This document shows, piece after piece, positions 1-64,000 of a stretch of DNA of 64,000 bases (its first letter is position 1; the number at the start of each line of letters is the position of its first letter). The notes beneath the pieces were generated by a model. That model was not told the DNA's origin and did not search any database. It was given only the letters and a program-made list of their open reading frames with translations. Where the stretch lies: positions 4,404,001 through 4,468,000 of the forward strand of contig CM119371.1 in the NCBI GenBank assembly GCA_051294905.1, in the 5' to 3' direction. The stretch is from Botryllus schlosseri (lineage: Eukaryota). The position numbers and the translations under genes were made by a program.

Positions 1-212
1 GTGCGGTACACCAATCCGCCATAAGGGTCCCCCCGCTTGGAAAAGCTTTAGGTACAGGACGAGAGCGATTCAGATCGAGGAAAAAAATCATTAGAACGGA
101 GTGAAATAGCATAGCAACCAGGCATGTAATACACACATTGAATAACAATACATGTTCAGTACATACCGAAGGGTTATAAACAGTGAGACACAACAGAGCG
201 GTAAAAAAAAAT

Positions 213-1091
213 TCAAATCTGCATTTCAAACACTGGTGCAAGTACAAAATTTTGCAAGTGACTGGGTGTTCTGACAACACGACCACTATTCGTAATCGAT
301 GTAATTTGAGATTCGGGAAGGGTTGCGTTCTGGGCGGTATCATTATTAGATTGGGAGTTTTCAAAACATTGCAATGGCAACCGACCCGGAATCAAACGAT
401 CAGTAGAGGCGTCATAAGGACCTTTACTAGTCTCGATAGTAAAACACTTCGGAGTGCGCTTCAGCACTTTGTGCGGACCAGTATAAACGGGGTCAAGTGA
501 TCGTCGTGAGCCGTCAATCCTTAGAAAAACGTGGGTGCAAGTGGTTAAACTATTGGGAACTTGTGACTCTGGGTTACAGTGAAAGTTAGTGGAAGTTTGA
601 CCAATGGCCGAAAAGAATCGTCTCATATTGCTCACGAAGGTTGGATTGTCGGTGCTATTCCTACACGGAACGGGATCAACTAATTGACCAGGCAAGCGCA
701 ATGAAGTACCATAAGTCAATTCGGAAGACGAGTACTCTAAATCCTCTTTTATTGCACAACGCAACCCCAAGAGTACTAAGCCTAAATTATGATACCAATC
801 GGACGGGCTCTCCTTTGTGCGCAACGCGTCTTTCAACGTGCGGTTAAATCTTTCGACCATTGAATTTTGCTCAGGTTTACGGGCTAGGGTTGTAATATGA
901 TGTATTCCAAGCAATTGCATAAGTTGGTACCATTCGCTAGACGTAAATTGGCTACCTCGATCAGTTATAAGTTTCCTGGGTGCGCCGAATCTAGATACAT
1001 AGCCGAGGTTAAAAGCGTCAATGACCGTCTGGGTGCGCATATCACACATAGGGATACACTCCGGCCAACGAGAAAATCTATCAATGCACAT
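213..1091 (-). pseudogene. pol: Gypsy #1 integrase core and C-terminus
   Basis: IDRFSRW, TDRGSQF, VERFNRTLK and YTGP motifs; N-terminus cut off by the foldback MITE. Confidence 0.93.
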
Positions 1092-1708
1092 CAGGGCTGT
1101 TCAAAAATAACGTTTTTTTCCGAATTCCAGCCGGTCACTGATTAAATTGTCAGGTTACCGTAAAAAACGCTGCCCACCAAATTTGGTTCAATTCGAACGA
1201 GTGTAGGACTCCGCAGATCCAATTAAAATTTTTAATTTATAAGGGAAAATTAAAAAATAAAATGTTTCAAATTTTTCTGCCACCCTATGAAATTGTTGAG
1301 ATGTCTTCAAAGACGTTGCAAAACAAATTTGAGTCAATTCCAACCAATAGAAGCGGAGTTATGTGAGTTTTTCGTTGATAATTCTCCGATTATCCTTGAT
1401 TGGTGGATAATCCGAGGATTATCAACGAAAACTGAAATAACTCCACTGCCACTGGTCGGAATTGACTCAAAATTTGTTTTGCAACGTCTTTGAAGACATC
1501 TCAACAATTTCATAGGGTGGCAGAAAAATTTGAAACATTTTATTTTTTAATTTTCCCTTATAAATTAAAAATTTTAATTGGATCTGCGGAGTCCTACACT
1601 CGTTCGAATTGAACCAAATTTGGTGGGCAGCGTTTTTTACGGTAACCTGACAATTTAATCAGTGACCGGCTGGAATCCGGAAAAAAACGTTATTTTTGAA
1701 CAGCCCTA
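1092..1708. mobile_element. Foldback (almost fully palindromic) MITE in Gypsy #1 integrase
   Basis: CAGGGCTGTTCAAAAATAACG...CGTTATTTTTGAACAGCCCTA; arms pair almost to the centre (~1400); imperfect TSD AATGCACAT / AATTGCACAT. Confidence 0.9.
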
Positions 1709-2723
1709 AATTGCACATCAATAAATATGAAAACCGCAACTATTAGGTAAGGAAAGGATATCAACATTTACGGTATGAAAACGTTCAGAGGGCACTGGAA
1801 GGTTGGTTATTGGCGTTCGAGTATGTCGGGTTATCTTCGAGCGTTGACACGGGAGACACTGTCGAACAAACTCGGTTATGTGCCGCTTCATATGAGGCCA
1901 TACGCACCGGTCCGTTATCAGCTTCGTAGTCGCTCGAATGCTAGGGTGAGAAATGTTGTGAAGTCCGTTGAGCACTGCGTCGCGCAAAGAATGCGGTACG
2001 AACGGGCGATGTTTGCCAGGCAGCGACCTGTCGAAAAGAACGGGGCCATGCAGCCCTTCAACTGTTACCTCCACAAGATCCAAAGAATGTTCGTCGGAGT
2101 TAGACAGTAGATCTCGCAATTCGTCGTCGTCTTTCTGGGCATCAAACAGCATCTGTGCAGAAATCGGTACGGTATCTGGAAAAACCACATTGACTTCTAA
2201 TCTAGAAAGAGTGTCGGCCGCGGTGTTCAGCGATCCCTTAATGTGGCGGACGTCGCTCGTAAACTCCGTGATGAACCTTAATTGTCTTGATTGGCGCGCG
2301 ATGAGTCTTTCAGTAGGGTTCTGCAATGCTTTAACGAGGCCATCATTATCGGTGACTAGTTGAAATTTTCTGCCCTTCAATTGTACGTGAAAATGTTTAA
2401 CAGCAGAATACGCTTCCAAGAGCTCGCGATCGAATGCTGAATACGTTCGTTGGGTACGATTAAGGGTCTTCGAATAAAACCCTAGAGGTGACCATATACC
2501 TTTGTGTTGCTGCTGCAGAACTGCACCCATTCCTACTTCACTTGCATCCACGACTAGAGAGAGGTCCGAGTCATGAATAGGATGGACAAGTAACGCATTA
2601 CCTGAGAGATCAGATTTGATGCGGTCAAATGCTGATAATGCAGAGTCAGACCATACAATACGTCTGCGTTTGTTGGATGATTGATTTGCTATATCGTAGA
2701 GCGGCTTCAATATAGTTGCGCAG
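1709..2723 (-). pseudogene. pol: Gypsy #1 RNase H and integrase HHCC region
   Basis: VDAS..GMGAVL, YSAFDREL, ADTLSR and H...HP...C..CQ motifs. Confidence 0.92.
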
Positions 2724-3694
2724 TAGGGATGGTGTGAACGTGAGGTTCACGTTCGTGTTCTGTGTGTGAACCTCGGAAATTTAGAGGTTCGCGTTCACAA
2801 CAGAACCTTGACAGGTTCTGCACTGTGAACCTTTTTGGTAAATTGTAAATTGCACTTAATTATAAGATCTTTGGTTCAAGTTTATTGCATTTCAACTGCG
2901 GGTCACTCTATGCATGGCGCTGGCAGCATAAAAAATCAACACTAAACGAGCATGCACCATGACAACCTTGAAAGTTTTACTTGCATTTTTGTTACCAAAA
3001 ATTTCTCGAAATATCCAGCTTTCCGTTTGTGAATATTTAGTGACTCTCCGCTGTGAGCTTGACCCGCAATCACACAACATCACGAGCGATATACGCAGTC
3101 AGCGAATGGAGCTTATTCAACCAATCAATGACATTGATATCGTTTTCTGATGTGAAAAATCGAGTACGCGTATGGGGTAAATTTCGACTTCATATCTTTA
3201 CTGTATCATTATAACCTAATCCGTGCGATTAAGATGCTGGCTACTGCTATATAACTTGTTGTTTATGGTATCGGTAGCGAGTATAGAAGCCCGTTTTACA
3301 CTCTGCTCAATATCAATGTAGCAATACTCAGATTCCGAACACATTGTCCGGTCTGGCTAAGACCATTAAGGCGTAAGCTTATATTTCCTGGTAAGTCCTC
3401 GTCGAAATTGTTGGCAAAACGACGGAATGTATTGATTTTATGAGATTATTGTATCCTTTGATAACCGCGGTTGATACATTTAGCGACGTTTAAAACGCCA
3501 ATATGTACTTCAGCAATGCCACATTATGTGGCCCGAGTATCTTGCACAATAATATAGGCTATCGCTTCATTGAAATATAGGGTTGGAATTGGCAATATGA
3601 CGTCACGAGGTTCACGTTCGTGTTCACACAGAACCTTTCAAAAAGGTTCGCGTTCACACGAACCCGAACCTTTCAGAGGTTCACACCATCCCTA
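2724..3694. mobile_element. hAT-like MITE in Gypsy #1 pol
   Basis: TIR TAGGGATGGTGTGAAC; perfect 8-bp TSD TTGCGCAG; subterminal GTTCAC/GAACC repeats. Confidence 0.93.
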
Positions 3695-4527
3695 TTGCGC
3701 AGTCTTTCACAAATCGATGATAGTAACACACAAGGCCAAGAAAGGATCGTAGTTGCTTTACGTTATCTGGGCGAGGGTAATTTGTTATCACATCAACCTT
3801 TGCAGGCAGGGGACGGATTCCCTCGAAGCCAACTAAATGTCCAAGGAATTCAATTTCCTCTTTTACCAAATTCGCATTTGTCAACGTTAATGACCAGACC
3901 GAACTCACGTAGCTTCGAAAACAGTGTTCTGAGCGTCGTCAAATGTTCCTGTTTAGTGCGGGTGGCGATTAAAATGTCATCTAAAAACACGAAAATATGT
4001 TCGATTCCGGATGTAACCTCGGAGATAAAACGGCTGAAAGTGCTACATGCATTCGTCAAGCCGAACGGCATGGTAGTTGGTTGAAACAGTCCTTCGGGGC
4101 AAATAAACGCGGCCTTCTCTTGGTCCTGGGGATGGAGAGGAATCTGTTGGTACGCTTTCTGTAAATCAATCTTGCTGAATATGCTGCAACCGTGCAATTC
4201 GTTAGTGAAGTCTCGTAAAAAGGGAACTGGCCATCGATCTTTGATTGTTTGATTGTTTAACTTACGGTAATCGACGCAAATCCTAATATCGTCTTCACCT
4301 TTAGGAACAACGGTAATAGGTGACGCATATGGCGATTTTGAACGGACAATGTCTCTGGACGCTAAAAGCTCGTCCAATCGATCCCTTACCTTGCGTCTCA
4401 AATACGGCTGTAATGAGCGACAACGCGAACGCACAGGACCGCCAGTAGTTAATATCCGGCGTACAGTGCCATGCTTGCCACGTAGGGACGCAATCTTCGG
4501 TGTGGTCAAATCTTTGAATTCCTTCAA
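3695..4527 (-). pseudogene. pol: Gypsy #1 reverse transcriptase (frameshifted)
   Basis: RICVDYRKLN, KIDLQKAYQQIP, MPFGL, FLDD and FLGH motifs; frameshift near 3860-3900. Confidence 0.93.
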
Positions 4528-5011
4528 GATGTCTGCATATGGTTGCTTATGGTGTTGTGAGCTGGTTGCTTATGGTGTTGTGAGACTAAGTTAAGGCCAA
4601 AAACAGACGCAGGTTTCTTCCTACCTCTCACGAGAGTGTTCGAATTTGGGTCCAACATTACGTTATTTCTAATATCGACTACAAAAGAGAACTCCTCCAG
4701 GAAATCAGCTTCTATTATCGCAATTTTTGTATCAGCTACGTAGAATACAAAATCACACGTGTGCCCGTTTGAGAGTCGGATGTTGCGAGATTTCGTACCA
4801 CCAGTCGGAATAGCGGTGCCGTTCGTTGCATACAGGTTTGGTCCACGGTCTTTGTTACGACGATCTTGCCATGTGCTGGGCATGAGTGAAACGGATGCGC
4901 CTGTATCTACTAAGAAATGAGTTCCAGAAATTTCGTCCTGTACATGTAATAGAGACACATTATGAGAGTTGTGCGAAACAACCAATGGATCTGTACGGCG
5001 TGGACGAAATC
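4524..5011 (-). pseudogene. Gypsy #1 aspartic protease
   Basis: FLVDTGASVS catalytic motif. Confidence 0.9.
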
Positions 5012-5952
5012 CTACGCCGTACCTATGTCTAAATAAGCAGATTCGTAGTGTACACAACCAAGGTGGCAATTTCGTGCACGATCACCAAACCGTTCGTGAT
5101 AGTAGCAGAGACCGCATTCATGGCTTCGCGGAGGGCCGTCAGTACGCCAGTCATTACGAGAAACGGGACTTCGATGCCTAGAGTCGGTATGCACGTCTTC
5201 AAATCGAGGGTGGTGACGAGTCGTTGCACCAGCGGCACAGGTCGGTCGTGGAGGCACACGCGGACAGGAGGTGTATCCCGTACAGGCGGTCGAGATTGGA
5301 GCTGTCTAACTTCACGAGTCAGACTTGAAATTTCTCTTCGCACCTGATGAAAGTCAGCGTTACCGGGCGCTTGGTGATTAGTATGATGAGACCCACGGGC
5401 GTAGATATTGTCAGCTCGTACAGCCAATTCATCCGCGGTATCAGTTACGTGTGACGATAAAATATTGGCCAAGGAATCAGGCAAGTGGTGCAGGAAGGCC
5501 TCCCGGAGGTAACAATCGACACCAGGCCCTCCATGGAGCATTCCCGTCGCACTCCTCAGCTTCTTGAGTATCTCTGACGGTTTCAACCCATGACAGCGTC
5601 CACTATATAGCTCTTGAACACGATCTCGTAGCGGGACAGTATATTCATCTAGCTGGATTTGACGTAAAATATCAAAGTAATCGGGGTTCTCGATGCCAGG
5701 AAGCCTCATTCGGATAGATTCGAGTTGATTTCCATCAAGGCAGCGCAAAACGTAGTTGTACCGGGCAACATCATCGTCGACACCATAAGACTGGAATCCA
5801 GCTTCTGCAGACACAAACCAGGACTCCGGTGCATGCGACCAAAAGTGCACCACAGGCATAGCTCCCCGCAGATGGGCGTTGAAAGGCTGGGCAGCAAGCT
5901 CCTGTCGTTCATCGTGCACGGCTCGTCGTCGGCGACTTCTTATAGACATCAC
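5012..5952 (-). pseudogene. gag: Gypsy #1 gag (frameshifted)
   Basis: FW..PESWF..AE..F N-terminal gag motif in ORF 5029-5952; CYYHERFG..ARNC zinc knuckle in the overlapping frame (5012-5257). Confidence 0.85.
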
Positions 5953-5963
5953 GTCGAGCTCTG

Positions 5964-5981
5964 ATCACGTCGGGGTCATCA
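5964..5981 (-). promoter_or_regulatory. Primer binding site complementary to tRNA-Trp
   Basis: Minus strand reads TGATGACCCCGACGTGAT, one mismatch from the tRNA-Trp PBS TGGTGACCCCGACGTGAT, 4 nt from the LTR. Confidence 0.85.
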
Positions 5982-5985
5982 AAAG

Positions 5986-6376
5986 TATGGCGGCTATGGC
6001 TCGCTACCTGAGTATGGACTATACGCCGCGTTCCCTCTAGGGTCCGCAACAGAGAGTCGGCGAATACGTTGGCCAGCACTTTATTGCACGACAGAAAACA
6101 TCAACGGACTAACGGTAAAACATCGGATAAAATAACAGCGTCGGTCGTGCAGCGTCAGGTAAAAAGCCAGCAGCGTTTGTCAGGTAAGAAGCGTCGGCAG
6201 CAGTCGTCAGGTATAAAAGCCGGCAGCGTTTGTCAGGTAGAAAGGCCGTACCGAATCGGAGGAATGTCTGCTTAAATAGTCTGAGTAGAGACACGGTCGC
6301 GCACAATGATCAGCAATGATTACTAATTGGGTGATCCGTCGTCGAGAGGGTATGTGCGGTACACCAATCCGCCATA
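5986..6376 (-). repeat. 5' LTR of Gypsy #1 (391 bp)
   Basis: Bounded by the inverted repeat TATGGCGG...CCGCCATA; 6354-6376 is identical to 1-23; the PBS follows immediately. Confidence 0.9.
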
Positions 6377-7941
6377 GTTGATAGAGGAATAGTTGGTTGC
6401 GTCAAAATGAGGAGATAGTGTTGCATACCAGAGTGTGCTAAAACCACTGCCAATGCGCATTTGTTTAAAGTTCCAGCAAAACGTTTTTGCACTGTTGGCA
6501 AATATGAATGGGCAGGAAACCTTGAGAAATTTATAAGCAGAATGCTTCAAGATCCGTGGCTGGATCAATTGTAGAGAAAAGATGATTTAAAGATTTGCGA
6601 ACTTAATTCGCGTCATATGATTTGTTGAAAGGTGAGAAAATGATTCTATACTGTAGCTGTACCCTTCATCATTGCATAAGCACAACAGAGTGGTAGGCTA
6701 CCTTGACTTTATATTTTGATTCCCATGGTAGTTGACTGGTAAAACTTATGTACCGATTTTGTTTTAATGTCTAAAGCTTTTGCTTTTGTGGACAGGACAC
6801 AAATCGATCAATTTGAAAATTGGAGCTCTTCGAATCTTGAATTTGCCAGTAAATTGGTCTGATTGTGTTCTCATGGCTTTATGGCTGTACCGAAAACTAA
6901 ATTGCGAATATTTCAGCAATGCTGTTCAATGTGATGTTTCATGTGTGTGTCTAACTACTTCTGATTTTTTTGCATTTTCAGCGAAAATATTGTATTCAGT
7001 ACAACGAAACACAGAATGGTGGGATTCGTTGATCTTTGGTATTCGAGACCAGTAGATGATGGTGATGACCAACTACACACGCTCCTCAAGATTATGTCTG
7101 GGGCCTGGAAACGTCTTTTTCCAAATCCGCGGCATTCCAAAGTCAGATGTTCTTCAACCTTTTTCGTCGTGGTACACCCTTCTAAGGTTTATTCGAAACT
7201 CGTACACCCCTGACCACATAACTCATTGATTTCGTATAGTAAGCCTAATCCAGGGTAGTCCAACCTCCTTGTTATTCACGGCCGTGCTTCGATTCCATAT
7301 ATAGCATACGGCCGTATTTCGGCGTGGAGTCGTCGTGGACCATCTGGACGTCATATACTCTGGACTCTAATTGCCGCACCCCAAACCCGCCCGTCGGGGG
7401 GGGGGGGGGGGGGGGGGGGCGAGATCGAAAGCGGCCGAAAATTACTTCTTGAATGAACATAAGATACATGGTATATTTTTGAAAATTTGTTCACCTTTAC
7501 TTATTTTTTTTCGCACTACGCTCGATTTAGTGTTGCCAAATTTCTTGATTATTAGTACTCTTACCCCAAGAAAAAATACGCATGATTTATAGAAATAAGC
7601 ATTTCGGCGTCGGCCATTACCGCGCCACGACGCAGCTGGACATATGAAGTTTGAGGCCATGTCACAAAATACGATCCGAGAAGTGTGCCAGAATGATCGG
7701 CAGCGAGAAAACCTTGATCGAAAAGGACATCCCTTATGCTGACCGAAAACCCCGATATATATACAATTATAGGCGTCGTAATGGCAGGCGCTGAATTTTC
7801 CTGTCCTGGTAATCTGAACCCCGCAAGACAACTACCATCCCACAGTGAAAATTATTTGCCATTGAAGAAATATCAATTTGAAATCGCTTGCATCTTTTAG
7901 TATAGTACGTTTGGGCGATTTCAATATCGTTTGCCATAGCA

Positions 7942-10068
7942 CAGTTTTTCTCAACCCCGAGTCCGCGGACTCATTTGATTCCGCGGAAGGTCCTTGGTGA
8001 GTCCGCGAACACAGGAATTTTCAGTAATTTAATCGGCTCGGCACACTTTTTCTTCCACTTCCGATATGATTTCGGAACATGTAATTGACAGACCTACGGG
8101 GCTCGTTCACTTTCGGACCAAAGTCTTTGCAGCCTTACGGAGAAAATAGCTTTTTGGTCCGAAAGTGAATGAGCCCCGTCCCGGTCGTCCGTCTTCGTCA
8201 AATTCCGATTTGAGAATTAGGCTGAGTGATTTGCAAAATACCCATTTTGAAAGGTTAGTAACCTTAATAGCTGTCATAAAAATGCATAGATACCTCAAAT
8301 ATGTGACTGGCGGCACTCAACTTCAATAGTGCTTTCAGAACTACATTCATTGCAGTAGCATTTATTACCTCGGTGACTTTTCGGGTTTCCCTTATCAAGA
8401 ATTAACGGTACCATAAAAAGGATAAAGAGTTTGTATACAATCTTTCAATATTCCATTAATATATTCCGCTGATTGTCTGTGTAACGTCTTCTGAGTATTG
8501 TATAATTTGATTCTCTATTATCCCTTTATTATGACTACCGGAGTACCGGTACAGCTGACTTTGGCCAGCTACCATTCCTTTTTATGATTGCATTGTTACG
8601 TCATATTTTGCCAATTTGGATTTTGTTTGAATCTCTTTCTATTTGCTTCTTATTGTGCCGTTACCTCATGTTGATAGGGGGCATACGAAATTCCTGCAAG
8701 TTAATAAATTATACTGCAGTGAATGTAGTTTTGAAAGCAATATTAGAGATACCTCAATAAGCGATGGTTGGCCACGTATATTTCAAACGCAAGAACAACG
8801 AAACTGCACCACTACAAATTGATCAGCATTCCAAGCATTATTGGTTCTCCTGAGATTTTCTGTGTCTTGGGCAAACCAGTTGGTTACAAGTATCACAGGC
8901 AAAACGGGTATGCTTTGCACATCTGTCGCATCATCCTGGTTTGATTCCAATCACGCCAGGTATAAAACCCCTATTATCGCCAACTGGAATTTTTCAAAAT
9001 GCCCTACATTTATGTTCGAGGGAGCCTATTGCTAAAATTGTCATAAGCAATTTTATCACGGTCATAAACCCTACAATTTTGGTCGGATTGACTTGAATTT
9101 AGTACGAATGGACTCGGAATTTAATGCTGCGTGTTCACTATTAACAATTCACATACAGAATGTGCCAGGTATAAACCCCTGGGACAGCTCTTTATACACT
9201 ACACACGTATGCGGGTCCGTAACTGCCGTACACCAAACCCCCATAATTGAGGGGGGACCTCGAAGGGGGGCCAAAACTATTCGTGAATTAACATAAATTA
9301 TAAAGTTTTTTTTTGAAAATTTCTGCAACTTTTTAGAAAAATTCTATCATATTCCGAAACGTCTCACTCAGCTCGACCGATAAATCTGAATGCATGAGCA
9401 GAGACAGCATAAAAAATTTACAGCTAGATGCAATCCCCGATCATGTTGACCGATTCAATCATGAATTATGAAATATTTCCGCGCCTCGCGCGGTTTATTC
9501 GAAACAAAACGACTGAATGAACGGTACAAAAATTTCGCTGAGAAGTAGCGGTAAAAAGGTATCGGAAGTGGGGTCTGGGGGTAAAGCCCACCAGAAGTTA
9601 GGTTTAAGGCCTGTGTGGCCCAAGACCAACGTTTTGTTATTGAGGGGGGCTGACGAAGTGCTGTTACGGTCCTGCACGTAGGCACATTGCACAGGTTTCC
9701 GGCGCGATATACGCTGAGTGCTGGTAATTGATTATGGCGACTTGTTCACTTACAGACTATTTGGAAAATTACAAATCGTAGGGACATGTGCTAATCACAG
9801 AAACAATCTATAGTTGTCTAATATAAGTGGAACTCGAGATGTGGACTGCACTACTGAATAGTTGCTTGAATTGCAAAGCCGACAGATGTGGAAAGACAGA
9901 TTTAAGAAAGCTTCCTTGACTCAATTTTAGCTCATTTTTTGTTGATACCGTATTACACTCTCTTGGATAGAAAAAGAAAAAAATTTCAGTAATATATATA
10001 GCTTGAGTCCGCGGGTATACTGGCGAGCTTGAGATGAGTCCGCGGGTAAAAAAGGTTGAGAACCACTG
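7942..10068. mobile_element. Non-autonomous hAT (Charlie-like) element
   Basis: CAGTTTTTCTCAACC...GGTTGAGAACCACTG termini; 8-bp TSD CCATAGCA; the empty site is visible in the paralogous repeat near 20171. Confidence 0.88.
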
Positions 10069-10162
10069 CCATAGCAGGTCACGAAATAACATCATGTAAC
10101 GAAGTTACTATACTAAGGGGCCAGCCCGAATTATTATTTACGGTCCCTACATTATCCAAGAC

Positions 10163-11193
10163 TAGAGCCGGACCGATTATCGGCTCGCCGATAATATCGA
10201 GTCGATATTACACTTGGAAGGAAATATCGGTATCGGCCAATGGAGGTAAAAAACATCAGCCATTTCGTGACGTCACCGTTATGCAGCCAGACAGCGGCCG
10301 GATGGATAGTTGTCTGCAGAAGATTTCGATCGATTAGGGAACTGAGAACTTCATCAATGCTGGACTGACCCTCGTCATGACAAAGAAAAGCGTCGCGTCA
10401 AAACATACTCTGTAGATGGTGCTGTTGGTGTCTTTGTAAGAAGCTGACAAGCCAAGGTTTGGTACCAACTACCAACAGAGCGAAATATACCAGCACCGTG
10501 TCATCTGACTGAGGCCTGAGGGGGCACCGTGATACGAAATATGCAAGCATAGAGTGCAAGAATATCAAGCAAATGTGGAGTAAAGGCAACAATTAATACA
10601 AAAATGTTTGATTCCATGATGATGTTGGGTCAATTCTGACAAAAGAGCGTAAAATATTGATCAATTGATTTTGAAATGCTGATCATGGTCAAGGCAAATT
10701 CTCTTCGGCTATTTGTTAATGATGTACTGAAGGCCCCAAGTGCACTTCCAAAATAATATCAATATTTGGTGGAACCATGGAAGGAAAAATTCCCTGCAAG
10801 GGGGCGGTGGTACCGAAATGAAGAAAGATTTACAATTCTTGCTGTGCCACTAACTATGGTACCACTACCAAGTGAAAGACTGCTCACTGTGTTTAGCACT
10901 ATATACATCATTTATAAAGACCACAGAAGTTCACTCCTTGGAGAAAGGGCCGAGAAATTGTGCTTCGTGAACTGTAATCTGCAACTGCTAGACTGGTGCT
11001 ATTGATATATTTTTATCGCTCCCAGATCATTTATTTCATGTTCAAGCATAGCAATGGCTGTAAAATTGTTGAAATAAATACTCTGAGGTGTTAAATATGG
11101 GCCTTTAATTAGATTCCATATCTTTTGAATATCGGCTGAATATATCGGGGGTTATCGGTATCGACTCAGAAATCCAATATCGGTGGGGCTCTA
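10163..11193. mobile_element. hAT-like MITE
   Basis: TAGAGCCGGACCGAT...ATCGGTGGGGCTCTA; 8-bp TSD TCCAAGAC; ATATCGG subterminal repeats. Confidence 0.88.
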
Positions 11194-12078
11194 TCCAAGA
11201 CACCATCTCATTCTGCTCTACAAGCAAATCTGATTACGTGGGCGGAGAGAGTGAGAGAAAAACAAAATTAATAACAATAAATGTGCAATTTCTGATATAA
11301 TTGACCGATCCAATCATCAATTATAAAATATTTTCGCGCCTCGCGAGATCTAACACGCTATAAACTAGTCCACTAACGTATATAACAAATTTCGCTGACA
11401 AAGTAGCGGTTAAAACATAGACCGTTATATGAGGGGTCTACTGTTTGGTTCATGACACTATGCGGACCCAAGACCAACGTTTTGGTGCCTGTCGAAGTGC
11501 TGTTTCGGCCCTGCATATAGCCTACTCATGTTAAATTGTCTACTGCGAACTTCGCACCGCGGAGAGCGCTTGTGGTGTTCTGCGCCATCACTGATTTCTT
11601 GAGATATAACTTGCGTATAAAAGGTTTTAATTGCAGCAGTAGTCGTGTGGGCAAAAGGGCGGTTGCGCAGCGAGAGTGGGAGTGGTCAGCTGGTGTGGTT
11701 GGTTGGCATTGGGACGCAACAATGCTGAAGAATGCTGCCTGGCTATTTTTCTCTTGAGCTACTTTCTCGTTTCGCCTGACAGCATTGTCGCGTCCCAATG
11801 CCAATCTCCATAACAATGAAAAATTCGAGGCTGATTGTGGGAGTTCCAGGACCACGACCGGAATAGAATTTATATTTTCGTAAACAGTGCAGAGTAAGCT
11901 TTCGATTGATACCTGTTTTACCAAATTTAATGCTCGGCAAGCCGGTCAAAAATTACCGTCAAATTGCCTGTAGCCAAGTGGAAATTGTGACGTGATACAA
12001 TTTCACTGGGGCGTGAGATTTGCCTGTGTCGACACCATATAGGACACTATGCTGAAACGCAGAGCTCACGGTAGTTTC

Positions 12079-12531
12079 CAGAGATGAACATGGATTAGGA
12101 TTAGGATGCGAAAAAACAAGATTTGTGAAATTTTGTCCGATTGGAGATTTTTTTCTGAACGGATTAGTATTTGGATTGGATTTACCGATTTTCTGAAAGA
12201 CTGATATTTTGTGTGGCGAATGGTGATAAACTTTATTCAGATCAGTTATTAATGTCCGTATGGTACACTACACTATGGTGCAAATGAACATGAGATGTGC
12301 AGCCCTATGCTAAGTTATCTTAAATCAAGAAAATCGTTGGTTGGTAAAGGAAAAATTACGATCTCGTCATTGCATAAATTAGAATTTTTTCTGAATTTCA
12401 AGTTGGAATCGGATTAGGATTGGATATGGACTTGAATCTGAAAAAGTTCAGGATTAGGATTTGGATTAGGATTTGAAACTTCGGATTTGGATTGGATTGG
12501 GACATAGAAATTCCAAATCCGTTCATCTCCG
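12079..12531. mobile_element. hAT-like MITE with GGATT subterminal repeats
   Basis: CAGAGATGAAC...GTTCATCTCCG; TSD GTAGTTTC/GTAGGTTC. Confidence 0.8.
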
Positions 12532-13414
12532 GTAGGTTCCAATCATTGTATATATATCATTGCTGTAACTGCATACCCGTAGTTGGTAATGGCACGGTTC
12601 AGTTCCAAATCAGCGGGTACGTATCTGCAATTTCCTGATCAATCCTGTCGACAACTTGCAAAAATTCCGTAATGTATGCCATCAATTTAGCAAAGGGTTT
12701 TCAAGCAATGATGCGTGACATCAATACAACAGGGATAGACTGAGTGGAATCGGTAAAGTCCGGGAAATCGTTCCAATAGGCTACGGTGGCTTCATGGGAT
12801 AATATAGCTGCTGCCACATTTTTTCACTTTTCTAAACTTCAATTCGTTTTCTTCTGAGCAGTGCGTCATTGATATTAGTTTTTATATAGTGTTGTGTAGC
12901 CTAAAACACCCGAAACTGACCAGTAATAATGTTAATAAATATACTGCAACACTTCGACACTGCATGGAACGATTTCTATGTTCGTGTATTTACGTTGCTG
13001 TCGTTTCACTCTATTTTGCACAGGACTAGTAATTAGCGTCAAACATGATTTCCTCGTGTGTCGTGCTGCGTCGCTATCTATATGTTATACCCTTGTGTTC
13101 TGTTGTCTACAGGTCTTTCGTTTGACTGCACTCTGGATCGTGTCGCCTGTCTTAAAGTTCTTCTGTTCATAATATACTGATTTCGTGTTTGAAACCTCGT
13201 CGTGTAAGTTATTGTTCAAACAAGATCAAGATTATAACAACAATCACTCGTATCGATAGTACTATATAACAGTCAGAAGGATGTTTGGTATGTCATTAAA
13301 GTTATTTAGGCACTGAGCTGTCAGTAGGTTAAGAAAGTATAGCTACCACAGCCATGTTTATCAATAGCCTACAATCATTCCGCGAAATTTCTTTGCAAAA
13401 TTTCGATCACTTAC

Positions 13415-14851
13415 CCTGATGAAGGTCACTAGGATATTTCATGTAAACAATGCCTGTGACGAATCTTCTTACAACAGACCATCGTTTTTCATGTAGAAAA
13501 TTTTCATTACACCGACTGAACTCTTTGAGCTTCATTTCAGAGGCAAAACTAGCTGCCAGAAATTCCTGCATGCTTTGATGACAGAAGAAAAACGTAAAGT
13601 CGCCTTCCATTAAATGGCGACTGAGAATGTTATTGCCAGGAACCTTCGTCATCAAATCTTGAACTTCCTCTGCGGATATTCTAAATCGCTTCAAATCGGT
13701 TTCGTTGAAGACAACTCTTCCTTCTTTCATGCCATGGAACGCCATTGCCTTTACCTTTTTGATTATTGCCAATATTTGTCTGCGATTTCGGATGTTGTCT
13801 ACACTTCCAAGCAATAACATGATCCTGTTATATAGTTCGGTAACTGTAGATGGAGGAGGCTTAGTTTGATCACTTCCCATCACAACTGCTGTCAACATTA
13901 GAAAAATCGGTACGGATATCAGTTGTAGTAATCGCGGTGACATGCTCTCAATCGTATCCCAGAGATACTTCCCCTTCTCTCCCAGCAGAAAACTGAAAAG
14001 TTTATAAGCGTCTTGCAATGTTAGGCCATTCAGTGTGATGATTTCGCCTGGACGAGCTTTCGCAGGTAATTCGGAGACTTTGAATTCACGTGACGACACG
14101 ATAATTTTGACATGACGAAGGATTTTGCGGGAGAGGATGTTGTACATAATGACCGAATTACTCGCTTTTTCGTACGGTTTGATTTTACGAAGGTTAGACT
14201 CCTCAAAATCCCATGCAACTTGATCAAGCCCGTCAAAAATTATAATTGCCTCAGATTGATGTTTGACCAACCATTCGAAAGCTTCCTCCTCTTTAGACTC
14301 ACTCTTGTAGAGGCCACCGAATAGAAACTTTGATGTTGTTATACTGTTGTTCTCTTGACTGATGTCCTTCAGTTCCAGGTAGTGTATCATTTTTCGTTCC
14401 GGCTTGTTGAAAGGAACCTGATCGCCTTTTTCTTTCACAGAGGGAATTCCTAGCGCCTTCCGAGCAATTCGGCGTGTCAGAGTAGTTTTACCCGATCCTG
14501 CAGAAGCGACGATAGCAGTGTAGCCAACCACATCGTCCGGAGTTACCTTTGCCATCTTCGACATTGATTCCATTATCTCTTTTATTGTGGTCGATTTACC
14601 ATCATTACCTTGCTGTCGGTAAAACCCGATTTCTTCTGTCAGCTGATTCCGAAAACCTTTTTTTCCAGACCCACTAGGACTTTCCAGACGGCCTTTGTAG
14701 TAATCGTGAACGTTGACTTCTTTCATCTGAGGGAAAACTTCGAAGTCGGGTTCGTTATGAAATTCATCTTCGAAGTCCTCGCGAATGCCACTTGCTGTTT
14801 CCTGTCGAGTATGCTCGTTGACAACCGCTATCAATTCCCCGTCATTTATGC
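13415..14851 (-). CDS. NACHT-domain exon of an NLR-like innate immune receptor
   Basis: Walker A ASAGSGKTT, Walker B IIIFDGLDQ, SSR sensor, IPIF-like motif (VPIF), winged-helix FFFCHQSMQEFLAA; TTTTGCAG acceptor and GTAAGT donor give an open 1437-bp phase 1-1 exon. Confidence 0.9.
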
Positions 14852-15464
14852 CTGCAAAAACGACAGTGAGAAATCGTTAATCTCTACACTCCGTCAAGTC
14901 GTCACTCACTCCCCATCTTCATGTTTCGTGTCAAGGGTAAAAAAATTTACCATCCTGTTTTCTGAGATTGATGGCCCTATTCTTGTCTTCATTATTACCG
15001 ACAATGACACGGTAATTACACGATATCTTATGACATGGAAATTGAAGCTTTTAGTGTGGCGTACACATCACCAGTGGTGGCTGGTCCTATAAGGCGACTG
15101 GGGCATTGCCCGCCTAAAATTCTTTTTTCTCAGCAATGATATATCATTTATAGACGCAGAGCAATGAATATATACAGAGCTCACTGCAAAAATCGCATTC
15201 TTCTTGTGCTTTCGTTGCGATTTACTCGCTCTATTCATAATATTACGGAGCAAGCGGGGCAACTTTGTGAGTTGACCCGTCAGTGTGATGTAACAATGGT
15301 ATCTGTATCTTAACTCTGTTACCGTCCTATACGTTGAGTCGACCTTTGCCGGTATAGGTCGATTTGACGGTGTTTCGAACCATGATAATTCTTGAAACTT
15401 GGTAGGGGGAGATGTTGTCCGATTAGACAGTGGGACCGAATATACTTGAAAAGTTGTTCTAGAT

Positions 15465-16645
15465 CAGAGGTCTCAAACACGATGCCCGCTGGCCGCATGC
15501 GGCCCGGGAGTCTATTGTGAGCTGCCCGCGTCGGCATTTTGGATTTTGAAATATTCGACAATATTAAACCGTATATTTTTCGAGTTGAGAACTTTAAATT
15601 CGCTCTAAATCCTTTCCAAACACCAATCCTACTCATTATACGTCACTATCGCATTCCTTTCAAAAGTTATACCCTGCAGTGGAATCAGCTATTACGTCAC
15701 ATTACCTGTATATGATGGTAAATCTTGACCTGTTGATGATTGGGGACTGAAAATAGATATTTGAACTTGGGCATAACCTTTTCGAGCCAATTTGAACTCG
15801 GACTGAATGGGTGATAAAATAAAAAGTGACTCAAGTTGAGTCGGGTCAATCGTTACAATCAAATAAGGAGTTGTGACTCGGAACGCCGTGACTTGGTATA
15901 CACGGACGCAACAAACTATCAGACTATACTGTTATAAGGAATAGAAAGGTATCAGAAGGTCGTAGGTTGCGTTGCGTAGCGTATTTAGCTAGCTAAGCAG
16001 ACAGGTGTGGCAACCATTGGCATTACGTTGTCCCTGCTGTATATATAGTAAGTTAGATTCTCGTCATCTTGGGTCTCTTCATCCATGTTACTATCGCCAA
16101 TCAAAGGGGTCGACTGTCGAGTGTAGGAGTGGTACGCTCCACAGTTCCAGCATCAATGGATATTCAACAGCCTAGTTATCGGGAGTACGCCGGAAACCCA
16201 GATTCGGCTATGCTGCTTTGATATCAGATGAATCCTTGTTAAATTATAAATATTTTACCGAGGCCTACAATTCTACCCAATATTGTGGCACTTCAAATGT
16301 CCGCTAGCTGCAAAATTATAACGTGACAGATTTTACGATGTCGTGATGCATGTATAGTGTATACGATCGCACGGTGTCTATAACTAATTATTTTGACACA
16401 CCATGCAATGTATAACAACAACAATTTTATTGAAACATTTCAAAATGTAATTTTTCGTGCTGGACGTGAATTCACAATAGTAAATCCAATTTTCACGATG
16501 TGTATGAAATGCCAGTCTTCAACGTCCCGCTAAGAAGTGCCTATTCGCCAATACATTGAATACTGTTATTATTGGTGCTGCGACCCGCGGCGCCATCAAA
16601 ATCAAGGGAACTGGCCCGCGAGCTCATTTGAGTTTGAGACCTCTG
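15465..16645. mobile_element. hAT (Charlie-like) MITE
   Basis: TIR CAGAGGTCTCAAAC; perfect 8-bp TSD TTCTAGAT. Confidence 0.92.
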
Positions 16646-16717
16646 TTCTAGATAATCCCTTGATTATATTTCGCGAATTTGTCTACAATTGTATGCTGAC
16701 AGAATATTACCTCATAT

Positions 16718-17682
16718 CAGTGTTGGGATCAAGTCACTACCTTCGAGTCACGAGTCATTTCGAGTCATTGCACATTTTGACTCGAGTCAAGTCAAGTCAA
16801 TCGATTTTCAAAGGTGACTCGAGTCAAGTCAAGTCACTCGATTTTTGGAGGTCATTCGAGTCAAGTCGAGTCAAGTCAAGTCACGAGTCAAGTCACATTT
16901 CAAGTCAAGTTGCCTTTTCGATGTTTGTATGAGGCATGATTACGTCATTGCAATTTGCTAGCTGTCAGAAATACAGTTTGAGTGGTCATTGGTCATTGAT
17001 TCCGAACCGATGAACGAATATAAAGTTATGCACGCAAGAAGGCGCTTTATCGCTCACATATACGTAGAACTGTTAAACTACGTAATTGCATAGCCTCAGT
17101 TTATAGTCACCAGCCAAAATAGAGAATAGGGAAACGAATTGATAACATGCAATACGTTACCCATTTACAAATAGATATGATACCATTCGGGCCTGTGCCA
17201 ATGGTTGAGGACTATATAAACTATATTCGACTTCAATTTCAATAAAACAATCGGTTTGGATAAGGTAAGATGAGAACAAAAGTAGACATTTTGCTATTCT
17301 ATTACTTTACCACTAGAGTTACGACAACGTAAGCTATAATCTTCGATCACTTCGTTTGCAGTCAATCTATTTGTGAGAGAACAATCTAGGCTCGGTGAAA
17401 TGCACGCTTATTGAATGATTGGTCGCTCTCACGCGTTACACACGCGTTACACAAGCGTTTCGCGAACAATCCGAACATATCCAAGATACAGTGATTTTTA
17501 TCGACACCGATTACTTGATGACTTGAAATTGACTCGTGAATTTTGCTCCGAGTCACGAGTCAATCCACATTTCTGATACGCCAAGTCAAGTCAAGTCATT
17601 TTGACAAAGTGACTCGGGTCAAGTCAAGTCATGCGAAAAAGGTGACTCGAGTCAAGTCATGACTCGAGTCATCCCAACACTG
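16718..17682. mobile_element. hAT-like MITE with GAGTCAAGTC repeats
   Basis: TIR CAGTGTTGGGAT; perfect 8-bp TSD CCTCATAT. Confidence 0.92.
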
Positions 17683-18023
17683 CCTCATATGCGAAAAACG
17701 TGGACCTACAGATGTTTTTGTGTTGGGAGGTGTAAAATAAATTTGGATCGACGTATACATATTTCTATATCACCGTCCACACTATAACAAACCAGCCATA
17801 ACTTCTAATGTGAAGTGTAGGGCTCGTATCAGGGTACATAATGTCACATATTATTTTAATTCAATACCATCTTCGAGTGACCTATTTTCAATTCAATTAA
17901 AATATTTATAGCGTGGGTGCCTTTCGTACCATAACCAAATCAATGAAAATAGTTGAACCAACAAATCATTTAACAACAGAAACACGCCTAGATATATAGA
18001 GGCTGCAACTAATAGTTACGCTG

Positions 18024-18216
18024 CAATGTTCCCTCTAAGCTGCGTGCTTGCCCAATTGCGCAGTGCTGACACGCTCTCTGCGCACATAAAATCCATTCTT
18101 CGCATAAAATATCTAAAGTGATGACCTTTTTCAGTCGTTACGCACTGTTGTCCAAGGGACCGCGCAGTGACTTGGTGAGTGCGCGCAGACTTGTGAAAAA
18201 ATTAGAGGGAACATTG
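18024..18216. mobile_element. Short hAT-like MITE
   Basis: TIR CAATGTTCCCTCTAA; flanks GTTACGCTG / GTTACCTG. Confidence 0.8.
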
Positions 18217-18960
18217 GTTACCTGTGGTGTTTTATCGCTATAACGAGGCATTTGAAAGACAAAATGTCGGTTTACGGGTAATATGTATGTGCCATTGATT
18301 TTGTAAGTATTTTATTCTTGATGTTGGCGAGGAAACATTCATCATTGGTTTGCTGTAGCTTAGATTGAAACACACAACTAGACAAGATGAAATATTTGAG
18401 TTATTGAGCGTATGTCTCATAGGTCCCATAGTCGTGTGCCTTTGGGCCAACCGGGTGGGTCTGGTCATACGCTCGAGCAACAAATTTCGAACGTTCATAA
18501 GTTATTTAGGAAAAGGATGATATTCATGTCAATGTCCGCGACAAGTAGAGCTTGGATCAAAGTGTTGAGCCATCAAAAGATTTGCTATTCTCGGCTGAAC
18601 TTTTGAGGGCCATAGATTTTGCAATTTTTATGATCAATCGGTACCATATCTCACCTATGTTATGTCTTGATGTTGGTATTCAACATTGCTGTTTAATTTC
18701 AAGCTTGCTAATCCAAGATTAGGGTGCGGTAACTTTGTTTTCGAAGTTAAGTGTGTACTGATCCAGTGATCCTTCATGTATTGCAAACAGGTTTCACTGA
18801 AAAGCCGGTATTGGTCTCCGTTGATTTTGACGATGTTTTTATGTTTGTTACTGAGCTATGTGGGTGGTAATTTCGTTACCTAAGTCAAGTGAGAGCTGAC
18901 TCATCATTTATCGCAAACAGATTTTACGCGCAAGCCGGTATTGGTCTCTATTGCTATTAA

Positions 18961-19393
18961 CAGGGTTGTAACCAAGTCACAAGGTTCCGAGCCACAAGTC
19001 AATCTCACTTTTGTAATTTTGACTCCAGTCAAGTTGAATAATTTTTAAATCACCACCGAGTCAAGTTGTGACTCGACTCCAAGTCCAAGTCAACGTGTTC
19101 ACTGTTCAGTTTTGAGTTCAATCCAGTTCAAGCATTTATAATATCATAATTTTCCTCACTCCAAATAATTTCTGACCATATTTGCGGGTATCAGGACTGA
19201 TGAACGAAATAACAATCATGTGGTAATTTTACTATTCTTCGAAATTATAATCAACCGTCTTTCTCGATCATCCTAGTCTCGATTCATATGTCTTGCTTCG
19301 AGTCATGCAGAATGAGTCGGGTACAAGTCGAGTCAATACAAAATTGAGTCGAGTCTATGCATATTAGGGATGACTCAAGTCATTCCAACTCTG
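18961..19393. mobile_element. Degenerate MITE with GAGTC repeats
   Basis: CAGGGTTG...CAACTCTG termini and AAGTC/GAGTC repeats; TSD not conserved. Confidence 0.5.
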
Positions 19394-19776
19394 ACTTTTA
19401 CCGATGGTATATACCTAAATATGTCATGTGCTTTTGCACGGTATGTCTTGACTTTAGTATCTGACACGGTGCCAAGTGTCAAGGTTGTCTGTGAATGATC
19501 ATGGCAGTATTTTCGTTATCGAGGTCGAGTATGGTAAAGGTGATATTTAATTTTATGGTCTCCGGTGTCCAGTTCACCGTGAACTTACAGCCTTCGGGCC
19601 ATTTACTAACAATCCGCATTGTCAAGTGCGATAGCTATTTTGTTTCTACATGGTGTCGACAACAGCTGATCACTTGATCAACCGATTCCTCAATAGCATG
19701 TACGCATAATTGGCTGTTTATCCGTGTTGAATGTTGACGTTGTTCCATACCGAAATTGGAGATGAGATTGCGTATT

Positions 19777-20640
19777 CGAGTGCTCTTCAACCTTTTTGTC
19801 GTGGTACACCCTTCTAAGGTTTACTCCAAACTCGTATACACCCCTGACCGGATAACTCATTGATTCCGTATAGTATGCCTAGGCCAGGGGACGCACCAAG
19901 TCATATGAAGTTTCAGGCCATGTAACAAAATGCGATCCGAGAAGTGTGCCAGAATGATCGGACGTGGGAAAACATTGGTCGAAAAGGACTGCCCTTATGC
20001 TGACCGAAAACGTCGATTTGACAGGCCCCGAATTTCCCTGTCCTGGCAATCGGAACCCCAAAAGACAAATGCTATTCCACCGGGGAAATCATTTGCAAGC
20101 GAAGAAATATCAATTTGAAATCGCTTGAATCTTTTAGTATAGTACGTTTGGGTGATTTCAATATCGTTTCCCATAGCAGTTCACGAAATAACGTCATGTA
20201 ACGAAGTTACTATACCAAGGGGTACGCCCGAATTATTATTTACGGACCCTACATTTTCTAAGACATTTCATTTTAATTGTAAATCTGAAAGTAAATATGA
20301 TTACATGGGCAGAGAGAGAGACTAACGAAATTTATTGCAATATATATGTAATTTCTGATATTATCATTCGCGTGTATAACAAATTTTGCTGACAAAGTAG
20401 CGGTTAAAACTTGAACCGTGATGAGGGGTCTACTGTTTGGTTTATAACACTAGGGGTCCAAGACCAACGTTTTAAGAGGGGCCTGGCGAAGTGCTGATTC
20501 GGCCCTGCATATACTCATGGTAAATTGGATACTGGGAACTTCACACCGAGGAGAGCGCTTGTGGTGCTCTGCGCCATCACTGATTTCTTGAGATATACCT
20601 TGCGTATAAAAGTTATTAATTGTAAGAGTAGTCACGCGGG
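19777..20640 (+). repeat. Dispersed repeat family copy (other copies ~7144-11650 interrupted, ~52480-53110)
   Basis: Shared blocks such as GTGGTACACCCTTCTAAGG, CCCTTATGCTGACCGAAAAC and GGAGAGCGCTTGTGGTG. Confidence 0.8.
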
Positions 20641-23600
20641 CGCTAAAAACTTTTACACGTGTAAAATTTATTTCATCTATAATATGGGTTATTTCATATA
20701 TTACTGTCAACTATTTATCCGTACTTAGCACACGTGATCGATTAAGCGATAGAGCTGCTGGAGGGGGTGTCGACGACAATTTTTGGCGCAATATGAATGA
20801 TGATGTATCTTCCGGTTTAGTAATCACTTTGTAGCATGTTGTTATTTTTTAACCTTCCGTCAGGATTGTAGGCATACAGGCACACGATTCCGCCTTGGTA
20901 TTTCTGTATGGGGTGCATCATTTTCCTTGACGGTTTTCATTTGTTCGGTGGGACTAAGATTGCACTATTATACATAAAATCCGAAATATACCGGCCTCCT
21001 GAATCGCACCAAGCGTGAATAAAATTTTCAAGTTTGAAATCTCTCAAAGATTTGGGAGCCTATTCGTTGATTCAAATTGCATATTGACGGACGCCAAAAC
21101 ACGCTATAATTCAATTAATATATCGGGGCCGCATAAATATTGTTTATCGGCTCCACGCAACCGTAGGTAGTATATGTGATCGGTGGCGAACCAGCGTTGT
21201 GGCTTATGGGCCCGCAGGTGACCGGCCGCGAAACTCGTGTTGGTGACCCCACCCGTTAGACCCCCCTATCGCTGGTGAGCTGCCTTTTTTCTGGTGACAC
21301 CACCCTTTCAGGCATAGCGCTCGTTGGTGACCTGCCGTGAAAACTCGTGTTGGTGACCCCACCCTTTGCGACCCCCTATCGCTGGTGACCAGCCGCATCG
21401 TTAGTGATACCACGCCTACAGGTATTGGCTGTAGCGATGACCTGTCGTTCTTATGGCTGCGATCGTGAACTAATGTTTATTCAAAACGGTGTGAAATGGT
21501 TTGCTAAATCTAGGAATCGCTCACATGGTAACATTTTGGCAATTAAGTGGTCATAGAGCCGGCGTAGCCGGCGATTTAAACACTAACAATAGCTGCGCTC
21601 GCAAACTATCACTTCAAATAGGTGTGAAATAATTGTAAAATCCTACAATCACTGACAAGATAACACCTCAGACATAGCCATCTCTCGTGACTTGCTGTTA
21701 CAGAGGTAGGAATCACTCACAAGTAATATTTTGGTAATTAGTTTGTCGCGTAACTGGATTTCACGGGCGAGATATCATAGGAATAATAACTATTAAGTAA
21801 TAGCGACGAATAACAGAACCGTCGCAGATGGCGATCCGGAAACCAACAATTTGACACTTTCCGACGATCGCTATGTCAGTGTTTTCACACCTTTGGAATA
21901 GTGGTTGACTTTAGTTGTGTGATAAGAATCATGAGAATATTCAATCAATGTAATAATTTGTCAATCTGAAATGAAACTCACTGCACAACTCGGGTTGATT
22001 CGTATCTGAATGTGTTAACTCGGCGCAACTCTATTCCTTCGAGATATCCTTTAACGCGATCTGTTGATTTGAACGTAACCCGAATATTACTGACTTCGAA
22101 TTTCAGCTGCATCGGCTTATTCACACGCTCCCACACCGCTGTTTCATACCTATAGAATCAATACCAACTATCTCAACAAGAATCAAGAATCACGATTATG
22201 CACATTGCGCATTATACAATCATTGTATTTATTACTGCGAAATCAAACTCTTAACAAAAACACTCATCTTAGCATTTACCAACTCTACCATCACCAGAAA
22301 ATTAAGGTATTGTTGATTGAAAATTCGCGAGTCCTTATTATCAAAAATGTTATAGTACGGGAATAGGAATCCATTCGCGAAATGTACTATAGGTAAATCG
22401 AGATAAACCGAAACGAACTATTTTGACTTTGCCATAGTGTGAATTGAAATAGCTTTGACAAACATGACTACCAACTTTCAACCCAGTTACATTTCGAGAT
22501 TATACACATATTGATTTGAAACAAGTAATGAAACCTTCCAACTCTATTCTCGACCCGGTTTTCCGTTTGTCAAATAGAGTTTCAGTAAATACTATCGCTA
22601 TGGAATCGCGATATTTTAATGTGGTAATACACACAATAGAGTCAATCAATGAAATAATGCCCGTTGTTGTAAACATTTCCAACTTGACAACCGCTTACAC
22701 ATAACGCGATCGAGTTGCAATGCGATGAGTTGAATTGGAATCGGAATATTTCAACCTACTTTGTCACATCGCGATTTGAAGTAGGATTGTCAGACATGAT
22801 CACAAACTTTCCCTCAGTTACATTTCAGATTACTTTATTCACACGATCACCATCTCGCTGTCTTCACACTTACACAACCGCCCATTGTTCCCACTCGCAA
22901 TATATTTCCGAATGAAAATGGTTTGTTACTCTAGGAAAAAACATATTTCCGAACCAAAATGGATTGTTAATCTAGGAAACGGCAACGGGAAGGAACCTCT
23001 TGTGCATAGTATTGCAACAGTGAAGATATTCTGTCACGTGGTGAAACAAGATCGTTGCTCAACTGTGAATGACGTATTGCGAACACCGAGTTGCTGTTAA
23101 AGAGAGAAGAGCCTACAGTAAGACCATTCTGTATGCTTCGATTAAAACCACAACGAAGACCAGTTATGAATGGATTCGAAGCAGTTCAACCTTTGTTGTA
23201 TTTAGTCAATTCGAGCCAATTTTAATACAAGTCTCCAGGTATGACTCACACACTGACACCGTAAACGGAAGTCGATGATTGTGATATAGAATAATAAAAA
23301 TATTTCTCAAGTACGTGTTCAACTAAATCGGAATTTTGATGTTGTAGAAAGTGAATAATTTGATCGAGTTGTGTGTCTGATGAAAGTGAGTGGTTACAAG
23401 TATGTTTTGACGTTAGGGAAAGAAAATTTATTTTCTGTGTCTGACAGTTAGTGACAAAATGAAAATAGATTCGTGGTTTTAATTGGATTGTGATTAAGCT
23501 GTTCAAATGTATGGCTCAACACGAAGACTTTACGCTGAACAACAATTCGACAAAACATATCCTCTGCACAATTTGTCACTGGTGTGTAAAGAGTTAGGAA

Positions 23601-24074
23601 AAATTTTAATACAGTTCCATCTACCATTTGTTTTGTTGTGAGGACAACCATGTGATGACTCAGCACTTTTCGTTAGCAAAGTAGATTGTTTTGTGTGTAA
23701 GATTTAAGGGTCGTGTCGGGAAGCATATGTACTCTCTTGTTGGAGTAACTCGATTATTGCTATGACATTAGCAATTTGGCATATCCTTCAATCGTAGTTG
23801 GTTGATGTCTTACGAAAGATGACGCGATCCCGGTGTAATAAATTTTGCTATCCAAACTTTGATAGATGCCGTGGTGGTGTAGGACTTACGCATGCCGGAT
23901 GTAGGGAAATTAAGTACTTGGCCGGCCGGATAGATGAATCTATACATTATTCGCCATTTATCCACATATATAAGGAATAAATCGCATGTAATGACTGTAT
24001 TGCAACGACAGCAATGTCATTTCACTGCCATTTCTCGCCATTTCTGCCAGTACTATGATATCTCAGAGAAGCGA

Positions 24075-25450
24075 AATGTGGGATGTAGCAATTTTCTCGA
24101 CCTAAAAAAGCGTTTGACTGCGTAGATCATAAAATTCTCATCTCGAAATTGGCGCGTTACGGACTTCGGGGCCCACAACTTGAGCTCATGAAAAGTTACC
24201 TCACTGGACGCCAACAAATGGTTGCGATCTCAGACACCTTGTCCTCTCCTCACCCGGTGACCTGTGGTGTGCCCCAGGGCTCAGTACTTGGACCGGTCCT
24301 TTTCACCTTATATGTCAACGACATTTTTGAAACCTCCTCATTGAACACCACACTGTTCGCTGATGATACTCACCTCCTCTCTTCCGCATCTTCGACGGAA
24401 GAGCTGGATGCCCTGACTGGTGACCAAATGCCCAAAGTCCATGAGTGGACGGCCCAGAACAACTTTTGCATAAACGCCTCGAAATCGCAATTGCTGACAG
24501 TTAATTCAAAAAATAACCTAACCGTTAATATCGCTGGTCAGCCCGTTTCCAACACAGATAATGCCAAATATCTCGGAGTTTTACTGGACTCGAACATGTC
24601 CTGGAAGAGTCATATTCAGTCCCTAGAAACTAAATTATCACCGAAGTGCGACCTGTTCTACAGCCTTGGGCGCTTCATGCCAGCATGGGTTCTTCTGATA
24701 CTCTTTAAATCCTTAATCCAATCGAAGTTACATTATGGCATCCTCTGTTGGGGGGCTGCCAGTAAAACTGCACTCAAGCCACTGCAGAAACTACAGCATA
24801 AAGTGCTCCGAATCATAGCTAGGGCCCCAAAGGGTCCTGGCTGCCCATCCAATAAGTCGCTGCTGAAGAGAATCGGCGTCCTAAACATAGAAGATATGCG
24901 GAAACTAGAAATCGCCAAGTTTATGTATCAGTTTCACTGCGGTCGTTGCCCCGAATATTTCAATGACTTCTTTACCTCTGAATCAAAAGCGCACAAGTAC
25001 AACACACGCGCGTCCACGTCGTCCAAATATCATATGATCGACCGAAAAGATCATCGCTCCATCAAATATGCCGGACCTGATGTGTGGAACAGTATCCCGC
25101 CGGCCATCCGACAGTCGACGAGCATGTCCACATTCAAGTCGAAATACAAGCAATTATTACTAAATAAATACAGTCCATCCTCAAGATTACCGGACCACGA
25201 CTGACTTATCGATCTCGCTTCCCATGACATGCCGCCCTATTTCTTGTCGCATTCTTCTTCTATACTATCTTCTTTACTTTCATTCAGTGTGCATGCCTCC
25301 TCTTTACATCGCCTAGGCCAAGGTGGGTGCCAGATTCCATAGACTACTCCTTGTCGCTTCGACATCTTCCTGTCTTTTCATTGTATCGCATTTTTGTGGT
25401 GTATTGAACTGATAAAATTGCTAATAAACCAATGATGATGATGATAATGA
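24075..25450 (+). mobile_element. 5'-truncated CR1/L2-group LINE; RT ORF 24149-25204
   Basis: FLDLKK(AFD), GVPQGSVLGP, LFADD, KYLGV and YG...WG motifs; AATAAA followed by an (ATG)n tail at ~25423-25450. Confidence 0.9.
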
Positions 25451-25925
25451 CGAAGACAATGTGGATCTGAGAATACCATTGTCATACAGGCGCCGACATG
25501 TCTACTTCTCTCTGATCAATCAACACAGGGTGCAATCCTTAATTAAGATTTCAAGGCGTTCGATAAGTCGGCGGCACCTCAAATTTACCAAGATATCAAT
25601 TCATTATATGGTTGAGTCCATCGTAAATGCAGATAATGCAAGTATTCTCGCTTCTACTTACTTACGCGGGTAAGCTCCACTCTCGCACGGTGCGCACACA
25701 CGCAAATAATAACATACGGTCACTATACAATTTGACGTAATAAGCAAGTAGTGAGGAATCTCGACCGAGTAGGGCCGCGGGGGTTCTATACCAATACCGG
25801 GAAAACCATTACCAAGAACGGACATTACCGAGAATGCGTGCGAGAGTAAGGCTTACGCGTAAGTTCGTATAGAAGCGAGAAGACTTGCATGTTCGGTGTG
25901 GTGTTATATTTATCCGTTAGGTGTC

Positions 25926-28900
25926 TGTAACCGCAGAAATTTCAGGCCTAATCTGGGTACACGACGTAGCACTGTCAGCTGTCTTCGCTCCGGTTGAAAC
26001 TTAAACACGCGTCTTCTTGGGTGAAGTACGGTTTTTAATGATCCAAATTCCCAGCGACTATACAACTGACCAAATAATTTATAACAATCCAAATTCTTAA
26101 TACAAACAAATAATACGAATTAAAATAACATGAAAGCCAAATAGAACCCTAAATACGATAATACGCATCCTAAACTAAACGATTTGAGTCAAACAATAAT
26201 ATGCGACCAATACCATGCAGTGCGCCACGTGAAGTGATATATTCGAGGCGCCAAAACCATCATTCATGCGTCATAGAAAGAATCATTGGTCCATTGCGAA
26301 GGTGGAATTCTGCGGCAACACCCTCACCCCCAAAAATGGGAAATTTATTACAATAAATTTATACACATTTTTTCACAGGTGAAACAACAACTTCCCAAAA
26401 CCATGCGAGAAAACAAATACAACAAAGCAACGAATCAATTAAATTGTATTGAGACAAAGTGTCACTCGTGTCACTCATGGCATTGTGACGCAATCAATAA
26501 CGGAAACACGTACTGTAGTAAACAACGAGTGCCGTTGTAAACAATGGGTTCCACAGCAGTAAATAACCATTAACCAAACACCGAGTATTGAAGTTATTGG
26601 ACAAGCGACGTTCTAGTGAATGGATTGATATCATGTTGACGAGCTCTGAATAAGCACCAACTTAGTAATGGGCCTCTCAAGCTCAGAATTTTTTGTTTTG
26701 ATACGAACCGACCTTACCAGGTCGTCTTTGCCAGGAAATAGTTGTGTGACACGGCCCAGAAGCCATGCATTTCGGGGCAGGTTATCGTCCATGATTAGGA
26801 CAATATCATCGATTTTTAGGTTACATTTACCATCAATCCATTTGGGCCGTTTTGCTGGAAGATTTGACATTTGCTGCGACTCTGGCTGTCGCTGCCGTTT
26901 ACGACATATCACGCAATCATATATTATTTTTCTCAATTTGGGCTGAGGGCGCACAATCCAATATTTTTTACGAACCATTCCCAAGACATGCTCACGACCC
27001 GAATGTCCTGATAATCTGTGATGCCATTCAAAAATGGCGGAAGCAATCCTGCTATCTCTTGGCACTACAATCTGGTGTTGATTTTCATAAGCAATGGGGG
27101 CTTCCATTATTCTGCCACCAACCCGCAGTAACCCATTTTCTATAAAAGGCTTCAACCTGTACAAAGTACTTGCAGGTCTGAGATTTTGACCATTTGCAAT
27201 CGCATGCATTTCTGCAGCATAAAATTTAGCTTGCTCATGTTTGATAATTTCTCTTTCCGAACGCAACACTTCATCTGTTGTTAATAGCCCTGCAGGGAGC
27301 GATTCATTACCGCCAGATGTTCCTCTAACCTTAGAGAGCAACCTATCTTTGTATCGTAACACCCAAGCAATCACCTTCTTGAGTTTGAACCAATTACAAT
27401 GTTTTTTTATTGCCTCATCCATGAATTCAATGCCAGGTGTAGGAACATCGCTCACTACAGTTGCAAGACATGTCTTTTCAGTTTTTACTTTATCAATTAC
27501 GTCTGAACACATTTCACAGACACTGTCTGTGCTGACCTTTGTAAAGTTGCAGCTGACGGGCAATTTTCCATTGCCCTTTATTTCACTTCTCTCACACGCC
27601 ACCGCCCAACCAATCAATGTGCGAACGGCATAGAAATCTGCCGGCCCATCAACCACTTCTCTTGGTCGATGAATACTTCTATTATCAAAGCCGATTAACA
27701 ATTCAACATCACAGTCCACATCAGGAATTTCAATTCCATCGAACTCAGGAAAATCTTGGATATCTTCCTGGAGTGGCATTTCATATTTGCCCAAAGGTAT
27801 CTCTTCGGTAGATACCAGCGTTGAAAGGGACACCCAATCATTACCATTATATGCCGATACTTCTACATTGTCAATCAGAGTTTCTGTTTTGTGGGAACCA
27901 ACGCCATTGAGAGTTTTTACAGCCACGCTGACATCCCTACCTTTAGCACTAATTCTTTCCAGCAATGAATGTGTAATGAATGAATTTCTACTTGCTCCAT
28001 CAAGCAACGCTTTGGTGGTAAAAATGTTTCCACCACTGCCGACACGCACTTTTACCGGCAACCCAGGCAATAATGCACCTGCTTCCTTTTGAATACTGCT
28101 AGCAAAACTACTCGTCGTTTTGTCAGATTCCGAATTTTGTTCCGATTTAATCAATTGAATTGGCTTATGACTTTGGGAAGGATTGTTATCAGGTGGATGA
28201 AGTAATGTAGTGTGCTTACCGAAACATTTTGCCTGAGAGCACGGCTTTTTACGATAACATTCTTTACTGAAATGCCCTGCTTGAAGACACGAAAAACACA
28301 GCTTGTTTTGCTGAACAAAATTATGCCTTTGTTCAAAATTCATTGCTCGAAAGATATTGCATTGGTTGAGAAAATGAGTTTGCTTACATTGCGGACAACA
28401 TGATGCAGTTGTACTCTCCATCTGTGTAGCAAAACTGGTTTTGCTTCCTTTAGGATTAACAAACCTTTCGTTACTCAAGGACCAATTTATTTTAGGCTTT
28501 GTTTCCAACTCTCGAGATTTCTTTCGAATGTAATTTGACAAGTCAAGCATGGTCAATTTTTCCCTTTTTACATTCACAATATTATCCACAATGGATCTCC
28601 ATCCACTTCTCCATCCTTCCGGCAATCTATCCTCAACTTTGTCAATTACCATAATGTTGTCAATTTCATGCAAACTATTTGTGCCCATTAAAGTTTCTCT
28701 GCATGAAACCAGTTTCGCCCAAAACATTGCCAAACCATCCCTATCGTTTTCAGAAAAACGAGGACCTCCAAGTATGGACTCGAGGCAACAGCGACTGATT
28801 TGATGTTCTTGCCCATAATTTTCATTCAATATTTTCCATGCCTTATCAAAGCATGAGTGTGAATCAGCATGCAAACAACCTTTGATCAATACATGCGGGA

Positions 28901-30639
28901 CACCCTTTGTATACTTCATTAGATATTGAAGCCTATGTTGTTGTGTTAACGCATATGGCTCTACTAAAGAATTGAAAGCCATTTTAAAATCATAAAAATC
29001 ACTGGCGTTTCCTGTAAAGATGGGAGGTTCCGTGAGGGGTAATAAAGAAGGTTGGGGAACTTGGGCATACATAACCTTGGGCTCCGAATTACTGATATTG
29101 TTTTTAGGAGCAAGGAAACAAGCTTCAGCATTGGCTGGTGTCGAAATAAGAGCAGCGGGTTTAGGTCCCCGTTCATATTTTGGTAACTTAGTAGGTTCAC
29201 TACGGCCCTGCAAACAAGGGCTATCAAAATCAATCAGATCTAGCACCGAGTTAACAGTATTTGAACCCAAAGGTTGCGAACTACCTGGAATGGATGGACA
29301 ATTAAACTGAGGAATGAATTCGATGGCAGTTTCCTGCTTGACTACAGGACTCAGTCTAGTACTAAAAATTGATTGTCGGGTTTCTAGGGACTGAGGAACA
29401 AAAGGAATTTGAACGTCGGTGCGATTCATACCTGAAACATTAACAGTAGGAAGCTCAAAACCAAGCACCTTTCTCTCTGCGCGAGTTTCCTCAAGCGCAG
29501 ATGCGATTTCGAATTGGTCCCTCTGATGCCTCATACTGAGTTCATCGATCTCTCGTTGTCTAATGCGTCTCAAGGTTTCAACCTCGGACTTGTTTTCCCG
29601 TTCGAGTTCTTCTGCTTCGAGCTTTTGCTGTCGAGCAATTTCTTCCCGTCTTGATTTAATCTTTTCAAGCATTTCTTCTTCTTCACGATGATGCCGCAAC
29701 ATGAGTTGCTGTTTTTCCAGAATATGACGTTGTGAGGATGAAGCAGATCTGGCCTCCAGAACCGCTTCTTGTTGCATCAATGTCATACCCACATCTGAGG
29801 TAGACATTGTTGAGCCTGAGCCATGTGATTGAGTAACATGACTTTTTGATTTAATACTCGATCGACTGCCAACCTTTGCCTTTGATCTGGTAGTCATCAT
29901 ATGTAGATTGTCTTTGGTTAGCAATGCACTTTTGGCGCTTCTTTTCACATGACGCGAAACCATGCCAGCAGACACACAACTCGAACTTGTTCTAGTCTTT
30001 GTTTTGTTCAAGTTGTTTTTTGGCTGTGCTGCAGCTCCTATCGCGCCATAAGCTTTGGCTTGCGTTGCTAATTGTTGAATCGGGCCTTCCATATTATCTT
30101 CGGATAACACCAGGGCGTCAATTCCACGTTGATTTGATGCTAGTTGATTGGAGACCGCAACATCTTTCAACAGCTCCATTATGAAATATCCTTTGTCGTT
30201 TAGTGCAACGTTTCGTTTGATGCGATGTGATCATTAAAAACTTGTGTAACCGCAGAAATTTCAGGCCTAATCTGGGTACACGACGTAGCACTGTCAGCTG
30301 TCTTCGCTCCGGTTGAAACTTAAACACGCGTCTTCTTGGGTGAAGTACGGTTTTTAATGATCCAAATTCCCAGCGACTATACAACTGACCAAATAATTTA
30401 TAACAATCCAAATTCTTAATACAAACAAATAATACGAATTAAAATAACATGAAAGCCAAATAGAACCCTAAATACGATAATACGCATCCTAAACTAAACG
30501 ATTTGAGTCAAACAATAATATGCGACCAATACCATGCAGTGCGCCACGTGAAGTGATATATTCGAGGCGCCAAAACCATCATTCATGCGTCATAGAAAGA
30601 ATCATTGGTCCATTGCGAAGGTGGAATTCTGCGGCAACA
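25926..30639 (-). mobile_element. BEL/Pao LTR retrotransposon, internally deleted
   Basis: Apparently identical 395-bp LTRs (25926-26320, 30245-30639), TGT..ACA ends, 5-bp TSD GTGTC, PPT GGGGGTGAGGG. Confidence 0.95.
26631..30179 (-). CDS. BEL/Pao gag-protease-partial integrase polyprotein (1182 aa), lacking RT/RNase H and the integrase DDE core
   Basis: Three Cys/His knuckles (CPQCKQTH..C, CFSC...GH..EC, C...C.GKH..LLH), ALLDGAS protease motif, LRVGGR, HHCC, C-terminal W..GR....PG.D..VR.V...RPITKL. Confidence 0.9.
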   Translation of the reverse strand: MELLKDVAVSNQLASNQRGIDALVLSEDNMEGPIQQLATQAKAYGAIGAAAQPKNNLNKTKTRTSSSCVSAGMVSRHVKRSAKSALLTKDNLHMMTTRSKAKVGSRSSIKSKSHVTQSHGSGSTMSTSDVGMTLMQQEAVLEARSASSSQRHILEKQQLMLRHHREEEEMLEKIKSRREEIARQQKLEAEELERENKSEVETLRRIRQREIDELSMRHQRDQFEIASALEETRAERKVLGFELPTVNVSGMNRTDVQIPFVPQSLETRQSIFSTRLSPVVKQETAIEFIPQFNCPSIPGSSQPLGSNTVNSVLDLIDFDSPCLQGRSEPTKLPKYERGPKPAALISTPANAEACFLAPKNNISNSEPKVMYAQVPQPSLLPLTEPPIFTGNASDFYDFKMAFNSLVEPYALTQQHRLQYLMKYTKGVPHVLIKGCLHADSHSCFDKAWKILNENYGQEHQISRCCLESILGGPRFSENDRDGLAMFWAKLVSCRETLMGTNSLHEIDNIMVIDKVEDRLPEGWRSGWRSIVDNIVNVKREKLTMLDLSNYIRKKSRELETKPKINWSLSNERFVNPKGSKTSFATQMESTTASCCPQCKQTHFLNQCNIFRAMNFEQRHNFVQQNKLCFSCLQAGHFSKECYRKKPCSQAKCFGKHTTLLHPPDNNPSQSHKPIQLIKSEQNSESDKTTSSFASSIQKEAGALLPGLPVKVRVGSGGNIFTTKALLDGASRNSFITHSLLERISAKGRDVSVAVKTLNGVGSHKTETLIDNVEVSAYNGNDWVSLSTLVSTEEIPLGKYEMPLQEDIQDFPEFDGIEIPDVDCDVELLIGFDNRSIHRPREVVDGPADFYAVRTLIGWAVACERSEIKGNGKLPVSCNFTKVSTDSVCEMCSDVIDKVKTEKTCLATVVSDVPTPGIEFMDEAIKKHCNWFKLKKVIAWVLRYKDRLLSKVRGTSGGNESLPAGLLTTDEVLRSEREIIKHEQAKFYAAEMHAIANGQNLRPASTLYRLKPFIENGLLRVGGRIMEAPIAYENQHQIVVPRDSRIASAIFEWHHRLSGHSGREHVLGMVRKKYWIVRPQPKLRKIIYDCVICRKRQRQPESQQMSNLPAKRPKWIDGKCNLKIDDIVLIMDDNLPRNAWLLGRVTQLFPGKDDLVRSVRIKTKNSELERPITKLVLIQSSST

Positions 30640-30883
30640 GTGTCTACCTTCTCTTCATTTCCGCTAGTAATTATTTCGTGCGTTTGTCTATCTGTTAGTT
30701 CATCATTCTGGTGTAGGGCGTTCTGAGAGTAGCATGTGTTTCCTGATTAACTTCTGTTTTAACGTTTATATTCTTTGTAGCATAGTCTACACTTTTAGTG
30801 AATAAAAGCCTAGAAAGCCGTATATCTATTGGTGGGTTTTCCTCGCAAGCTCACAACAATTTTATTCACTAAATCTGAAGATC

Positions 30884-31651
30884 ATGGCTGGTTCTCAGGA
30901 AAAGTATATTCGAGTGCCAATACTCGAAATCCTTCCAAGTTCTCCGGATTCCCTAAAGGTCTTCAATCACTGGGAAAAGATGCTCAACAATTTTATCACT
31001 GCAGTTGAGACTTCGAATACGCCACCTCCTAACTCTGGTGAAAACCCTCCCGCACCTGTCATCGATAAGTTGGCGATCCTTACAGGGTATGTGTCTCCCG
31101 ACGTCTATTCATTGTTCGAACAGCTAGATACCTTCACGGCAGCAATGGACCTGCTTAGATCCAGGTATCGAAAGAAAAAGAACGTCATTTATGCAAGGCA
31201 TCTGCTGGCCATTGCGAAACAAGATCCAGGCAAATCTATCACCGAGTTCTCACAGGATTTGCTCATGCTTGCTCGTGATTGTTCGTTCGAGAATGTATCG
31301 GCGGACCAGCACAGACAAGAAGCCGTACGGGATTCACTAATTACTGGTCTACACTCGTCAGCTATTCGTCTGCGCTTACTCGAACATGACGATTTGACGC
31401 TGGAAAAGGCCATTAAAATTGCAGAGTGTCTGGAACAGGCACAGAAGTTTTCTAGTTCCTACGAGCCGCAGAGTCAACCTGTTCTGAATGTCAACAGCGA
31501 TCAATCTGCTATTAGTTCCAATTTATCGGCGTTCAAGAGCGATGTGCCTGCCGCGAATATATTGAAGAAGAAGTGCTTTTTCTGCGGAGAAATTCACGAA
31601 TGAACACGGAAATCCTGTCCCGCGAAAGATGTTTCATGCTTTCATTGTGGC
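30884..31651 (+). pseudogene. gag: Gypsy #2 gag (in-frame TGA at 31601-31603 inside the zinc-knuckle region)
   Basis: ARH.L...KQ..G.S and RD..I.GL motifs; CFFCG..H..*..CPA...CFHCG..GHYAKVC; same frame as pol. Confidence 0.9.
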
Positions 31652-33150
31652 GTGCGGGGACACTATGCGAAAGTGTGCAGATTGCGTATCGGAGGAGAAC
31701 CTGCTGCCTCGTTGAACTCGTTAGTCTCTGGTTCGGCACTTGCTGGAATACCCGACTCTCTTCGGTATTCTTGCCTCGACGTCTCCGTTGCGCAATATAA
31801 CGTGAAGGCTTTGATAGATTCCGGTGCTTATGAATGCTATATCAGTGAATCCCTATCGAAATTCCTCGGTCTTCGCCCGTTTGGTCGCAAGTACTCCATC
31901 ACACTTGCAGAGAAGAACTCCGTAACAACTGTTCTCGGGTGCATTGAAGCTTCACTCGAGATACCGGGGTGTAATTACGGCAAAGTCAAATTCAGAGTCG
32001 TTAAAGATCTCATTGCTGATGTGATCCTGGGATTGGAATTCATGAAGCAGCATGGCAAAGTTGTATTTGAATTTGGCGGACCATCGAAGGATCTCATCAT
32101 TTCGAATGGTTTACATTGCGCCGTAGCAGCTGCGAGAGTATCCGCACCTCCTCAAATATTCAAATTCGTCGACCCTGAAGTGCGACCCGTAGCTGTCAAA
32201 TCAAGAAATTATAGTTCAGATGACCGGAAATTCATTGCGAGTGAGTTGTCGAAACTGCTGCGTGACGGTGTAGTAGAACGTTCCGTGTCTCCCTGGCGAG
32301 CCCAGGTCTTGGTAACGAAAGATTTTCGGCACAAGAAGAGGTTAGTAATCGATTACTCACAGACCATCAATAGGTTTACTCCTCTGGGTGCATACCCTTT
32401 GCCCAAAATAGAGAACATCGTGAACGACGTGGCGAAAGGAATGGTATATAGCACCATTGATTTAAAATCTGCTTACCACCAAGTACCGCTATCTGTATCC
32501 GATAGGCCATATACTGCATTTGAAGCTGGTGGATCGTTGTATCAATTTTGTCGTCTCCCTTTCGGGATAACCAATGGTGTAGCTGCGTTTCAGCGGTTCA
32601 TTGATAAATTCATTGCTGAGCACAAACTAAATGGTACTGTTGCCTACCTCGATAACGTCACGATTTATGGGGAAAACCAGAAAGACCATGATGAAAGGCT
32701 TCAAGCCTTCATGTCTGCTGCGACAAATTGGGGATTGACTCTCAATAAAGATAAATGTCTGTTGTCCGTGTCAAAACTCTCATTACTTGGACATTTAATA
32801 TCACATAACACAATTCAGCCAGATCCTGATCATCTTAAACCATTACTCGACATGCCAGTTCCTAACGACAATCGCAGTTTGAAACGTTTCATGGGGATGA
32901 TGGCTTACTATTCAAAGTGGATCCCCTCTTTCTCGGGGAAAATCAAACCATTATGTCAAAATTGCGAATTCCCGTTGATTGGCATTCAGCTGGAAGCCAT
33001 TAATACTCTGAAAACGGACTTATTACGGGCCTGTCTAAGTTGTATTTATGACGATGAGCCTTTCCAAGTCGAATGTGATGCTTCAGACCACGACATCGGG
33101 GCCATTCTGAGCCAACGGGGCAGACCAGTCGCCTTTATGTCCCGAACGTT
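31652..33150 (+). pseudogene. pol: Gypsy #2 pol, 5' part (protease, RT, start of RNase H)
   Basis: LIDSGA, RLVIDYS, IDLKSAYHQ, LPFG, YLDN and ECDASD motifs. Confidence 0.95.
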
Positions 33151-36100
33151 AGTAGTTATGTAGATCGGTCGTGAGGTGGCAGGGGTTCTTATGGGCCCGC
33201 TGGTGACTCGCCGCGAAACTCGTGTTGGTGATTCGCCCTTTTCGACCCCCCCTTCCGCTGGTGATTCGCCATGTGTTCTTATGGGTGCGGCCGTGATTCG
33301 CCTTTTTTGCTATAGGCTGCGTCGGTGACTCGCCGCGAAAACTCGTGTTGGTGACTCGCCTTTTTTACTATAGGCGGTGGCGGTGATTCGCCTGTCATGT
33401 ATTCTTACGCGGTCTCTGGTGACTCGCCATGTGTTCTTATGGGTGCGGTCGTGATTCGCCCTTTCAGGTATAGCTCGTGGCGGTGACTCGCCGTGAAAAC
33501 TCGTGGTCGTGACTCGCCTTTTTTGCTATAGGCGGTGGCGGTGATTCGCCTGTCATGTATTCTTCAGATCGGGTTATTCGCACCTTGTATACCGCTGTTT
33601 CGCACCTACAGAATAGTCTGCTGTTCACAGTCGTGACTTCACCGCGATAGCACAATATTCGCAGGTAATATTTCCGCAATAAGTTTGTCACAGAACCGTT
33701 GCACAATATCCGCGTTCACAAACTAACACTCCAAAAAGGTGTGAAATATTGGTAAAATCCCGCGATCGCTCACAAGATAATACCTAAGACATAACCATCG
33801 CTTGCGACTCGCTGTTACATACATGCCGATCGTTGACAATGTAATATTTTGGTAATTGGTTTGCCACAGAGCCGGCGTAGACGGTGATTCAAATATCAAC
33901 AATAGCCGCGTTCACAAACCAACACTTCAAAAACGTGTGAAATAGGTTACAAATCCCACGATCGCTCACAAGATAACACCAAAGACATCACCATTTCTCG
34001 CGTCTTGTCATTACATACATCCCAATCGCTACAGTGTAATGTGTCGATGGTTGTTACTATCAAGTAATAAGTAATGAATAACAGTACCAGCGCAGACCGT
34101 GATTCGAAAACCAACAATTTGACACTTGCCCGCGATCGCTATATGTTTCATGCCTCTCGAATAGTGGGTGACTTTAGTTGCGTGATAAGATCCATGAAAA
34201 TATTCAATCAATGTGTTAGTTTGTCAACTTGAAATGTAACTCACTACACAGATCAAGTTGAATCGTATTTGAATGTATTGACTCGACCCAACTCAAATCC
34301 TTTGACAAATCCTATTAACGCAATCTGTTGAATCGAACGTAACCTGAATATTACTGACACCAACATTCACCCACATCGGATCATTCACACATTCCACGCC
34401 GCTGTTTTAACAGTTATAGAATCAATACCAACTATCTCTAACCCGATAATATTCAATCATTTTGGTAATTTACCAACTTTAAATCCATTCGCGGATGTAC
34501 TAAAGGTAAATCCAGATAATCCAAAATGAAATATTTGGACTTTGACATAGTCTGAATTGAAATAGATTGACAAACATGACTTACAACTTTCAACCCAGTC
34601 ATATTTAGAGATTATACACACATTGATTCGAAACAAGTAATGAAACATTACAACTCTATTCGCGATCCGGCTTTTCAATTGCCAAAGCGACATTTTAACA
34701 TCTTACCATACTCAAAAGAATTATTCACAACATTAACAAGTGTTAAATATCTAGTTTTCACTTACTTGATTATATCACTACAACTCACAAACTTGAATTA
34801 ATTCATCCTGGTTGTATTCATATGACCGATAATTTTTTATTCAACTGTAAAGGTCGTTACTATTCTGTAAAACAAAGTATTTACTAATCGGTCCATATAC
34901 GACTTGACATAAACCTATTACATTTTGAATATACGATATTTGAATGTCTGAACAATAACTGAGAAATAATTATCACAAGTGAATCCATATACGACAGCGT
35001 AAAAGATATTGGAATGTCAGCAACTCTTCACGGTCGTAGTTACTACCACATTAACTAATTTACCCGACCAACTCGTCATGATCATTCCTGAAATCAACAC
35101 AAACATGCCCCTGTCTTCAGTTACCACAAAACAGCATCAAGTTTTAAATCCACTTGTAGCTGATGGATTATTTGATTGCATCGATAGAGAATATTATTGA
35201 ACTCGTCGGTATTGTTACTACAACAAATTTTCGCTTACACCGACTGCGAAAGTTAATATCGAATGGTAAGTCTTGACCGCATATTTGTTGAACACAGACA
35301 TGACAAAGAACATTACCGAGATTTTATAAACTAGTCATATTACTTTTCACATCTATCAATATCAGAATACAAGTAATCAAACTTTTTGTTAAATGTAACA
35401 TAGCACTTTTGGAATCGGATTCGTTATAGTCATACAAATTGTATTAAATCCAACATCAAAACAAAAGGAATTTTTTTAGTTTATTGAAATCAAATCATTC
35501 GTCTTCGACTTGTGCTTTTCTAGATTGCACGCAACAATTCGTTACGAATGAGCTGTAACCAAAGTTAAGAATTCTTTGTGTCCACAGATATAGAAGATGA
35601 ATATAGCTAACACAATCACGAATCGACGTTTCAGAGTATTTCACGGATGTAATAAACTTGTTAGTGTGGCCTATCTAAAAGTATGCATGCGTTCGATTTC
35701 CATACCGACTGTTGCGATGTTTAGGATTCGCTTACAATGACCAAGAGTGAGGATTTAACATCAATGTCGTTACTGGAGGTATTCACAACAGAGAATCGAA
35801 ACATTACACAGTGTGAAAATATATCTTTGATATCAAAGCACTATCCCAAGTACACGATTAATACTCAACTCCGTTCACACTTTCTATAGAACGTGCTAAA
35901 TGTAAAATATCACGAGGTTGCACTCTAAGACTTTGATCATTACAAAAGTAAATTGAATATGTTTGCTCGACGCATTCAATTCAACTAGAAATGTCTAGTG
36001 CACAACAATCGTAATATTAAGGAAGTACTTGCTACACTGTAATTCACTAAACGTGTTTTGCATTGTTGTTCATTTGTAGCATTGATTGAAATTGTTTTTT

Positions 36101-39100
36101 GAACCCTCAAATAATAATTCCCGACATGAAACCAAACCGCTGAAAGTCGTTACCAACACAAAGAAACACTTTGTACGATGTTTGCCAAATGTACCCTATG
36201 GTTAGGTGTACTAGAATTATTTGTGTAACACATACACCGACAATGTAATCGAAAATTTTTCCGTTGTCATTCGCTAAAGTAAATGTCATCACAATACTCT
36301 GTCACTAAAGATCTTACTTGTATCTGATTGAATCACCGATAATTAACTCGCTAAATCAAACCATAAGGAAATTTCACTCACTCATCAGATATGAAACAGC
36401 GTCGCTTAATCGGTGTAGATCGTTTTTCTAAATGCAAATCATACCTGACCAACAGAAAACAATTTTCACTCACCTTGTAATGAAACCAAGTGTAGTGGAC
36501 CTTCGTTCAATATTTTGTTTGTGTCAAATACTTTGCAATAAACACACTGGAGTGGTCGAGCTTTACATCAGCAGACTGTAATCTGTAAATCAAGCTTACA
36601 TCCGACTTGTAACTGTATCGTTTACCTAACCGAGTTGTATGCACAGTTTGATATTTTTTGTTATTTGGTAATTGCTGAATATACTACTTCGAAATACTCC
36701 CTTGAACGTAATTTCCATCATCGTAATAATCGAAGTACATTTGTGTCGAATTCGTAACAGCCGACTATGACATGATAAATTTTTGACAAGTTATGCTTGG
36801 AAGATTGGTTGTATATCACGAAAAATAATTACCGCTCATATTCATACTGTTATCCATTGTTCGGTATTTTTAAACGAGTAAAATTTATTACTTGAGTTAC
36901 TCCGCTTAATGCAAATGTAAACACAACCGTCTTTCAACATCGCAAAGACATCGATACAAAGTATACAATCAAACGCAACAAGTTTTACTTTTGTAGGTTG
37001 TGTATGGTTATCCTGCATAACTCATTTCTTACCAAAGCCATATGAAATATATTCATGTTACACGAAAATATTCACTCATGCTACAAACCTGTACAATGAT
37101 TGGTGGTGCTTTCAAACTGTTTCGATACCTCAAGAACTTTATTGTCTGAATGGTTGTTCATGTATCACAATAATCAAGTAATTCAACACAGAACTAGTAT
37201 TAACAGAAACACCAAAGTTGTTTACACAAAAGTTTGTATGTGTACAGTATACGAATACCATGTGTAAGTCCAGCACAATTGTGGACGAGTTTAGTTAACA
37301 CAATTTACGACACCGAGGTCGCGTCATCTTTCGTAAGACAACAAACCAAGGCTTCAGGATATGTCCATGTCATAGCAATGAATCAGCTACTCCAACAACA
37401 GAGTGCATATGTTTTCTAGTTACGGTGCTTACATCTTACACACAAATCAATCTACTTTGCTAACGAAAAGTGGTGAGTCATCATATGGTTATCCTCACTA
37501 GTAAAACATACTATCATACAAAATGGTCGTTATAGTTTGCACACCAACGGTACATCGTACAAGTAACAATTCTCGAGAATCCAGTTATTCAAAAAACGTG
37601 AAAGTATTTCTACACCAAGTCGTTATGTTGACGAAAGCGTATATTGTAATATCATGATCAATTTGCATTCGTTGGTCACAAACTGTCACTACTCCAAATA
37701 ATTCTTTTTCACTCAAACACAAACGCACACTTGTCACCATTCGTTTTCATCAAGTACGAGTTCAAGAAACTTACTACGACATGAATTTTTATTTTTATGT
37801 TGTGTAAATAGGTAATAATTAATTCAAGTAACACTATATCAACATCATCGAGTTGTGCTAATAGATTTACATGTGGTCTTGTGGTTTTCATCGGGACATA
37901 CAGCACGAACTATCTGTAGACTCCTCTCTGTTGTACAGCTACTCGGTAATCGAAATGCATTAACATGTAAACAACGATCTTGTTTCGTCACACCAAAAAA
38001 TATGTTCACTGTCGCGATACTCCGCACAAGACGTGCATAGCCTTTGCACACTCGTAATAGTATACCAACGTCAAGCGATAACGTTTAACAAGACCAACGA
38101 CACTGACTCCACGACGTTTACCTATGTAAAATTACCACTTTCACTTGCCAGTCCATCGTTTACCTGACTAAACATATTATTTTCCTTTGGAGATCTGACG
38201 TTTACCCAGAGTAAGAAACCATTTTCACTTGTAAATATATTTTTTCCTCGGCTAACAAACCTTTTTCACTCGGAAATCTATTTTTTCTCTGGTTAACAAA
38301 CCTTTTTCGCTTGGAAATATATTTTTTCTCTGGTTAACAAACCTTTTTCACTTGGAAATATATATTTTTCCCCGGGTAACAAACCTTTTTCCCTGAGCAA
38401 CAAACCATTTTAACTTGGTGGTCCGTCGTTTAGTCGAGTAAAAATATCATTTTCCTTTGGAGATCCGGCGTTTACCCAGTGTAACTATACATTTTCGCTT
38501 GGAAAAATACTTTTACCTAGAGTAACTAATCATTTTCTCCTGGGTAACAATCCCTTTCCGTCTGGAAACTATCATTTAACTGAGTACCAATACCGTTTTC
38601 ACTTGGAAATACATTTTTTCCCTGGGTAACAATACCATTTTCGTTTTGAAAACTGACAACCACACCGGCCAATTTGATGTTTTTGTATATTGTTACAACG
38701 AAGAGTGACGGAAATATACACAGACTACCGGTTTTAGAGTATACCCCATCGGTCGTATCACATCAATATCATCGGTTAACCACATACAATATACTCTTGT
38801 ACACCGAAATGCACGCTTTGGAAAATTGGACAATAGGCTGCGATAGTTCTGCGATGTCCGGGTTCGTGCTTTGGATTTTCCAGAGTCAAAATGTCTGAAT
38901 AAAACACCTCCTCGACGACGGTTGGTATGTGGATAACGGTGTTCGGAAAACGGTTGGATTTATGTCACCCATCACGATAACAACTCCAGGTCGAGTTTTC
39001 CTCCCGCATGTTTACTATATTGTGTCTTTATTGGTCAATGTATGTCTCGACATTCAGTTTGAAATCGGAAACCCTGATAAAGTATGTAACCGGATCCGGA

Positions 39101-39375
39101 TATCAACTCTGAATCGATAAACCAATGAACAATATTCAAAGTAAACATGTTACACCCTGTGTTTCCACGAAAAAATACCATCCAGACATACGTCGCGCTT
39201 GTTTGCCCGCACCAGTATACGCGCGCGCAAATGGAGGTGTGTGACATTGCATGCAATGTGTTGGTATACAAACATCGATCCACAGACATTATCATAGCCG
39301 GTAGTTTTGATGTAGATCGAATGTCACCCGATAACAATGTCATACCAATAAGCCACATTGCAATGACTCTGAGTC
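33151..39375 (+). repeat. Left arm of the 6225-bp inverted repeat
   Basis: Mirrored ORF track; paired coordinates sum to 79677 throughout; about six substitutions seen by eye. Confidence 0.98.
36200..38050 (+). pseudogene. Heavily decayed protein-primed family B DNA polymerase (pPolB); mirror copy ~41630-43480 on the minus strand
   Basis: Manual translation gives motif ghosts in the expected order: VVDLRSIFC..L..HTGV; SEWL......IQH...TVYEYH..QHNC; ASGYVHV; YGYPH; HVVLWFSSGHTAR...LSVVQLLGNR...SCFVT. Confidence 0.65.
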
Positions 39376-39400
39376 AATCTGAAGCATGACATACGGACAC
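38780..39400 (+). pseudogene. Possible decayed Polinton rve integrase
   Basis: QYTLVH..ARF, GNPDKV...LNR and YKHRST resemble YTLHKP..RF, GRKP.KLQTD..EFLNR and YHRSI. Confidence 0.4.
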
Positions 39401-39578
39401 ACAAACATAGAAACCGTAACATGGGTATTCGCACGACGGTGAAAGTGAACTATACAGCATATACCAATAGAGTGTTCACAGTCAAATATGCGAACCGTGC
39501 ACAATCATATACCCAGGTTTTTGCTGGATATGTACGAAACCAATAAATCGATACATTTCTTTTCTCTGGACATCAATA

Positions 39579-40250
39579 ATACAATCGCCATTCAAATGCA
39601 TCGCTCGAATGTGAGGTTCGTCGGGTGTAAAATCCATGTCCAATAAAACCAAAGTGTGCCTTCCGTGTTTTATTATTTCCACCGACACTACTTGTCTGTG
39701 TCGTAACACTATGGTGCGGGGAGTTGAAAACGGTGGATTGTGAAACGGATTGACATGACCAACAGAATCGACGTCAATAGTCTTGTGGTCAAAATGTTAC
39801 CGATATGACGAGCGCAACCTCGATCTTTTATGGCGATGACCGTTTCGAAATGTCGCTGGACGAACTGGACCCATACGAAGGTGTGTTTTATGATTGCGTG
39901 TGAAATCACGACGCAGTGTTCTATTGCGGTGTACGATTGCAGTCTTCATTCCACAGAAACACACCTTATTGGATCACAGTATCAGTCCGAGATTTTCAGA
40001 ATCACTGTTCACGATATTTATCTGGAGTCGTTATGTGGGAGTAGCGACGTCCATGCATCGTGACTGAAAGACTGATCGCAATCATTTCGAGCACCCATAC
40101 TTCGATAGTTCACATTGGTCAAATGCTGCAGTCTCAGCAGAAAACTTCGGTGTCGACAACACGACGGATATCGACCGATGTATCCAATTGGTCTGGGTGA
40201 TCTGTCCGGAGATAGGGTCATGACTATCTTGTAATGTTACAACGCGATAA
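39579..40250 (+). pseudogene. Possible decayed Polinton packaging (A32-like) ATPase in the spacer
   Basis: IQSPFKCIARM*GSSGVKS resembles HPFT..I.GPSGSGKT; RNLDLYGDD resembles Walker B RNL.ILDD. Confidence 0.45.
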
Positions 40251-40301
40251 AACCATCGAGTAAATCAGTGAACGGTATCGAAATATCGATGTAATAGCGC
40301 G

Positions 40302-43300
40302 GACTCAGAGTCATTGCAATGTGGCTTATTGGTATGACATTGTTATCGGGTGACATTCGATCTACATCAAAACTACCGGCTATGATAATGTCTGTGGATC
40401 GATGTTTGTATACCAACACATTGCATGCAATGTCACACACCTCCATTTGCGCGCGCGTATACTGGTGCGGGCAAACAAGCGCGACGTATGTCTGGATGGT
40501 ATTTTTTCGTGGAAACACAGGGTGTAACATGTTTACTTTGAATATTGTTCATTGGTTTATCGATTCAGAGTTGATATCCGGATCCGGTTACATACTTTAT
40601 CAGGGTTTCCGATTTCAAACTGAATGTCGAGACATACATTGACCAATAAAGACACAATATAGTAAACATGCGGGAGGAAAACTCGACCTGGAGTTGTTAT
40701 CGTGATGGGTGACATAAATCCAACCGTTTTCCGAACACCGTTATCCACATACCAACCGTCGTCGAGGAGGTGTTTTATTCAGACATTTTGACTCTGGAAA
40801 ATCCAAAGCACGAACCCGGACATCGCAGAACTATCGCAGCCTATTGTCCAATTTTCCAAAGCGTGCATTTCAGTGTACAAGAGTATATTGTATGTGGTTA
40901 ACCGATGATATTGATGTGATACGACCGATGGGGTATACTCTAAAACCGGTAGTCTGTGTATATTTCCGTCACTCTTCGTTGTAACAATATACAAAAATAT
41001 CAAATTGGCCGGTGTGGTTGTCAGTTTTCAAAACGAAAATGGTATTGTTACCCAGGGAAAAAATGTATTTCCAAGTGAAAACGGTATTGGTACTCAGTTA
41101 AATGATAGTTTCCAGACGGAAAGGGATTGTTACCCAGGAGAAAATGATTAGTTACTCTAGGTAAAAGTATTTTTCCAAGCGAAAATGTATAGTTACACTG
41201 GGTAAACGCCGGATCTCCAAAGGAAAATGATATTTTTACTCGACTAAACGACGGACCACCAAGTTAAAATGGTTTGTTGCTCAGGGAAAAAGGTTTGTTA
41301 CCCGGGGAAAAATATATATTTCCAAGTGAAAAAGGTTTGTTAACCAGAGAAAAAATATATTTCCAAGCGAAAAAGGTTTGTTAACCAGAGAAAAAATAGA
41401 TTTCCGAGTGAAAAAGGTTTGTTAGCCGAGGAAAAAATATATTTACAAGTGAAAATGGTTTCTTACTCTGGGTAAACGTCAGATCTCCAAAGGAAAATAA
41501 TATGTTTAGTCAGGTAAACGATGGACTGGCAAGTGAAAGTGGTAATTTTACATAGGTAAACGTCGTGGAGTCAGTGTCGTTGGTCTTGTTAAACGTTATC
41601 GCTTGACGTTGGTATACTATTACGAGTGTGCAAAGGCTATGCACGTCTTGTGCGGAGTATCGCGACAGTGAACATATTTTTTGGTGTGACGAAACAAGAT
41701 CGTTGTTTACATGTTAATGCATTTCGATTACCGAGTAGCTGTACAACAGAGAGGAGTCTACAGATAGTTCGTGCTGTATGTCCCGATGAAAACCACAAGA
41801 CCACATGTAAATCTATTAGCACAACTCGATGATGTTGATATAGTGTTACTTGAATTAATTATTACCTATTTACACAACATAAAAATAAAAATTCATGTCG
41901 TAGTAAGTTTCTTGAACTCGTACTTGATGAAAACGAATGGTGACAAGTGTGCGTTTGTGTTTGAGTGAAAAAGAATTATTTGGAGTAGTGACAGTTTGTG
42001 ACCAACGAATGCAAATTGATCATGATATTACAATATACGCTTTCGTCAACATAACGACTTGGTGTAGAAATACTTTCACGTTTTTTGAATAACTGGATTC
42101 TCGAGAATTGTTACTTGTACGATGTACCGTTGGTGTGCAAACTATAACGACCATTTTGTATGATAGTATGTTTTACTAGTGAGGATAACCATATGATGAC
42201 TCACCACTTTTCGTTAGCAAAGTAGATTGATTTGTGTGTAAGATGTAAGCACCGTAACTAGAAAACATATGCACTCTGTTGTTGGAGTAGCTGATTCATT
42301 GCTATGACATGGACATATCCTGAAGCCTTGGTTTGTTGTCTTACGAAAGATGACGCGACCTCGGTGTCGTAAATTGTGTTAACTAAACTCGTCCACAATT
42401 GTGCTGGACTTACACATGGTATTCGTATACTGTACACATACAAACTTTTGTGTAAACAACTTTGGTGTTTCTGTTAATACTAGTTCTGTGTTGAATTACT
42501 TGATTATTGTGATACATGAACAACCATTCAGACAATAAAGTTCTTGAGGTATCGAAACAGTTTGAAAGCACCACCAATCATTGTACAGGTTTGTAGCATG
42601 AGTGAATATTTTCGTGTAACATGAATATATTTCATATGGCTTTGGTAAGAAATGAGTTATGCAGGATAACCATACACAACCTACAAAAGTAAAACTTGTT
42701 GCGTTTGATTGTATACTTTGTATCGATGTCTTTGCGATGTTGAAAGACGGTTGTGTTTACATTTGCATTAAGCGGAGTAACTCAAGTAATAAATTTTACT
42801 CGTTTAAAAATACCGAACAATGGATAACAGTATGAATATGAGCGGTAATTATTTTTCGTGATATACAACCAATCTTCCAAGCATAACTTGTCAAAAATTT
42901 ATCATGTCATAGTCGGCTGTTACGAATTCGACACAAATGTACTTCGATTATTACGATGATGGAAATTACGTTCAAGGGAGTATTTCGAAGTAGTATATTC
43001 AGCAATTACCAAATAACAAAAAATATCAAACTGTGCATACAACTCGGTTAGGTAAACGATACAGTTACAAGTCGGATGTAAGCTTGATTTACAGATTACA
43101 GTCTGCTGATGTAAAGCTCGACCACTCCAGTGTGTTTATTGCAAAGTATTTGACACAAACAAAATATTGAACGAAGGTCCACTACACTTGGTTTCATTAC
43201 AAGGTGAGTGAAAATTGTTTTCTGTTGGTCAGGTATGATTTGCATTTAGAAAAACGATCTACACCGATTAAGCGACGCTGTTTCATATCTGATGAGTGAG

Positions 43301-46300
43301 TGAAATTTCCTTATGGTTTGATTTAGCGAGTTAATTATCGGTGATTCAATCAGATACAAGTAAGATCTTTAGTGACAGAGTATTGTGATGACATTTACTT
43401 TAGCGAATGACAACGGAAAAATTTTCGATTACATTGTCGGTGTATGTGTTACACAAATAATTCTAGTACACCTAACCATAGGGTACATTTGGCAAACATC
43501 GTACAAAGTGTTTCTTTGTGTTGGTAACGACTTTCAGCGGTTTGGTTTCATGTCGGGAATTATTATTTGAGGGTTCAAAAAACAATTTCAATCAATGCTA
43601 CAAATGAACAACAATGCAAAACACGTTTAGTGAATTACAGTGTAGCAAGTACTTCCTTAATATTACGATTGTTGTGCACTAGACATTTCTAGTTGAATTG
43701 AATGCGTCGAGCAAACATATTCAATTTACTTTTGTAATGATCAAAGTCTTAGAGTGCAACCTCGTGATATTTTACATTTAGCACGTTCTATAGAAAGTGT
43801 GAACGGAGTTGAGTATTAATCGTGTACTTGGGATAGTGCTTTGATATCAAAGATATACTTTCACACTGTGTAATGTTTCGATTCTCTGTTGTGAATACCT
43901 CCAGTAACGACATTGATGTTAAATCCTCACTCTTGGTCATTGTAAGCGAATCCTAAACATCGCAACAGTCGGTATGGAAATCGAACGCATGCATACTTTT
44001 AGATAGGCCACACTAACAAGTTTATTACATCCGTGAAATACTCTGAAACGTCGATTCGTGATTGTGTTAGCTATATTCATCTTCTATATCTGTGGACACA
44101 AAGAATTCTTAACTTTGGTTACAGCTCATTCGTAACGAATTGTTGCGTGCAATCTAGAAAAGCACAAGTCGAAGACGAATGATTTGATTTCAATAAACTA
44201 AAAAAATTCCTTTTGTTTTGATGTTGGATTTAATACAATTTGTATGACTATAACGAATCCGATTCCAAAAGTGCTATGTTACATTTAACAAAAAGTTTGA
44301 TTACTTGTATTCTGATATTGATAGATGTGAAAAGTAATATGACTAGTTTATAAAATCTCGGTAATGTTCTTTGTCATGTCTGTGTTCAACAAATATGCGG
44401 TCAAGACTTACCATTCGATATTAACTTTCGCAGTCGGTGTAAGCGAAAATTTGTTGTAGTAACAATACCGACGAGTTCAATAATATTCTCTATCGATGCA
44501 ATCAAATAATCCATCAGCTACAAGTGGATTTAAAACTTGATGCTGTTTTGTGGTAACTGAAGACAGGGGCATGTTTGTGTTGATTTCAGGAATGATCATG
44601 ACGAGTTGGTCGGGTAAATTAGTTAATGTGGTAGTAACTACGACCGTGAAGAGTTGCTGACATTCCAATATCTTTTACGCTGTCGTATATGGATTCACTT
44701 GTGATAATTATTTCTCAGTTATTGTTCAGACATTCAAATATCGTATATTCAAAATGTAATAGGTTTATGTCAAGTCGTATATGGACCGATTAGTAAATAC
44801 TTTGTTTTACAGAATAGTAACGACCTTTACAGTTGAATAAAAAATTATCGGTCATATGAATACAACCAGGATGAATTAATTCAAGTTTGTGAGTTGTAGT
44901 GATATAATCAAGTAAGAGAAAACTAGATATTTAACACTTGTTAATGTTGTGAATAATTCTTTTGAGTATGGTAAGATGTTAAAATGTCGCTTTGGCAATT
45001 GAAAAGCCGGATCGCGAATAGAGTTGTAATGTTTCATTACTTGTTTCGAATCAATGTGTGTATAATCTCTAAATATGACTGGGTTGAAAGTTGTTAGTCA
45101 TGTTTGTCAATCTATTTCAATTCAGACTATGTCAAAGTCCAAATATTTCATTTTGGATTATCTGGATTTACCTTTAGTACATCCGCGAATGGATTTAAAG
45201 TTGGTAAATTACCAAAATGATTGAATATTATCGGGTTAGAGATAGTTGGTATTGATTCTATAACTGTTAAAACAGCGGCGTGGAATGTGTGAATGATCCG
45301 ATGTGGGTGAATGTTGGTGTCAGTAATATTCAGGTTACGTTCGATTCAACAGATTGCGTTAATAGGATTTGTCAAAGGATTTGAGTTGGGTCGAGTCAAT
45401 ACATTCAAATACGATTCAACTTGATCTGTGTAGTGAGTTACATTTCAAGTTGACAAACTAACACATTGATTGAATATTTTCATGGATCTTATCACGCAAC
45501 TAAAGTCACCCACTATTCGAGAGGCATGAAACATATAGCGATCGCGGGCAAGTGTCAAATTGTTGGTTTTCGAATCACGGTCTGCGCTGGTACTGTTATT
45601 CATTACTTATTACTTGATAGTAACAACCATCGACACATTACACTGTAGCGATTGGGATGTATGTAATGACAAGACGCGAGAAATGGTGATGTCTTTGGTG
45701 TTATCTTGTGAGCGATCGTGGGATTTGTAACCTATTTCACACGTTTTTGAAGTGTTGGTTTGTGAACGCGGCTATTGTTGATATTTGAATCACCGTCTAC
45801 GCCGGCTCTGTGGCAAACCAATTACCAAAATATTACATTGTCAACGATCGGCATGTATGTAACAGCGAGTCGCAAGCGATGGTTATGTCTTAGGTATTAT
45901 CTTGTGAGCGATCGCGGGATTTTACCAATATTTCACACCTTTTTGGAGTGTTAGTTTGTGAACGCGGATATTGTGCAACGGTTCTGTGACAAACTTATTG
46001 CGGAAATATTACCTGCGAATATTGTGCTATCGCGGTGAAGTCACGACTGTGAACAGCAGACTATTCTGTAGGGGCGAAACAGCGGTATACAAGGTGCGAA
46101 TAACCCGATCTGAAGAATACATGACAGGCGAATCACCGCCACCGCCTATAGCAAAAAAGGCGAGTCACGACCACGAGTTTTCACGGCGAGTCACCGCCAC
46201 GAGCTATACCTGAAAGGGCGAATCACGACCGCACCCATAAGAACACATGGCGAGTCACCAGAGACCGCGTAAGAATACATGACAGGCGAATCACCGCCAC

Positions 46301-46526
46301 CGCCTATAGTAAAAAAGGCGAGTCACCAACACGAGTTTTCGCGGCGAGTCACCGACGCAGCCTATAGCAAAAAAGGCGAATCACGGCCGCACCCATAAGA
46401 ACACATGGCGAATCACCAGCGGAAGGGGGGGTCGAAAAGGGCGAATCACCAACACGAGTTTCGCGGCGAGTCACCAGCGGGCCCATAAGAACCCCTGCCA
46501 CCTCACGACCGATCTACATAACTACT
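40302..46526 (-). repeat. Right arm of the 6225-bp inverted repeat
   Basis: Reverse complement of 33151-39375. Confidence 0.98.
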
Positions 46527-47955
46527 AACGTTGTCTAAAAGCGAGATGAAATATCCGGCTGTTGAGAAAGAGGCGTTGGCAATTATAGAATCGGTCAGAA
46601 AATGGGGTTATCTGTTGATCAGAAACGAGTTCCAATTGATCACAGACCAGAAGGCGCTTTCATTTATTTTCCGAAAAAGTCACCCGAGCAAAATCAAGAA
46701 CAGCAAGTTATCTATATGGAAATTAGAACTAAGCTCGTTGAAATATGAAATTATTCATCGTCCTGGTAAGGAACACGTGGGCGCTGATGCACTTTCTCGT
46801 TTGTGTTCTATTTCGTCGTCGTCTGGAATGTCGTTGCAACAGGTTCATGAAGCCCTGAGTCACCCCGGAGTCCGTCGACTACATCACTTTGTTCGAGCGA
46901 AAAATCTACCATTCTCCATGGAGGACGTCAAAAAGATCTGTTCTAATTGTTCGGTTTGCGCTGAATTTAAACCGAGGTTTTTCAAATCCAACCAAGTGAA
47001 TCATCTCGTCAAAGCCACTAGACCCTGGGAACGTATAAGCATTGATTTTAAAGGTCCTGTTTCCGGACCAAAGCGGTTTATACTCGTTATAATCGATGAA
47101 TATAGCAGATTTCCATTCGCTTATGCATGTCGTGACATGACCTCTGCTACTGTAATCAATTGCCTGTCTTCATTGTTTTCTCTTGTTGGACTCCCAGAAT
47201 ACGTCCACAGTGATCGGGGAACTTCATTCCTATCGAAAGACGTAACGGCCTTCCTGACGCGTAAAGGTGTTGCGACAAGCAAATCAACACCCTATCATCC
47301 AACGGGTAATGCTCAGTGTGAACGTCTGAACCAAACCCTCTGGAAGGCAATTAAACTCCGCTTAGCTACTCAAAGGTTGCCTGAACGGTTGTGGGAGCAA
47401 GTCCTACCCGATGCCTTACATTCGATAAGGTCTCTACTCTGCACGTCTACTAACTGTTGCCCTCATGACCGATTTTTCAGCTTCGAGCGCAGATCCATGC
47501 TGGGGGTGTCGATACCTGATTGGCTACTAAACGGTGGTACTGTGCTGCTACGGAACTTTGTTCGCAACAAGAGTGATCCCGAAGTGGTTAGAGTAGAGCT
47601 TCTAGATGCTAACCCGAAATATGCATTAATTCGTCACAGGAACGGGACGGAATCAACTGTATCAGTAAAGGATCTAGCCCCGTGCCCGCGTGAAGAGAAC
47701 GATAATGGGCTTGATTTCCGTTCCATCGAGCCTGCAGTCGACTTGCGTTCTGCCGAAATCAACAACGACCAGAATGGTTTATTATCTCAAAACTCCTCGG
47801 ATCATCATTCAAACTCTCCTGTCGATACTCAAAACGACTCCCACGATACCTCAATCGGTCGAAACGATTCCGATGCAACTGTTGATGAGCCACCGATCCG
47901 AAGGTCATCAAGAATCAGACGAGCGCCCGATTGGTATGGTGACCGCACAACATGA
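46527..47955 (+). pseudogene. pol: Gypsy #2 pol, 3' part (RNase H, integrase)
   Basis: EKEALAI, TDQK, ADALSR, HHCC, IDFKGP, HSDRG and ERLN motifs; joins in frame (FMSRT-LSKSE) once the insertion is removed. Confidence 0.95.
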
Positions 47956-48462
47956 CTTCAGTACAGTGGCCCGATCATTTTAGGCTGGGGAGATTGTGGT
48001 GTTATATTTATCCGTTAGGTGTCTACCTTCTCTTCATTTCCGCTAGTAATTATTTCGTGCGTTTGTCTATCTGTTAGTTCATCATTCTGGTGTAGGGCGT
48101 TCTGAGAGTAGCATGTGTTTCCTGATTAACTTCTGTTTTAACGTTTATATTCTTTGTAGCATAGTCTACACTTTTAGTGAATAAAAGCCTAGAAAGCCGT
48201 ATATCTATTGGTGGGTTTTCCTCGCAAGGTCACAACATTCGGCATTTGCGATGTACTCAACCCTAATGAATTGATATATTATTAAATTTGGGGTACCGGC
48301 ACCGGGCTTATCGAGCGCCTTGAATCTTACATACTGAGAAGGCGTTGTCGAGAAATTACATCTGAGAATCGACTCCGAATGTGGCATAACCGTCATGCAC
48401 TTGTATACGACCTGTATATATGAATAAGATGCCTGCATTGCATGCGTTGCATTATCGGTAAT

Positions 48463-50475
48463 ATATATATATATATATCGGCTTTCAATTAAATAAAAGG
48501 GCAAAAGAAAACAGGAAACAAATGAACATCAAGATAATGAGTTTTGGGCCCTTATGAAGCGCCTCCATCGTGGGCGGTCGTGGGCGTCTTCGAGCGATAG
48601 CCCGCGTTGCGCTAGCTCGGTCTCTATTGTTGAGCGCCATGTGGTTCTATTCCAGCCACCTCTGCGCCATGGCTCCGTCGGAATGTGGTTGATGATGACG
48701 GCGGCTGGTTGATCGTCTTGATGCCGCACTAGATGACCGATTAAGCGTAAGCGTCGTTCAGCAGCCAGCAAACGGCATGGGACTGTTTTTGTGAGTTTGC
48801 GCAGAGCATTGGTGGATATGTGCTCCGGGTGGTGGATGCCGAGTGCGTAGCGGAGGAGTGCATCGTAGTTGGCGTTGAGTGTCTTAGCCAGCTTTTCTGT
48901 CAGCGTGAGTGCATCTATTCCGTAGAGAAGAACCTGCTCGACAGTGGCACGGAAGATGCGGGTCTTGGGCTGGGTTGAGGCACTTGAATGGAAGAGGCTA
49001 TGTAGCCGTCTTGCCGCGCCCCAGGCCTTTGCTCGCCTCGCCTTGAGCGCTTTTCCAGAGTCAGCGACGTCAATACCGAGGTATACAAAACTCGTTACAT
49101 ACTTGAGATCGATATCTCCCAGTTGAATTGGTGTCGCGTTCACCGGTAGAGCTGGTATGGCCAGAACCTCAGTCTTCTTAGCGTTGATCTGGAGGCCAAC
49201 AAGAGCGGCGGCGGCCTCTAGCTGGTTAATGAGACGCTGTGCCGATACGGCGTTCGGGGCAAGCAGGGCTAGGTCGTCTGCGTAGGCAAGAATACCTACG
49301 TGGATTGCCTCGCGAGTCGTACGCGTGCGCGTTCCTTGCCGTGGCCGCCATTCAAAGAAGTTCGTAGTATCCGGGAAGGCCGTTCGTAGCACGAAGTCAA
49401 GGATGACCACAAACAAGAATGGTGCCAGGGTGTCACCTTGAAGCACACCAGCCGAAGTGTTGAAATCTCCGCTTGGGCCGTCATCTGTTCGGACTCGCGC
49501 TCGTGTGTCAGTGTAGAGGGCCATAATGGCGTACGTTATCACCTCAGGAATTCCATAGAATCTGAGGATCTCCGCCATGGCTGGGCGCGAGACCGAGTCG
49601 AAGGCTTTCGCGAAATCAACGAAGACGGCCACAACATTCTTTTTGTGTGAGCGGCAGGTGTCAATGATTGTGCGCAGTGCCAGGATGTGCTCTGTTGTAC
49701 CGCGGGATGGTCGAAATCCATTCTGAGCATTCAAGAGCTTGGTAGAGAGCTGCTCACGTATGCGAAGGAGCAGTACTCGGTCGAACAGCTTGGCAGCGGT
49801 CTGCATCAGGGAGATGCCTCTGTAGTTCGCTGGGTCACTCGCAGCGCCTTTCTTGTAGATAGGGACGATTTCGCTCTCGAGCCACTCGGGGGGCACCGGG
49901 CCGCCTTCGAGGACGCCATTCATGACGTCGAGGAGCACAGGTGCAACGCCCGAGGTGTAAGCAGCCGTTGGGATGCCGTCCGTGCCGGTGGCCTTGAATT
50001 GTGGTACTCCACGCATGGCTGTCTTGAGCTCACCTAGCGTGATCAGGGTTGTATTGATCGCTAGAGGATTTGCTGCTAGTGAAGGCGGTGCAACGAGCAC
50101 ATCGATGTCTGGTGCAGGTGTAGATAACAGGGTCTCGAAGTGTGCTGCGAGGTCTTCCGTACAGGCCTTCACGCGGGTCCTCTTGAAGCCAACTAATTCA
50201 CCGATGGCTTTCCAGGCTGCTCTTGATCGGCCTGCTTCAAACTCATTTTCCACGGAAAGGGCAATAGCTTCGACTCGTTCCTTGCGAGCTGCGTCATAAA
50301 CGTTTGTTAAGTACAGAGCTGCCTCGTTGGCATCGCTATGTGCGTCCAGTGTTCCAGAGGTGTACGCAGCACGTCTGAGAGTCTTGAGGTTGCGGCGCGC
50401 ACTGAGCACTGTCGGGTCGGATTCCCAGGCTAATCTTGGCCGTGGCTTGCTACGGGCCTCACCGATAAATACCAA
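48463..50475 (-). mobile_element. 5'-truncated RTE-clade LINE with an open RT frame (48529-~50460)
   Basis: NYRGISL, QNGFR, FVDFAKAFDSV, GVLQGDTLAPFLF, YADD and F.YLG motifs; (TA)n tail; 12-bp TSD ATTATCGGTAAT (48451-48462, 50476-50487). Confidence 0.93.
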
Positions 50476-51962
50476 ATTATCGGTAATGTCGATTCTCGGT
50501 GGTGTCATTCTCGGTAATGGTTTTCTCGGTATTGACCGGACAGGGTCCGGCGGGCCACGTTATCAACTAAGACGGGAAACTGTCCGCGGGCCGGACAAAA
50601 TCCTGTCGCGGGCCGTACGTTGCCCGCCCCTGGTTTAGATGATGACAATTATTCTAGAAGGTTCAAATCGGTGATGTATTATCACTACTATGAACAACAA
50701 TACAAACACATTTTTGTAGATTTCAGTGTAGCGTGTATTTCGATTTCTTTAATATTATGGGTTTTGTGTGTTGGATAAGTCTAATTGAATCGGAGGTGTC
50801 TAGCAAAAATATACCAATTAGTTTTTTTTTTAATGATCAAAGTGTTAGAGTGTGAACAGAGTTTAACACGGTTTAAATGATGGCTCGAATTCTAAAGTGA
50901 TATTTTCGTACTGTGTAATGTGCGTGTGTTTCAATTAGCTGTCGCGGATTCTGACAATAAAGCATTGTACCGGTGGTTGATCAGCAAACGAAATTGTTGT
51001 TTCATCTTTAGTCTTGGTTACTGGAAACGCCCCAATGCGTAGACGCCGTAGAGTGATTTATACCAACATGGAATAATTTTCCAATCAAGAACATTTCAGA
51101 CACGCTAATCTAGTTTTACAACTCCATATGTTAATAACAATGATCCTGAAAATTTTGTTGATATCGCAATAACCAACACCGGTCCAATTACGTCATAATT
51201 TAATAACCAAGTCATGATCGAATATTACAAACGCTCGTATGTCAAACCAATGTGAAGGATGTTTACAACATGATAACTTTCATGTAACACCAGCGTTCGA
51301 TTGTGAGAAATGAATTCTCAACTACGTTGGTCAGACAATCAAAGCTCGTATACCAAAAGCATAATATGTTATTCTCAAGTCGCACACCAAGTAATAATTA
51401 GTTTTTCTTACAGAATATACCGCATAGTAATGACTTTGTCTTATATAATAGACCGCGTCGTAATTTTTTCATCTTACAGAATAGTAACAACTTTTAAAGT
51501 TGAATAAGGAGGGGGGGCACAAACACGAGTTTCGTGGCGGGTCACCAGCAGACATGGGGTAATTGTGATTAGTAATCGTAATCGACTGCGACGATCACAG
51601 CATTTCCAAGTAATCCTAATCGCAATCGATTACATTCGAAAAAAATCTGAAGTAATCGTAATCGATTATTTCACATATCTAATCGATTTCTTGGTGAAAG
51701 AACGATTACTTTTCATTTGAAGAATGACTGAAACTGAACAAGGAAGAGTGCCATGTTATACCATGTTATTGCTAGGAGATGTCGGCTTTTTAAGCCCCGC
51801 TGCTCATTATCACGTCACAAGCATTAGCTTTGCTCGTCGATGATTACGTAACGAATTATACACACATAGTAAATAGATATTCGATGTATATGTAGTCGTG
51901 TGATTCTAAGAGTCGTCGGCATGCCGTATATCAGGTTATTAATATACTCCAGACATCTAACA

Positions 51963-54900
51963 CAGGCCTGGGCAACGCGGCCCGTGGAGCGATTCTGTGC
52001 GGCCCGCCAAAGATTGCTTGAAATTTAAAATATAAAACCTACTTTATAATGTTGCTGCCTGTAAAGTAAAGTCAATGTATCAAATTATGCCGTTAGAATT
52101 AAAGTCACAAGAAGTCACCAAAACTTCTTTGTTGCCATTGTCACATTACGCATTACACGGTCTGTGTTTCAAATTGTACGTGATGTGTATCCAAATCCCT
52201 AATTCGTAAAACAAGTGAATCAGTGCTCATCATTTCGATGAATATATCACCACCCATAAAGGATGTCAAAAAAAAGAAAGCCAAAGTTGAAATTCAATGA
52301 TGGCTAATAACTGCAACCTTGGCTAAACAACGAGGCCTTTTCGGCAAGCTGCACAGTGCACAGTGCCAACGTCTCGGAAACCAGCTACCAAGACAATAAG
52401 CTAGGCTATATATTACCCTCAGGGCCGTAACACCCGTACCCCAAACCCCCCAATTGGATGGCGAGCTCGACGGGCGCCCAAAATCATTTTGTTAATGAAC
52501 ATAAATTATAGGGTATTATTTTAAAAATTTATGCAACTTCATTCAAAGTTTTTTCGCACTCGGCGCGATTTAGTGATCAATTGTTTTTACAATTGGACAT
52601 TTCGGCGTTAGCCATTACCGCGCCACGAAGCACCAAAATAAATCAACTTTAGGCCAACACGGGATTCCGAAACTGCTGATCAAATTAACTAAGTAAAAGG
52701 AAAAAAGCTCGTCGGCGAGAAAACCTTGGTCGAAAAGGACTGCCCTTATGTTGACCGAAAACCAATTGTCCATAGGCAATATTTGCCAGTGAAGAAATAG
52801 GCTACTAATCAGGAATCGAGTGCGTCTTTTTAGTTTGGTACGTTTCGGTGATTTCAATATCTTTTCACATAGCAGACGAAAGGTCACGAAATAACAACAT
52901 GTAGCGAAGTAATTATACCAACGGGTCATCTCAGAAATTAAAAAATATAGCAATATGCAATTACCAATATTATTGACCGATTATATCATGAATCGTGAAA
53001 CAATTCTGCGCTTCGCGCGATTAGGGCATAAACGTTGCCGATTAGTGTATACAAGACATCTCGTGCATCGTGGGTGCAACTCTATGGAAGGCCCAAGACC
53101 ATCGCTTGGGGGAGATGACGACGGGTTGTTTCGGTCATTCCAAATACATTTTATTGTATTGATAAAAAAAACGCGGAGAACGGGATTAAAGAGACTGTGA
53201 AATGTACCATGTTCAACATTGTTTCAAAATATGACAGCAAATAAATATGTGTTGGGTAATTGACCGTCACTTTGTCATTCCCCAACATCAACACATCCAC
53301 TGAGCACCAATTCGTGTAATTCACTGCTCCAAATTTAGAAATATAATTAATACGCTGGATATTCTAAAATTTTTGACTCGGCCCGCCAACATATTTCTGC
53401 TTTTCATTTGGCCCGCTGAGAAAACTACCCAGCTAGCACGCCCACTTGGTATCCAGGTGGAATTTAAGTGGTTAGGTGGGATGGATGATCGGAATGGGTT
53501 AGTAACATGTAACCCACATCGAAACCAAGCGGGATTTCCATCCACAAAGATGCGTGGTTATACCATACCAATCCCAGGTAGATTGCAATAAGTCTCTTCT
53601 AATTGTACCTATCAATTTGAACTCGGGGGAGTTTTACTTGTTGAGTTTTTGATATCAAATCATCTTGAAACATGAGAAATCCACTTATGGAGGAGCTCAG
53701 ATTTCCCATATATCACCCACACCGGAACCAACCTTATTTTCCATCAATGATATTTGGTTTATTTCATCGAATAATAAAGGTGGTTCCATATGTAGTAAAG
53801 TTTTCTAGCTATTATGCTATCCCTGTTGGTTGCTCGAACCTCGAACATTAAAACCCCTACCATGCTTTACTTCGTGAATGTGATTTGAACTATTTAAAAT
53901 TGACCGGTTGTCACACTGAAGTGAACTTAAATTTCCGTTGCTAGAGTACTCACAGCGTGCGGTATAATTTTCTTGCGTAGATCCCATTACCTTTATCCCT
54001 TATCTGTATCTATTATTTTTAACTCAGGATTAATTTTACTAGTAAAATTTCTGTGATCAAATAATTGGAACTTGTTATTTTCGTCAATGAAGAATGGTCG
54101 ACTTTTCATACGGCTCCCACATGTGACCGAGTAGTTTTCCGAAATAGATGCTTCTTTTATATTTTCCTACAGCAAGGTTTGTTCATCTATATAGTAAAGT
54201 CATATTATAATCGGTTTCCGATTGATTCATTTGCGATGCTGGTCGCTGGGACATTTCCCAATTGAATTCCACCACCATATGAATTGAATTCGGGTACTGT
54301 TGACGATAAGCGCCTAAGAATCGGGCGGCCTCGGTTCGACTCCCGTTGGAGGTTTGTCCGGGCTCCTCTTCTTGCGACATGAGACCCGAGAATGACTCGA
54401 CGAAAGAATGCACTCACAAGTTATGGAAATCGCTAGCAAGGGCCGTGGCCTCGAAAATGATCAACATCGAGAGTAACTGTGACGGCGGGCACTCTAAGCC
54501 GAGGTAGATGTCAGTCTAAAAGACGGCAACTGCGCGTCGGTCGGCATCCTCCTATCTGTTCATGACATCGCTTTGTATCTTATCGCATTGTACATTGTGT
54601 GTGTCTTGTTCAGCTGAAAATATAACTCAACGATTACACTTAAACAGTGATGATGGCCTCACTCACCCACCGTAAAGGTTATTATATACTCAGCTTACCG
54701 TATATATTGTTTGGTTGCGTGAGTGTTGGTAGCAGGTATGTACTGTACAGTATACGATGTTAAAGTTAACTAACGTGTAGGATTTACCTAATGTCGCCTT
54801 AGCACATGTCTACGTCGAATTCTCGGCCCACTTACACTGTCACTGCTACTGCCACAAGGACCGAGGTCGTAATATTGTCTTCGCTATCAGCTTGGTGGGT

Positions 54901-55054
54901 TACCCACATGGTTCCCCAGAAAATACCTCTGTAATATGGGGCCAAAAATGTACGGTTCCCGATTGGTTTCACCAGCTGGTTACCACAATTCATCTCACTT
55001 TGATACCTTGTGGTTCCCAAGTAGGCGTGCTACCTGGGTAATTGCCCACCCCTG
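51963..55054. mobile_element. Non-autonomous hAT (Charlie-like) element
   Basis: CAGGCCTGGGCAAC...TTGCCCACCCCTG; perfect 8-bp TSD ATCTAACA. Confidence 0.85.
53428..55038. mobile_element. Non-autonomous DNA transposon with 2-bp (TA) TSD, EnSpm/CACTA-like CCCAG ends
   Basis: CCCAGCTAGCACGCCCACTTGG...CCAAGTAGGCGTGCTACCTGGG flanked by TA; sits 16 bp inside the end of the hAT element. Confidence 0.75.
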
Positions 55055-57357
55055 ATCTAACAGCATAATAATAACCACCACTCTGCCTAGTTTTAAATAG
55101 TAACGTTTCTATGTTCGGTTATGCAGTTTTACGGTTGAGTATAAGCCTATGATTGCGTTCACTGGACAAAGATTTGAAATTCGTTACAAATCAACGACTG
55201 TTGATATACATCATGACCGGGTTGTTCTTTGCTGTTGCGAGTAAAAGGCAGTTCGCATTATATGTGTTAAATGGATTGTAGGCAATATGCATGCGTAAAT
55301 GCTTGTGTTCATCGTTCAACTGCGAGAAATAATATGCAATATTGCAGAATTTTATGTTCACTTTATCTTATATATTCTAATATGCCCCTACCTAAAAAGG
55401 CACCAATCGGTATTTCGCAATTCTTTACCGGGGCCTACGTATGCCCTGTCTTTACTCGACATTTGAATCTGCCGTTATTGCCATTCGCCGTTATAGCCAT
55501 AGCCACACCATACTAGCTTGCGTAGTAGCTAGAATCAGGACCGAAACAGCAGCCCCCGTAGGGTGATCAATCAAACGTCTGGGGGCGATCCCTTCAATAC
55601 CTCTGTTTTACGATCGACCTTGCCACAACAACTGAAAGACACGATTGAGTCAATATGCATTCGGTGTGTAATCAACAATTATAACATCTTCGGATGGGTC
55701 CGTTGATATTATTACTTTGTTGCATGTACGGTTGCATTTAAAACAAAAATCAATTTAAACGAGGCAGTTTCGCTTCATAACTAGTAAAACCCCAGAGCTC
55801 GAATCAACAGAATGGCCGTCTGAGATGGAATATCCTACTGTGCAGACTCATTTTAATTGCTAAATGGTCAATAGCCTACTGATACAAACATTTTCCTGTT
55901 TGATGGTATGTTGGAGATTGTTGAAAAAATGGATGAGAAAGGTCAATCGCGGTGAATTCGAAATATTTACAAAAATCCATTTTCTCCTGTGATATACATA
56001 ACCATGTTTTCAATAATAACTTAAAGACAAGCTGCTAGATAGCCTATAACTGACCAGGCTTGTCGTTTTATGTTCATTATAAAAAAAATGTTTGTCGATT
56101 TTGCTGTCATATTTGTTGCTATCATACACGAATGTGTCGACGGAAGCGTTACGCGTTAGTAATTCATTCGCCGCCACCTATATTTGTGTAAATGGATTTT
56201 CGGCACTCGTTCATATCAAATCGAAGGAGCGTATTTTCAAGACACGACCACGTATTTCAAGAAATGCAGTTGCAGAAATCGTTTTGAAATATAAGAAGTC
56301 AACCCAATTTTTACAGGAATAGTGTGGTCTTATATTCAAGAAAAGTCATTTTCTCGCTGTTTATCCTCAAGCCTATACAGTTATCATATGCACGAGTCGC
56401 AGATAACCATTGTACGATAATTGAGCTAAATTTGAACTGAAAATTCATGGGGGTCCGCGGCTTCCGTGACGGTTCGAAAGGGGTCCGCGAAGACAAAAAG
56501 GTTGAGAACCACTGATTTAAACAAACGTTTAAAACAAGGGCCATGTTTTAAACATGTTTTTTTTGTTGTTTTTTTTGCCATGACGTTACTAATATTTAAT
56601 TATGACGTCGCAGTGGATTGACGTTTGCAATTGAAAATATAGACATGACTCTTTCGACGAAAACGGCTTTCGGCCACTGTCATAAACAAACTAAAAATAT
56701 ATTTAACGCGGTCTTCACCGTTATGCAGCATTTTTACGGTCGGCGGTAATCATCATCAGAACACCAATTCCGTACCAATGATCAATATCTACATGCTAAA
56801 ACTGTTGCACCGACAACGATTTTGAGGGTTCCAGCCTTCCCACATCGTATAGCCTATACATAGACTATTATGGGTGAAAACCGACCGTGGGCTCATACTA
56901 CATGGTCTTTCCGACGTAGGCCTATTTACACACTTACGGTATAATTAGACAACGTTTGAAAAAAAAACAGTTTTTTTAAAGGCATTTGTTTAAAACATTA
57001 TTTAAACAAACTGTTTTAAAACACCGTTTATTTTAAGTGCAACCCTAGTCGCATGTTGTTAACTGGCGATCTCCCGCCTAGTCAAAAGATATTGTAGTCG
57101 AACAAACGTTGCAGACTAAATTGAACGAAAAACATTACGTGAGACGCATACACAAATTGTTCTTTCTTCACGGGATGTATCATTTTCCTCTATGGGTACA
57201 CCGGGTGGCATTGTACTGCGGGGCTTATGTTAGGATAGGACTATTCGTCGCGCCGATTCAGCGCAGCAATGGACAATGGACACTGGACAGTGAACACATA
57301 TGCATGGACGTTTCGGCCAAGATCTTTCTTTGGTAGCACATGTTGGTCATACCTCTG

Positions 57358-57749
57358 TATATTATTATTATATTCTTTATTCACAGTGAAACTGGTAGAT
57401 ACACACATAATCCGGGGAGCAACTTGCCCCCAAAGGAAAATGGCGAGATTGGTCTAAATATTTTAGAATTTCAGTAATACTTTCAAATTGTTATTCCTAT
57501 GCAATACACGGAGAAGTCAGATTACAGAATTGCAGCAGATGAAGAATTGGCAAGGGTCACAGAGCAGAGGTAGAGATGATTGAAGATGAACAATCTAAAT
57601 TACAGAAATTATGCTGTGATTCACAAGTGTAATTTTAGTCCAGTGTTGCATTCAAGGCCTTCCGAAGAATGATGCACAGTGCCCAATAATGTTATCTTTC
57701 GGATCATGTCGAATCGAACGTTACCCGGAATTTGTTGGATATGTCTCAT
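57358..57749 (-). mobile_element. Second short 3' fragment of the same R4/Dong-like family, in tandem
   Basis: Diverged direct copy of 57750-58137, ending in ATTATTATTA. Confidence 0.88.
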
Positions 57750-59460
57750 ATTATTATTTTCTTTATTCACAGTAAGAAACTGGTCAATACACACATAATA
57801 CGGGGAGCAAACTGCACCCAAAAGAAAATGGCGAGATCGGAGTAAATTTTTTAAAATTTCAGTAATGCAGTCAAATTGTTATTCCTATGCAATACATGGA
57901 GAAGTCAGATTACAGAATTGCAGTAGATGAAGAATTGGCAAGGGTTACAGAGCAGAGGTAGAGATGATTGAAAATGAAGAATCGAAATTACAGAAATGAT
58001 GCTGTGATTCACTAGTATAATTTTAGTCCAGTGGTGCATTCAACGCCTTCCGAAGAATATGCACAGTGCCCAATAACGTGATCTTTTGGATCATGTCGAA
58101 TCGAACGTTACCCGGAATCTGTCGGATATGTCTCATGAGTTTTTTGCTTACGACCCCTGTAGCGCCAATGACTATCGGTACAATGTTTATTTTGCATTGC
58201 CACATTTTCTCACATTCCATTTTGAGGTCTGCGTATTTGGACTGCTTTTCTGATTCTTTTTGTTGTATATTGTGATCAGCTGGGACAGCCAGTTCAATGA
58301 ACAAGCATTCTCTTTTCATTTTTAGTTTGATGATCATATCCGGGCGGTTCTGATTTCGCGGTCCGTTATAACTGGTACATCCCACAGAATTTTTACCTGG
58401 TCGTTTTTTGTCACTGGGGCTGGGCTGTAATCGTACCAAGTTTTTGTCGAAGTGGTGATGTTAAAATGTTTGCATAATTCAAGATGAATGTAGTGACCAA
58501 TCCTATTGTGTCTCCATGTGTATTCGGTAGCTGCAAGTGCACCACAGCCGGACATGAGATGTGCCACAGTTTCATTTTGGTTGTGGCACATTCTGCATTT
58601 GCCATCCGTGTTTTGCTTCAGAATTCTTTTGCGATAGTATTTTGTAGGAAGCGATTGGTGTTGTGCTGCGAAAATGAATCCTTCGCTTGCCGGTTTCAGA
58701 CCAGAGCTGGATAGCCAGGTCCATGAAAGCTCATCTACATGGGGCTGTGAAGTTAACTTCTTGTGCTGTCCATGAAGAGGCATTGACTCCCATATCGTTT
58801 CTCTCATTTTGGGCGTTGCATTTTTGTATCGAAATCGTGCTGCTTTTGCTATTGTTGTGGGTTTGGCAACAGTGTTTTCAGCAGTGTACAGGTTAGCTGT
58901 TTCTATGTTGACTTCTCTGACATACTTGTCGTGACGATAGCTCAGAGATTTTGTTTTGCGCTGTTTGTCTTCCTGTGCAATGAGTTTGCAGTGAATGTTA
59001 TCGCTGTTGTTGATGTACTGTGACAAGCCAATGATTTCTGTTTTGAAAGTTTGTTCAATTTCTTGTAGTCCTTGACCACCTTTTTTGTGGGGATGTACAG
59101 TCTTTGAGTATCAGATTTTGGGTGATGCATGTGGTGCATTGTCATCAGTTTTCTCGTCTTTGTGTCCAATTTTTTAATTTCATCTTTGCGCCAGTTCACC
59201 ACACCAAAGCTATATCTCAAGACAGGCACTGCAAGACTGTTTATGGCATTGATTTTGTTTTTGGAATTGAGTTCAGTTTTGAGAATTGATTTGAGCCTGC
59301 TAATGTATTCTTTTTTTAGACTTGATTTCATTGCAGCATGTTTAATGTTGTCGCTTTCACAGATCCCTAGATATTTATAGTGATCTTCAGCATTCAATTC
59401 TGTTATGGTTTCGTCCATTTTAAAGTTCATGTCGCCAGTGCTGGTGGCTCTTCCACGTCG
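57750..59460 (-). mobile_element. 5'-truncated R4/Dong-like non-LTR retrotransposon with restriction-like endonuclease (frameshifted)
   Basis: YKYLG, AIN..AVPVL.Y, CRMC...ET..HL.SGC, RHN and RPD..I....C.FIE.AVP...K..KY..L motifs; (TAA)n-like tail. Confidence 0.9.
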
Positions 59461-59464
59461 TACA

Positions 59465-60670
59465 AATATGAGTGATGCTTTTCGCCATTTATGGCCTTGT
59501 GCGCCACGGTCATCAGGAAATTCAAATCAACCAGTAACTAAATGAACTTATTACAACTTATCACAAACTCGGCGACGGCGGTGGACAATTGCGATGACGA
59601 GAGTAGGTTGCGTATGGTGAACGGCATATGTAACTGATTGCAATAGGTTATTAAAAACGATCGATGAAAGTCGTATTTAATGCATGATATTAAAAAGTGT
59701 TCGACTGTTTCGATGACATCGCATTCTTCGCACATTGGAGATTCCGAGCAGCCGATTCTGAATAAATGGGATGCTACTCCACAGTGTCCTGACCGTAGTC
59801 AAAATATCAGGCGTTCGATATGGCGACTGCCGTTTTTCTCGGGTCCTGATGTGAGTGTGCTGTGGAATTGCTTGTAGTGTGATCCACGTTCATCGGCAGA
59901 GTATTCGCATTGCCAGATCTCCTTGGTAACTCTCTTCATCGCGGCTTTGGCGTCTGGCATGGTAATGATTGGAGTATGGCTCGATCGATCTTGCGTTGAC
60001 GAGCCTACTCGGGCTAATTCGTCTGCCTTTTCGTTGCCTGGAATTCCTGCGTGTCCCGGAACCCAAGAAAATTCAACAGTGATAGCAGTATCATGGATGT
60101 GTTTAAATATTTCCAATATGGATACAATCACGTTATTTGATGGTCGGTTCAGAGGTCTAGAAACCGCCGTTACTGCGGATAGGCAATCTGAGAAGATGAC
60201 GTAACTCTGGTTTCGCGTGCCGTGGTCGAGTACCCAAAATAATGCATGCTGAAGCGCCTTCAATTCCATTGTAAAGGCTGATGATATCGGTGAGCAGGTA
60301 CGAGAGATTGCGATATCATGTACAGTAATATATAGCCTACCCCGTAACCAGCGTTATTGGAATTTTTGGAACCGTCTGTGTAGATTGCCACACTGCCCCC
60401 ATCTCGTTCAAACATGAAATCTAGGCATATGGATTTGATGTTTTCCAGTATTTCGCATTTCGAAGTGTATTTGAGTAGATCCAGGTCTGCGGCGGGGATC
60501 GGTATTGTCCATCGGGGTGTGGTTCACCACTGTTGTGTCTCAACAGTCACGCTGTCGAGAATATGCGATCGTGAAATGATGTCAAAAGTTTTAAAATTCG
60601 GTTTTGTGATGCAGTATATTTCATACGTCTGTATATGTGTTGGTGTCGTGACGCGGTAGTGGTCGGCACC
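59465..60670 (-). mobile_element. I-group (I/Nimb-like) LINE 3' fragment with RNase H
   Basis: IYTDGSK (~60370-60390), ELKAL..AL, IFSDCLSA, WVPGHAGIPGNEKADELAR and C-terminal CEEC...ETVEHFL..C. Confidence 0.88.
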
Positions 60671-61412
60671 GAAATGTCGATATCTATAAATTATGCATAT
60701 TATTTTCTTGATGGGGAAGGGTATGCAAATGAATATCAAGATATCTAGCGACATGAAATCGCGAAGGGTGAGGAAAATTTTCAAGCTAAATTAATCGTTC
60801 AAAAACACTTTATAACTTATTTTGATTTACGAAATAATTTGGTCCTCTTTGAGCTCGCCCCCCACCGAATAAGGGGGTTTGGTGTGCGGCAGTTATGGTC
60901 CTTTTTAGAGTGCAAATCGTTGGGTCTGAGAAATCGTCATCTATAAAGTTATGTAATGGTATATAGTGACGTAACAAGCGAATGACGTCGCATTTTAGAA
61001 CGAAATTGTTCTCTCATGAGGCCTTTTCATCGCAAGTTATATGGTCTTCCAATACGTCTTCAAAAATAAATAGAAAAAGTAAATGGAATCGTGAGTAATC
61101 GTGATTACTTTTCAAATGTAATCGTAATCGTAATCGACTACTTCACGATTTTGCTGTAATCGTAATCGTAATCGCGTGATACCGAAGTAATCGTAATCGC
61201 AATCGATTACATTCATAAAGTAATCACCCCATGTCTGGTCACCAGCGGGCCCATAAGAAACAATTGTACACCACCAGCGATCATATATACTACTACGGTA
61301 TGTCTGCAGGTTGGCCGCCTCTGGCCTGTTGAAATAAGGATGAACAATGCTGCAACGTTTTTGAAATGCTAAATACTAATCAGGGCACGAGGATCCAGAC
61401 CACCATCTAGTA

Positions 61413-62148
61413 AAGTGGTTCTCAAACTCGACCCCTCGAAACACCGTGGCTACGCCCCTGCAATAATGCACAATTCGCTATTTATAAGAAGCTCACAGAA
61501 AGTACAAATTGAATACACAGGTACAGGCTACAGGTAAAACATCCACCCAACTGTAGGGTCTGGGGGCAAGGCCCCCGGAAGTTTGGCTTATCGCCCTGTG
61601 TGGGCCCAAGACCAGCGTTTTTGGGGTGAGCTGACAAAGTAATTTTCAGCCCGGGTTTGTGCATGGCCGGTACAGCTGCTGTAAGGTGTTGTCTTGCGGC
61701 ACGCATTGTATTCTAGTTGCCAGAGTAGTCTGCGTCTGGTGGCAGTGTGCAATGGGCAAGGTAGCACGACAAGGTCCTTGGCTCTACTCCGAAACGCTTC
61801 TTCTCTCGATATTGTCAAAGAGAAGAATATTATTCGTGTTGGCGTGGTCGGTTAAACCCACGGCCTTCGACGTGAAAGACTGTAAACGGCGGTAGCACAT
61901 TTATCTGGACAAGGCAATTTAACCTTTACTCAGCAAACTCACTACCATAAAATCACATGGATGCCATCATGAAGATAATTAATTACGATCAAATCCCTCT
62001 AAATGTCGCACTCTAGCACCATATAATTGCAAAAAACGGTTCCATACTTTACATATTGGCTTCATTTCAATTTTGAAAGTTCACCGGTCCGCCAGACATT
62101 TTTGGAAATTTTAACGGGCCGCGAGGTGAAAAAGGTTGAGAACCACTG
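61413..62148. mobile_element. Degenerate hAT (Charlie-like) MITE
   Basis: AAGTGGTTCTCAAAC...GGTTGAGAACCACTG; flanks ATCTAGTA/ATCTACAC match only partly. Confidence 0.55.
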
Positions 62149-63346
62149 ATCTACACACAAACATCGCGTGCACCTCTTGCCCCACCACCCGATATTGCAG
62201 TGGTCGTAAATATTTTCGCCCGAGGTGCCATATCGGCCCTATATTTTATATTGCAAGTCCCGAAGAGCCATGCGTATCAATCAGCTGCTACGTGACAATT
62301 GAAAGTTCGTGACCTCATGGATCCACTTCATCGAAATCACTACATGCGCCCTACCCCATATTACTAGGTCCGTAGTTTAGTCGAAGAGCAATACGGAGAA
62401 GTTGTATAGGATACAGTGTAAACACTTTGCGCGATTAGCAAACGTTAATAAAAATATGGGGGACCGTGAAAGTGCCATATTGTGTAGCTTTATTTCCGGA
62501 AATTAACGGCATTATTTCCAAGCCGTCGCGATGGTTTCCTAAAAAATCATTGGATATTGCAAGCGGAACACACGTCATCTCTAACCTTTTCTACTACAAA
62601 TGGAATCAAAAAGTCCATTACCAACGTGTAAGTGATGAGCACAAACATTTTCTTATGATACAACAAAGGGAATATAACCGACGAGATCTACAGCTGATAT
62701 GAACATACTGTACGATATTGCAGGCCCAGTCAACATATTGATGTTCTGGAGCAAACAATTGCATGTTTACTGTGATAGCTAGGCCGATATAGTCATTAGT
62801 CCATTTTAATTCGGATCTGGTACACCCCTGTACACCCCATGTAAGTGATAAACCCTTTTAATTTTTTTGCTACACCCTAGGCCGTAAGTTGTATGATACA
62901 CCAGGTTAAAGAGCGCTGGCGTATTCGACATCTCGATGATATCATCAAACTCTAACAGTGTTCTAGAATCTAGGTTTACAGCTTTCATTGATATAATTAT
63001 TCGTTATTATGTTTTACAATATCTATTTTGCAGCAAAACTACAGAGACAATAAGCCGCATGTGTGGTGTCACAGTCTCCATTCTTAAGTGCGTGTATAGG
63101 CCACCATCGGAAGCATCTGGTCAGTGACGTCGTGAGTTGTTACGTCATCTAGACAAGAAACATCGCGTGCACCTCTTGCCCCACCACCCGATATTGCAGT
63201 GGTCGGAAATTTTTTCACCCGAGTAGCCATATTGGCCCTATATTTTATATTGCAAGTCCCGAAGAGCCATGCGTATCAATCAACTGCTACATGACAATTA
63301 AAAATTCGTGACCTCATGGATCCACTTAATCGAAATCACTACATGT
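62149..63346 (+). repeat. ~200-bp direct repeat pair (62149-62346 and 63147-63346)
   Basis: AAACATCGCGTGCACCTCTTGCCCCACC...CGAAATCACTACATG occurs twice, about 1 kb apart. Confidence 0.9.
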
Positions 63347-63608
63347 GATTCGTTGTGTACATTTTCCATGTAATAACACGTAATAATCATGCTGGTTACC
63401 TTGTTAAGCAAGCGAAACCTGTACATGGATTTTTCACAAGATACAGCTTTTTAATTCTATTTCAATGAGAAGTATATGATACTTTCCGAAAACAATTAGC
63501 ATTTAGATTTTCAACAGATGTGGACACTGGACATCAGCAAAATTGTGAATCTATTATTGACACGCTTTTTTACAGTTACCGCGTCTTTTGGTGGTGCATG
63601 GTATTACC

Positions 63609-64000
63609 CAGAGGTGGTCAAAGTAGTCAAGAAAGCTACTCAAGTAGAAGTAGAAGTAGCGACGAAAAAATCTACTCAAGTACGAGTAGAAGTATTTCTT
63701 CCATAAGCAACCTAAAACTAATTGAAGTAGAAGTAGAATTTACTGACTTTAAAAGCACTCAAGTAAGTAAGTAGTTGTGAAAACGATCCTAATTCGTTCA
63801 CATGGATTGTAAAAAGGTGCAAATCAAGCTATGCGAAAGGTGACGAGCTAGATTCATATTGATGCATACCAGCAGGTATCCCATTTTCGATAGCATAAGC
63901 ATTTGTCCACATCATAGGATGAAAATGATAGTTTTATCATGGAAATGCGATAATTATCCTCTGTTTTCTCGAACGGTACGTTGTAGAAAATAGCTTGGTA
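63609..64000. mobile_element. Left end of a hAT-like MITE with AAGTAG repeats (runs off window)
   Basis: CAGAGGTGGTCAAAGTAG start followed by repeated ACTCAAGTAGAAGTAG. Confidence 0.6.

Follow-up and report, generated by a model that had tools for sequence, protein, structure and literature searches.

A relic, most likely of a worn Maverick-type element, around a nest of younger transposable elements in Botryllus schlosseri

The window analysed here, 64,000 nucleotides of Botryllus schlosseri contig CM119371.1, contains an old relic in three pieces (21166-23894, 50635-51548 and 61246-61294; 3,692 bp in all) set around younger DNA. The nested block (23895-50634) comprises a LINE fragment at about 24040-25442, a palindromic MITE (25544-25896 and 48243-48329), a Gypsy element (25897-48237; target-site duplication, TSD, TTCGG) carrying both a BEL/Pao element (25926-30639; TSD GTGTC) and a young palindrome, a minus-strand LINE (48463-50475; TSD ATTATCGGTAAT) and a lone hAT-MITE-like end (50570-50632) that lacks its partner. 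The young palindrome (33151-46526; AGTAGT...ACTACT, TSD AACGTT), hereafter the central element and employed as a reference throughout, interrupts the RNase H of the Gypsy and is made up of 6,225-bp arms, with 6 mismatches between them, and a loop at 39376-40301. An atlas search with its open reading frame at 40298-40639 yielded a best score of 0.80 (recognition 989) and no lead.

At its left end and in the adjoining subterminal part (21166-22579, plus strand), the relic matches the arm of the central element from position 1 to about 1540. Against this terminal ~1.54 kb of the arm, 21177-22176 is 79.7% and 22368-22579 is 85.7% identical, with 22175-22367 having no counterpart in the central copy. 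The left terminus, GGTAGT at 21166-21171, is one change from AGTAGT and in register with the other ends; the right terminus, ACTACT at 61289-61294, is exact. Since the separation from terminus to GGTGAC is 57 bases in all three ends, 21166 is taken as the terminal base. A BLAST suggestion of a terminus at 21165 with an inserted G was ruled out, the ends being in register from 21166. Candidate TSD copies, ACCGTA (21160-21165) and ACGGTA (61295-61300), both read on the plus strand, agree at five of six positions, as the earlier note had proposed. A match of this quality has a chance of 0.0053-0.0055 (~0.5%) assuming no target preference; such a preference could raise that level, and the central TSD AACGTT matches ACCGTA at 4/6.

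Two further parts of the relic match the interior of the right arm of the central element on the plus strand. The first (22899-23894) corresponds to central 41354-41481 and 41625-42418: 22899-22984 matches the 41-bp repeats of the former and 22977-23894 the latter, at 73.0% identity. The second (50635-51507) corresponds to 43546-43949 and 44641-44840: 50635-51030 matches the former at 72.1% and 51247-51507 the latter, the sub-stretch 51296-51507 reaching 77.6%, with the intervening 51031-51246 unmatched, at shuffle level against the central element. These matches keep the order of the right arm, as originally reported, and its direction, though with holes, central 42418-43546 and 44840-46443 having no counterparts in the relic. 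The inner part of the right end (51505-51548, plus strand) is joined to the interior over the second of these gaps (~1.6 kb) with a 3-base overlap near 51507, and the outer part (61246-61294, plus strand) completes the terminus.

Overall, the pieces follow the 13.4-kb central palindrome in order at 72-86% identity. The local scores of the relic blocks (784, 395, 148 and 98) lie far above the shuffle maxima of 42-48, and four of four control stretches stayed at shuffle level in the same comparison. In arm coordinates the relic keeps positions 1-1577 of the left arm and 1-84, 1687-1886, 2578-2981, 4109-4902 and 5046-5173 of the right. This is a subset of a palindrome, with almost nothing in two copies. 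The only inverted repeat that still pairs is the terminal ~90 bp, 78-85% alike and split by an insertion; an ancestral terminal inverted repeat (TIR) of about 1.5 kb, as first suggested, is not borne out, and because only this ~90-bp TIR is present the relic cannot measure the ancestral length.

The insertion in question splits the right end at 51548/61246 and is a 9.7-kb hAT-like composite (51549-61237) with an 8-bp TSD, GTCACCAG, at 51541-51548 and 61238-61245. Its two ends agree in 15 of their 16 terminal bases, and it holds LINE-type pieces at 58023-60353. Non-autonomous hAT elements make 8-bp duplications and have short TIRs starting CAG. The insertion resembles them in its duplication and in its short ends starting CAG, and differs in its 9.7 kb of mixed content and in that no transposase was found: the scan covered 51549-60353 and gave no protein family in six frames of 51549-58050 and only zf-RVT and RNase H in the four open reading frames at 58023-60353. 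The split agrees with the earlier description, and the hAT label is drawn from the ends only.

That an older, related element with a putative, degraded 6-bp duplication encloses the nest is upheld by colinear blocks on both sides, and we consider it very probable that it is a single old insertion. Two separate insertions, or a chimera produced by deletion or recombination of neighbouring copies of the same subfamily, seem quite unlikely to us. The family is abundant by contig cover, but the blocks flanking the nest are of like identity (73.0% on the left, 72.1% on the right), share one order and orientation and do not overlap. Although the flanks agree imperfectly and the two ends are only 78-85% alike, five of six bases would rarely agree by chance without target preference, and one changed base among the six is in keeping with ends that have drifted 15-22% apart. 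The ends of the relic are also nearer to one another (46 of 54 columns) than either is to the central end (42/56 and 45/56), and they share features that set them apart from the central copy. The single insertion requires two changes at the left end, A to G in the terminus and one in the duplication. An empty site, 21165 joined to 61301, was not seen in the loose ends and contig records listed (24 of 2,497 and 24 of 37,726, respectively), and the interior block stands unbracketed beside the partnerless hAT-MITE-like end. Continuity from left to right is putative, because no duplication brackets 23895-50634 and a 1.1-kb part of the central layout has no counterpart at that place. The stretches 23851-23940 and 50591-50690 have no common 8-mer, and shorter matches between them lie away from the ends of homology.

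The remaining stretch, 22580-22898 (plus strand), is subfamily-specific and consists in part of degraded repeats of 22426-22502, of which it holds a direct copy (77%, E 5e-10). Against the central copy it scores 55, compared to a shuffle maximum of 37, and contig cover over it is heavy in three runs (X1, X2 and X5). It is repeated subterminal family DNA and not unique left-end sequence. The statement that 21166 to about 22580 matches the terminal ~1.5 kb of the arm and then diverges is therefore sound as to the match, the divergence being true against this single central copy only. Summed contig depth over 22606-22939, a figure distinct from copy number, is 8,500-39,700 in X1, X2 and X5, the first two of which are one sample, possibly the source of the assembly. 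The contig records include nearer relatives than the central copy, with identities of 87-96%, one of them reaching a depth of 145 in X2. No intact palindrome with 22580-22898 in both arms was seen, a point against the reading we prefer below.

At 22899-22900 (plus strand) the subterminal repeats pass into the 41-bp repeats that lie in the right arm close to the loop, and ~6.6 kb of the central layout is absent at this putative deletion joint. Contigs of X5, and of that run alone among the joints listed (there being 135 further joints), depart at 22900 and re-enter a 22498-like repeat, at depths of 4,337, 84 and 80. The jump in the relic is crossed without differences by a single X2 contig, whose depth of 9.86 is in line with the 9.9-16.3 of the other zero-difference X2 records among those listed. 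Being bridged at about single-copy depth, 22899 has the appearance of a local deletion joint. Because depth is also low at 22940-23440, part of the drop after 22939 may be due to copies too divergent to pass the 88% cut-off.

These data bear on whether the relic was ever palindromic. The 'non-palindromic layout' described previously is correct today; as an original state it does not follow, since a palindrome minus its centre and one subterminal block gives an equal map. It is conceivable, though unlikely, that the relic goes back to a single old insertion of a non-palindromic progenitor with a unique interior between two long TIRs, that palindromes derive from its right part by copy-back and that the right TIR block alone was lost later. 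Such a history saves one large deletion, and clear likeness to the central arm does end near 22579, but the supposedly unique stretch that follows is subterminal repeat DNA; contigs of other copies run past 22900 into a further subterminal unit, not the 41-bp repeats, and the contig that spans the jump has about single-copy depth. A ~1.5-kb TIR would come close to the upper limit of the 46-1,447 bp given for vertebrates in the available text of PMC8097293, and TIRs of ~2 kb appear in that of a report on butterfly polintons (10.1101/2025.02.07.637071); the ~90 bp of the relic, however, is no gauge of its ancestral TIR, and the Maverick genes or traces expected of a progenitor were not found. 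The contig data favour a local deletion joint at 22899 over a progenitor layout. It is very unlikely that the deletions preceded insertion and that a short element of ~4-5 kb with ~90-bp TIRs was itself mobile: both termini, a requirement for integration, are retained and the relic has almost no duplicated part, yet the 22899 joint is bridged at about single-copy depth and no multi-copy contig crosses it among those listed. More broadly, it seems improbable that the giant palindromic Maverick-ended elements of this genome arose by copy-back from a form preserved in the relic, be it a gene-less progenitor without a palindrome or a short mobile element with ~90-bp TIRs.

The coding content was assessed in 24 frames. 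A pPolB-like ghost had been reported on the reverse strand; the peptide, RLFSL*QQLGVR, is indeed present on the minus strand near 23081-23116, whereas its likeness to pPolB fails every test. There were no Pfam families at E up to 1 in 22 of the 24 frames and one unrelated match, far below cut-off, in each of the other two; no polymerase family was found, nor any trace of integrase, packaging ATPase, protease or capsid genes. The frame with the peptide had no matches at E 0.001 among 1.84 billion proteins, and none of five family B polymerase motifs occurred in 18 frames. Mismatches in this block are distributed 15/11/17 by codon position, without clear periodicity. On the Pfam frames, the protein search and the missing motifs the ghost is rejected, although a very old coding origin of the block is conceivable. 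The longest open stretch in the relic is 106 codons, and stops make up 4.8-6.5% per frame of the left piece. As to expression, one RNA run placed 161 reads, 92% of them running on into unlike sequence, and the end pattern had no matches in viral contigs or in metagenome contigs. The assignment to the Polinton family is sustained by end motif and footprint, and not by the defining genes, none of which is present.

Most likely, then, the relic is a worn, gene-less Maverick-type element whose mirror halves were mostly lost through later deletions; it encodes nothing and is most likely an unremarkable fossil that does not document the ancestor of the family. More specifically, we favour as probable a single insertion of a copy, since deleted in its centre and arm, from a sister subfamily of the central element's palindromic family. 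A Maverick-type integrase supplied in trans would have integrated it, leaving the 6-bp duplication. The long inverted repeat, being unstable, would then have suffered two deletions. The central one, with its joint at 22899, would have taken the loop together with most of the left arm and ~1 kb of the right, and the other, with its joint at 51507, the ~1.6-kb right subterminal block, after which only ~90 bp could still pair. To judge by their footprints, LINEs, the MITE, the Gypsy in the MITE, and the BEL and young palindrome in the Gypsy subsequently piled in, as did the hAT-like element into the right end. The relic is older than the central palindrome because of the nesting order, and its ends have drifted 15-22% apart, compared to 0.1% between the arms of the young copy. 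The proposal that the family was active over a long period is borne out for two widely separated times.

The relic thereby dates the family in relative terms: its members were already inserting before the MITE, the Gypsy and the young palindrome arrived at this site, and they did so in more than one subfamily. It is also one example of palindrome decay, nearly every inverted segment being down to one copy, and as such is helpful to a family-wide study, not surprising. A progenitor layout, if true, would fix the direction of change, with gene loss before fold-back, and would matter more because the origin of palindromic elements could then be ordered.

In titles and abstract openings, covering few subscription journals and no supplements, we found no description of palindromic Maverick derivatives or of their decay, which does not prove absence. 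The central element shares with the relic its end motif, subterminal repeats, 41-bp repeats and arm interior, in the same order; the relic differs in being another subfamily, at 72-86% identity only, in having no loop, in its inverted repeat of ~90 bp rather than 6.2 kb, and in being old and riddled with insertions. Intact vertebrate Mavericks, in the available text of Barreat and Katzourakis (2021; PMC8097293), have ends 5'-(AGT)2//(ACT)2-3', TIRs within the range given above and sizes of 12.7-24.6 kb, and 96% of vertebrate Maverick copies are defective. The relic resembles the gene-less or degraded copies in its end motif (right exact, left one change), its candidate 6-bp duplication (5/6), a residual TIR inside the range and a coding capacity lost as in most copies. 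In contrast to Mavericks as described there, its pieces total 3.7 kb and show no trace of the pPolB, integrase, ATPase, protease or capsid genes, and its interior corresponds to the arm of a palindrome poor in genes rather than to any known gene module. Long palindromes usually lose symmetry through deletions, according to the available text of PMC8701086, and in the mouse transgene palindrome treated there most of the asymmetric deletions are small ones located where the arms meet without a spacer, spacers being stabilising. Deletions in the relic are kilobases long, its parent probably had a 0.9-kb spacer, and the putative cause is drawn from one locus; like the mouse palindrome, it would have lost its symmetry by deletion and reached a stable, non-pairing end state.

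The window is repeat-rich eukaryotic DNA with a G+C content of about 40% and a CpG observed/expected ratio of 1.10-1.25, as also in the relic and the arm of the central element; CpG depletion is absent even from the old repeats. The central element (33151-46526), employed as the reference for the older, Maverick-ended relic, is a young 13.4-kb palindrome with Maverick-type ends (starting AGTAGT and finishing ACTACT), flanked on both sides by AACGTT, a 6-bp duplication; it breaks a Gypsy pol within its RNase H region. Its 6,225-bp arms have 6 differing positions, its loop spans 39376-40301, and 39300-46526 contains no Pfam family. The relic pieces, which sum to 3,692 bp, were each aligned to it separately. 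On the left, 21177-22176 and 22368-22579 track the central arm from its terminus (identity in ungapped columns 79.7% and 85.7%), 22899-22984 aligns to 41-bp repeats at 41354-41481, and 22977-23894 to 41625-42418 (73.0%). On the right, 50635-51030 aligns to 43546-43949 (72.1%), 51247-51507 to 44641-44840 (77.6% within 51296-51507), 51518-51549 to 46447-46478 and 61238-61294 to the final 57 bases, with a jump from central 44840 to about 46443 showing a 3-base overlap. Against 20-40 shuffles per stretch, seven of eight relic stretches exceed their own shuffle maximum, the exception being 51031-51246, and none of four control stretches does so. The homology proposed in an earlier note is thus borne out; overall, its observation is partly confirmed and its interpretation partly supported.

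The relic flanks, ACCGTA and ACGGTA, are identical at 5/6 positions, a match with a chance of 0.55% among random 6-mers of the window. Since 57 bases separate the terminus from a common GGTGAC at all ends, the boundary was not picked to fit the flanks. The suggested 6-bp target site duplication with one mismatch is to this extent a candidate; no empty site of the relic occurs among the contig records listed. The relic's outer ends are alike at 46/54 aligned columns (6 gap columns), and match the central end at 42/56 and 45/56; over the inner 46-48 bases all three pairs are about equally alike (78-80%). One flank mismatch in six fits such drift of the ends, and the flank argument for a single insertion would be weaker if target preference existed. 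Relic blocks on either side of the nest of younger DNA (23895-50634) are colinear and equally diverged. Counting against a single insertion, no duplication brackets 23895-50634 as a whole, central 42418-43546 has no counterpart in the relic and 50570-50632 is a hAT-MITE-like end without its opposite end, so that a deletion probably crossed the nest boundary. We consider it very probable that the relic is one insertion.

The right end is cut by a further insertion at 51549-61237, with duplication GTCACCAG and ends identical at 15/16 bases. The split noted earlier is upheld; the hAT label is presumptive, given for traits typical of such elements, and six frames of 51549-58050 contain no Pfam family. 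Within this insertion, ORFs at 58023-60353 are LINE-like and 57363-58136 is a tandem duplication (~387 bp, 91%). To the right of the relic lies a 198-bp direct repeat (62149-63345, 93%); the left flank of the relic is itself repeat DNA. Copies of a dispersed repeat, broken by later insertions, occur at 7148-11652, 19781-20641 and 52422-52928.

Inside the nest, a Gypsy element (25897-48237; duplication TTCGG; LTRs identical at 218/219 positions in the compared part) is inserted in a palindromic MITE, the two arms of which are alike at 75/87 positions. The Gypsy pol holds the central palindrome, and the Gypsy 5' LTR houses a reverse-strand BEL/Pao-type element (25926-30639) with identical 395-bp LTRs; the 1,199-codon frame of the latter matched DUF1759, DUF5641 and an integrase zinc finger and no reverse transcriptase family, so the element may be internally deleted. 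Copies of a 12-bp duplication, at 48451 and 50476, flank a reverse-strand LINE. A LINE fragment at 24040-25442 is inserted in another repeat, intact elsewhere, as indicated by a loose contig end at 24039 in sequencing run X1; by eye, that end resembles sequence from about 25443 onward. The relic, if a single element, is the oldest layer of the nest, and the long activity proposed for the family holds as a relative order of insertions, from nesting. Elsewhere, 213-5964 is a further Gypsy-like element, on the reverse strand, whose disrupted frames retain parts of reverse transcriptase, RNase H and integrase, and 13407-14876, also reverse-strand, is an NLR-type exon with a 489-codon open frame encoding NACHT and NOD2 winged-helix domains. 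This exon has the nest on its 5' side, and the nest may be intronic to the gene concerned or upstream of it.

An ancestral TIR of about 1.5 kb, as previously envisaged, is not upheld. The relic's own inverted repeat is about 90 bp (21160-21223 with 61299-61237, and 21217-21258 with 51546-51505), with no longer inverted match between its left and right ends; given this and the right-end jump, the 1.5 kb rests on where likeness to one central copy ends. Divergence after 22580 is real relative to that copy, but 22580-22898 is not unique DNA: it contains a 77% copy of 22426-22502, scores 55 against the central element (shuffle maximum 37) and shows faint similarity, in register, to 34687-34727 (E 0.022), though a local alignment did not reach into it. 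Public runs for the species include single-cell RNA libraries; contigs of three DNA runs from two samples and two studies (X1 and X2 being one sample, which may be the source of the assembly) were placed at 88% likeness. Among the contigs listed, summed depths, which do not equate to copy number, are 8,500-39,700 over 22606-22939 in the three runs and drop to 269, 269 and 1,030 over 22940-23106, a fall that may partly reflect divergence. Listed contigs of the third run, X5, part from the window at 22900 and rejoin a 22498-like unit (depths 4,337, 84 and 80); the intervening letters resemble 22741-22775 by eye. One listed X2 contig (22848-23149, 0 differences, depth 9.86) spans the 22899 jump, which is therefore real in that sample, near single-copy depth. 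Contigs of all three runs omit about 204 bp at 21518-21723, and subterminal repeat-unit number varies among family copies, as between relic and central copy. Relatives nearer than the central copy exist, since records listed include some at 87-96% identity to the relic (e.g. 23121-23380, 26/262 differences, depth 145). Even so, the end of likeness at 22580 is a subfamily difference rather than a TIR boundary, and the parent subfamily's subterminal region extends beyond 1.73 kb.

Counted from the terminus, the arm positions retained are 1-1577 on the left and 1-84, 1687-1886, 2578-2981, 4109-4902 and 5046-5173 on the right; to judge from the alignments, they form a subset of a palindrome with almost nothing kept twice. 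In the simplest history, going by the ends and footprint, a palindromic copy would have been integrated by a helper's integrase, losing first its centre and then the remaining paired block, before other elements came to fill it, as seen in the nest. The converse, a non-palindromic progenitor, shares a long-TIR intermediate with this scheme and differs only in direction; a single locus lacks the power to settle direction, the contig data favour a derived, deleted state, and we consider that progenitor unlikely. Relic-type DNA is highly repeated in the contigs, and the relic is what deletion has left of an old, gene-less member of an abundant family with Maverick ends.

The peptide previously read as a pPolB ghost exists in the relic, and the central copy has RLLSVVQLLGNR at that place. 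Six-frame Pfam scans of both relic interiors and 39300-46526, with stops as X, found no family for 22 of 24 frames; each of the other two had a single unrelated hit, far below cut-off. The 332-residue frame carrying the peptide matched none of 1.84 billion representative proteins at E 0.001, none of five motifs that we take to be those of family-B polymerases appears in 18 frames, and mismatches in the block show no clear codon pattern. A pPolB origin for the peptide RLFSL*QQLGVR is unsupported, though the block could conceivably be a very old coding remnant.

Literature searches by title and abstract start yielded no description of palindromic Maverick derivatives. For a 15.4-kb mouse transgene palindrome, a review reports rearrangement mostly via symmetry-breaking, stabilising deletions (PMC8701086), the loss of symmetry by deletion that we propose for the relic; it also notes that palindromes are stabilised by spacers, which tempers the likeness. 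Intact vertebrate Mavericks carry ends of the form (AGT)2//(ACT)2, duplications of 6 bp, TIRs 46-1,447 bp long and eight genes in 12.7-24.6 kb, 96% of vertebrate copies being defective (PMC8097293), and Polintons are defined by pPolB and integrase (PMC6431247; PMC5499653). The relic has the end features of Mavericks, the 6-bp duplication as a candidate, without the gene features and, by its sequence, would resemble a non-autonomous Maverick derivative rather than a Polinton proper.

Follow-up and report, generated by a model that had tools for sequence, protein, structure and literature searches.

A non-autonomous BEL/Pao retrotransposon family in Botryllus schlosseri with a primer-site position complementary to its own LTR, a candidate for Tf1-like self-priming

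Structure and classification of the element

The window, meaning the whole stretch of 64,000 nucleotides (nt) from Botryllus schlosseri that was analyzed, carries on its minus strand a copy of an LTR retrotransposon family that we designate A1. Its features, in the direction of transcription, are as follows.

30640..30644 (5' side) and 25921..25925 (3' copy), minus strand: target-site duplication GACAC, 5 bp
30245..30639, minus strand: 5' LTR, 395 nt, TGTTGCC...GGTTACA, 100% identical to the 3' LTR
From 30639, minus strand: U3, running to the transcription start
30397..30402, minus strand: TATAAA box, with CATAAA in its place in several copies of A1 and TATAAG in A2
30350..30362, minus strand: LTR site GATCATTAAAAAC, the proposed self-primer, whose priming 3' end would be C 30350
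30353..30358, minus strand: ATTAAA poly(A) signal within the LTR site; tails begin 15 to 17 nt downstream
30336..30338, minus strand: poly(A) addition site CCCAA/G, the 3' end of R, from RNA run X21
~30336 to 30245, minus strand: U5, the R end being at ~30337
30229..30241, minus strand: primer-binding-site position GTTTTTAATGATC, 3 nt (CAA, 30244-30242) past the LTR end at 30245
26631..30179, minus strand: single open reading frame (ORF), 1,182 amino acids (aa), from gag to the DUF5641 tail
26321..26331, minus strand: polypurine tract GGGGGTGAGGG, with identical context upstream of other copies' 3' LTRs
25926..26320, minus strand: 3' LTR, 395 nt

The LTR length of 395 nt was set by eye and from RNA read clips, a repeat finder having given 300 nt; the read clips at 30639 run into polypurine-tract context. 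Matching 5-bp duplications were found in three further copies (L002/L015, L003/L016, and L004/L014). With identical LTRs, 5-bp duplications in at least four copies, and intact ORFs in 10 of 12 A1 copies (92 to 98% identity), A1 is a recently mobile family.

The 1,182-aa ORF matched the Pfam families DUF1759 (7e-9), Integrase_H2C2 (5e-6), and DUF5641 (4e-19). It encodes a gag with DUF1759 and CCHC knuckles, a protease-like DGAS motif (identified by eye), and an integrase zinc finger but has neither reverse transcriptase (RT) nor RNase H nor the integrase core. Other A1 copies carry a 1,416-aa variant with an integrase-core-like stretch, which was likewise seen by eye and had no Pfam rve match. 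Neither form had a Pfam match to RVT_1 or Peptidase_A17, and RT and RNase H were absent from all 13 A1 copies that possess a leader. Further, the point at which RT and RNase H are deleted was spanned without a gap by all nine same-family matches that reach both sides of it; these nine copies extend to query residue 1111 or 1182, and the remaining same-family matches are shorter or split. In the sister family A2, the one internal region that was read through contained no long ORF and no RT. Because none of the A1 and A2 copies examined encodes RT or RNase H, any primer cleavage would need a helper.

The nearest full-length relative contains Peptidase_A17 (Pao family), RVT_1, rve, and DUF5641, and the A1 protein is 38 to 40% identical in amino acid sequence to family B, a complete BEL/Pao element of the same genome. 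A scan of IMG/VR with the family B polyprotein found no relative. One locus with a 65 to 73% protein relative (L044) was set aside as a comparison, its 5' end being disrupted and without an LTR. An earlier reading of this DNA, made from the sequence only, had assigned the element to BEL/Pao, and this assignment holds: DUF1759, DUF5641, the H2C2 finger, the TG..CA LTRs, and the 5-bp duplication are all of BEL/Pao type. Membership in the Ty3/gypsy chromoviruses (Tf1/sushi) is ruled out by the BEL/Pao-typical DUF1759 and DUF5641. A1 is thus a non-autonomous BEL/Pao family.

Pairing of the primer-site position with the LTR

No TGG occurs in the first 60 nt past the LTR, in agreement with the sequence-only reading, which had denied the element a tRNA primer site of the TGG type; in the 65-nt leader, TGG occurs just once, in an overlap with the start codon at 30179. 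The same reading had pointed to a 13-nt perfect complement beginning 3 nt past the LTR, and this is indeed present, between 30241-30229 and 30362-30350 in the LTR. At 13 nt, it is the longest complement between the 30 nt past the LTR and the LTR. None of 3,000 dinucleotide-preserving shuffles of the LTR reached this length (maximum, 12 nt, in 4 shuffles), and none of 773 internal 30-nt windows of the element had a complement above 10 nt to the real LTR. Within the element, the 13-mer is found in both LTRs and nowhere else. Of 30 aligned LTRs, 29 have its core, CATTAAAAAC. At the primer-site position, GTTTTTAATG is invariant in the 13 leader-bearing A1 copies, while position 11 varies, with A in 7 of them, G in 4, and T in 2; the 10-nt core pairs in all 13. 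The single-sequence fold had a free energy of −45.1 kcal/mol (z = −3.2), and 0 of 200 shuffles were equally stable.

A test for covariation between the two sites, proposed in the sequence-only reading, was positive both within A1 and between A1 and A2. Within A1, 7 copies have U-A at 30360/30231, 2 have U.G, 2 have C-G, and 2 have U.U. All three leader-bearing copies of the diverged family A2 have CATCAAAAAAC as the LTR site and GTTTTTTGATG as the block past the LTR, so that relative to A1 a T-to-C change is matched by an A-to-G change and an extra A is matched by an extra T. Across the 16 sequences of both families, 96% of cells pair; sliding the partner lowers this to 29 to 59%. For covariation, the score was 0.102, compared with 0.066 for shuffles, and 0 of 500 shuffles equaled it; RNAalifold recovered the identical helix unaided. 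It is important to note that about three events underlie the covariation; several copies inherited each of them, and copy counts are therefore not independent. Nine more diverged LTR copies contributed one truncated primer site, with nothing new, and eight solo or 3' LTRs; none of four additional LTR copies had a primer site. From these comparisons, it is well supported that the primer-site position pairs with the LTR of its own element under selection. The sequence is A/T rich and partly of low complexity, as would suit a chance inverted repeat without function, but we give that explanation practically no weight: the absence of a 13-nt match in 3,000 shuffles and pairing kept in 16 of 16 copies of two families, with compensatory changes, in effect rule it out.

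Transcripts and candidate primers

RNA runs X23 (bulk), X21, X1, and X4, assigned by species label, were mapped to the element. Five X21 reads carrying about 24 non-templated T's (plus strand) abut 30336, which puts the poly(A) site at ~30337, and RNA depth drops from between 8 and 98 to about 0 below 30330. Family A1 is thus transcribed and polyadenylated 15 to 17 nt past ATTAAA. It follows that ATTAAA (30358-30353) is the working signal and that the LTR site adjoins or sits in R, as a self-primer requires. The site is at most 26 nt from the mapped R end; R would be very short and would either contain it or start with it. The overlap with ATTAAA and the position downstream of TATAAA (30402-30397) had both been noted from the letters, and the former can now be read as an overlap with a poly(A) signal in use.

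For the 5' end of the transcript, no pile-ups of read starts or ends were listed; of the 29 reads that X23 yielded, 28 were partial. The TATAA(A/G) box is conserved in A1 as in A2; it lies 40 nt upstream of the 13-mer and 43 nt upstream of the 10-nt core and predicts a start 6 to 12 nt upstream of the complement, not at 30362-30358. A TATAGT/TATAAT motif at 30381-30376 was rejected as the promoter because it is not conserved in A2, where it reads TTTTAT, and contig ends at 30376-30385 were rejected as transcript ends, since they coincide with family polymorphisms at 30377 and 30380. If transcription began downstream of 30350, the LTR site would be missing from the 5' end of the RNA.

We consider Tf1-like self-priming, in which a piece of the element's own transcript and not a tRNA primes the minus strand, to be the best explanation of the pairing, with somewhat better than an even chance of being correct; by analogy with Tf1, we infer priming from the 5' end. 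To judge from the TATAA(A/G) box, the 5' LTR would hold the transcription start, at 30362 or upstream of it. The RNA segment GAUCAUUAAAAAC (30362-30350) would then fold over about 105 nt of R/U5 and pair with GUUUUUAAUGAUC (30241-30229), and, by analogy with Tf1/Tf2, the RT/RNase H of a helper would cleave the RNA past C30350. The freed 3' end would be extended through CAA, U5, and the last 12 to 14 nt of R, and the resulting short cDNA would transfer to the 3' R, whose end is marked by the poly(A) site mapped at ~30337. Finally, plus-strand strong-stop DNA would copy the primer, so that the primer site is rewritten from LTR sequence. Such rewriting would explain why both sites change jointly, including the matched one-base insertion. 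The scheme predicts a capped 5' end at about 30375-30359 and a primer ending at C30350, that is, an RNA of about 13 to 25 nt ending in ...AUUAAAAAC and joined to DNA consisting of the CAA complement followed by U5. Several points count against self-priming. The special cleavage would have to be supplied by a helper; only 12 to 14 nt of R would be left after cleavage for the first strand transfer; the predicted start leaves a 5' overhang of 6 to 12 nt, unlike in Tf1; and, as described below, families B and C share the first bases of the block without a significant LTR complement.

The covariation proves pairing, not priming, and the helix might instead be structural. It could hide the 5' copy of ATTAAA from the polyadenylation machinery, or it could circularize the RNA through the 3' U3/R copy, the primer-site region pairing with that copy and aiding first strand transfer while something else is the true primer. 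The paired segment does contain a signal in use, the downstream complement accompanies the 5' ATTAAA copy only (as occlusion would have it), and the LTR site lies 12 to 14 nt from the RNA 3' end, making 5'-3' contact, of the kind known for Ty1 and Ty3 RNA, geometrically possible. We nevertheless think a purely structural role unlikely, although it deserves serious consideration. It leaves the element primerless, there being no other candidate site in the 65-nt leader; the block begins 3 nt past the LTR, exactly where a priming 3' end defines the LTR edge; and a matched insertion arises easily from primer copying, less so from two independent mutations.

The search for a host primer began with tRNAs. 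A genome search with RF00005 scored 63 among ~36,000 candidates; the 20 host tRNA genes taken from these, which represent only four anticodon types (12 Lys-UUU, 6 Ala-UGC, 1 Arg-UCG, and 1 Ser-GCU), gave at most 5 nt of Watson-Crick complement to the primer-site position. A tRNA-independent reading is to that extent sustained, the screen speaking for these four types. ARAGORN found no further tRNAs in the fetched loci and the window, and Rfam had no match in 30100-30700. In the genome, the A1 13-mer had 49 matches, versus 21 for a reversed control; at the 13 matches outside known copies, there was no tRNA (ARAGORN) and no Rfam family (0 of 13). An 18-nt tRNA-complementary primer site is absent from all four families examined (A1, A2, B, and C).

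Despite their different LTRs, the four families all open the primer-site block with GTTTTT(T). Past the T run, the blocks differ between families within the one host (AATG, GATG, GACAAT, and GACG). In B and C, which are full length, the best LTR complements are 8 and 6 nt, which is the level of chance because 594 of 3,000 shuffles reached 8 nt or more, and a search of the whole family B element for a primer complement found nothing longer than 8 nt. In family C, AAAATC replaces AAAAAC in the LTR of three of six copies, and the primer site is unchanged, which also counts against self-priming.

The shared T run is what a host RNA primer would leave, whether a tRNA fragment, an organellar tRNA, or a small RNA ending in ...AAAAAC, with the LTR match being secondary; moreover, the tRNA screen covered just the 20 genes of four types. 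Even so, we judge such a primer very improbable. A fixed host primer does not fit, because the A1 and A2 blocks diverge past the T run and each follows its own LTR, and on the same grounds the 3' end of a stable host RNA, such as ribosomal RNA, seems disfavored. In addition, there is no TGG to accept a CCA end, the A1 13-mer occurs in no tRNA or Rfam RNA at the 13 loci outside known copies, and genome counts show no enrichment of the 13-mer complement from family B (54 matches versus 101 for the control).

Alternatively, the primer could be encoded by the element but supplied by the site's 3' copy or by a second, co-packaged RNA; a fragment ending in ...AAAAAC would be released at the U3/R junction, close to the poly(A) site, and would anneal in trans. 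We know of no precedent for such a primer. It would account equally for the covariation and would tolerate a start downstream of 30350. Families B and C lend it some interest: their invariant block, TTTTTTGAC.., would be complementary to the sequence made by the LTR motif ..GTCAA and a poly(A) tail after it, block and complement end at exactly the same point, and one position covaries between B and C, which hints at 3'-end-based priming in the helpers. In A1, however, the mapped tail junction (CCCAA plus the A run) shows no complementarity to the primer site, and we regard priming in trans as quite unlikely for this family.

The claim of the sequence-only reading that a BEL lineage primes without tRNA has accordingly fared in two ways. 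The LTR pairing, apparently selected, and the lack of a tRNA-type site stand; the lineage itself is non-autonomous, without RT or RNase H, and B and C have no significant LTR complement. A wider proposal, which we put forward as a rather unlikely one, is that BEL/Pao elements of this genome have dropped tRNA priming altogether. A1 and A2 would have their self-primer in an R of 23 to 35 nt, fused with the poly(A) signal, and RT and RNase H would have to come from families B and C, which are autonomous and would use a related and so far undescribed primer, a candidate being the 3' end of their own polyadenylated RNA.

Comparison with known systems

BEL/Pao is the least studied superfamily, and the mode of priming is a defining trait of retroelement lineages. 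To our knowledge, the Tf1/Tf2 group of Ty3/gypsy is the only one with proven self-priming, which is also predicted for a few copia and gypsy clades. If self-priming in a BEL family is true, the trait evolves repeatedly, the family is a case of non-autonomous elements that need the enzyme of a helper for an unusual cut in their RNA, and annotation pipelines that require a tRNA primer site are expected to miss or mis-score such elements. If the genome-wide proposal were also true, self-priming would have arisen in all three LTR retrotransposon superfamilies, and a poly(A)-junction primer in B and C would be a new way to start reverse transcription.

Ty1 and Ty3 RNAs make 5'-3' contacts, with a bipartite primer site in Ty3, and short complementarity aids their reverse transcription. 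A1 resembles them in having short complementarity between the primer-site region and the RNA 3' end, but in Ty1 and Ty3 the initiator tRNA still primes.

A1 shares with canonical BEL/Pao elements (Belpaoviridae, Semotivirus; Tas, Pao, and Achilles) the DUF1759 gag, the DUF5641 tail, the H2C2 finger, the TG..CA LTRs, and the 5-bp duplication. The ATTAAA signal is as described for Achilles, a BEL/Pao element in which a Tyr tRNA is described as the primer (PMC4580426). The ICTV profile of Belpaoviridae gives an 18-nt site for the 3' end of a tRNA from the host, Arg or Gly (PMC8742986); the four families in this genome differ in having no tRNA-type site. Two BEL/Pao surveys (PMC3118150 and PMC554778) do not contain the words PBS, tRNA, or "primer binding," and a literature search, with subscription papers and Repbase outside its scope, found no report of self-priming in BEL/Pao in the text it returned.

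For the TAR lineage of plant Ty1/copia elements (Houba and Osr-1), self-priming is predicted (PMC6317226). As in A1, this is a self-primer of a non-gypsy LTR element predicted from sequence alone, though TAR elements are plant copia and unrelated to A1.

The closest parallel in mechanism is with Tf1/Tf2 of Schizosaccharomyces pombe, in which the RNA folds back and RT cuts off the primer and extends it; self-priming is presented there as established for Tf1/Tf2 and proposed for Tj1 of S. japonicus (PMC5341516 and PMC4600332). Like Tf1/Tf2, Tj1, and the Tf1/sushi and Tcn1 groups of Ty3/gypsy, A1 has no tRNA primer site and has a short sequence just after the 5' LTR that is complementary to part of the LTR, in A1 probably within R or at its start. 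The duplex length, 10 to 13 nt in A1, is similar to that of the Tf1 type. The differences from Tf1 are several. A1 belongs to the BEL/Pao superfamily and not to Ty3/gypsy, and it encodes neither RT nor RNase H, the cleavage being predicted by analogy; its complement overlaps a working poly(A) signal 12 to 14 nt before the poly(A) site, in a very short R. Levin, in 1995, is said to have described the Tf1 self-primer as the "first 11 nt." In A1, by comparison, transcription probably starts a few nucleotides upstream of the complement and not at its first base.

A non-autonomous BEL/Pao family and its LTR complement

The LTR retrotransposon carrying the complement comprises the following features.

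30639-25926, minus strand: LTR retrotransposon, with the LTR pair as bounds
30639-30245, minus strand: 5' LTR, 395 nt, TGTTGCC...GGTTACA, identical to the 3' LTR
26320-25926, minus strand: 3' LTR, 395 nt, identical to the 5' LTR
Both element flanks: target duplication GACAC, 5 bp, read from the sequence
Directly before the 3' LTR, minus strand: polypurine tract GGGGGTGAGGG
30179-26631, minus strand: single ORF, 1182 aa, searched against Pfam

The only Pfam matches in the 1182-aa ORF were DUF1759 (BEL/Pao gag), Integrase_H2C2, and DUF5641; reverse transcriptase (RT), RNase H, as well as the integrase core, were absent by Pfam. The host genome (495 Mb, 219 contigs) contained at least 41 matches to the LTR of this family, A1, and 13 copies had both a 5' LTR and a leader. 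Several A1 ORFs were intact, with lengths of 1198-1199 aa or, in a longer form, ~1416-1436 aa; the longer form keeps an integrase-core-like stretch by eye, with no rve match in Pfam. Because of these intact ORFs, the 5-bp duplications (matching in three further copies), and an RT/RNase H deletion point crossed gap-free by every A1 protein match reaching both its sides, we class A1 as a non-autonomous BEL/Pao family that moved recently. The element is flanked by three co-linear repeated segments (120-168 nt) at 21586-22574 and 33703-34686 (~12.1 kb apart, 78-87% identity), which belong to a further repeat family or reflect a segmental duplication; additional local repeats lie at 33258-33564 and 38134-38537.

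On rereading the sequence, we found every feature described by the sequence-only reading at its coordinates. The LTR is directly followed by CAA and then by GTTTTTAATGATC (30241-30229, minus strand; the primer site), and the perfect complement of this block, GATCATTAAAAAC, lies within the LTR at 30362-30350 (the LTR site). ATTAAA (30358-30353) falls inside the LTR site, TATAAA is located at 30402-30397, and there is no TGG primer site near the A1 LTR. Against the 30 nt that follow the LTR, 3000 dinucleotide-preserving LTR shuffles produced complements of up to 12 nt (in 4 shuffles) and never 13 nt; among 773 windows of 30 nt from inside the element, none had more than 10 nt of complement to the LTR. 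The 13-nt match is therefore not chance, and we give a chance complement a virtually negligible probability as an explanation.

Paired changes in A1 and its sister family

The LTR core CATTAAAAAC was kept in 29 of 30 aligned A1 LTRs and the post-LTR GTTTTTAATG in all 13 A1 leaders. The next pair, 30360/30231, varied across A1 copies (U-A, 7; U.G, 2; C-G, 2; U.U, 2), with the two C-G copies combining an LTR T>C with a primer-site A>G. A diverged LTR type among solo LTRs revealed a sister family, A2, with ~22 LTR copies, an LTR tail 82-85% identical to that of A1, and a coding remnant comprising only the gag N terminus (49% amino acid identity); no long ORF was found in A2. Its LTR site is CATCAAAAAAC, and its post-LTR sequence is TAA GTTTTTTGATGG in each of the 3 copies that have both a leader and a 5' LTR. 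The complement is perfect over 11 nt, except that a terminal C>T in the 5' LTR of one copy produces G.U. Relative to A1, an LTR T>C is paired with a primer-site A>G, and an additional A is paired with an additional T.

Across an alignment of 16 sequences, 96% of cells in the 14-pair helix were paired, versus 29-59% after the 3' partner was slid by 1-3 columns, and there were two-sided changes in two pairs plus one co-inserted pair. The covariation score was 0.102 versus 0.066 in shuffles and was reached by 0 of 500 shuffles; these counts are not independent because about three evolutionary events were each inherited by several copies. RNAalifold recovered the helix unprompted, and the single-sequence fold contained it (z = -3.2). 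The covariation check between LTR and primer site, proposed with the sequence-only reading, came out positive, with paired changes both within A1 and between A1 and A2. A rival reading, a purely structural helix serving poly(A)-signal occlusion or 5'-3' circularization, we regard as unlikely. Tf1-like self-priming is, on balance, probably the best explanation for A1; we prefer it because the element's own LTR segment is the only pairing partner found for the position 3 nt past the LTR and because the two sites co-evolve. A primer that is copied into the site at every round would readily account for the matched insertion.

Three A2 leaders (L116, L117, and L121) carry the primer-site-like AAGTTTT(TT)GATGG in two or three tandem repeats, perhaps left behind when reverse transcription was mis-primed or underwent mis-transfer. 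In another A2 copy (L138; host genome contig C10:245495-250819), a 93-nt unit is tandemly repeated ~4.9 times close to the 5' end of the internal part, and the coding content is only the gag N-terminal remnant.

Candidate primers and transcript ends

No more than 5 nt of the leader was Watson-Crick complementary to any of 20 fetched tRNA genes of four anticodon types (63 of ~36,000 candidates scored). The 13-mer had 49 matches in the genome versus 21 for a reversed control; the 13 outside known copies comprised two LTR fragments and eleven unrelated loci, and 0 of 13 held a tRNA (ARAGORN) or Rfam family. We rank the comparison of families above these screens: since A1 and A2 share one host, have different blocks, and each match their own LTR, a fixed host RNA primer cannot explain the primer-site blocks, and a host RNA as primer is very improbable. 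One A1-type LTR fragment (L084; C1:31356118-31356290) loses similarity one base past the 13-mer (...GATCATTAAAAACC) and continues into unrelated sequence, which could be an insertion/deletion breakpoint or an aberrant product. A dense cluster of >20 tRNA genes spaced 160-900 nt apart lies at C3:34488226-34508096; all 6 genes fetched from it were tRNA-Lys(UUU).

The RNA evidence comes from X21, a single-cell run with 205 reads. Coverage extended from the LTR first base down to ~30336, and clips at the first base entered polypurine-tract context, identifying reads from 3' LTRs. Because five X21 reads at ~30336 ran into ~24 non-templated T (plus strand), a sense-strand poly(A) tail, we conclude that A1 is transcribed and uses ATTAAA as its signal, with R ending at CCCAA (30338-30336). 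U5 is thus ~92 nt, and 12-14 nt separate the end of the LTR site from the poly(A) site. The 13-mer is confined to the LTRs of the element. As a rival reading, an element-encoded primer could come from the 3' copy or a second RNA, which we consider decidedly unlikely.

No read-start pile-ups emerged from the RNA reads, and the bulk run was too thin to place a start. Conservation between A1 and A2 covers the TATAA(A/G) box at 30402-30397 and does not extend to another TATA-like motif, at 30381. The usual TATA spacing would place the transcription start at ~30374-30368, upstream of the complement by a few nt, and the selection seen at pair 30360/30231 also suggests a pairing RNA that extends at least as far as 30360. 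In the bulk run, X23, a 34-nt block holding the 13-mer (30343-30376) was joined to unrelated sequence by four reads on each side, so some other transcript or repeat expresses this block as well.

Self-priming builds on the demonstrated anatomy, pairing with covariation, poly(A) site, and absence of a tRNA-type site. Transcription would start upstream of 30362, a helper enzyme would cut the RNA after C30350, and the freed primer would be extended, with minus-strand synthesis having to begin 3 nt past the LTR and strand transfer occurring via the 12-14-nt remainder of R.

Potential helper families and known systems

Priming in the full-length BEL/Pao families B (L047-L061) and C (L095-L102) matters because A1 must obtain its RT and RNase H from B, C, or a relative not yet seen. 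The family B ORF (2075 aa) contains DUF1759, RVT_1, Peptidase_A17, H2C2, rve, and DUF5641; family C ORFs are ~2080-2110 aa. A TGG primer site is absent in both families. After 3-4 nt, the post-LTR sequence starts with GTTTTTTGACAAT in B and GTTTTTTGACG in C (common block start, GTTTTTTGAC..). In each family the leader is otherwise conserved apart from 1-3 hypervariable positions that come after an invariant 10-13-nt block, a border resembling a primer site's distal edge. The best LTR complements, 8 nt in B (ATTGTCAA) and 6 nt in C (CGTCAA), are at chance level, and 3 of 6 family C copies read AAAATC in the A-run motif after the poly(A) signal and have no compensating change in the primer site. 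A suggestive but unproven pattern emerges: both best matches occupy an LTR motif common to B and C, ..GTCAAGTAAG, stop precisely at the invariant block end, and are one compensated position apart. With a poly(A) tail appended, this motif would complement the whole T-run block. Two family B matches with the same score and identical leaders (L056 and L057; C10:562963-572048) are separated by 4382 nt; a tandem pair with a shared LTR, or a local duplication, may account for them.

Self-priming is established for Tf1/Tf2 of Schizosaccharomyces pombe, has been proposed for Tj1, and is a prediction for Tcn1 chromoviruses and for the TAR lineage of copia (PMC5341516, PMC4600332, PMC6317226). The ICTV profile gives tRNA-Arg or tRNA-Gly as BEL/Pao primers (PMC8742986), and tRNA-Tyr is given for the BEL/Pao element Achilles (PMC4580426); primer sites are not discussed in two BEL/Pao surveys (PMC3118150, PMC554778). 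Among titles, abstract starts, and passages, a scope lying outside subscription literature and Repbase, we found no report of self-priming in BEL/Pao, Semotivirus, or Belpaoviridae. Whereas BEL/Pao elements as described are tRNA primed, A1 has no tRNA-type site. It would resemble Tf1 in its mode of working but does not belong to the Tf1/sushi group, and it differs from Tf1 in the fusion of the putative primer with a poly(A) signal, the very short R, and the non-autonomous carriers.

Follow-up and report, generated by a model that had tools for sequence, protein, structure and literature searches.

A recently inserted, gene-less giant palindrome with Maverick/Polinton-type ends in Botryllus schlosseri, perhaps a snap-back dependant of Maverick machinery

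A gene-less palindrome of 13.4 kb has recently inserted into a Ty3/Gypsy element of Botryllus schlosseri, within the 64,000-nt stretch of DNA analysed here (the window). We favour, with moderate confidence, the view that it is a non-autonomous parasite that exploits the Maverick/Polinton machinery and has a fold-back ('snap-back') form. Since it combines a Maverick/Polinton end signature with membership of an abundant family, the enzymes that copy and insert it are probably borrowed from such an element.

To define the structure, the window was searched for repeats, and a sole inverted pair was reported, at 33145-39375 and 40302-46532, with 926 nt between its members. Compared base by base, the two differ at 6 of 6231 positions (33604/46073, 34582/45095, 34760/44917, 35819/43858, 38679/40998 and 38805/40872), with no indels. 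Because the outer 6 nt of the pair read AACGTT on both sides, the element proper occupies 33151-46526 (13,376 bp, comprising two 6225-nt arms and a 926-nt spacer), beginning with AGTAGTTATGTAGATCGG and ending in ACTACT. Complementarity ends abruptly on the inner and outer sides alike, and both arms stop at one identical internal base without indels, indicating a single inverted duplication. The arm length, spacer length and roughly six substitutions of the original prediction were all reproduced, and the AGTAGT termini and flanking AACGTT that it described are present exactly. The features of the palindrome are as follows.

33151-39375, plus strand: left arm, 6225 nt, non-coding, outer end AGTAGT, no Pfam or Rfam match
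40302-46526, minus strand: right arm, the left arm reverse-complemented but for the 6 substitutions, ending ACTACT
39376-40301, no strand: spacer (loop), unique, 926 nt, GC 43-45%, without a recognisable gene
33202-33550, mirrored at 46127-46475, plus strand: GGTGAYTCGCC array, the 11-nt motif occurring 12 times in direct orientation at ~25-36 nt spacing
38134-38642, mirrored at 41035-41543, plus strand: 21/41-nt minisatellite internal to the arm
39365-39375, plus strand: mini-palindrome GACTC-T-GAGTC at the inner end of the left arm, from the sequence

GC content is 30-38% within the arm versus 42-49% in the Gypsy flanks, and repeats make up 93% of the element, with nothing coding. The GGTGAYTCGCC motif has 25 matches in the window versus 0.97 expected, 24 of them within the arms and the remaining one in an older copy of the family described below. 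A tandem unit of 158 nt spans the array region, and the array is a candidate set of binding sites for replication or integration proteins. The mini-palindrome, whose mirror (GACTC-A-GAGTC) lies at 40302-40312, may have offered 5-11 nt of self-complementarity for folding back.

The insertion site was evaluated from the flanking sequence and from four public sequencing runs (X1, X17, X5 and X18), all of which consist of short contigs; none of their reads or contigs crosses the palindrome from end to end.

33145-33150, no strand: left target-site duplication AACGTT, present as a single AACGTT at the empty-site joint
46527-46532, no strand: right target-site duplication AACGTT, from the sequence and the empty-site joint
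25897-48237, plus strand: host Ty3/Gypsy element, its RNase H interrupted by the palindrome
25897-25925 plus 30645-30858, and 47995-48237, plus strand: Gypsy LTRs, 243 nt, 1 mismatch
31604-33163, plus strand: Gypsy ORF with protease, RT and the initial part of RNase H
46522-47955, plus strand: Gypsy ORF with the remaining RNase H and integrase

The sequences on either side of the palindrome form a single reading frame of Ty3/Gypsy pol, the two ORFs carrying the halves of the RNase H that had been predicted to be split, and the Gypsy element is bounded by a perfect 5-bp duplication (TTCGG). Its LTRs differ at one site, as claimed, but are 243 nt long, not 219. An empty-site joint (33144 to 46527), corresponding to an uninterrupted Gypsy element that carries a single AACGTT, was found in three of the four runs: in two contigs of X1 (shorter side 27 nt), one of X17 (side 110 nt) and one of X5, which carries another species label (931 nt long, side 106 nt); it was not seen in X18. 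The precise joint with its 6-bp duplication, the near-identical Gypsy LTRs and the lack of any Pfam or Rfam match bear out a real, young, gene-less insertion. AACGTT is itself palindromic, so that the young copy on its own would allow a duplication of 6, 4, 2 or 0 bp, the inverted repeats lengthening to match if it is shorter than 6 bp; a second copy and the published end motif argue for 6 bp.

This second copy is an older member of the same family, which encloses the entire nest.

21166-61294, plus strand: older family member, 40.1 kb including nested inserts, surrounding the whole nest
21160-21165, no strand: left duplication of the older member, ACCGTA; the right one is ACGGTA at 61295-61300, 5/6 identical

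The older member begins with GGTAGTATATGTGATCGG (GGTAGT...) and ends with ATATATACTACT (...ACTACT). The arithmetic chance of at least 5 matches in 6 is 19/4096, and the outer positions of its flanks match as direct rather than inverted repeats, which favours a duplication of 6 bp over one of 4 bp. Another copy with like ends and a different 6-bp duplication, for which the original prediction suggested searching, was therefore present inside the window. Only ~85 nt of its inverted repeat are left, and over these outermost ~85 nt its two ends are 77% alike in an alignment of 106 positions. Arm segments 33151-34686 adjoin its left end, and arm segments 38651-37288, 36073-34837 and 33230-33199 adjoin its right end in reversed orientation, every arm segment being present once only. 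Since its repeats are so short and each arm segment occurs singly, comparison of the two sequences suggests that the giant palindrome is probably the derived form, although the older member can also be read as a palindrome deleted twice, with change in the opposite direction.

The ends of both copies point to Mavericks. The commonest vertebrate Maverick end motif described in PMC8097293 is 5'-(AGT)2//(ACT)2-3', accompanied by perfect 6-bp duplications, and its end repeats are expected to permit jumping back in protein-primed replication. An alternative Maverick/Polinton end repeat is (AG)3//(CT)3. End repeats of the first type, a motif described for vertebrates, were found in the young copy (AGTAGT...ACTACT) and the older one (GGTAGT...ACTACT), along with 6-bp duplications (AACGTT, of ambiguous length when taken alone, and ACCGTA/ACGGTA, respectively), in agreement with the Polinton/Maverick-type ends and duplication that had been proposed. 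Three things underlie the Maverick/Polinton assignment thus suggested: a terminal motif of 6 nt, the length of the duplication and the existence of two copies.

No recognisable gene was found in either copy. When six read-through frames of arm and spacer were compared with Pfam, 0 families were returned at E<=0.1; 0 of 72 ORFs of at least 45 aa reached the Pfam cut-off, and arm and spacer gave 0 Rfam matches. Accordingly, the Pfam searches of ORFs and read-through frames detected no pPolB, integrase, ATPase, protease or capsid genes in the palindrome, and those of the six frames no transposase remnant, leaving the expectation of Polinton protein homology unsupported. A 104-aa ORF in the spacer has one 93-aa database relative without a Pfam domain, and none among longer proteins. 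Every Polinton by definition carries genes for a protein-primed B-family DNA polymerase and a retrovirus-like integrase, according to PMC5499653, and without these two genes the palindrome is not a Polinton in the strict sense, but at most a non-autonomous dependant. A helper was likewise absent from the window ORFs scanned: 98 of the 126 ORFs of at least 75 aa outside the palindrome gave just RVT_1 and RNase_H, the other 28 being omitted as covered earlier or overlapping BEL and Gypsy bodies. Viral and metagenome contig scans likewise returned 0 matches in 4 of 4 cases. The window also contains a hAT-like element, which has the 8-bp duplication and CAG ends expected of it.

The palindrome is no lone oddity, as its family, spacer included, is very abundant in the runs. 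In X1, 144,097 contigs aligned with an identity of at least 92%, among them 50,874 with at least 99%, and summed contig depth, which is not copy number, reaches 63,000-291,000 in bins wholly inside the element (33394-46315) versus 190-344 in the Gypsy flanks; in X5 it is 142-3,186 inside versus 11.5 in the flanks. Spacer depth equals that of the arms, so the spacer is repeated too. Both arms carry, at 35668 and the mirrored position 44009, a letter absent from nearly all contigs of the family (63,103 of 63,130 X1 depth units differ at the former position and 61,152 of 61,152 at the latter). The arms evolve together, and resemble each other far more than they do other family members. One X17 contig, with a side of 25 nt, provides a weak candidate for an alternative turn joint (38080 to 41622).

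Under the favoured explanation, a dependant copied by Maverick enzymes, the polymerase and integrase would be supplied in trans by an autonomous Maverick/Polinton in the same genome. The terminal AGT repeats would serve 'jumping-back' initiation by the protein-primed B-family polymerase, and the retrovirus-type integrase would produce the 6-bp duplication. The palindrome itself may have arisen by template switching during protein-primed replication, if one element end and ~7.1 kb were copied first, the growing strand turned back at 40301/40302 using the 5-11 nt of self-complementary sequence, and the turned strand then copied itself out to the end; the outcome would be two identical functional ends and a 926-nt loop. 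The term 'copy-back' had been proposed, but PMC13506859 describes molecules with arms covering nearly their whole length as 'snap-back', which fits better. One end is duplicated in reverse around a turn point and the genes are lost, a match to such defective genomes in structure only. Several observations weigh against this explanation: Polinton protein homology and a helper among the window ORFs scanned are both lacking, the end motif is one of vertebrates and the nearest clusters obtained for the host were Chordata or Cnidaria, the duplication length is not fixed by the young copy, the direction of change is unproven given the second reading of the older member, and the whole structure is crossed by no read in these short-contig runs. 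In addition, dense subterminal motif arrays and very high copy number typify cut-and-paste and foldback transposons.

A more specific version, which we put forward tentatively as a possibility, is that the palindrome descends from a snap-back 'defective-interfering' polintovirus genome that escaped into the chromosome and now exploits Mavericks as a gene-less hyper-parasite present in great abundance. In every round of protein-primed replication the second arm would then be regenerated from the first, and this would account for the private variants common to both arms.

To our knowledge, Maverick/Polinton copying has never been observed directly, and gene content and terminal motifs are the basis of the model, in which an element is primed by protein, jumps back at its end repeats and integrates. 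A gene-less, abundant and recently inserted element with only Maverick ends would show that the ends are sufficient in cis, that the machinery acts in trans, and that it has recently been active in this lineage. If the hyper-parasite reading is true, the young insertion would be a direct footprint of ongoing germ-line Maverick replication and integration, and the family a natural reporter for a still unobserved life cycle. The palindromic form predicts that single strands snap back into a 6.2-kb hairpin and that any read-through transcript would fold into very long double-stranded RNA, and such palindromic elements place long inverted repeats within other transposons. Gene-less Maverick dependants were hardly mentioned in the literature searched, where 'non-autonomous polinton' was found only for Tlr1, and no palindromic Maverick/Polinton form was found there; Repbase, which lay outside its scope, may already have an entry.

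The strongest alternative, which we nevertheless consider unlikely, is a cut-and-paste transposon of foldback type, non-autonomous and from a DDE superfamily with 6-bp duplications, whose arms would stay identical through hairpin-templated repair or conversion and whose AGTAGT ends would be coincidental. Some hAT lineages and IS3EU do make 6-bp duplications. The absence of genes, the very high abundance and the long, internally repetitive arms, with 12 direct 11-nt motifs by each end and minisatellites, would all be consistent with such an origin, and Galileo and Foldback illustrate long repetitive TIRs in cut-and-paste families (PMC3573991). However, (AGT)2//(ACT)2-type ends occur on two independent copies, with a chance of 1/4096 per end for AGTAGT, no transposase remnant was found in the palindrome with Pfam, and the window's hAT-like element differs from the palindrome's family in both ends and duplication. 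The Ginger groups differ as well, Ginger1 and Ginger2 having 4-bp duplications (CCGG/CCGT for Ginger1), TGTNR ends and TIRs of 40-270 nt (PMC2836005), whereas the palindrome has AGTAGT ends and the older member's flanks favour 6 bp over 4.

It is less probable still that the Maverick/Polinton ends are genuine but the palindrome was made by a host process (fold-back break repair, a template switch at a fork, or conversion that began at short inverted repeats and spread inward), acting either in a donor copy that later spread or in place after insertion. Viral and cellular fold-back priming alike leave symmetric arm boundaries and a short self-complementary turn sequence, no feature here tells viral from cellular polymerases, and the older member shows that members with short repeats exist. 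An origin in place is opposed by the two intact flanks, since a break followed by fold-back normally yields a broken or dicentric chromosome, and the many X1 contigs of at least 99% identity over arms and spacer suggest several near-identical copies of the subfamily. Finally, an assembly artefact (a fold-back chimeric read or mis-joined repeat), conceivable where the family is abundant and no contig crosses the structure, is very improbable because both outer junctions restore a single Gypsy frame with a precise duplication, the empty site was seen independently in the runs, a chimeric read would have neither the 926-nt unique loop nor a genuine flank on its other side, 6 differences separate the arms, and the window contains no N.

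Compared with known systems, the palindrome resembles the vertebrate Mavericks of PMC8097293 in its (AGT)2//(ACT)2 ends, 6-bp duplication and possession of TIRs, and its 13.4 kb fall within the 12.7-24.6 kb given there for intact elements, but it has none of the pPolB, integrase, ATPase, protease and capsid genes. As predicted, its 6225-nt arms far exceed published TIRs, which are 46-1447 bp in the 134 intact vertebrate Mavericks of that study and ~2 kb in butterfly polintons (bioRxiv 10.1101/2025.02.07.637071), while the ~85-nt repeats of the older member lie inside the vertebrate range. Reported Maverick/Polinton families are also small (fewer than 10 copies in Anolis), in contrast to the very abundant family described here. 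In the butterfly polintons, too, the TIR has grown inward by duplication of one end, which there duplicates the hexon and adenain genes, but these elements keep genes and a large unique core and the palindrome does not (bioRxiv 10.1101/2025.02.07.637071). Tlr1 of Tetrahymena, as described in PMC5499653, is similarly Polinton-related, without the standard polymerase/integrase pair and with long inverted ends, and such elements are at times labelled non-autonomous polintons; it has many genes, and is now placed in a polinton-like virus family, whereas the palindrome has none.

Drosophila Foldback and Galileo (P superfamily) share long, repetitive and often geneless inverted arms, which are more similar within a copy than between copies (PMC3573991). 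They move by cut-and-paste, whereas the palindrome has Maverick-type ends and a 6-bp duplication. Foldback and Galileo make 7-9-bp duplications and have a transposase-bearing relative; both copies examined here have 6 bp, and the six read-through frames of the palindrome gave no transposase remnant with Pfam, which sets it apart from this type on these features. Defective genomes with long inverted repeats exist in adenoviruses. Snap-back and copy-back defective viral genomes, as presented in PMC13506859, likewise have one end duplicated in reverse and have lost coding capacity, and they depend on a helper, as the palindrome presumably does; they are presented there chiefly for RNA viruses, and as free genomes, whereas the palindrome is chromosomal and comes from an old and abundant family.

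A repeat search of the window, whose sequence contains no N, returned a single dominant inverted pair, 33145-39375 against 40302-46532 with 926 nt between them, and base-by-base comparison of the two arms found 6 substitutions and no indels across 6231 positions, with complementarity breaking off abruptly at both the inner and the outer side. The outermost 6 nt of the pair read AACGTT on each side, and the element proper is therefore 33151-46526 (hereafter the young palindrome), both ends of which read AGTAGTTATGTAGATCGG... The arms, spacer, ends and flanking AACGTT described in the original prediction were thus correct. Because both arms, which diverge by 0.1%, terminate at the identical base and lack indels, they are best read as one inverted duplication, not two insertions. 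A mini-palindrome, GACTC-T-GAGTC, lies at the turn point (39365-39375; mirror at 40302-40312) and gives 5-11 nt for self-pairing of a strand end; this fits fold-back priming, by a cellular polymerase equally as by a viral one. Nested transposons were also considered as the source of the long arms, and rejected when no convincing inverted pair was found inside them.

The insert had been called coding-dead, and its reading frames support this description. The longest ORF in arm and spacer is at most 114 aa, none of 72 ORFs of at least 45 aa reached its Pfam cut-off (the best, SUEL_Lectin, scored 17.5 bits where 31.4 were required), and Rfam gave no match at E<=0.1 in 33000-40400. Polinton protein homology, for which profile searches had been proposed, was not found, with no Pfam family at E<=0.1 in six read-through frames (X at stops). 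The inner arm contains a 112-aa ORF. The spacer holds one of 104 aa, whose single relative has 93 aa (84% identity, no Pfam domain), and the idea that the spacer is a gene relic was dropped, since this ORF has no relatives among longer proteins. GC content in the arm interior is low, at 30-38%. Twelve direct copies of GGTGAYTCGCC adjoin each end of the young palindrome, this motif matching 25 times within the window against 0.97 expected, and deeper in the arm are duplications of 158 nt and 196 nt and a 21/41-nt minisatellite.

The family is present in very many copies. In one public sequencing run (X1), 144,097 contigs match 32400-47300 with at least 92% identity (99% or above in 50,874, 95-99% in 58,055 and 90-95% in 35,168). 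Depth was counted in bins wholly inside the element (33394-46315) and compared with the Gypsy flanks; summed depth, which is not equal to copy number, was 63,000-291,000 inside the element and 190-344 in the flanks for X1, and 142-3,186 and about 11.5, respectively, for X5, a run with a different species label. Spacer depth is on a level with that of the arms. Between 23 and 77% of sampled words of 38400-41300 occur under four species labels and in several metagenome runs of seawater or marine type; there were no matches to a subterminal 30-mer pattern in viral and metagenome contig collections, to a conserved 24-mer in the metagenome contig collection, or to the terminal 18-mer in the viral contig collection. 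Sites at which the young palindrome disagrees with almost the whole family are altered alike in both arms; the pair listed is 35668 (G>C) with 44009 (C>G) as its mirror, and of the X1 depth units there, 63,103 of 63,130 and 61,152 of 61,152 do not match the window. Either a recent copying of the first arm produced the second, or conversion keeps the two alike.

The insert had been interpreted as a parasite of a Polinton. A cut-and-paste or foldback-type element is an alternative, and such elements more typically have motif arrays and reach very high abundance. What would link the palindrome to Polintons is only its ends and duplications, the end motif being one described for vertebrates: in a vertebrate Maverick survey, the commonest end motif is 5'-(AGT)2//(ACT)2-3', accompanied by perfect 6-bp duplications (PMC8097293), and the ends of the young palindrome are exactly as in that survey. 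The young palindrome differs from Ginger elements, cut-and-paste relatives of the integrase, whose duplications are 4 bp long and whose ends read TGTNR (PMC2836005).

AACGTT is itself palindromic and the inverted repeat runs through it; taken alone, the young palindrome could formally have a duplication of 6, 4, 2 or 0 bp. A pattern search found two further family ends in the window, GGTAGTATATGTGATCGG at 21166 (+) and AGTAGTATATATGATCGC at 61294 (-). They delimit the kind of second copy that the original prediction had said to look for, one with such ends and a different 6-bp duplication, here ACCGTA at 21160-21165 and ACGGTA at 61295-61300. These flanks are identical at 5/6 positions, and the chance of at least 5/6 matches is 19/4096. 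Searching for the right junction of this older copy with the flank AACCGT gave no matches, the right end having another register. The first and last flank positions match as direct, not inverted, repeats, and 6 bp is therefore favoured over 4 bp. Both target duplications are CG-centred (AACGTT; ACCGTA/ACGGTA), a hint, from two sites only, of a weakly palindromic target preference.

The young palindrome lies inside a Gypsy element, which in turn lies inside this old member of the same family. The older copy, 71-91% identical to the young arm (72-86% for blocks of at least 100 nt), is laid out as follows.

Segments of the older copy (21166-61294) and their counterparts in the young arm
21166-22574, adjoining the left end: young-arm 33151-34686, forward
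22575-22898: 325-nt filler, no young-arm match
22899-23858: young-arm 38651-37288, reverse
23859-50689: retroelements
50690-51507: young-arm 36073-34837, reverse
51517-51549: young-arm 33230-33199, reverse
51549-61237: hAT-like element of 9.7 kb, ends CAGACATGGGGT..., with a perfect 8-bp duplication GTCACCAG at 51541-51548 and 61238-61245
61238-61294: terminal 57 nt of the young arm, reverse

The filler resembles the arm only weakly (score 46; shuffle maximum 36), and the right end is broken after ~50 nt by the hAT-like element. With that element set aside, the two ends of the older copy align over ~85 nt (77% over 106 aligned positions). Since every arm segment occurs once, and inverted repeats comprise the outermost ~85 nt only, the giant palindrome would most simply be a derived state, and family members with ordinary short inverted repeats, to judge from this copy, exist. 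Judged from two copies, it is less likely that the old copy is instead a palindrome minus two blocks, as both deletions would have to end within 150 nt of one arm coordinate (34686, 34837). Around the retroelement block, the old copy lacks about 1.2 kb of arm (young-arm 37288-36073). Breaks in similarity between young arm and old copy (34674-34686, 37285-37288) coincide with loose ends at 34674 and 37285, where X1 contigs continue into different sequence, which suggests that the family is built of recombining modules.

The subterminal parts of the hAT-like element are rich in TAATCG-type short repeats, and its interior holds retroelement ORFs (zf-RVT, 58334-59110; RNase_H, 59802-60353) that are probably a further nested insert. 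Further dispersed or tandem repeats of 85-94% identity, unrelated to the palindrome, are found at 7629-7941/19890-20178, 11523-11652/20512-20641, 57388-58058 and 62159-63345.

The flanks of the young palindrome form a single Ty3/Gypsy pol frame.

Features of the host Gypsy
25897-48237: entire element, 243-nt LTRs with one mismatch, perfect TTCGG duplication
31604-33163: ORF with protease, RT and the start of RNase H
46522-47955: ORF with the remaining RNase H and integrase

The extent first assigned to this Gypsy was too small; that its LTRs differ at about one site was borne out. A BEL/Pao element (25926-30639; DUF1759, integrase zinc domain, DUF5641) sits 29 nt into the Gypsy 5' LTR, with identical 395-nt LTRs and the duplication GTGTC, and is no older than the palindrome. 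Other retroelement sequence surrounds the Gypsy (23859-25896 and 48238-50689), with oppositely oriented RVT_1 ORFs at 24089-25204 (+) and 48529-50559 (-), as well as a short inverted match between 25572-25633 and 48298-48239.

Insertion was evaluated by comparing Logan contigs of four public runs with 32400-47300. An empty-site joint, 33144 to 46527 with 13,382 nt skipped, was present in three of the four, namely X1 (2 contigs, shorter side 27 nt), X17 (1 contig, shorter side 110 nt) and X5 (1 contig of 931 nt, shorter side 106 nt), and was not seen in X18. The contigs with this joint represent Gypsy copies or alleles that lack the insert and have a single AACGTT; the insert is therefore an addition with target duplication. 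Joints 38080 to 41622 and 34127 to 46393, which would correspond to other fold-back or deletion forms, were set aside (one contig each, shorter side 20-25 nt). No contig among those of the four runs crosses the entire structure, and an assembly artefact is unlikely, as a single reading frame is restored across the two outer junctions, the 926-nt loop is unique and the arms differ at six sites.

The insertion is precise, two copies have Maverick-type ends and 6-bp duplications, genes are absent, and the arms are concerted. A protein-primed polymerase could initiate replication at the AGT repeats and a retrovirus-type integrase could perform insertion, an autonomous Maverick/Polinton providing both enzymes in trans. 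The palindrome would originate when the growing strand turns back after ~7.1 kb, yielding a molecule whose two functional ends are identical. Defective adenovirus genomes with long inverted repeats reportedly provide a precedent among protein-primed replicons. The label 'copy-back' of the original prediction gives way to 'snap-back' under the definitions in PMC13506859, which distinguish the two forms. The young palindrome itself is real; its link to a Polinton is suggested by ends and duplications only, and its palindromic origin is one we infer.

No helper element was found in the window, where ORF domain scans gave nothing but retroelement domains and a fragment of a NACHT gene (of the 126 ORFs of at least 75 aa outside the palindrome, the last scan took in 98, the other 28 having been covered before or lying in BEL/Gypsy bodies). 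That fragment, a 489-aa open frame at 13407-14876 (-), encodes NACHT and NOD2 winged-helix domains and is all or part of an innate-immunity gene of the NLR type; transposons fill the window otherwise. The Atlas clusters closest to it come from Chordata and Cnidaria.

The definition given in PMC5499653 requires a polymerase and an integrase of every Polinton, and we therefore file the young palindrome, which has neither, as a dependant working like a Polinton, not as a member. The literature searched, which comprised few subscription journals and not Repbase, yielded no gene-less palindromic Maverick derivative, and there 'non-autonomous polinton' was used only for Tlr1 (PMC5499653). In the vertebrate survey, the TIRs of 134 intact Mavericks span 46-1447 bp (mean 402), elements measure 12.7-24.6 kb, and, as in adenoviruses, the end repeats are expected to permit 'jumping back' when replication is protein-primed (PMC8097293). 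Butterfly polintons, as described in a preprint, have ~2-kb TIRs that duplicate two genes, which represents inward repeat growth in coding elements (bioRxiv 10.1101/2025.02.07.637071).

Follow-up and report, generated by a model that had tools for sequence, protein, structure and literature searches.

The palindrome of 13,376 bp in the window, the 64,000-nt stretch of Botryllus schlosseri DNA analysed here, very probably belongs to a high-copy family of non-autonomous derivatives of Polinton/Maverick transposons, in which the palindromic design is inherited. The members, which are 12-15 kb long and number roughly 450 or more, have two non-coding arms, each 5-7 kb long, separated by a spacer of ~0.9 kb. 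The ends of its members carry the terminal sequence of an autonomous Polinton of the same genome, the putative helper, namely the AGTAGT repeat, a terminal inverted repeat (TIR) of ~320 bp and an array of the 11-mer GGTGAYTCGCC, and their insertion yields a 6-bp duplication, as it does in the helper.

The window element and its insertion site

Without its target site duplication (TSD), the element occupies 33151-46526, and its inverted repeats make up 93% of it (2 x 6,225 of 13,376 bp; Table 1). The two arms aligned with no indels and with six substitutions (33604/46073, 34582/45095, 34760/44917, 35819/43858, 38679/40998 and 38805/40872), and complementarity was lost sharply at the edge of the spacer. 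Inverted-repeat detection returned 33145-39375 and 40302-46532 with 926 nt between them, a range that takes in the TSD AACGTT, itself palindromic. The junctions read ...AACGTT/AGTAGT... on the left and ...ACTACT/AACGTT... on the right. Arm length, substitutions, spacer, ends and TSD had all been given in a preliminary description made from the letters alone, and every one of these values was reproduced on re-measurement. The 11-mer GGTGAYTCGCC occurred 18 times in the window against 0.04 expected, always in the two element ends, and these arrays may be protein-binding sites. GC skew was also computed for the arms and was uninformative, since it is mirrored by construction.

Table 1. Window positions of the palindromic element and of the Gypsy element that contains it
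Feature	Position	Strand	Mirror	Basis
TSD AACGTT, left copy	33145..33150	.		Junction sequence; single in 2/2 uninterrupted paralogues
TSD AACGTT, right copy	46527..46532	.		Junction sequence; empty-site paralogues
Left arm, 6,225 bp, without supported ORF	33151..39375	+		Arm alignment, Pfam, Rfam
Unique spacer, 926 bp, homologous in family copies	39376..40301	.		89-92% in 40/40 scored matches
Right arm, matches reverse-complemented left arm at all but 6 sites	40302..46526	-		Arm alignment
Terminal 323 bp, starting with trinucleotide repeat AGTAGT	33151..33473	+	46204-46526	94.4% to C16 Polinton end
Nine GGTGAYTCGCC 11-mers, single orientation	33202..33550	+		11-mer count
Mirror array, nine GGTGAYTCGCC 11-mers	46127..46475	-		11-mer count
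Second block shared with helper	33563..33662	+	46015-46114	Tracks helper right end ~30 nt past TIR
Internal 41-bp tandem repeat, 4.4 copies	38212..38391	+	41286-41465	Tandem-repeat scan
Host Gypsy 5' LTR	30640..30858	+		1 mismatch/219 to 48019-48237
Host Gypsy 3' LTR	48019..48237	+		Paired with 30640-30858
Gypsy pol part 1: protease, RT, first 40 RNase H profile positions; cut by insertion	31604..33163	+		Pfam
Gypsy pol part 2: remaining RNase H, integrase	46522..47955	+		Pfam

The element interrupts the RNase H of a Gypsy retroelement: Pfam RT_RNaseH positions 3-40 were found at the end of the first pol frame, and the second opens with positions 39-103. The Pfam split and the LTR alignment thus agree with the earlier statement that the insertion divides the RNase H of a Gypsy whose LTRs differ at about one site, and this host Gypsy is young. 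In two of two uninterrupted paralogous Gypsy copies, a single AACGTT was present where the flanks overlap, indicating that the element together with its 6-bp duplication constitutes the insertion.

That the element holds no intact gene, as first described, was borne out by three kinds of search. None of the 72 stop-to-stop frames of at least 45 aa in the arm and spacer reached a Pfam cut-off, the best sub-threshold match being SUEL-lectin (17.5 vs cut-off 31.4), and Rfam gave no match in the same sequence. When the 15 helper ORFs were compared with the element by tblastn, the best E value was 0.33, and that of the helper pPolB was 0.49. Of the hallmarks of an autonomous Polinton/Maverick, the element therefore has the 6-bp TSD and the TIRs with 5'-AG...CT-3' ends, and neither Pfam nor tblastn detected pPolB or the rve integrase in it.

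Family members and the putative helper Polinton

The preliminary description had placed the element as a non-autonomous relative of Polintons and suggested looking in the genome for an intact helper with matching ends. An intact-looking Polinton was found on contig C16 (16,434 bp, TSD CAAGTC), with TIRs of 860 bp at 99.2% identity. Its pPolB, at a full 1,295 aa, matched PF03175 at 31.5 bits (cut-off 25.8), while rve reached 60 bits (cut-off 32.6) and Chromo 33.4 bits (cut-off 25.1). An ATPase gene is also encoded, and a language model gave leads to clusters of double-jelly-roll capsids and of adenain, which make for candidate capsid and protease genes. A comparison of this pPolB with PDB sequences gave no matches. 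Of 59 pPolB matches of at least 87% identity, 35 lie in frames open for 1,200 codons or more; a helper Polinton family with many open pPolB frames and an rve-chromo integrase is thus present. The two autonomous copies measured were 16.4 and 18.3 kb long.

The first 323 bp of the C16 Polinton end are shared with the window element at 94.4% identity, as are the 6-bp length of the TSD and the GGTGAYTCGCC array, of which the helper left TIR has six 11-mers. Both window arms match the helper right end for ~30 nt beyond the helper TIR boundary, where the helper left end diverges; this right-end signal is short and comes from comparison with one helper copy. Apart from the ends, the remaining ~5.7 kb of each window arm had no detectable relation to the helper.

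Further copies with the same termini and different 6-bp TSDs, which the preliminary description had also suggested looking for, were abundant. In the 495-Mb genome, the terminus motif occurred 967 times forward and 959 times in reverse (reversed control, 0 and 2), and a spacer 26-mer with at most two mismatches occurred 459 times (208 + 251; control, 0/0). Eight of nine retrieved terminus pairs were palindromic and homologous to the window element, including the spacer, and all eight loci retrieved by the spacer marker were palindromic with the same design, so that each of the 16 other palindromic copies examined had the arm-spacer-arm layout with a homologous spacer. Further terminus pairs were checked by small mirrored samples, for which palindromy holds at the sampled depth only: four of six pairs without the spacer marker were mirrored at 3.0-3.8 kb depth and two were not mirrored at the sampled place, and three of three nested elements were mirrored. 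The spacer is 895-1,046 bp long in most copies and, among 35 same-tag terminus pairs on C1, 21 span 12.5-15.0 kb. Perfect 6-bp TSDs, with 19 different sequences, flanked 20 of the 21 elements examined, and the single exception (C14) is truncated at its right end. The family therefore has both ends homologous to an autonomous Polinton of the same genome and insertions at multiple sites with individual TSDs as long as the helper's, as expected of a non-autonomous Polinton derivative.

Outside this genome, the 21-letter terminus pattern matched 27 stretches in IMG/VR and at least 120 in metagenomes; these matches are attributed to chance because just one of the 107 loci examined bears even one GGTGAYTCGCC. 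The spacer 26-mer had no exact match in IMG/VR. No extrachromosomal form, virion or transcript of the family came to light in the analysis. A search of full-text literature found no description of palindromic non-autonomous Polintons, and Repbase or Dfam may hold an entry.

Paired evolution of the arms

Of the differences found in six quartet comparisons (13,239 ungapped columns), 551 were common to both arms of a copy, 27 were confined to a single arm and none followed left or right, which indicates concerted evolution of the two arms within each copy. Family copies were 3-25% apart while the arms within each copy agreed, and arms grouped by copy in 12 of 13 copies, those of the thirteenth (L033) grouping with different copies. 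Such likeness could arise if one arm were recurrently re-copied from, or corrected against, the other. We consider it most likely, with a confidence just short of even, that this homogenisation happens on the free linear molecule. A displaced single strand would snap back as a hairpin, like an adenovirus panhandle taken to an extreme, and so restore the duplex origin; alternatively, the polymerase may switch templates on the free molecule.

The same quartet pattern is also predicted if arm identity is kept solely by arm-to-arm gene conversion in situ at each chromosomal site, without free-molecule replication, the main alternative, which we hold to be less likely than not. A triple nest speaks for it: arm differences numbered zero in 2,001 bp for the outer, oldest element, six in 1,401 bp for the middle one and one in 2,001 bp for the inner one. 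Nest order did not act as a clock here, which allows in-situ homogenisation or arms that were already unequal at insertion; the middle element, however, has four of its six differences within a single 15-bp cluster, so that this is a weak test. The patchiness of arm differences also fits conversion in situ: one copy (C2) had none in its outer 3,842 bp and 10 in its inner 2,558 bp, and another (C5) had a block of 98.1% flanked by blocks of 99.9-100%, with no consistent inner or outer bias across the family copies compared. Against it, insertions of 2.1, 4.2 and 5.7 kb found in one arm only, one of them an LTR retroelement, were neither copied across nor removed, and certain copies have drifted to arms just 97.6-98.5% alike near the spacer. 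Moreover, the element at C10:12094767-12109481 (14,715 bp, TSD AACGCA) is a fresh second-order fold-back. Its arms show 100% identity for 4,839 bp or more on either side of a 75-nt loop, and each takes in the complete former spacer together with 203 bp from the other arm; a single copy-back on a free molecule is the simpler way to such a palindrome with its new turning point. Caution is in any case needed with arm identity, which is an unsafe insertion clock in this family. Of the earlier claim that the window insertion is very young, the position within a young Gypsy is borne out.

It had also been proposed that the window palindrome was a product of copy-back. A single recent copy-back de novo from a non-palindromic template is suggested by the low number of arm differences (6 of 6,225 sites), at each of which one state is always the commonest in other copies and the other is absent (five sites) or rare (one site), and a de novo fold-back did happen in the C10 member. 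Such an event is nevertheless very unlikely for the window element, because the same arms and spacer, at nearly the same spacer length, recur in copies diverged by 3-25%, spacer markers are spread by the hundred across the genome and none of 29 sampled elements was a non-palindromic template with the window arm sequence. The recurrence of one design in the 16 other copies, the marker count and the divergence together indicate that the window palindrome was inherited from a palindromic source; the one-off event implied by the earlier proposal is thus not supported, and copy-back as such still fits the right-end match and the C10 fold-back.

A foldback-type element from a different superfamily, mobilised by a transposase of its own that escaped detection and merely similar to Polintons at its ends, would account for the lack of helper genes, and long-armed foldback elements exist in other superfamilies (Galileo, PMC3573991). 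We regard it as most improbable, given that the terminal 323 bp are nearly those of an autonomous Polinton TIR and that the 11-mer array, TSD length and AG...CT ends are common to both. Long perfect palindromes assemble poorly, and Logan contigs from three DNA-type runs, in pieces of at most a few hundred letters ending at the Gypsy/element junction (33147) of a multi-copy Gypsy, are too short to span the structure, yet a fold-back assembly artefact at a locus with truly one arm or none is scarcely credible when an exact 6-bp duplication restores the Gypsy reading frame, hundreds of copies of the same design occur elsewhere with their own TSDs, the spacer is a conserved trait of the family and a duplicated read would not give six arm differences.

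Proposed fold-back origin and replication, and known systems

A founding copy-back origin of the palindrome is plausible. In the family founder, one end, the right one, of a Polinton-like molecule would have been copied back on itself, and this fits because both arms track the helper right end, on a short signal from one helper, and because one second-order fold-back exists. Both ends thus appear to derive from the same parent end, as in copy-back genomes; a de novo origin within one replication cycle is, by contrast, not what the window element displays, its design and spacer being common to diverged copies. From the shared ends and TSD, the palindromic element is likely mobilised in trans by helper proteins, with the helper protein-primed polymerase copying it and the helper integrase inserting it. 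The narrow length range, ~80-90% of the helper's, may weakly hint at a packaging limit. Similar lengths could also be inherited from a common ancestor. More tentatively, and on balance doubtfully, the family may be a capsid-packaged, replicating lineage that lives as a satellite of an endogenous, active Polinton virus, with the palindrome selected for snap-back and the capsid holding the length at that fraction of the helper's; the snap-back hairpin would then rebuild the protein-primed origin and re-copy or correct one arm in each cycle.

The AG...CT ends, short terminal tandem repeat and 6-bp TSD are like those of Polintons/Mavericks, as are the ends shared with a copy encoding pPolB, rve and ATPase. 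A typical example, a lizard Polinton, is 17.5 kb long with a 6-bp TSD and 584-bp TIRs (PMC3014272). In contrast to such elements, with TIRs of typically 0.6-0.9 kb, the family described here is gene-less and almost wholly inverted repeat, and, at hundreds of copies, it outnumbers its helper. Butterfly Polintons carry TIRs of ~2 kb that duplicate the hexon and adenain genes (bioRxiv 10.1101/2025.02.07.637071). They show that a Polinton TIR can expand through inverted duplication of one end, whereas their ~2-kb TIRs are coding and the elements autonomous, and the Botryllus arms are 6 kb, non-coding and helper-dependent.

Adenovirus genomes that are defective and carry a long inverted duplication of one end were reportedly described by Daniell in 1976, and adenovirus ITRs are subject to panhandle repair. 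The Botryllus family would resemble such genomes as a protein-primed linear replicon with same-end origin of both ends, helper dependence and near-helper length; the defective genomes, however, are transient in infected cells, while the Botryllus family is heritable, diversifying and integrated hundreds of times in the germline. The arms of Drosophila Foldback and Galileo elements consist mainly of internal tandem repeats, are not known to exceed ~1-2 kb and go with other transposases and other TSD lengths. Assignment to the Foldback type was rejected, since each 6,225-bp window arm has two short tandem arrays only (33258-33564 and 38212-38391 in the left arm). Foldback and Galileo elements (PMC3573991 for Galileo) share long inverted arms that take up much of their length, non-autonomous copies and structural dynamism with the family, but its 6-kb arms are mostly unique sequence and its ends are those of a Polinton. 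Sex-chromosome palindromes have arms kept identical by arm-to-arm gene conversion and likewise combine near-identical arms with divergence between lineages; they are single-locus and immobile, whereas the pattern here spans hundreds of transposed copies.

That Polintons replicate by protein priming and a single-strand panhandle, and that they form virions, has long been proposed without direct evidence. Maverick particles have not been observed (PMC8097293). A gene-less 12-15 kb fold-back family with paired arm evolution leads to testable predictions, namely snap-back linear DNA, protein-linked ends, DNase-protected DNA of element length and arm correction in each cycle. If the satellite reading is true, the elements would be a natural genetic record of Polinton replication and virion formation. 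Palindromes of this kind are usually unstable (PMC8053094); several hundred with near-perfect 6-kb arms nonetheless persist in this genome, where the family is a practical hazard in assembly and repeat annotation. Word matching, which serves only as a lead, found 41-45% of sampled words of the stretch in organisms B, C and D. In the raw RNA run X24, 79 reads among 12.9 million records fell on the stretch, 75 of them only partly.

Structure and insertion site of the window element

The window element is a real insertion. It belongs to a large family of non-autonomous Polintons in which a giant palindromic design is inherited and the arms evolve concertedly. We recovered the palindrome as it had been drawn in the preliminary description, with two arms of equal length that differ by six substitutions and no indels, a 926-bp spacer, AGTAGT...ACTACT ends and AACGTT flanking each side. 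In both of the two uninterrupted host-Gypsy paralogues, the sequences corresponding to the left and right flanks overlapped by exactly one AACGTT, indicating that the element plus its 6-bp duplication is an insertion. The RNase H of the host Gypsy is indeed split, with RT_RNaseH profile positions 3-40 lying before the element and 39-103 after it, and the LTRs of this host show one difference in 219 sites. The insertion is probably recent, and its youth is better based on its place within a Gypsy with this single LTR difference, because arm identity, given the uncertainty over what keeps the arms alike, is unsafe as an insertion clock. The element was also said to lack an intact gene, and no supported gene was found: none of the 72 frames of arm and spacer passed Pfam, an Rfam scan of arm and spacer gave no match, and tblastn of 15 ORFs from the helper, an autonomous Polinton on contig C16, against arm and spacer reached a best E of 0.33.

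Two further features were observed beside the host Gypsy. A perfect 395-bp direct repeat, with its copies 4,319 bp apart, ends exactly at the start of the host 5′ LTR; its copies probably represent the two LTRs of another, very young LTR element that lies directly against the host. Just downstream of the host, a 676-aa open frame with a YADD motif in its translation looks like a candidate non-LTR element reverse transcriptase.

Coordinates of the features discussed (G000, genome assembly; C, contig; L, locus taken from the assembly)
Feature	Position	Length	Repeats or contents	TSD
Window element	window 33151-46526	13.4 kb	palindrome	AACGTT
Left arm	window 33151-39375	6,225 bp		
Right arm	window 40302-46526	6,225 bp		
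Direct repeat, first copy	window 25926-26320	395 bp		
Direct repeat, second copy	window 30245-30639	395 bp		
Host Gypsy 5′ LTR	window, from 30640			
Open frame	window 48529-50559, minus strand	676 aa	YADD motif	
Helper Polinton	G000:C16:14142674-14159107	16,434 bp	TIRs 860 bp, 99.2% identical	CAAGTC
Second-order palindrome (L037 with L050/L051)	G000:C10:12094767-12109481	14,715 bp	75-nt loop	AACGCA
Triple nest	G000:C1:16768420-16810257	41.8, 28.7 and 14.6 kb	three family members, one within another	
L033	G000:C6:26053854-26061767		palindromic copy	
One-arm insertion in L028	L028 4745-8927 (G000:C14)	4.2 kb	LTR retroelement	

A high-copy family of gene-less palindromes

The preliminary description implied a one-off event, which the assembly (495.5 Mb, 219 contigs) contradicts, since other copies of the same design, spacer included, are abundant. 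The terminus pattern AGTAGT-N6-GATCGSTCG matched 967 times in forward and 959 times in reverse orientation (reversed control, 0 and 2), and a spacer 26-mer with at most two mismatches matched 208+251 times, or 459 in all (control, 0/0). At about 14 kb each, spacer-bearing copies alone would roughly total 1.3% of the genome. Among the first 100 terminus matches, all on contig C1, which carries the window, 35 plus/minus pairs had the same end variant, and 21 of these lay 12.5-15.0 kb apart (median 14,258 bp); four adjacent plus/minus neighbours with differing end variants were left unpaired. Other copies with the same ends and different 6-bp TSDs were indeed present: 20 of 21 elements had a perfect TSD, and these TSDs represented 19 distinct sequences; the sole miss was a copy with a truncated end. 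Nine pairs were found through the 500-bp terminus. Eight of these have palindromic structure and homology to the window element including its spacer (73-98% identity, mosaic), and the ninth is an autonomous Polinton. All eight spacer-found loci were palindromic around the spacer. The six C1 pairs without the spacer marker all had arm sequence in common with the window element; in four, an 800-bp sample from 3.0-3.8 kb inside matched its mirror position at 99.75-100% identity, and two were unmirrored at the sampled place. In the triple nest, samples from all three members were mirrored.

The family target site has a central pyrimidine-purine step: among the 20 TSDs, position 3 was C or T in 18, and position 4 was G or A in all 20, with G in 15. 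Position 2 was A in 11. The six bases after AGTAGT varied among C1 elements (TTATGT, ATAGTA, AGTATA and TTAGTA, for example), but each of the 35 same-tag pairs carried a single variant at its two ends. By their sequence the variants may reflect AGT/TA units present in differing numbers, as would be expected if the ends are rebuilt by slipping on the terminal repeat. Short terminal repeats have a slide-back role.

Related species may also carry the family in almost unchanged form: of the 31-letter words sampled from the window copy, runs X9, X13 and X14, labelled as three other organisms, contained 41-45%, and another sample of the organism that the window comes from contained 55%. IMG/VR and metagenome scans for the family gave nothing convincing. 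The literature searched, as far as its excerpts go, held no account of palindromic non-autonomous Polintons, and the excerpts of PMC6431247, PMC4028283, PMC2836005 and PMC12090768 held nothing directly on them. In the available part of PMC5499653 the phrase 'non-autonomous polintons' is used for Tlr1 only, and a typical Polinton in the excerpt of PMC3014272 has a 6-bp TSD and a 584-bp TIR. The nearest report, in the portion available, concerns butterfly Polintons whose TIRs, of about 2 kb, bear genes (bioRxiv 10.1101/2025.02.07.637071).

The helper Polinton and the origin of the palindrome

An intact-looking helper with matching ends had been anticipated, and it was located on C16 with a series of open frames. 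Its integrase scores above the Pfam thresholds for rve (60 bits, cut-off 32.6) and for Chromo (33.4 bits, cut-off 25.1), and its full polymerase of 1,295 aa passes PF03175 (31.5 bits, cut-off 25.8); a candidate ATPase gave only a sub-cut-off Pfam match. Two other frames have language-model neighbours with double-jelly-roll-like (14-30% of cluster members) and adenain (13-25%) domains, and these putative assignments are leads only. A polymerase fragment found 112 places in the genome. At 59 of them identity was at least 87% (87-100%, the helper family), and 35 of these fall in frames that stay open for 1,200 codons or more, with no stop within the match. About 45 further matches near 70% identity, from other Polinton families, and two near 43% indicate that several Polinton families coexist in the genome.

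Homology between the helper and the window element covers the first 323 bp, at 94.4% identity, and another block of about 100 bp. Both carry arrays of the 11-mer GGTGAYTCGCC, with nine at each end of the window element (18 in total, expectation 0.04); the helper left TIR carries six. Beyond the TIR boundary the two helper ends diverge, and the window arm keeps to the right-end sequence over roughly 30 nt more, suggesting, from a short signal in one helper copy, that the palindrome arose when one end of a Polinton-like molecule was duplicated in inverted orientation. The proposed copy-back origin thus stands in part: such a one-end duplication is what copy-back makes, but the window palindrome is an inherited family design and not an accident. 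In adenovirus, a panhandle is known, as are defective genomes carrying inverted duplications.

The family plainly undergoes fold-back events, as seen in the second-order palindrome on C10. Identity between its arms was 100% for at least 4,839 bp and for a further 1,034 bp taken from the ends. Each arm contains the end of an old arm, the old 926-bp spacer in full, 203 bp from the arm formerly opposite and some 210 bases more.

Homogenisation of the arms and element length

Block by block, arm identity within copies was 98.1-100%, and the C17 copy showed no differences over 6,574 bp. We compared both window arms with both arms of six other copies over 13,239 ungapped columns: 551 differences split the copies with both arms agreeing, 27 occurred in one arm and none separated left from right. 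Without homogenisation, arms within a copy would diverge as much as copies do from each other, indicating that one arm repeatedly serves as the template from which the other is copied or corrected. A tree built from the inner 700 bp placed the two arms of a copy together in 12 of the 13 copies. At all six sites where the window arms differ, one state is the commonest among other copies; the alternative is missing from those copies at five of the sites and occurs rarely at position 38679, the sixth, where the other copies have 26 A, 3 T and 2 G. The exception in the tree, L033, has arms 97.6% alike near the spacer, each grouping with different family copies, and may therefore be a recombinant between lineages.

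Two mechanisms fit this homogenisation. Replication-coupled copying on a free linear molecule has close to an even chance of being the explanation; a single copy-back with template switches on such a molecule would yield the C10 second-order element in one step. We counted for this route that three insertions, of 2.1, 4.2 and 5.7 kb, each sit in one arm and have no copy in the opposite one, and that arm identity falls to 97.6-98.5% in some copies. Gene conversion in place, which would also keep the arms alike, is a somewhat less probable contender. It is favoured by arm differences that are patchy along some arms and by the triple nest, where the outer and necessarily oldest member shows 0 arm differences in 2,001 bp, the middle 6 in 1,401 and the inner 1 in 2,001, but this test is weak because four of the six middle-element differences cluster in a 15-bp stretch inside the repeated 11-mer region. 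The probability that remains goes to both mechanisms jointly or to something else.

A gene-less element has no obvious reason for staying so long. Nine fully fetched palindromes, including that of the window, measured 12.2-14.5 kb once nested one-arm insertions were subtracted, and the C10 second-order element is only 14.7 kb despite a gain of about 1.3 kb per arm; two autonomous copies measured 16.4 and 18.3 kb. A packaging limit would explain the persistent length, as would shared ancestry.

The one-arm insertion in L028 belongs to the LTR retroelements: it encodes a zinc-knuckle gag and has a pol frame open over 1,052 aa (protease, RT, RNase H, rve), indicating that retroelements and these palindromes insert into each other.

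Follow-up and report, generated by a model that had tools for sequence, protein, structure and literature searches.

The window, by which is meant the whole stretch of 64,000 nucleotides of Botryllus schlosseri DNA analysed, contains at 33151–46526 a non-coding element of 13,376 bp with AGTAGT...ACTACT termini and the 6-bp duplication AACGTT (Table 1). The two inverted repeats, 6.2 kb each, make up 93% of the element, and the spacer between them occurs in either orientation among the other copies. No matches were found when positions 33000–46700 were searched against Rfam at gathering thresholds. The earlier note had described the arms and the duplication as almost pristine, and this was borne out by the few mismatches between the arms, by the perfect duplication and by the existence of empty-site paralogues.

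The element interrupts the pol ORF of a Gypsy retrotransposon, and this ORF is exactly restored across it, the RNase H profile being split between positions 3–40 and 39–103. Both of the Gypsy paralogues compared (L047 and L048) are uninterrupted and have one AACGTT, which represents the empty site. The element is shown to be a recent insertion, and the Gypsy whose pol gene it splits within RNase H is itself young. Also an older and internally deleted relative of the family is present in the window, recognised via the inverted-repeat pairs I3, I10, I13 and I16–I18.

Table 1. Features in and around the element (positions in the window; a dot marks features given without strand).
Feature	Positions	Strand	Basis or remark
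Older, internally deleted family relative	21203..23708	+	Pieces 74–90% identical to arm segments
Gypsy pol ORF, upstream half	31604..33163	+	Protease, RT, RNase H start; RVT_1 1.7e-26; RT_RNaseH profile positions 3–40
TSD, left copy AACGTT, 6 bp	33145..33150	.	Single AACGTT in empty-site paralogues L047 and L048
Left arm, begins AGTAGT	33151..39375	+	6231-nt inverted repeat, 6 mismatches; no Pfam family in any frame
TIR-homologous terminal region with 158-nt tandem units	33151..33663	+	Common to autonomous Polinton E2
Region earlier read as a pPolB remnant	36200..38050	+	Non-coding arm sequence without pPolB signal
Array of 21/41-nt tandem repeats at inner end of arm	38134..38642	+	Tandem-repeat search
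Single-copy spacer (loop), 926 bp	39376..40301	.	Between the arms
Right arm, mirror image of left arm	40302..46526	-	Inverted repeat
TSD, right copy AACGTT	46527..46532	.	Perfect duplication
Gypsy pol ORF, downstream half	46522..47955	+	Rest of RNase H, integrase; RT_RNaseH profile positions 39–103; rve 7.7e-17

Copies of the family and the identity of their arms

The terminal 21-mer of the element was found genome-wide 190 times in forward and 198 times in reverse orientation (control 0), and a second terminus variant 55 + 56 times, the family thus having hundreds of termini in the genome. Thirteen of the several hundred members were sequenced here, 11 of them palindromes and two monomers. 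All 11 palindromes, distributed on six contigs, have AGTAGT...ACTACT ends and a perfect 6-bp duplication, and their arms are 5.2–7.3 kb long. The two non-palindromic relatives of ~7 kb (L044 and L045) are collinear with one arm, and the family is therefore an inverted dimer. One of the monomers has a perfect duplication and in the other the duplication matches at four of the six positions. The interior of the spacer had no match in either monomer.

At least three different palindrome centres were detected: the 926-nt loop of the window type, one of ~29 nt in copy C2, and one of 75 nt in copy C10b, in which the arms run through the homologue of the spacer. At the E1 locus (contig C4) the flanks are inverted and there is no direct duplication, so that one palindrome or more must either be misassembled or belong to a larger structure.

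Within each of the 11 copies the arms are at least 99.3% identical, whatever the divergence of that copy from the others. The copies differ from each other by 1–6%, and at 183 of the 191 variable sites the left arm equals the right arm in all of them. The palindromic form probably goes back to a monomer whose copying folded back (snap-back) where short inverted repeats lie inside it, and this would have happened more than once. The arms might then be re-made identical at each round of replication through a hairpin or panhandle intermediate of a protein-primed linear replicon, or they could instead be homogenised in place through gene conversion.

Ongoing gene conversion at the individual loci in the chromosomes, of the kind that occurs in other large palindromes, has somewhat less than an even chance of being the explanation. 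The high identity of the arms irrespective of the divergence between copies is consistent with it, and so are the arms of E1, which are 99.93% identical even though one of them carries the 14.9-kb autonomous element E2, whose TIRs are 97.8% identical. On the other hand, insertions in one arm persist, both that of E2 within E1 and one of 1.4 kb in copy C3a. The TIR of E2 is also rich in repeats, so that its divergence of 2.2% may not reflect age, and the E1 locus is structurally odd. If, instead, the arms are re-made at each round, the divergence between arms could be used for dating insertions of such elements.

The region 36200–38050

In the earlier note this region was interpreted as a ghost pPolB gene, in which the fragments SEWL..IQH..TVYEYH, GYVHV and HVV..TAR..LLGNR would lie in pPolB order among stops and frameshifts. 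The observation as first described was partly confirmed: the region is rich in stops, and the peptides were located at ~37140–37950 of the + strand, in two different frames. Their reading as pPolB remnants was not borne out, since motif, Pfam, tblastn, HMM and ORF tests all remained at chance level. Taken whole, the first interpretation was partly supported.

The region, whose mirror on the right arm is 41627–43477, is the part of the arm best conserved among the copies of the family. The 40 genomic copies scored are 95–100% identical and mostly arranged as inverted pairs. Substitution between copies is 0.8–5.6%, whereas the two arms of one copy differ by 0–2 mismatches, and none of the six arm mismatches of the window copy falls within the region.

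The quoted peptides were compared with 15 pPolB sequences, consisting of those of the same genome and 11 homologues. SEWL, Y[ED]YH, TVYE, GY[VIL]H[VIL], HVV and LLGN[RK] were absent from all 15, and IQH, TAR and LGNR were each found in only one or two of them. The six read-through frames of the arm and spacer gave no Pfam families at E ≤ 10. With 12 Polinton proteins of the same genome as queries, the best tblastn E-value was 0.26, compared to best values of 0.025–1.2 in 20 shuffled sequences. The tblastx HSPs in the interior did not exceed 27 bits, their E-values being inflated through linkage to matches in the TIR.

Because the Pfam profile PF03175 (DNA_pol_B_2) detects pPolB of this lineage poorly, giving 14.9 bits on that of E2 itself, a lineage-specific pPolB profile was built from 13 sequences. 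It scored 931 bits on the autonomous copy and at best 2.7 bits on the element (up to 2.5 bits in 20 shuffles), the detection limit of these protein tests being uncalibrated so that a gene decayed beyond ~80% divergence would be invisible to them. The genome-wide scan with PF03175 gave nine candidates, and the genome-wide search with the E2 pPolB 68 matches in at least 58 places, none of either inside the window. A phmmer search of the pPolB-like ORF of locus L003 against PDB sequences produced only a chance match (E 0.07).

Signs of coding were equally absent. The lengths of the ORFs match the expectation from dinucleotide shuffles (p-values 0.25–0.57), the variable sites divided by position modulo 3 (61/68/57) show no codon periodicity (p-value 0.61), and only one of the 20 indels among the copies is a multiple of three.

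That the region was once a pPolB gene, eroded over long propagation without constraint until similarity searches no longer reach it, is, given these results, quite improbable. The reading would agree in position, the distance from the terminus being 3.05–4.9 kb for the region and 3.4–4.4 kb for the start of pPolB in autonomous copies, and the three best HMM fragments, although at noise level, are all on the + strand at 37100–37700 of the window. The fragments, however, score 1.4–2.7 bits, the shuffles reaching 2.5, and their HMM positions (137–176, 1212–1227 and 1016–1052) are not collinear. Pfam, tblastn, tblastx, the peptide motifs and the ORF lengths all argue against it, and resemblance to pPolB is no greater in the ~7-kb relatives, which are older, than in the palindromes. 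As the ghost polymerase does not hold, the region should not be listed among protein fossils.

That the decay took place elsewhere than at this locus is upheld as far as the lack of coding capacity goes, all 11 palindromes and both ~7-kb relatives being non-coding. Upheld too is the spread of the family as non-coding DNA, several kb long and with ends of Polinton type.

Classification and autonomous partners

Published traits of Polintons/Mavericks include a 6-bp duplication, (AGT)2//(ACT)2 or (AG)3...(CT)3 ends, a length of 12.7–24.6 kb and TIRs of 46–1,447 bp (PMC8097293), and Polintons are described as all encoding pDNAP and an integrase (PMC5499653). The window element resembles them in its 6-bp duplication, its (AGT)2...(ACT)2 ends, the presence of TIRs and a length within the range given, but differs in being gene-less and in inverted repeats that at 6.2 kb go beyond the published length. 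A pPolB and a retroviral-type integrase are encoded by E2 and not by the window element, which, having neither gene, counts as a non-autonomous derivative rather than a true Polinton.

E2 is an autonomous Polinton of 14,932 bp with a 557-bp TIR, the duplication TATGCC and ends matching those of the family; the autonomous Polintons of this genome are 15–17 kb long. It carries a pPolB, an rve+Chromo integrase and an A32/AAA ATPase, and its 432-aa ORF is a candidate for a DJR-like capsid protein (Atlas score 0.98; PF21738 on 14–30% of the cluster members). Of the homologues of its pPolB (P0001–P0011), seven of the 11 are annotated with PF03175. The last ORF of E2, of 188 aa, weakly matched the monomer L045 over 39 aa with 44% identity (E 0.006, uncorrected for 24 tblastn comparisons). 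A genome search with the adenain profile PF00770 gave no match, the controls being equally silent.

Positions 1–583 of E2 and 7–519 of the element are 70% identical overall, with blocks of 85–94% (E 1e-81), and the homology is confined to ~0.5 kb at the termini, the comparison at DNA level being made with E2 as the one autonomous copy, which bears the other terminus variant. Pairs containing pPolB and having the window-type 21-mer terminus are also present in the genome. Through these common termini the family is probably replicated and integrated in trans by the autonomous elements, to judge only from the shared ends and the identical length of the duplication.

It is likely, and held with good confidence, that 33151–46526 is a copy of a high-copy, gene-less and non-autonomous family of Polinton/Maverick type, in which 36200–38050 and its mirror are non-coding arm sequence with no recognisable polymerase remnant. 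The element is an unusual non-autonomous Polinton: it is non-coding throughout and nearly all palindrome, yet it has roughly the length of its helper, exists in hundreds of copies and has arms that evolve in concert. A search of the full-text literature turned up no account of a non-autonomous Polinton family that is palindromic or dimeric, but one may already be annotated in Repbase or Dfam.

Foldback elements are characterised by very long inverted arms that contain tandem sub-repeats and enclose little middle sequence, and they have 9-bp duplications and a MuDR-related partner. The family resembles them in arms that form nearly the whole element, in tandem sub-repeats near the ends and in its small and variable centre. 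It differs in its several-fold longer arms, in a duplication of 6 instead of 9 bp and in its Polinton-type partner. Membership in, or mobilisation by, a Foldback-type or other superfamily of DNA transposons with 6-bp duplications, the Polinton-like ends being coincidental or secondary, is very unlikely, as the terminal ~0.5 kb has its homologue in the TIR of an element of the same genome that encodes pPolB and integrase, and as the 6-bp duplication is found in 11/11 copies together with the (AGT)2 end motif published for Mavericks.

Long-read data are known to fail at long perfect inverted repeats, and the related E1 locus has inverted flanks, but an artefact of assembly or polishing as the source of the palindrome or of the near-identity of its arms is barely credible in view of the 11 loci, which share one architecture but each have a direct 6-bp duplication of their own, the copy-specific substitutions shared by both arms, which polishing across the family would not yield, and the restored Gypsy ORF.

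MITEs are similar to the non-autonomous family described here in having only the termini in common with an autonomous partner that they outnumber, but they are typically shorter than 1 kb. Butterfly polintons, described as autonomous, have ~2-kb TIRs bearing the hexon and adenain genes (bioRxiv 10.1101/2025.02.07.637071). Also in them the Polinton TIRs have expanded far past a few hundred bp and duplicated internal sequence, whereas the repeats of the present family are non-coding and make up nearly the entire element.

Element length and packaging

Pairs of termini without a pPolB match were 12–16 kb long in 54 of 73 cases, and six pairs were shorter. The nine pairs with a pPolB match were 14.7–20.9 kb long with a median of 15.8 kb. 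The median of the inverted dimers, ~13.5 kb, is ~85% of the median of the pPolB pairs, and the ~7 kb of the monomers ~44% of it. The earlier idea that length is constrained, possibly for packaging, gains circumstantial support from the dimer lengths near that of the helper. It is not refuted by these figures, but there are the six shorter pairs, and the lengths could cluster through common descent alone.

Gutless adenovirus vectors shorter than ~75% of the wild-type length are reported to rearrange, and one of half size to be packaged in the form of dimers, both direct and inverted (PMC4189039). They are comparable to the family in being linear and gene-less, with terminal cis elements only, and in needing a helper whose polymerase is protein-primed and whose capsid is of jelly-roll type. 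They differ in being a laboratory system with demonstrated encapsidation, the present family being known as chromosomal sequence, and in forming both kinds of dimers, where here only inverted dimers were seen.

The family may tentatively be seen as a natural counterpart of these vectors, a ~7-kb Polinton satellite that thrived only as an inverted dimer of 12–15 kb within limits set by the length of its helper, but this is doubtful. Fold-back dimers of 12–15 kb would correspond to ~80–95% of the 15–17 kb of the helper, and its capsid, or the protein-primed replication, would accept only DNA of nearly genome length. A structure capable of forming hairpins would at the same time account for the arms of each copy being re-made identical. 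According to the account cited for the Polinton traits, virions of Polintons have so far not been directly observed in animals (PMC8097293). If the proposal is true, the lengths of a repeat that looks dead testify, at the genomic level, to a spread of these animal Polintons as packaged virions, and if the dimer length reflects a packaging window, families of this kind provide a purely genomic test of virion formation.

Near-identical pieces occur in sequencing runs filed under other organism labels. In a bulk RNA run, of which ~6% was read, 236 reads were placed over 7.5 kb and on both strands, 228 of them as partial matches, too few for a statement on expression.

Structure, insertion site and family of the palindromic element

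The element in the window is a palindrome of two arms with six mismatches over the 6231 nt of the inverted repeat. None of these lie in the flagged region, which is present twice because the arms mirror one another. The termini read AGTAGTTATG at the 5' and CATAACTACT at the 3' end, each flanked by AACGTT.

Coordinates of features in the window
Feature	Coordinates	Strand or location	Property or basis
Palindromic element	33151-46526		13,376 bp
Inverted repeat, left	33145-39375	left arm	pairs with right arm; spacer 926 nt
Inverted repeat, right	40302-46532	right arm	pairs with left arm
Flagged region	36200-38050	+	1851 nt
Mirror copy of flagged region	41627-43477	opposite arm	inverted copy
Older, internally deleted relative of the family	21203-23708		pieces 74-90% identical to arm segments
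Open frame, 1199 aa	26631-30230	-	DUF1759, DUF5641, Integrase_H2C2
Small inverted repeat	1085-1330 / 1470-1715		246 nt, 98% complementary, 139 nt between

The element splits the pol ORF of a young Gypsy retroelement within RNase H, with positions 3-40 of the Pfam RT_RNaseH profile upstream and 39-103 downstream; the retroelements of the genome searched (495 Mb, 219 contigs) were of animal type. Two other copies of the Gypsy, empty at the insertion site, were uninterrupted with one AACGTT each, and were identical to the host copy over 251 nt upstream (100%) and nearly so over 600 nt downstream (99.3-99.5%). These copies therefore established a young insertion with precise ends and a 6-bp duplication, and the earlier note was right that arms and duplication are near-pristine and the insertion young.

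The flagged sequence gave 40 scored matches of 95-100% identity, most of them inverted pairs 2.4-5.1 kb apart. All 11 palindromic copies sampled (ten fetched and the window copy) had AGTAGT termini flanked by a direct, perfect duplication of 6 bp, arms of 5.2-7.3 kb and an arm-arm identity of 99.3-99.96% within one copy. The terminus 21-mer had 190 forward and 198 reverse occurrences genome-wide (reversed control 0), and a second terminus variant 55 and 56. Two members on one contig (C2:20634793-20650377 and C2:20718146-20733730), 83 kb apart, were both exactly 15,585 bp long, pointing to an element copied within a segmental duplication. In the older relative within the window, the sequence jumps from the outer left to the inner right arm.

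Affiliation to Polintons

One terminus pair 28 kb apart consisted of a palindromic member, E1, with an autonomous Polinton, E2 (14,932 bp), nested inside. E2 had TIRs of 557 bp (97.8% identical), the duplication TATGCC and ends of the same kind as the window element. Its pPolB was split into overlapping frames of 774 and 489 aa, and it also encoded an A32/AAA-type ATPase and an rve integrase with a chromodomain. The Atlas clusters nearest to its 432-aa ORF bear a DJR-like domain, a lead towards a DJR-like capsid candidate. E2 1-583 aligned to window element 7-519 (E 1e-81), and no homology between E2 and the element's interior was found at word size 7, so that the ends alone are in common.

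According to PMC8097293, Mavericks have a 6-bp duplication, an (AGT)2//(ACT)2 end motif, a length of 12.7-24.6 kb and TIRs of 46-1,447 bp. The window element matches these in duplication, end motif and total length but departs in gene content and TIR length. This makes it a non-autonomous derivative of Polintons/Mavericks in the form of a giant palindrome. The family is presumably moved in trans by autonomous Polintons. Non-autonomous Polintons receive passing mentions, as in PMC5499653, where Tlr1 is "sometimes viewed as" one, and gene-bearing TIRs of about 2 kb are described for butterfly Polintons in bioRxiv 10.1101/2025.02.07.637071. Full-text literature searches turned up no family of gene-less Polintons that are palindromic or dimeric, although the family may already be annotated in Repbase or Dfam.

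Genome-wide, at least 58 pPolB places showed 78-100% amino-acid identity to that of E2, with open frames in two length classes (about 1300 and about 1135 aa), so that this genome is rich in Polintons of diverse kinds. The flanks of E1 (C4:12049600-12079000) were inverted copies of each other over at least 518 nt (99.93%) with no direct 6-bp duplication, and a second, 100% identical pPolB lay 21 kb downstream in the same orientation. A misassembly or a larger duplication, inverted or segmental, would explain this locus.

Polymerase reading of the flagged region

The earlier note took the flagged region for a decayed "ghost" pPolB gene. The peptides it quoted were found, split over two different + frames, but none of the tests supported pPolB ancestry. 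The sole point in favour was position, the region lying 3.05-4.9 kb from the terminus while autonomous pPolB begins 3.4-4.4 kb in. Pfam detected no family at E ≤ 10 in six frames of arm and spacer with stops as X, and a genome-wide PF03175 scan gave nine weak candidates, none in the window. As PF03175 scored just 14.9 bits on the real pPolB of E2, and is thus nearly blind to the lineage here, the genome's own Polinton proteins were used as queries. With 12 Polinton ORFs, the best tblastn E against arm and spacer was 0.26 (best of each of 20 shuffles 0.025-1.2), and of the 68 matches (E ≤ 1e-10) that E2 pPolB found genome-wide, not one fell in the window.

A lineage pPolB profile of 13 sequences (two of this genome and 11 homologues, seven of the latter with PF03175) scored 931 and 578 bits on the autonomous copy and at most 2.7 bits on any stop-to-stop fragment (shuffles up to 2.5), the top three fragments showing no collinearity. 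The strings SEWL, Y[ED]YH, TVYE, GY[VIL]H[VIL], HVV and LLGN[RK] were each absent from all 15 pPolB sequences. ORF lengths showed no excess over dinucleotide shuffles (p 0.25-0.57). The 186 variable sites in the 11 copies lacked codon periodicity (61, 68 and 57 sites at the three positions modulo 3, p = 0.61), and of 20 indels a single one had a length divisible by three. As far as sequence comparison goes, the ghost pPolB reading is not supported.

Dimeric origin, concerted arms and element length

Two non-palindromic relatives of ~7 kb, L044 and L045, were both non-coding, with TIRs of 170-359 bp (97-98% identical). L045 94-6736 was collinear with window element 7-6195, that is, one arm, and then ended in a short right TIR; the blocks were about 70-91% identical, the longest 3.5 kb at 84%. 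Given this collinearity, the 13-kb form is an inverted dimer of this kind of monomer. In L045, 1690-1803 (-) weakly matched the C-terminus of the last, 188-aa ORF of E2 (39 aa, 44%, E 0.006 uncorrected) in the sub-terminal position that the geometry would predict, and may be a real protein fossil of a gene other than pPolB.

Centres of three kinds point to repeated fold-back. In most copies the centre is the 926-nt loop, which occurs in both orientations. Copy C2 turns about 75 nt earlier, at a GTATAC palindrome, with a ~29-nt loop continuing the arm. In copy C10b the arms continue past the arm end, across the spacer homologue and over about 205 nt of inverse arm, before about 210 unique nt and a 75-nt loop.

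In the flagged region of the 22 arms, both arms agreed in every copy at 183 of the 191 variable sites, with 0-2 differences within a copy against 0.8-5.6% between copies. This concertedness is biological, because family-wide polishing cannot create copy-specific shared variants. The arms would be re-made from one another in replication, as a protein-primed linear replicon folds into a hairpin or panhandle, or else be kept identical by gene conversion in place. In favour of conversion, E1 is the older element and yet has arms still 99.93% identical around a nested E2 with 97.8% TIRs, while hemizygous insertions in one arm count mildly against its being pervasive. Along the arm, conservation was highest in the flagged region (1-2% difference between the eight closer copies), and the outer 1.5 kb was repeat-rich and aligned poorly. 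Among the same copies, the inner arm (35551-37950) differed by 1-2% and the outer part (33151-34650) by 10-30% with many gaps, which could reflect fast tandem-repeat turnover, end exchange between lineages or an alignment artefact.

Element lengths are the spans between neighbouring + and - termini lying within 40 kb of each other on one contig, using the first 100 listed termini per pattern (200 of 499; 41 and 42 pairs, 18 and 16 singles); the exact 21-mer criterion is biased toward young copies, and long pairs may hold nested insertions. Judged with 58 scored pPolB places among 326 candidates, ten pairs contained pPolB (14.7, 14.9, 15.4, 15.8, 15.8, 16.5, 16.5, 17.4 and 20.9 kb, and the 28.2-kb nested composite). 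The 73 pairs without a scored place had medians of 13.5 and 14.0 kb, 54 of them measuring 12-16 kb and six less than 10 kb. Lengths by lineage were 12.4 kb for C2, 13.3-14.0 kb for the window type and 14.7 kb for the copies C1b and C10b. Structurally different palindrome lineages were thus all near helper length, and the monomers at about 44% of it.

According to PMC4189039, helper-dependent adenovirus vectors rearrange when their genomes fall below ~75% of wild-type length, and a vector of half size was packaged as direct and inverted dimers. The parallel here is one of length: dimers near helper length and monomers at less than half of it. With these lengths and this parallel, the packaging constraint proposed earlier is kept as an unproven idea with circumstantial support: most pairs without a scored pPolB place fit it, but the shortest do not, and common descent alone could account for the clustering.

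The 1199-aa frame, adjoining the Gypsy, is a BEL/Pao-type retroelement, and the small inverted repeat may be a foldback or MITE-like element. Of sampled words of window 32900-40400, 43-45% were present in contigs of runs under three other organism labels, and two of these runs, compared in detail, held pieces 99-100% identical to the arm; these could come from a close relative or a mislabelled sample, or reflect horizontal spread.
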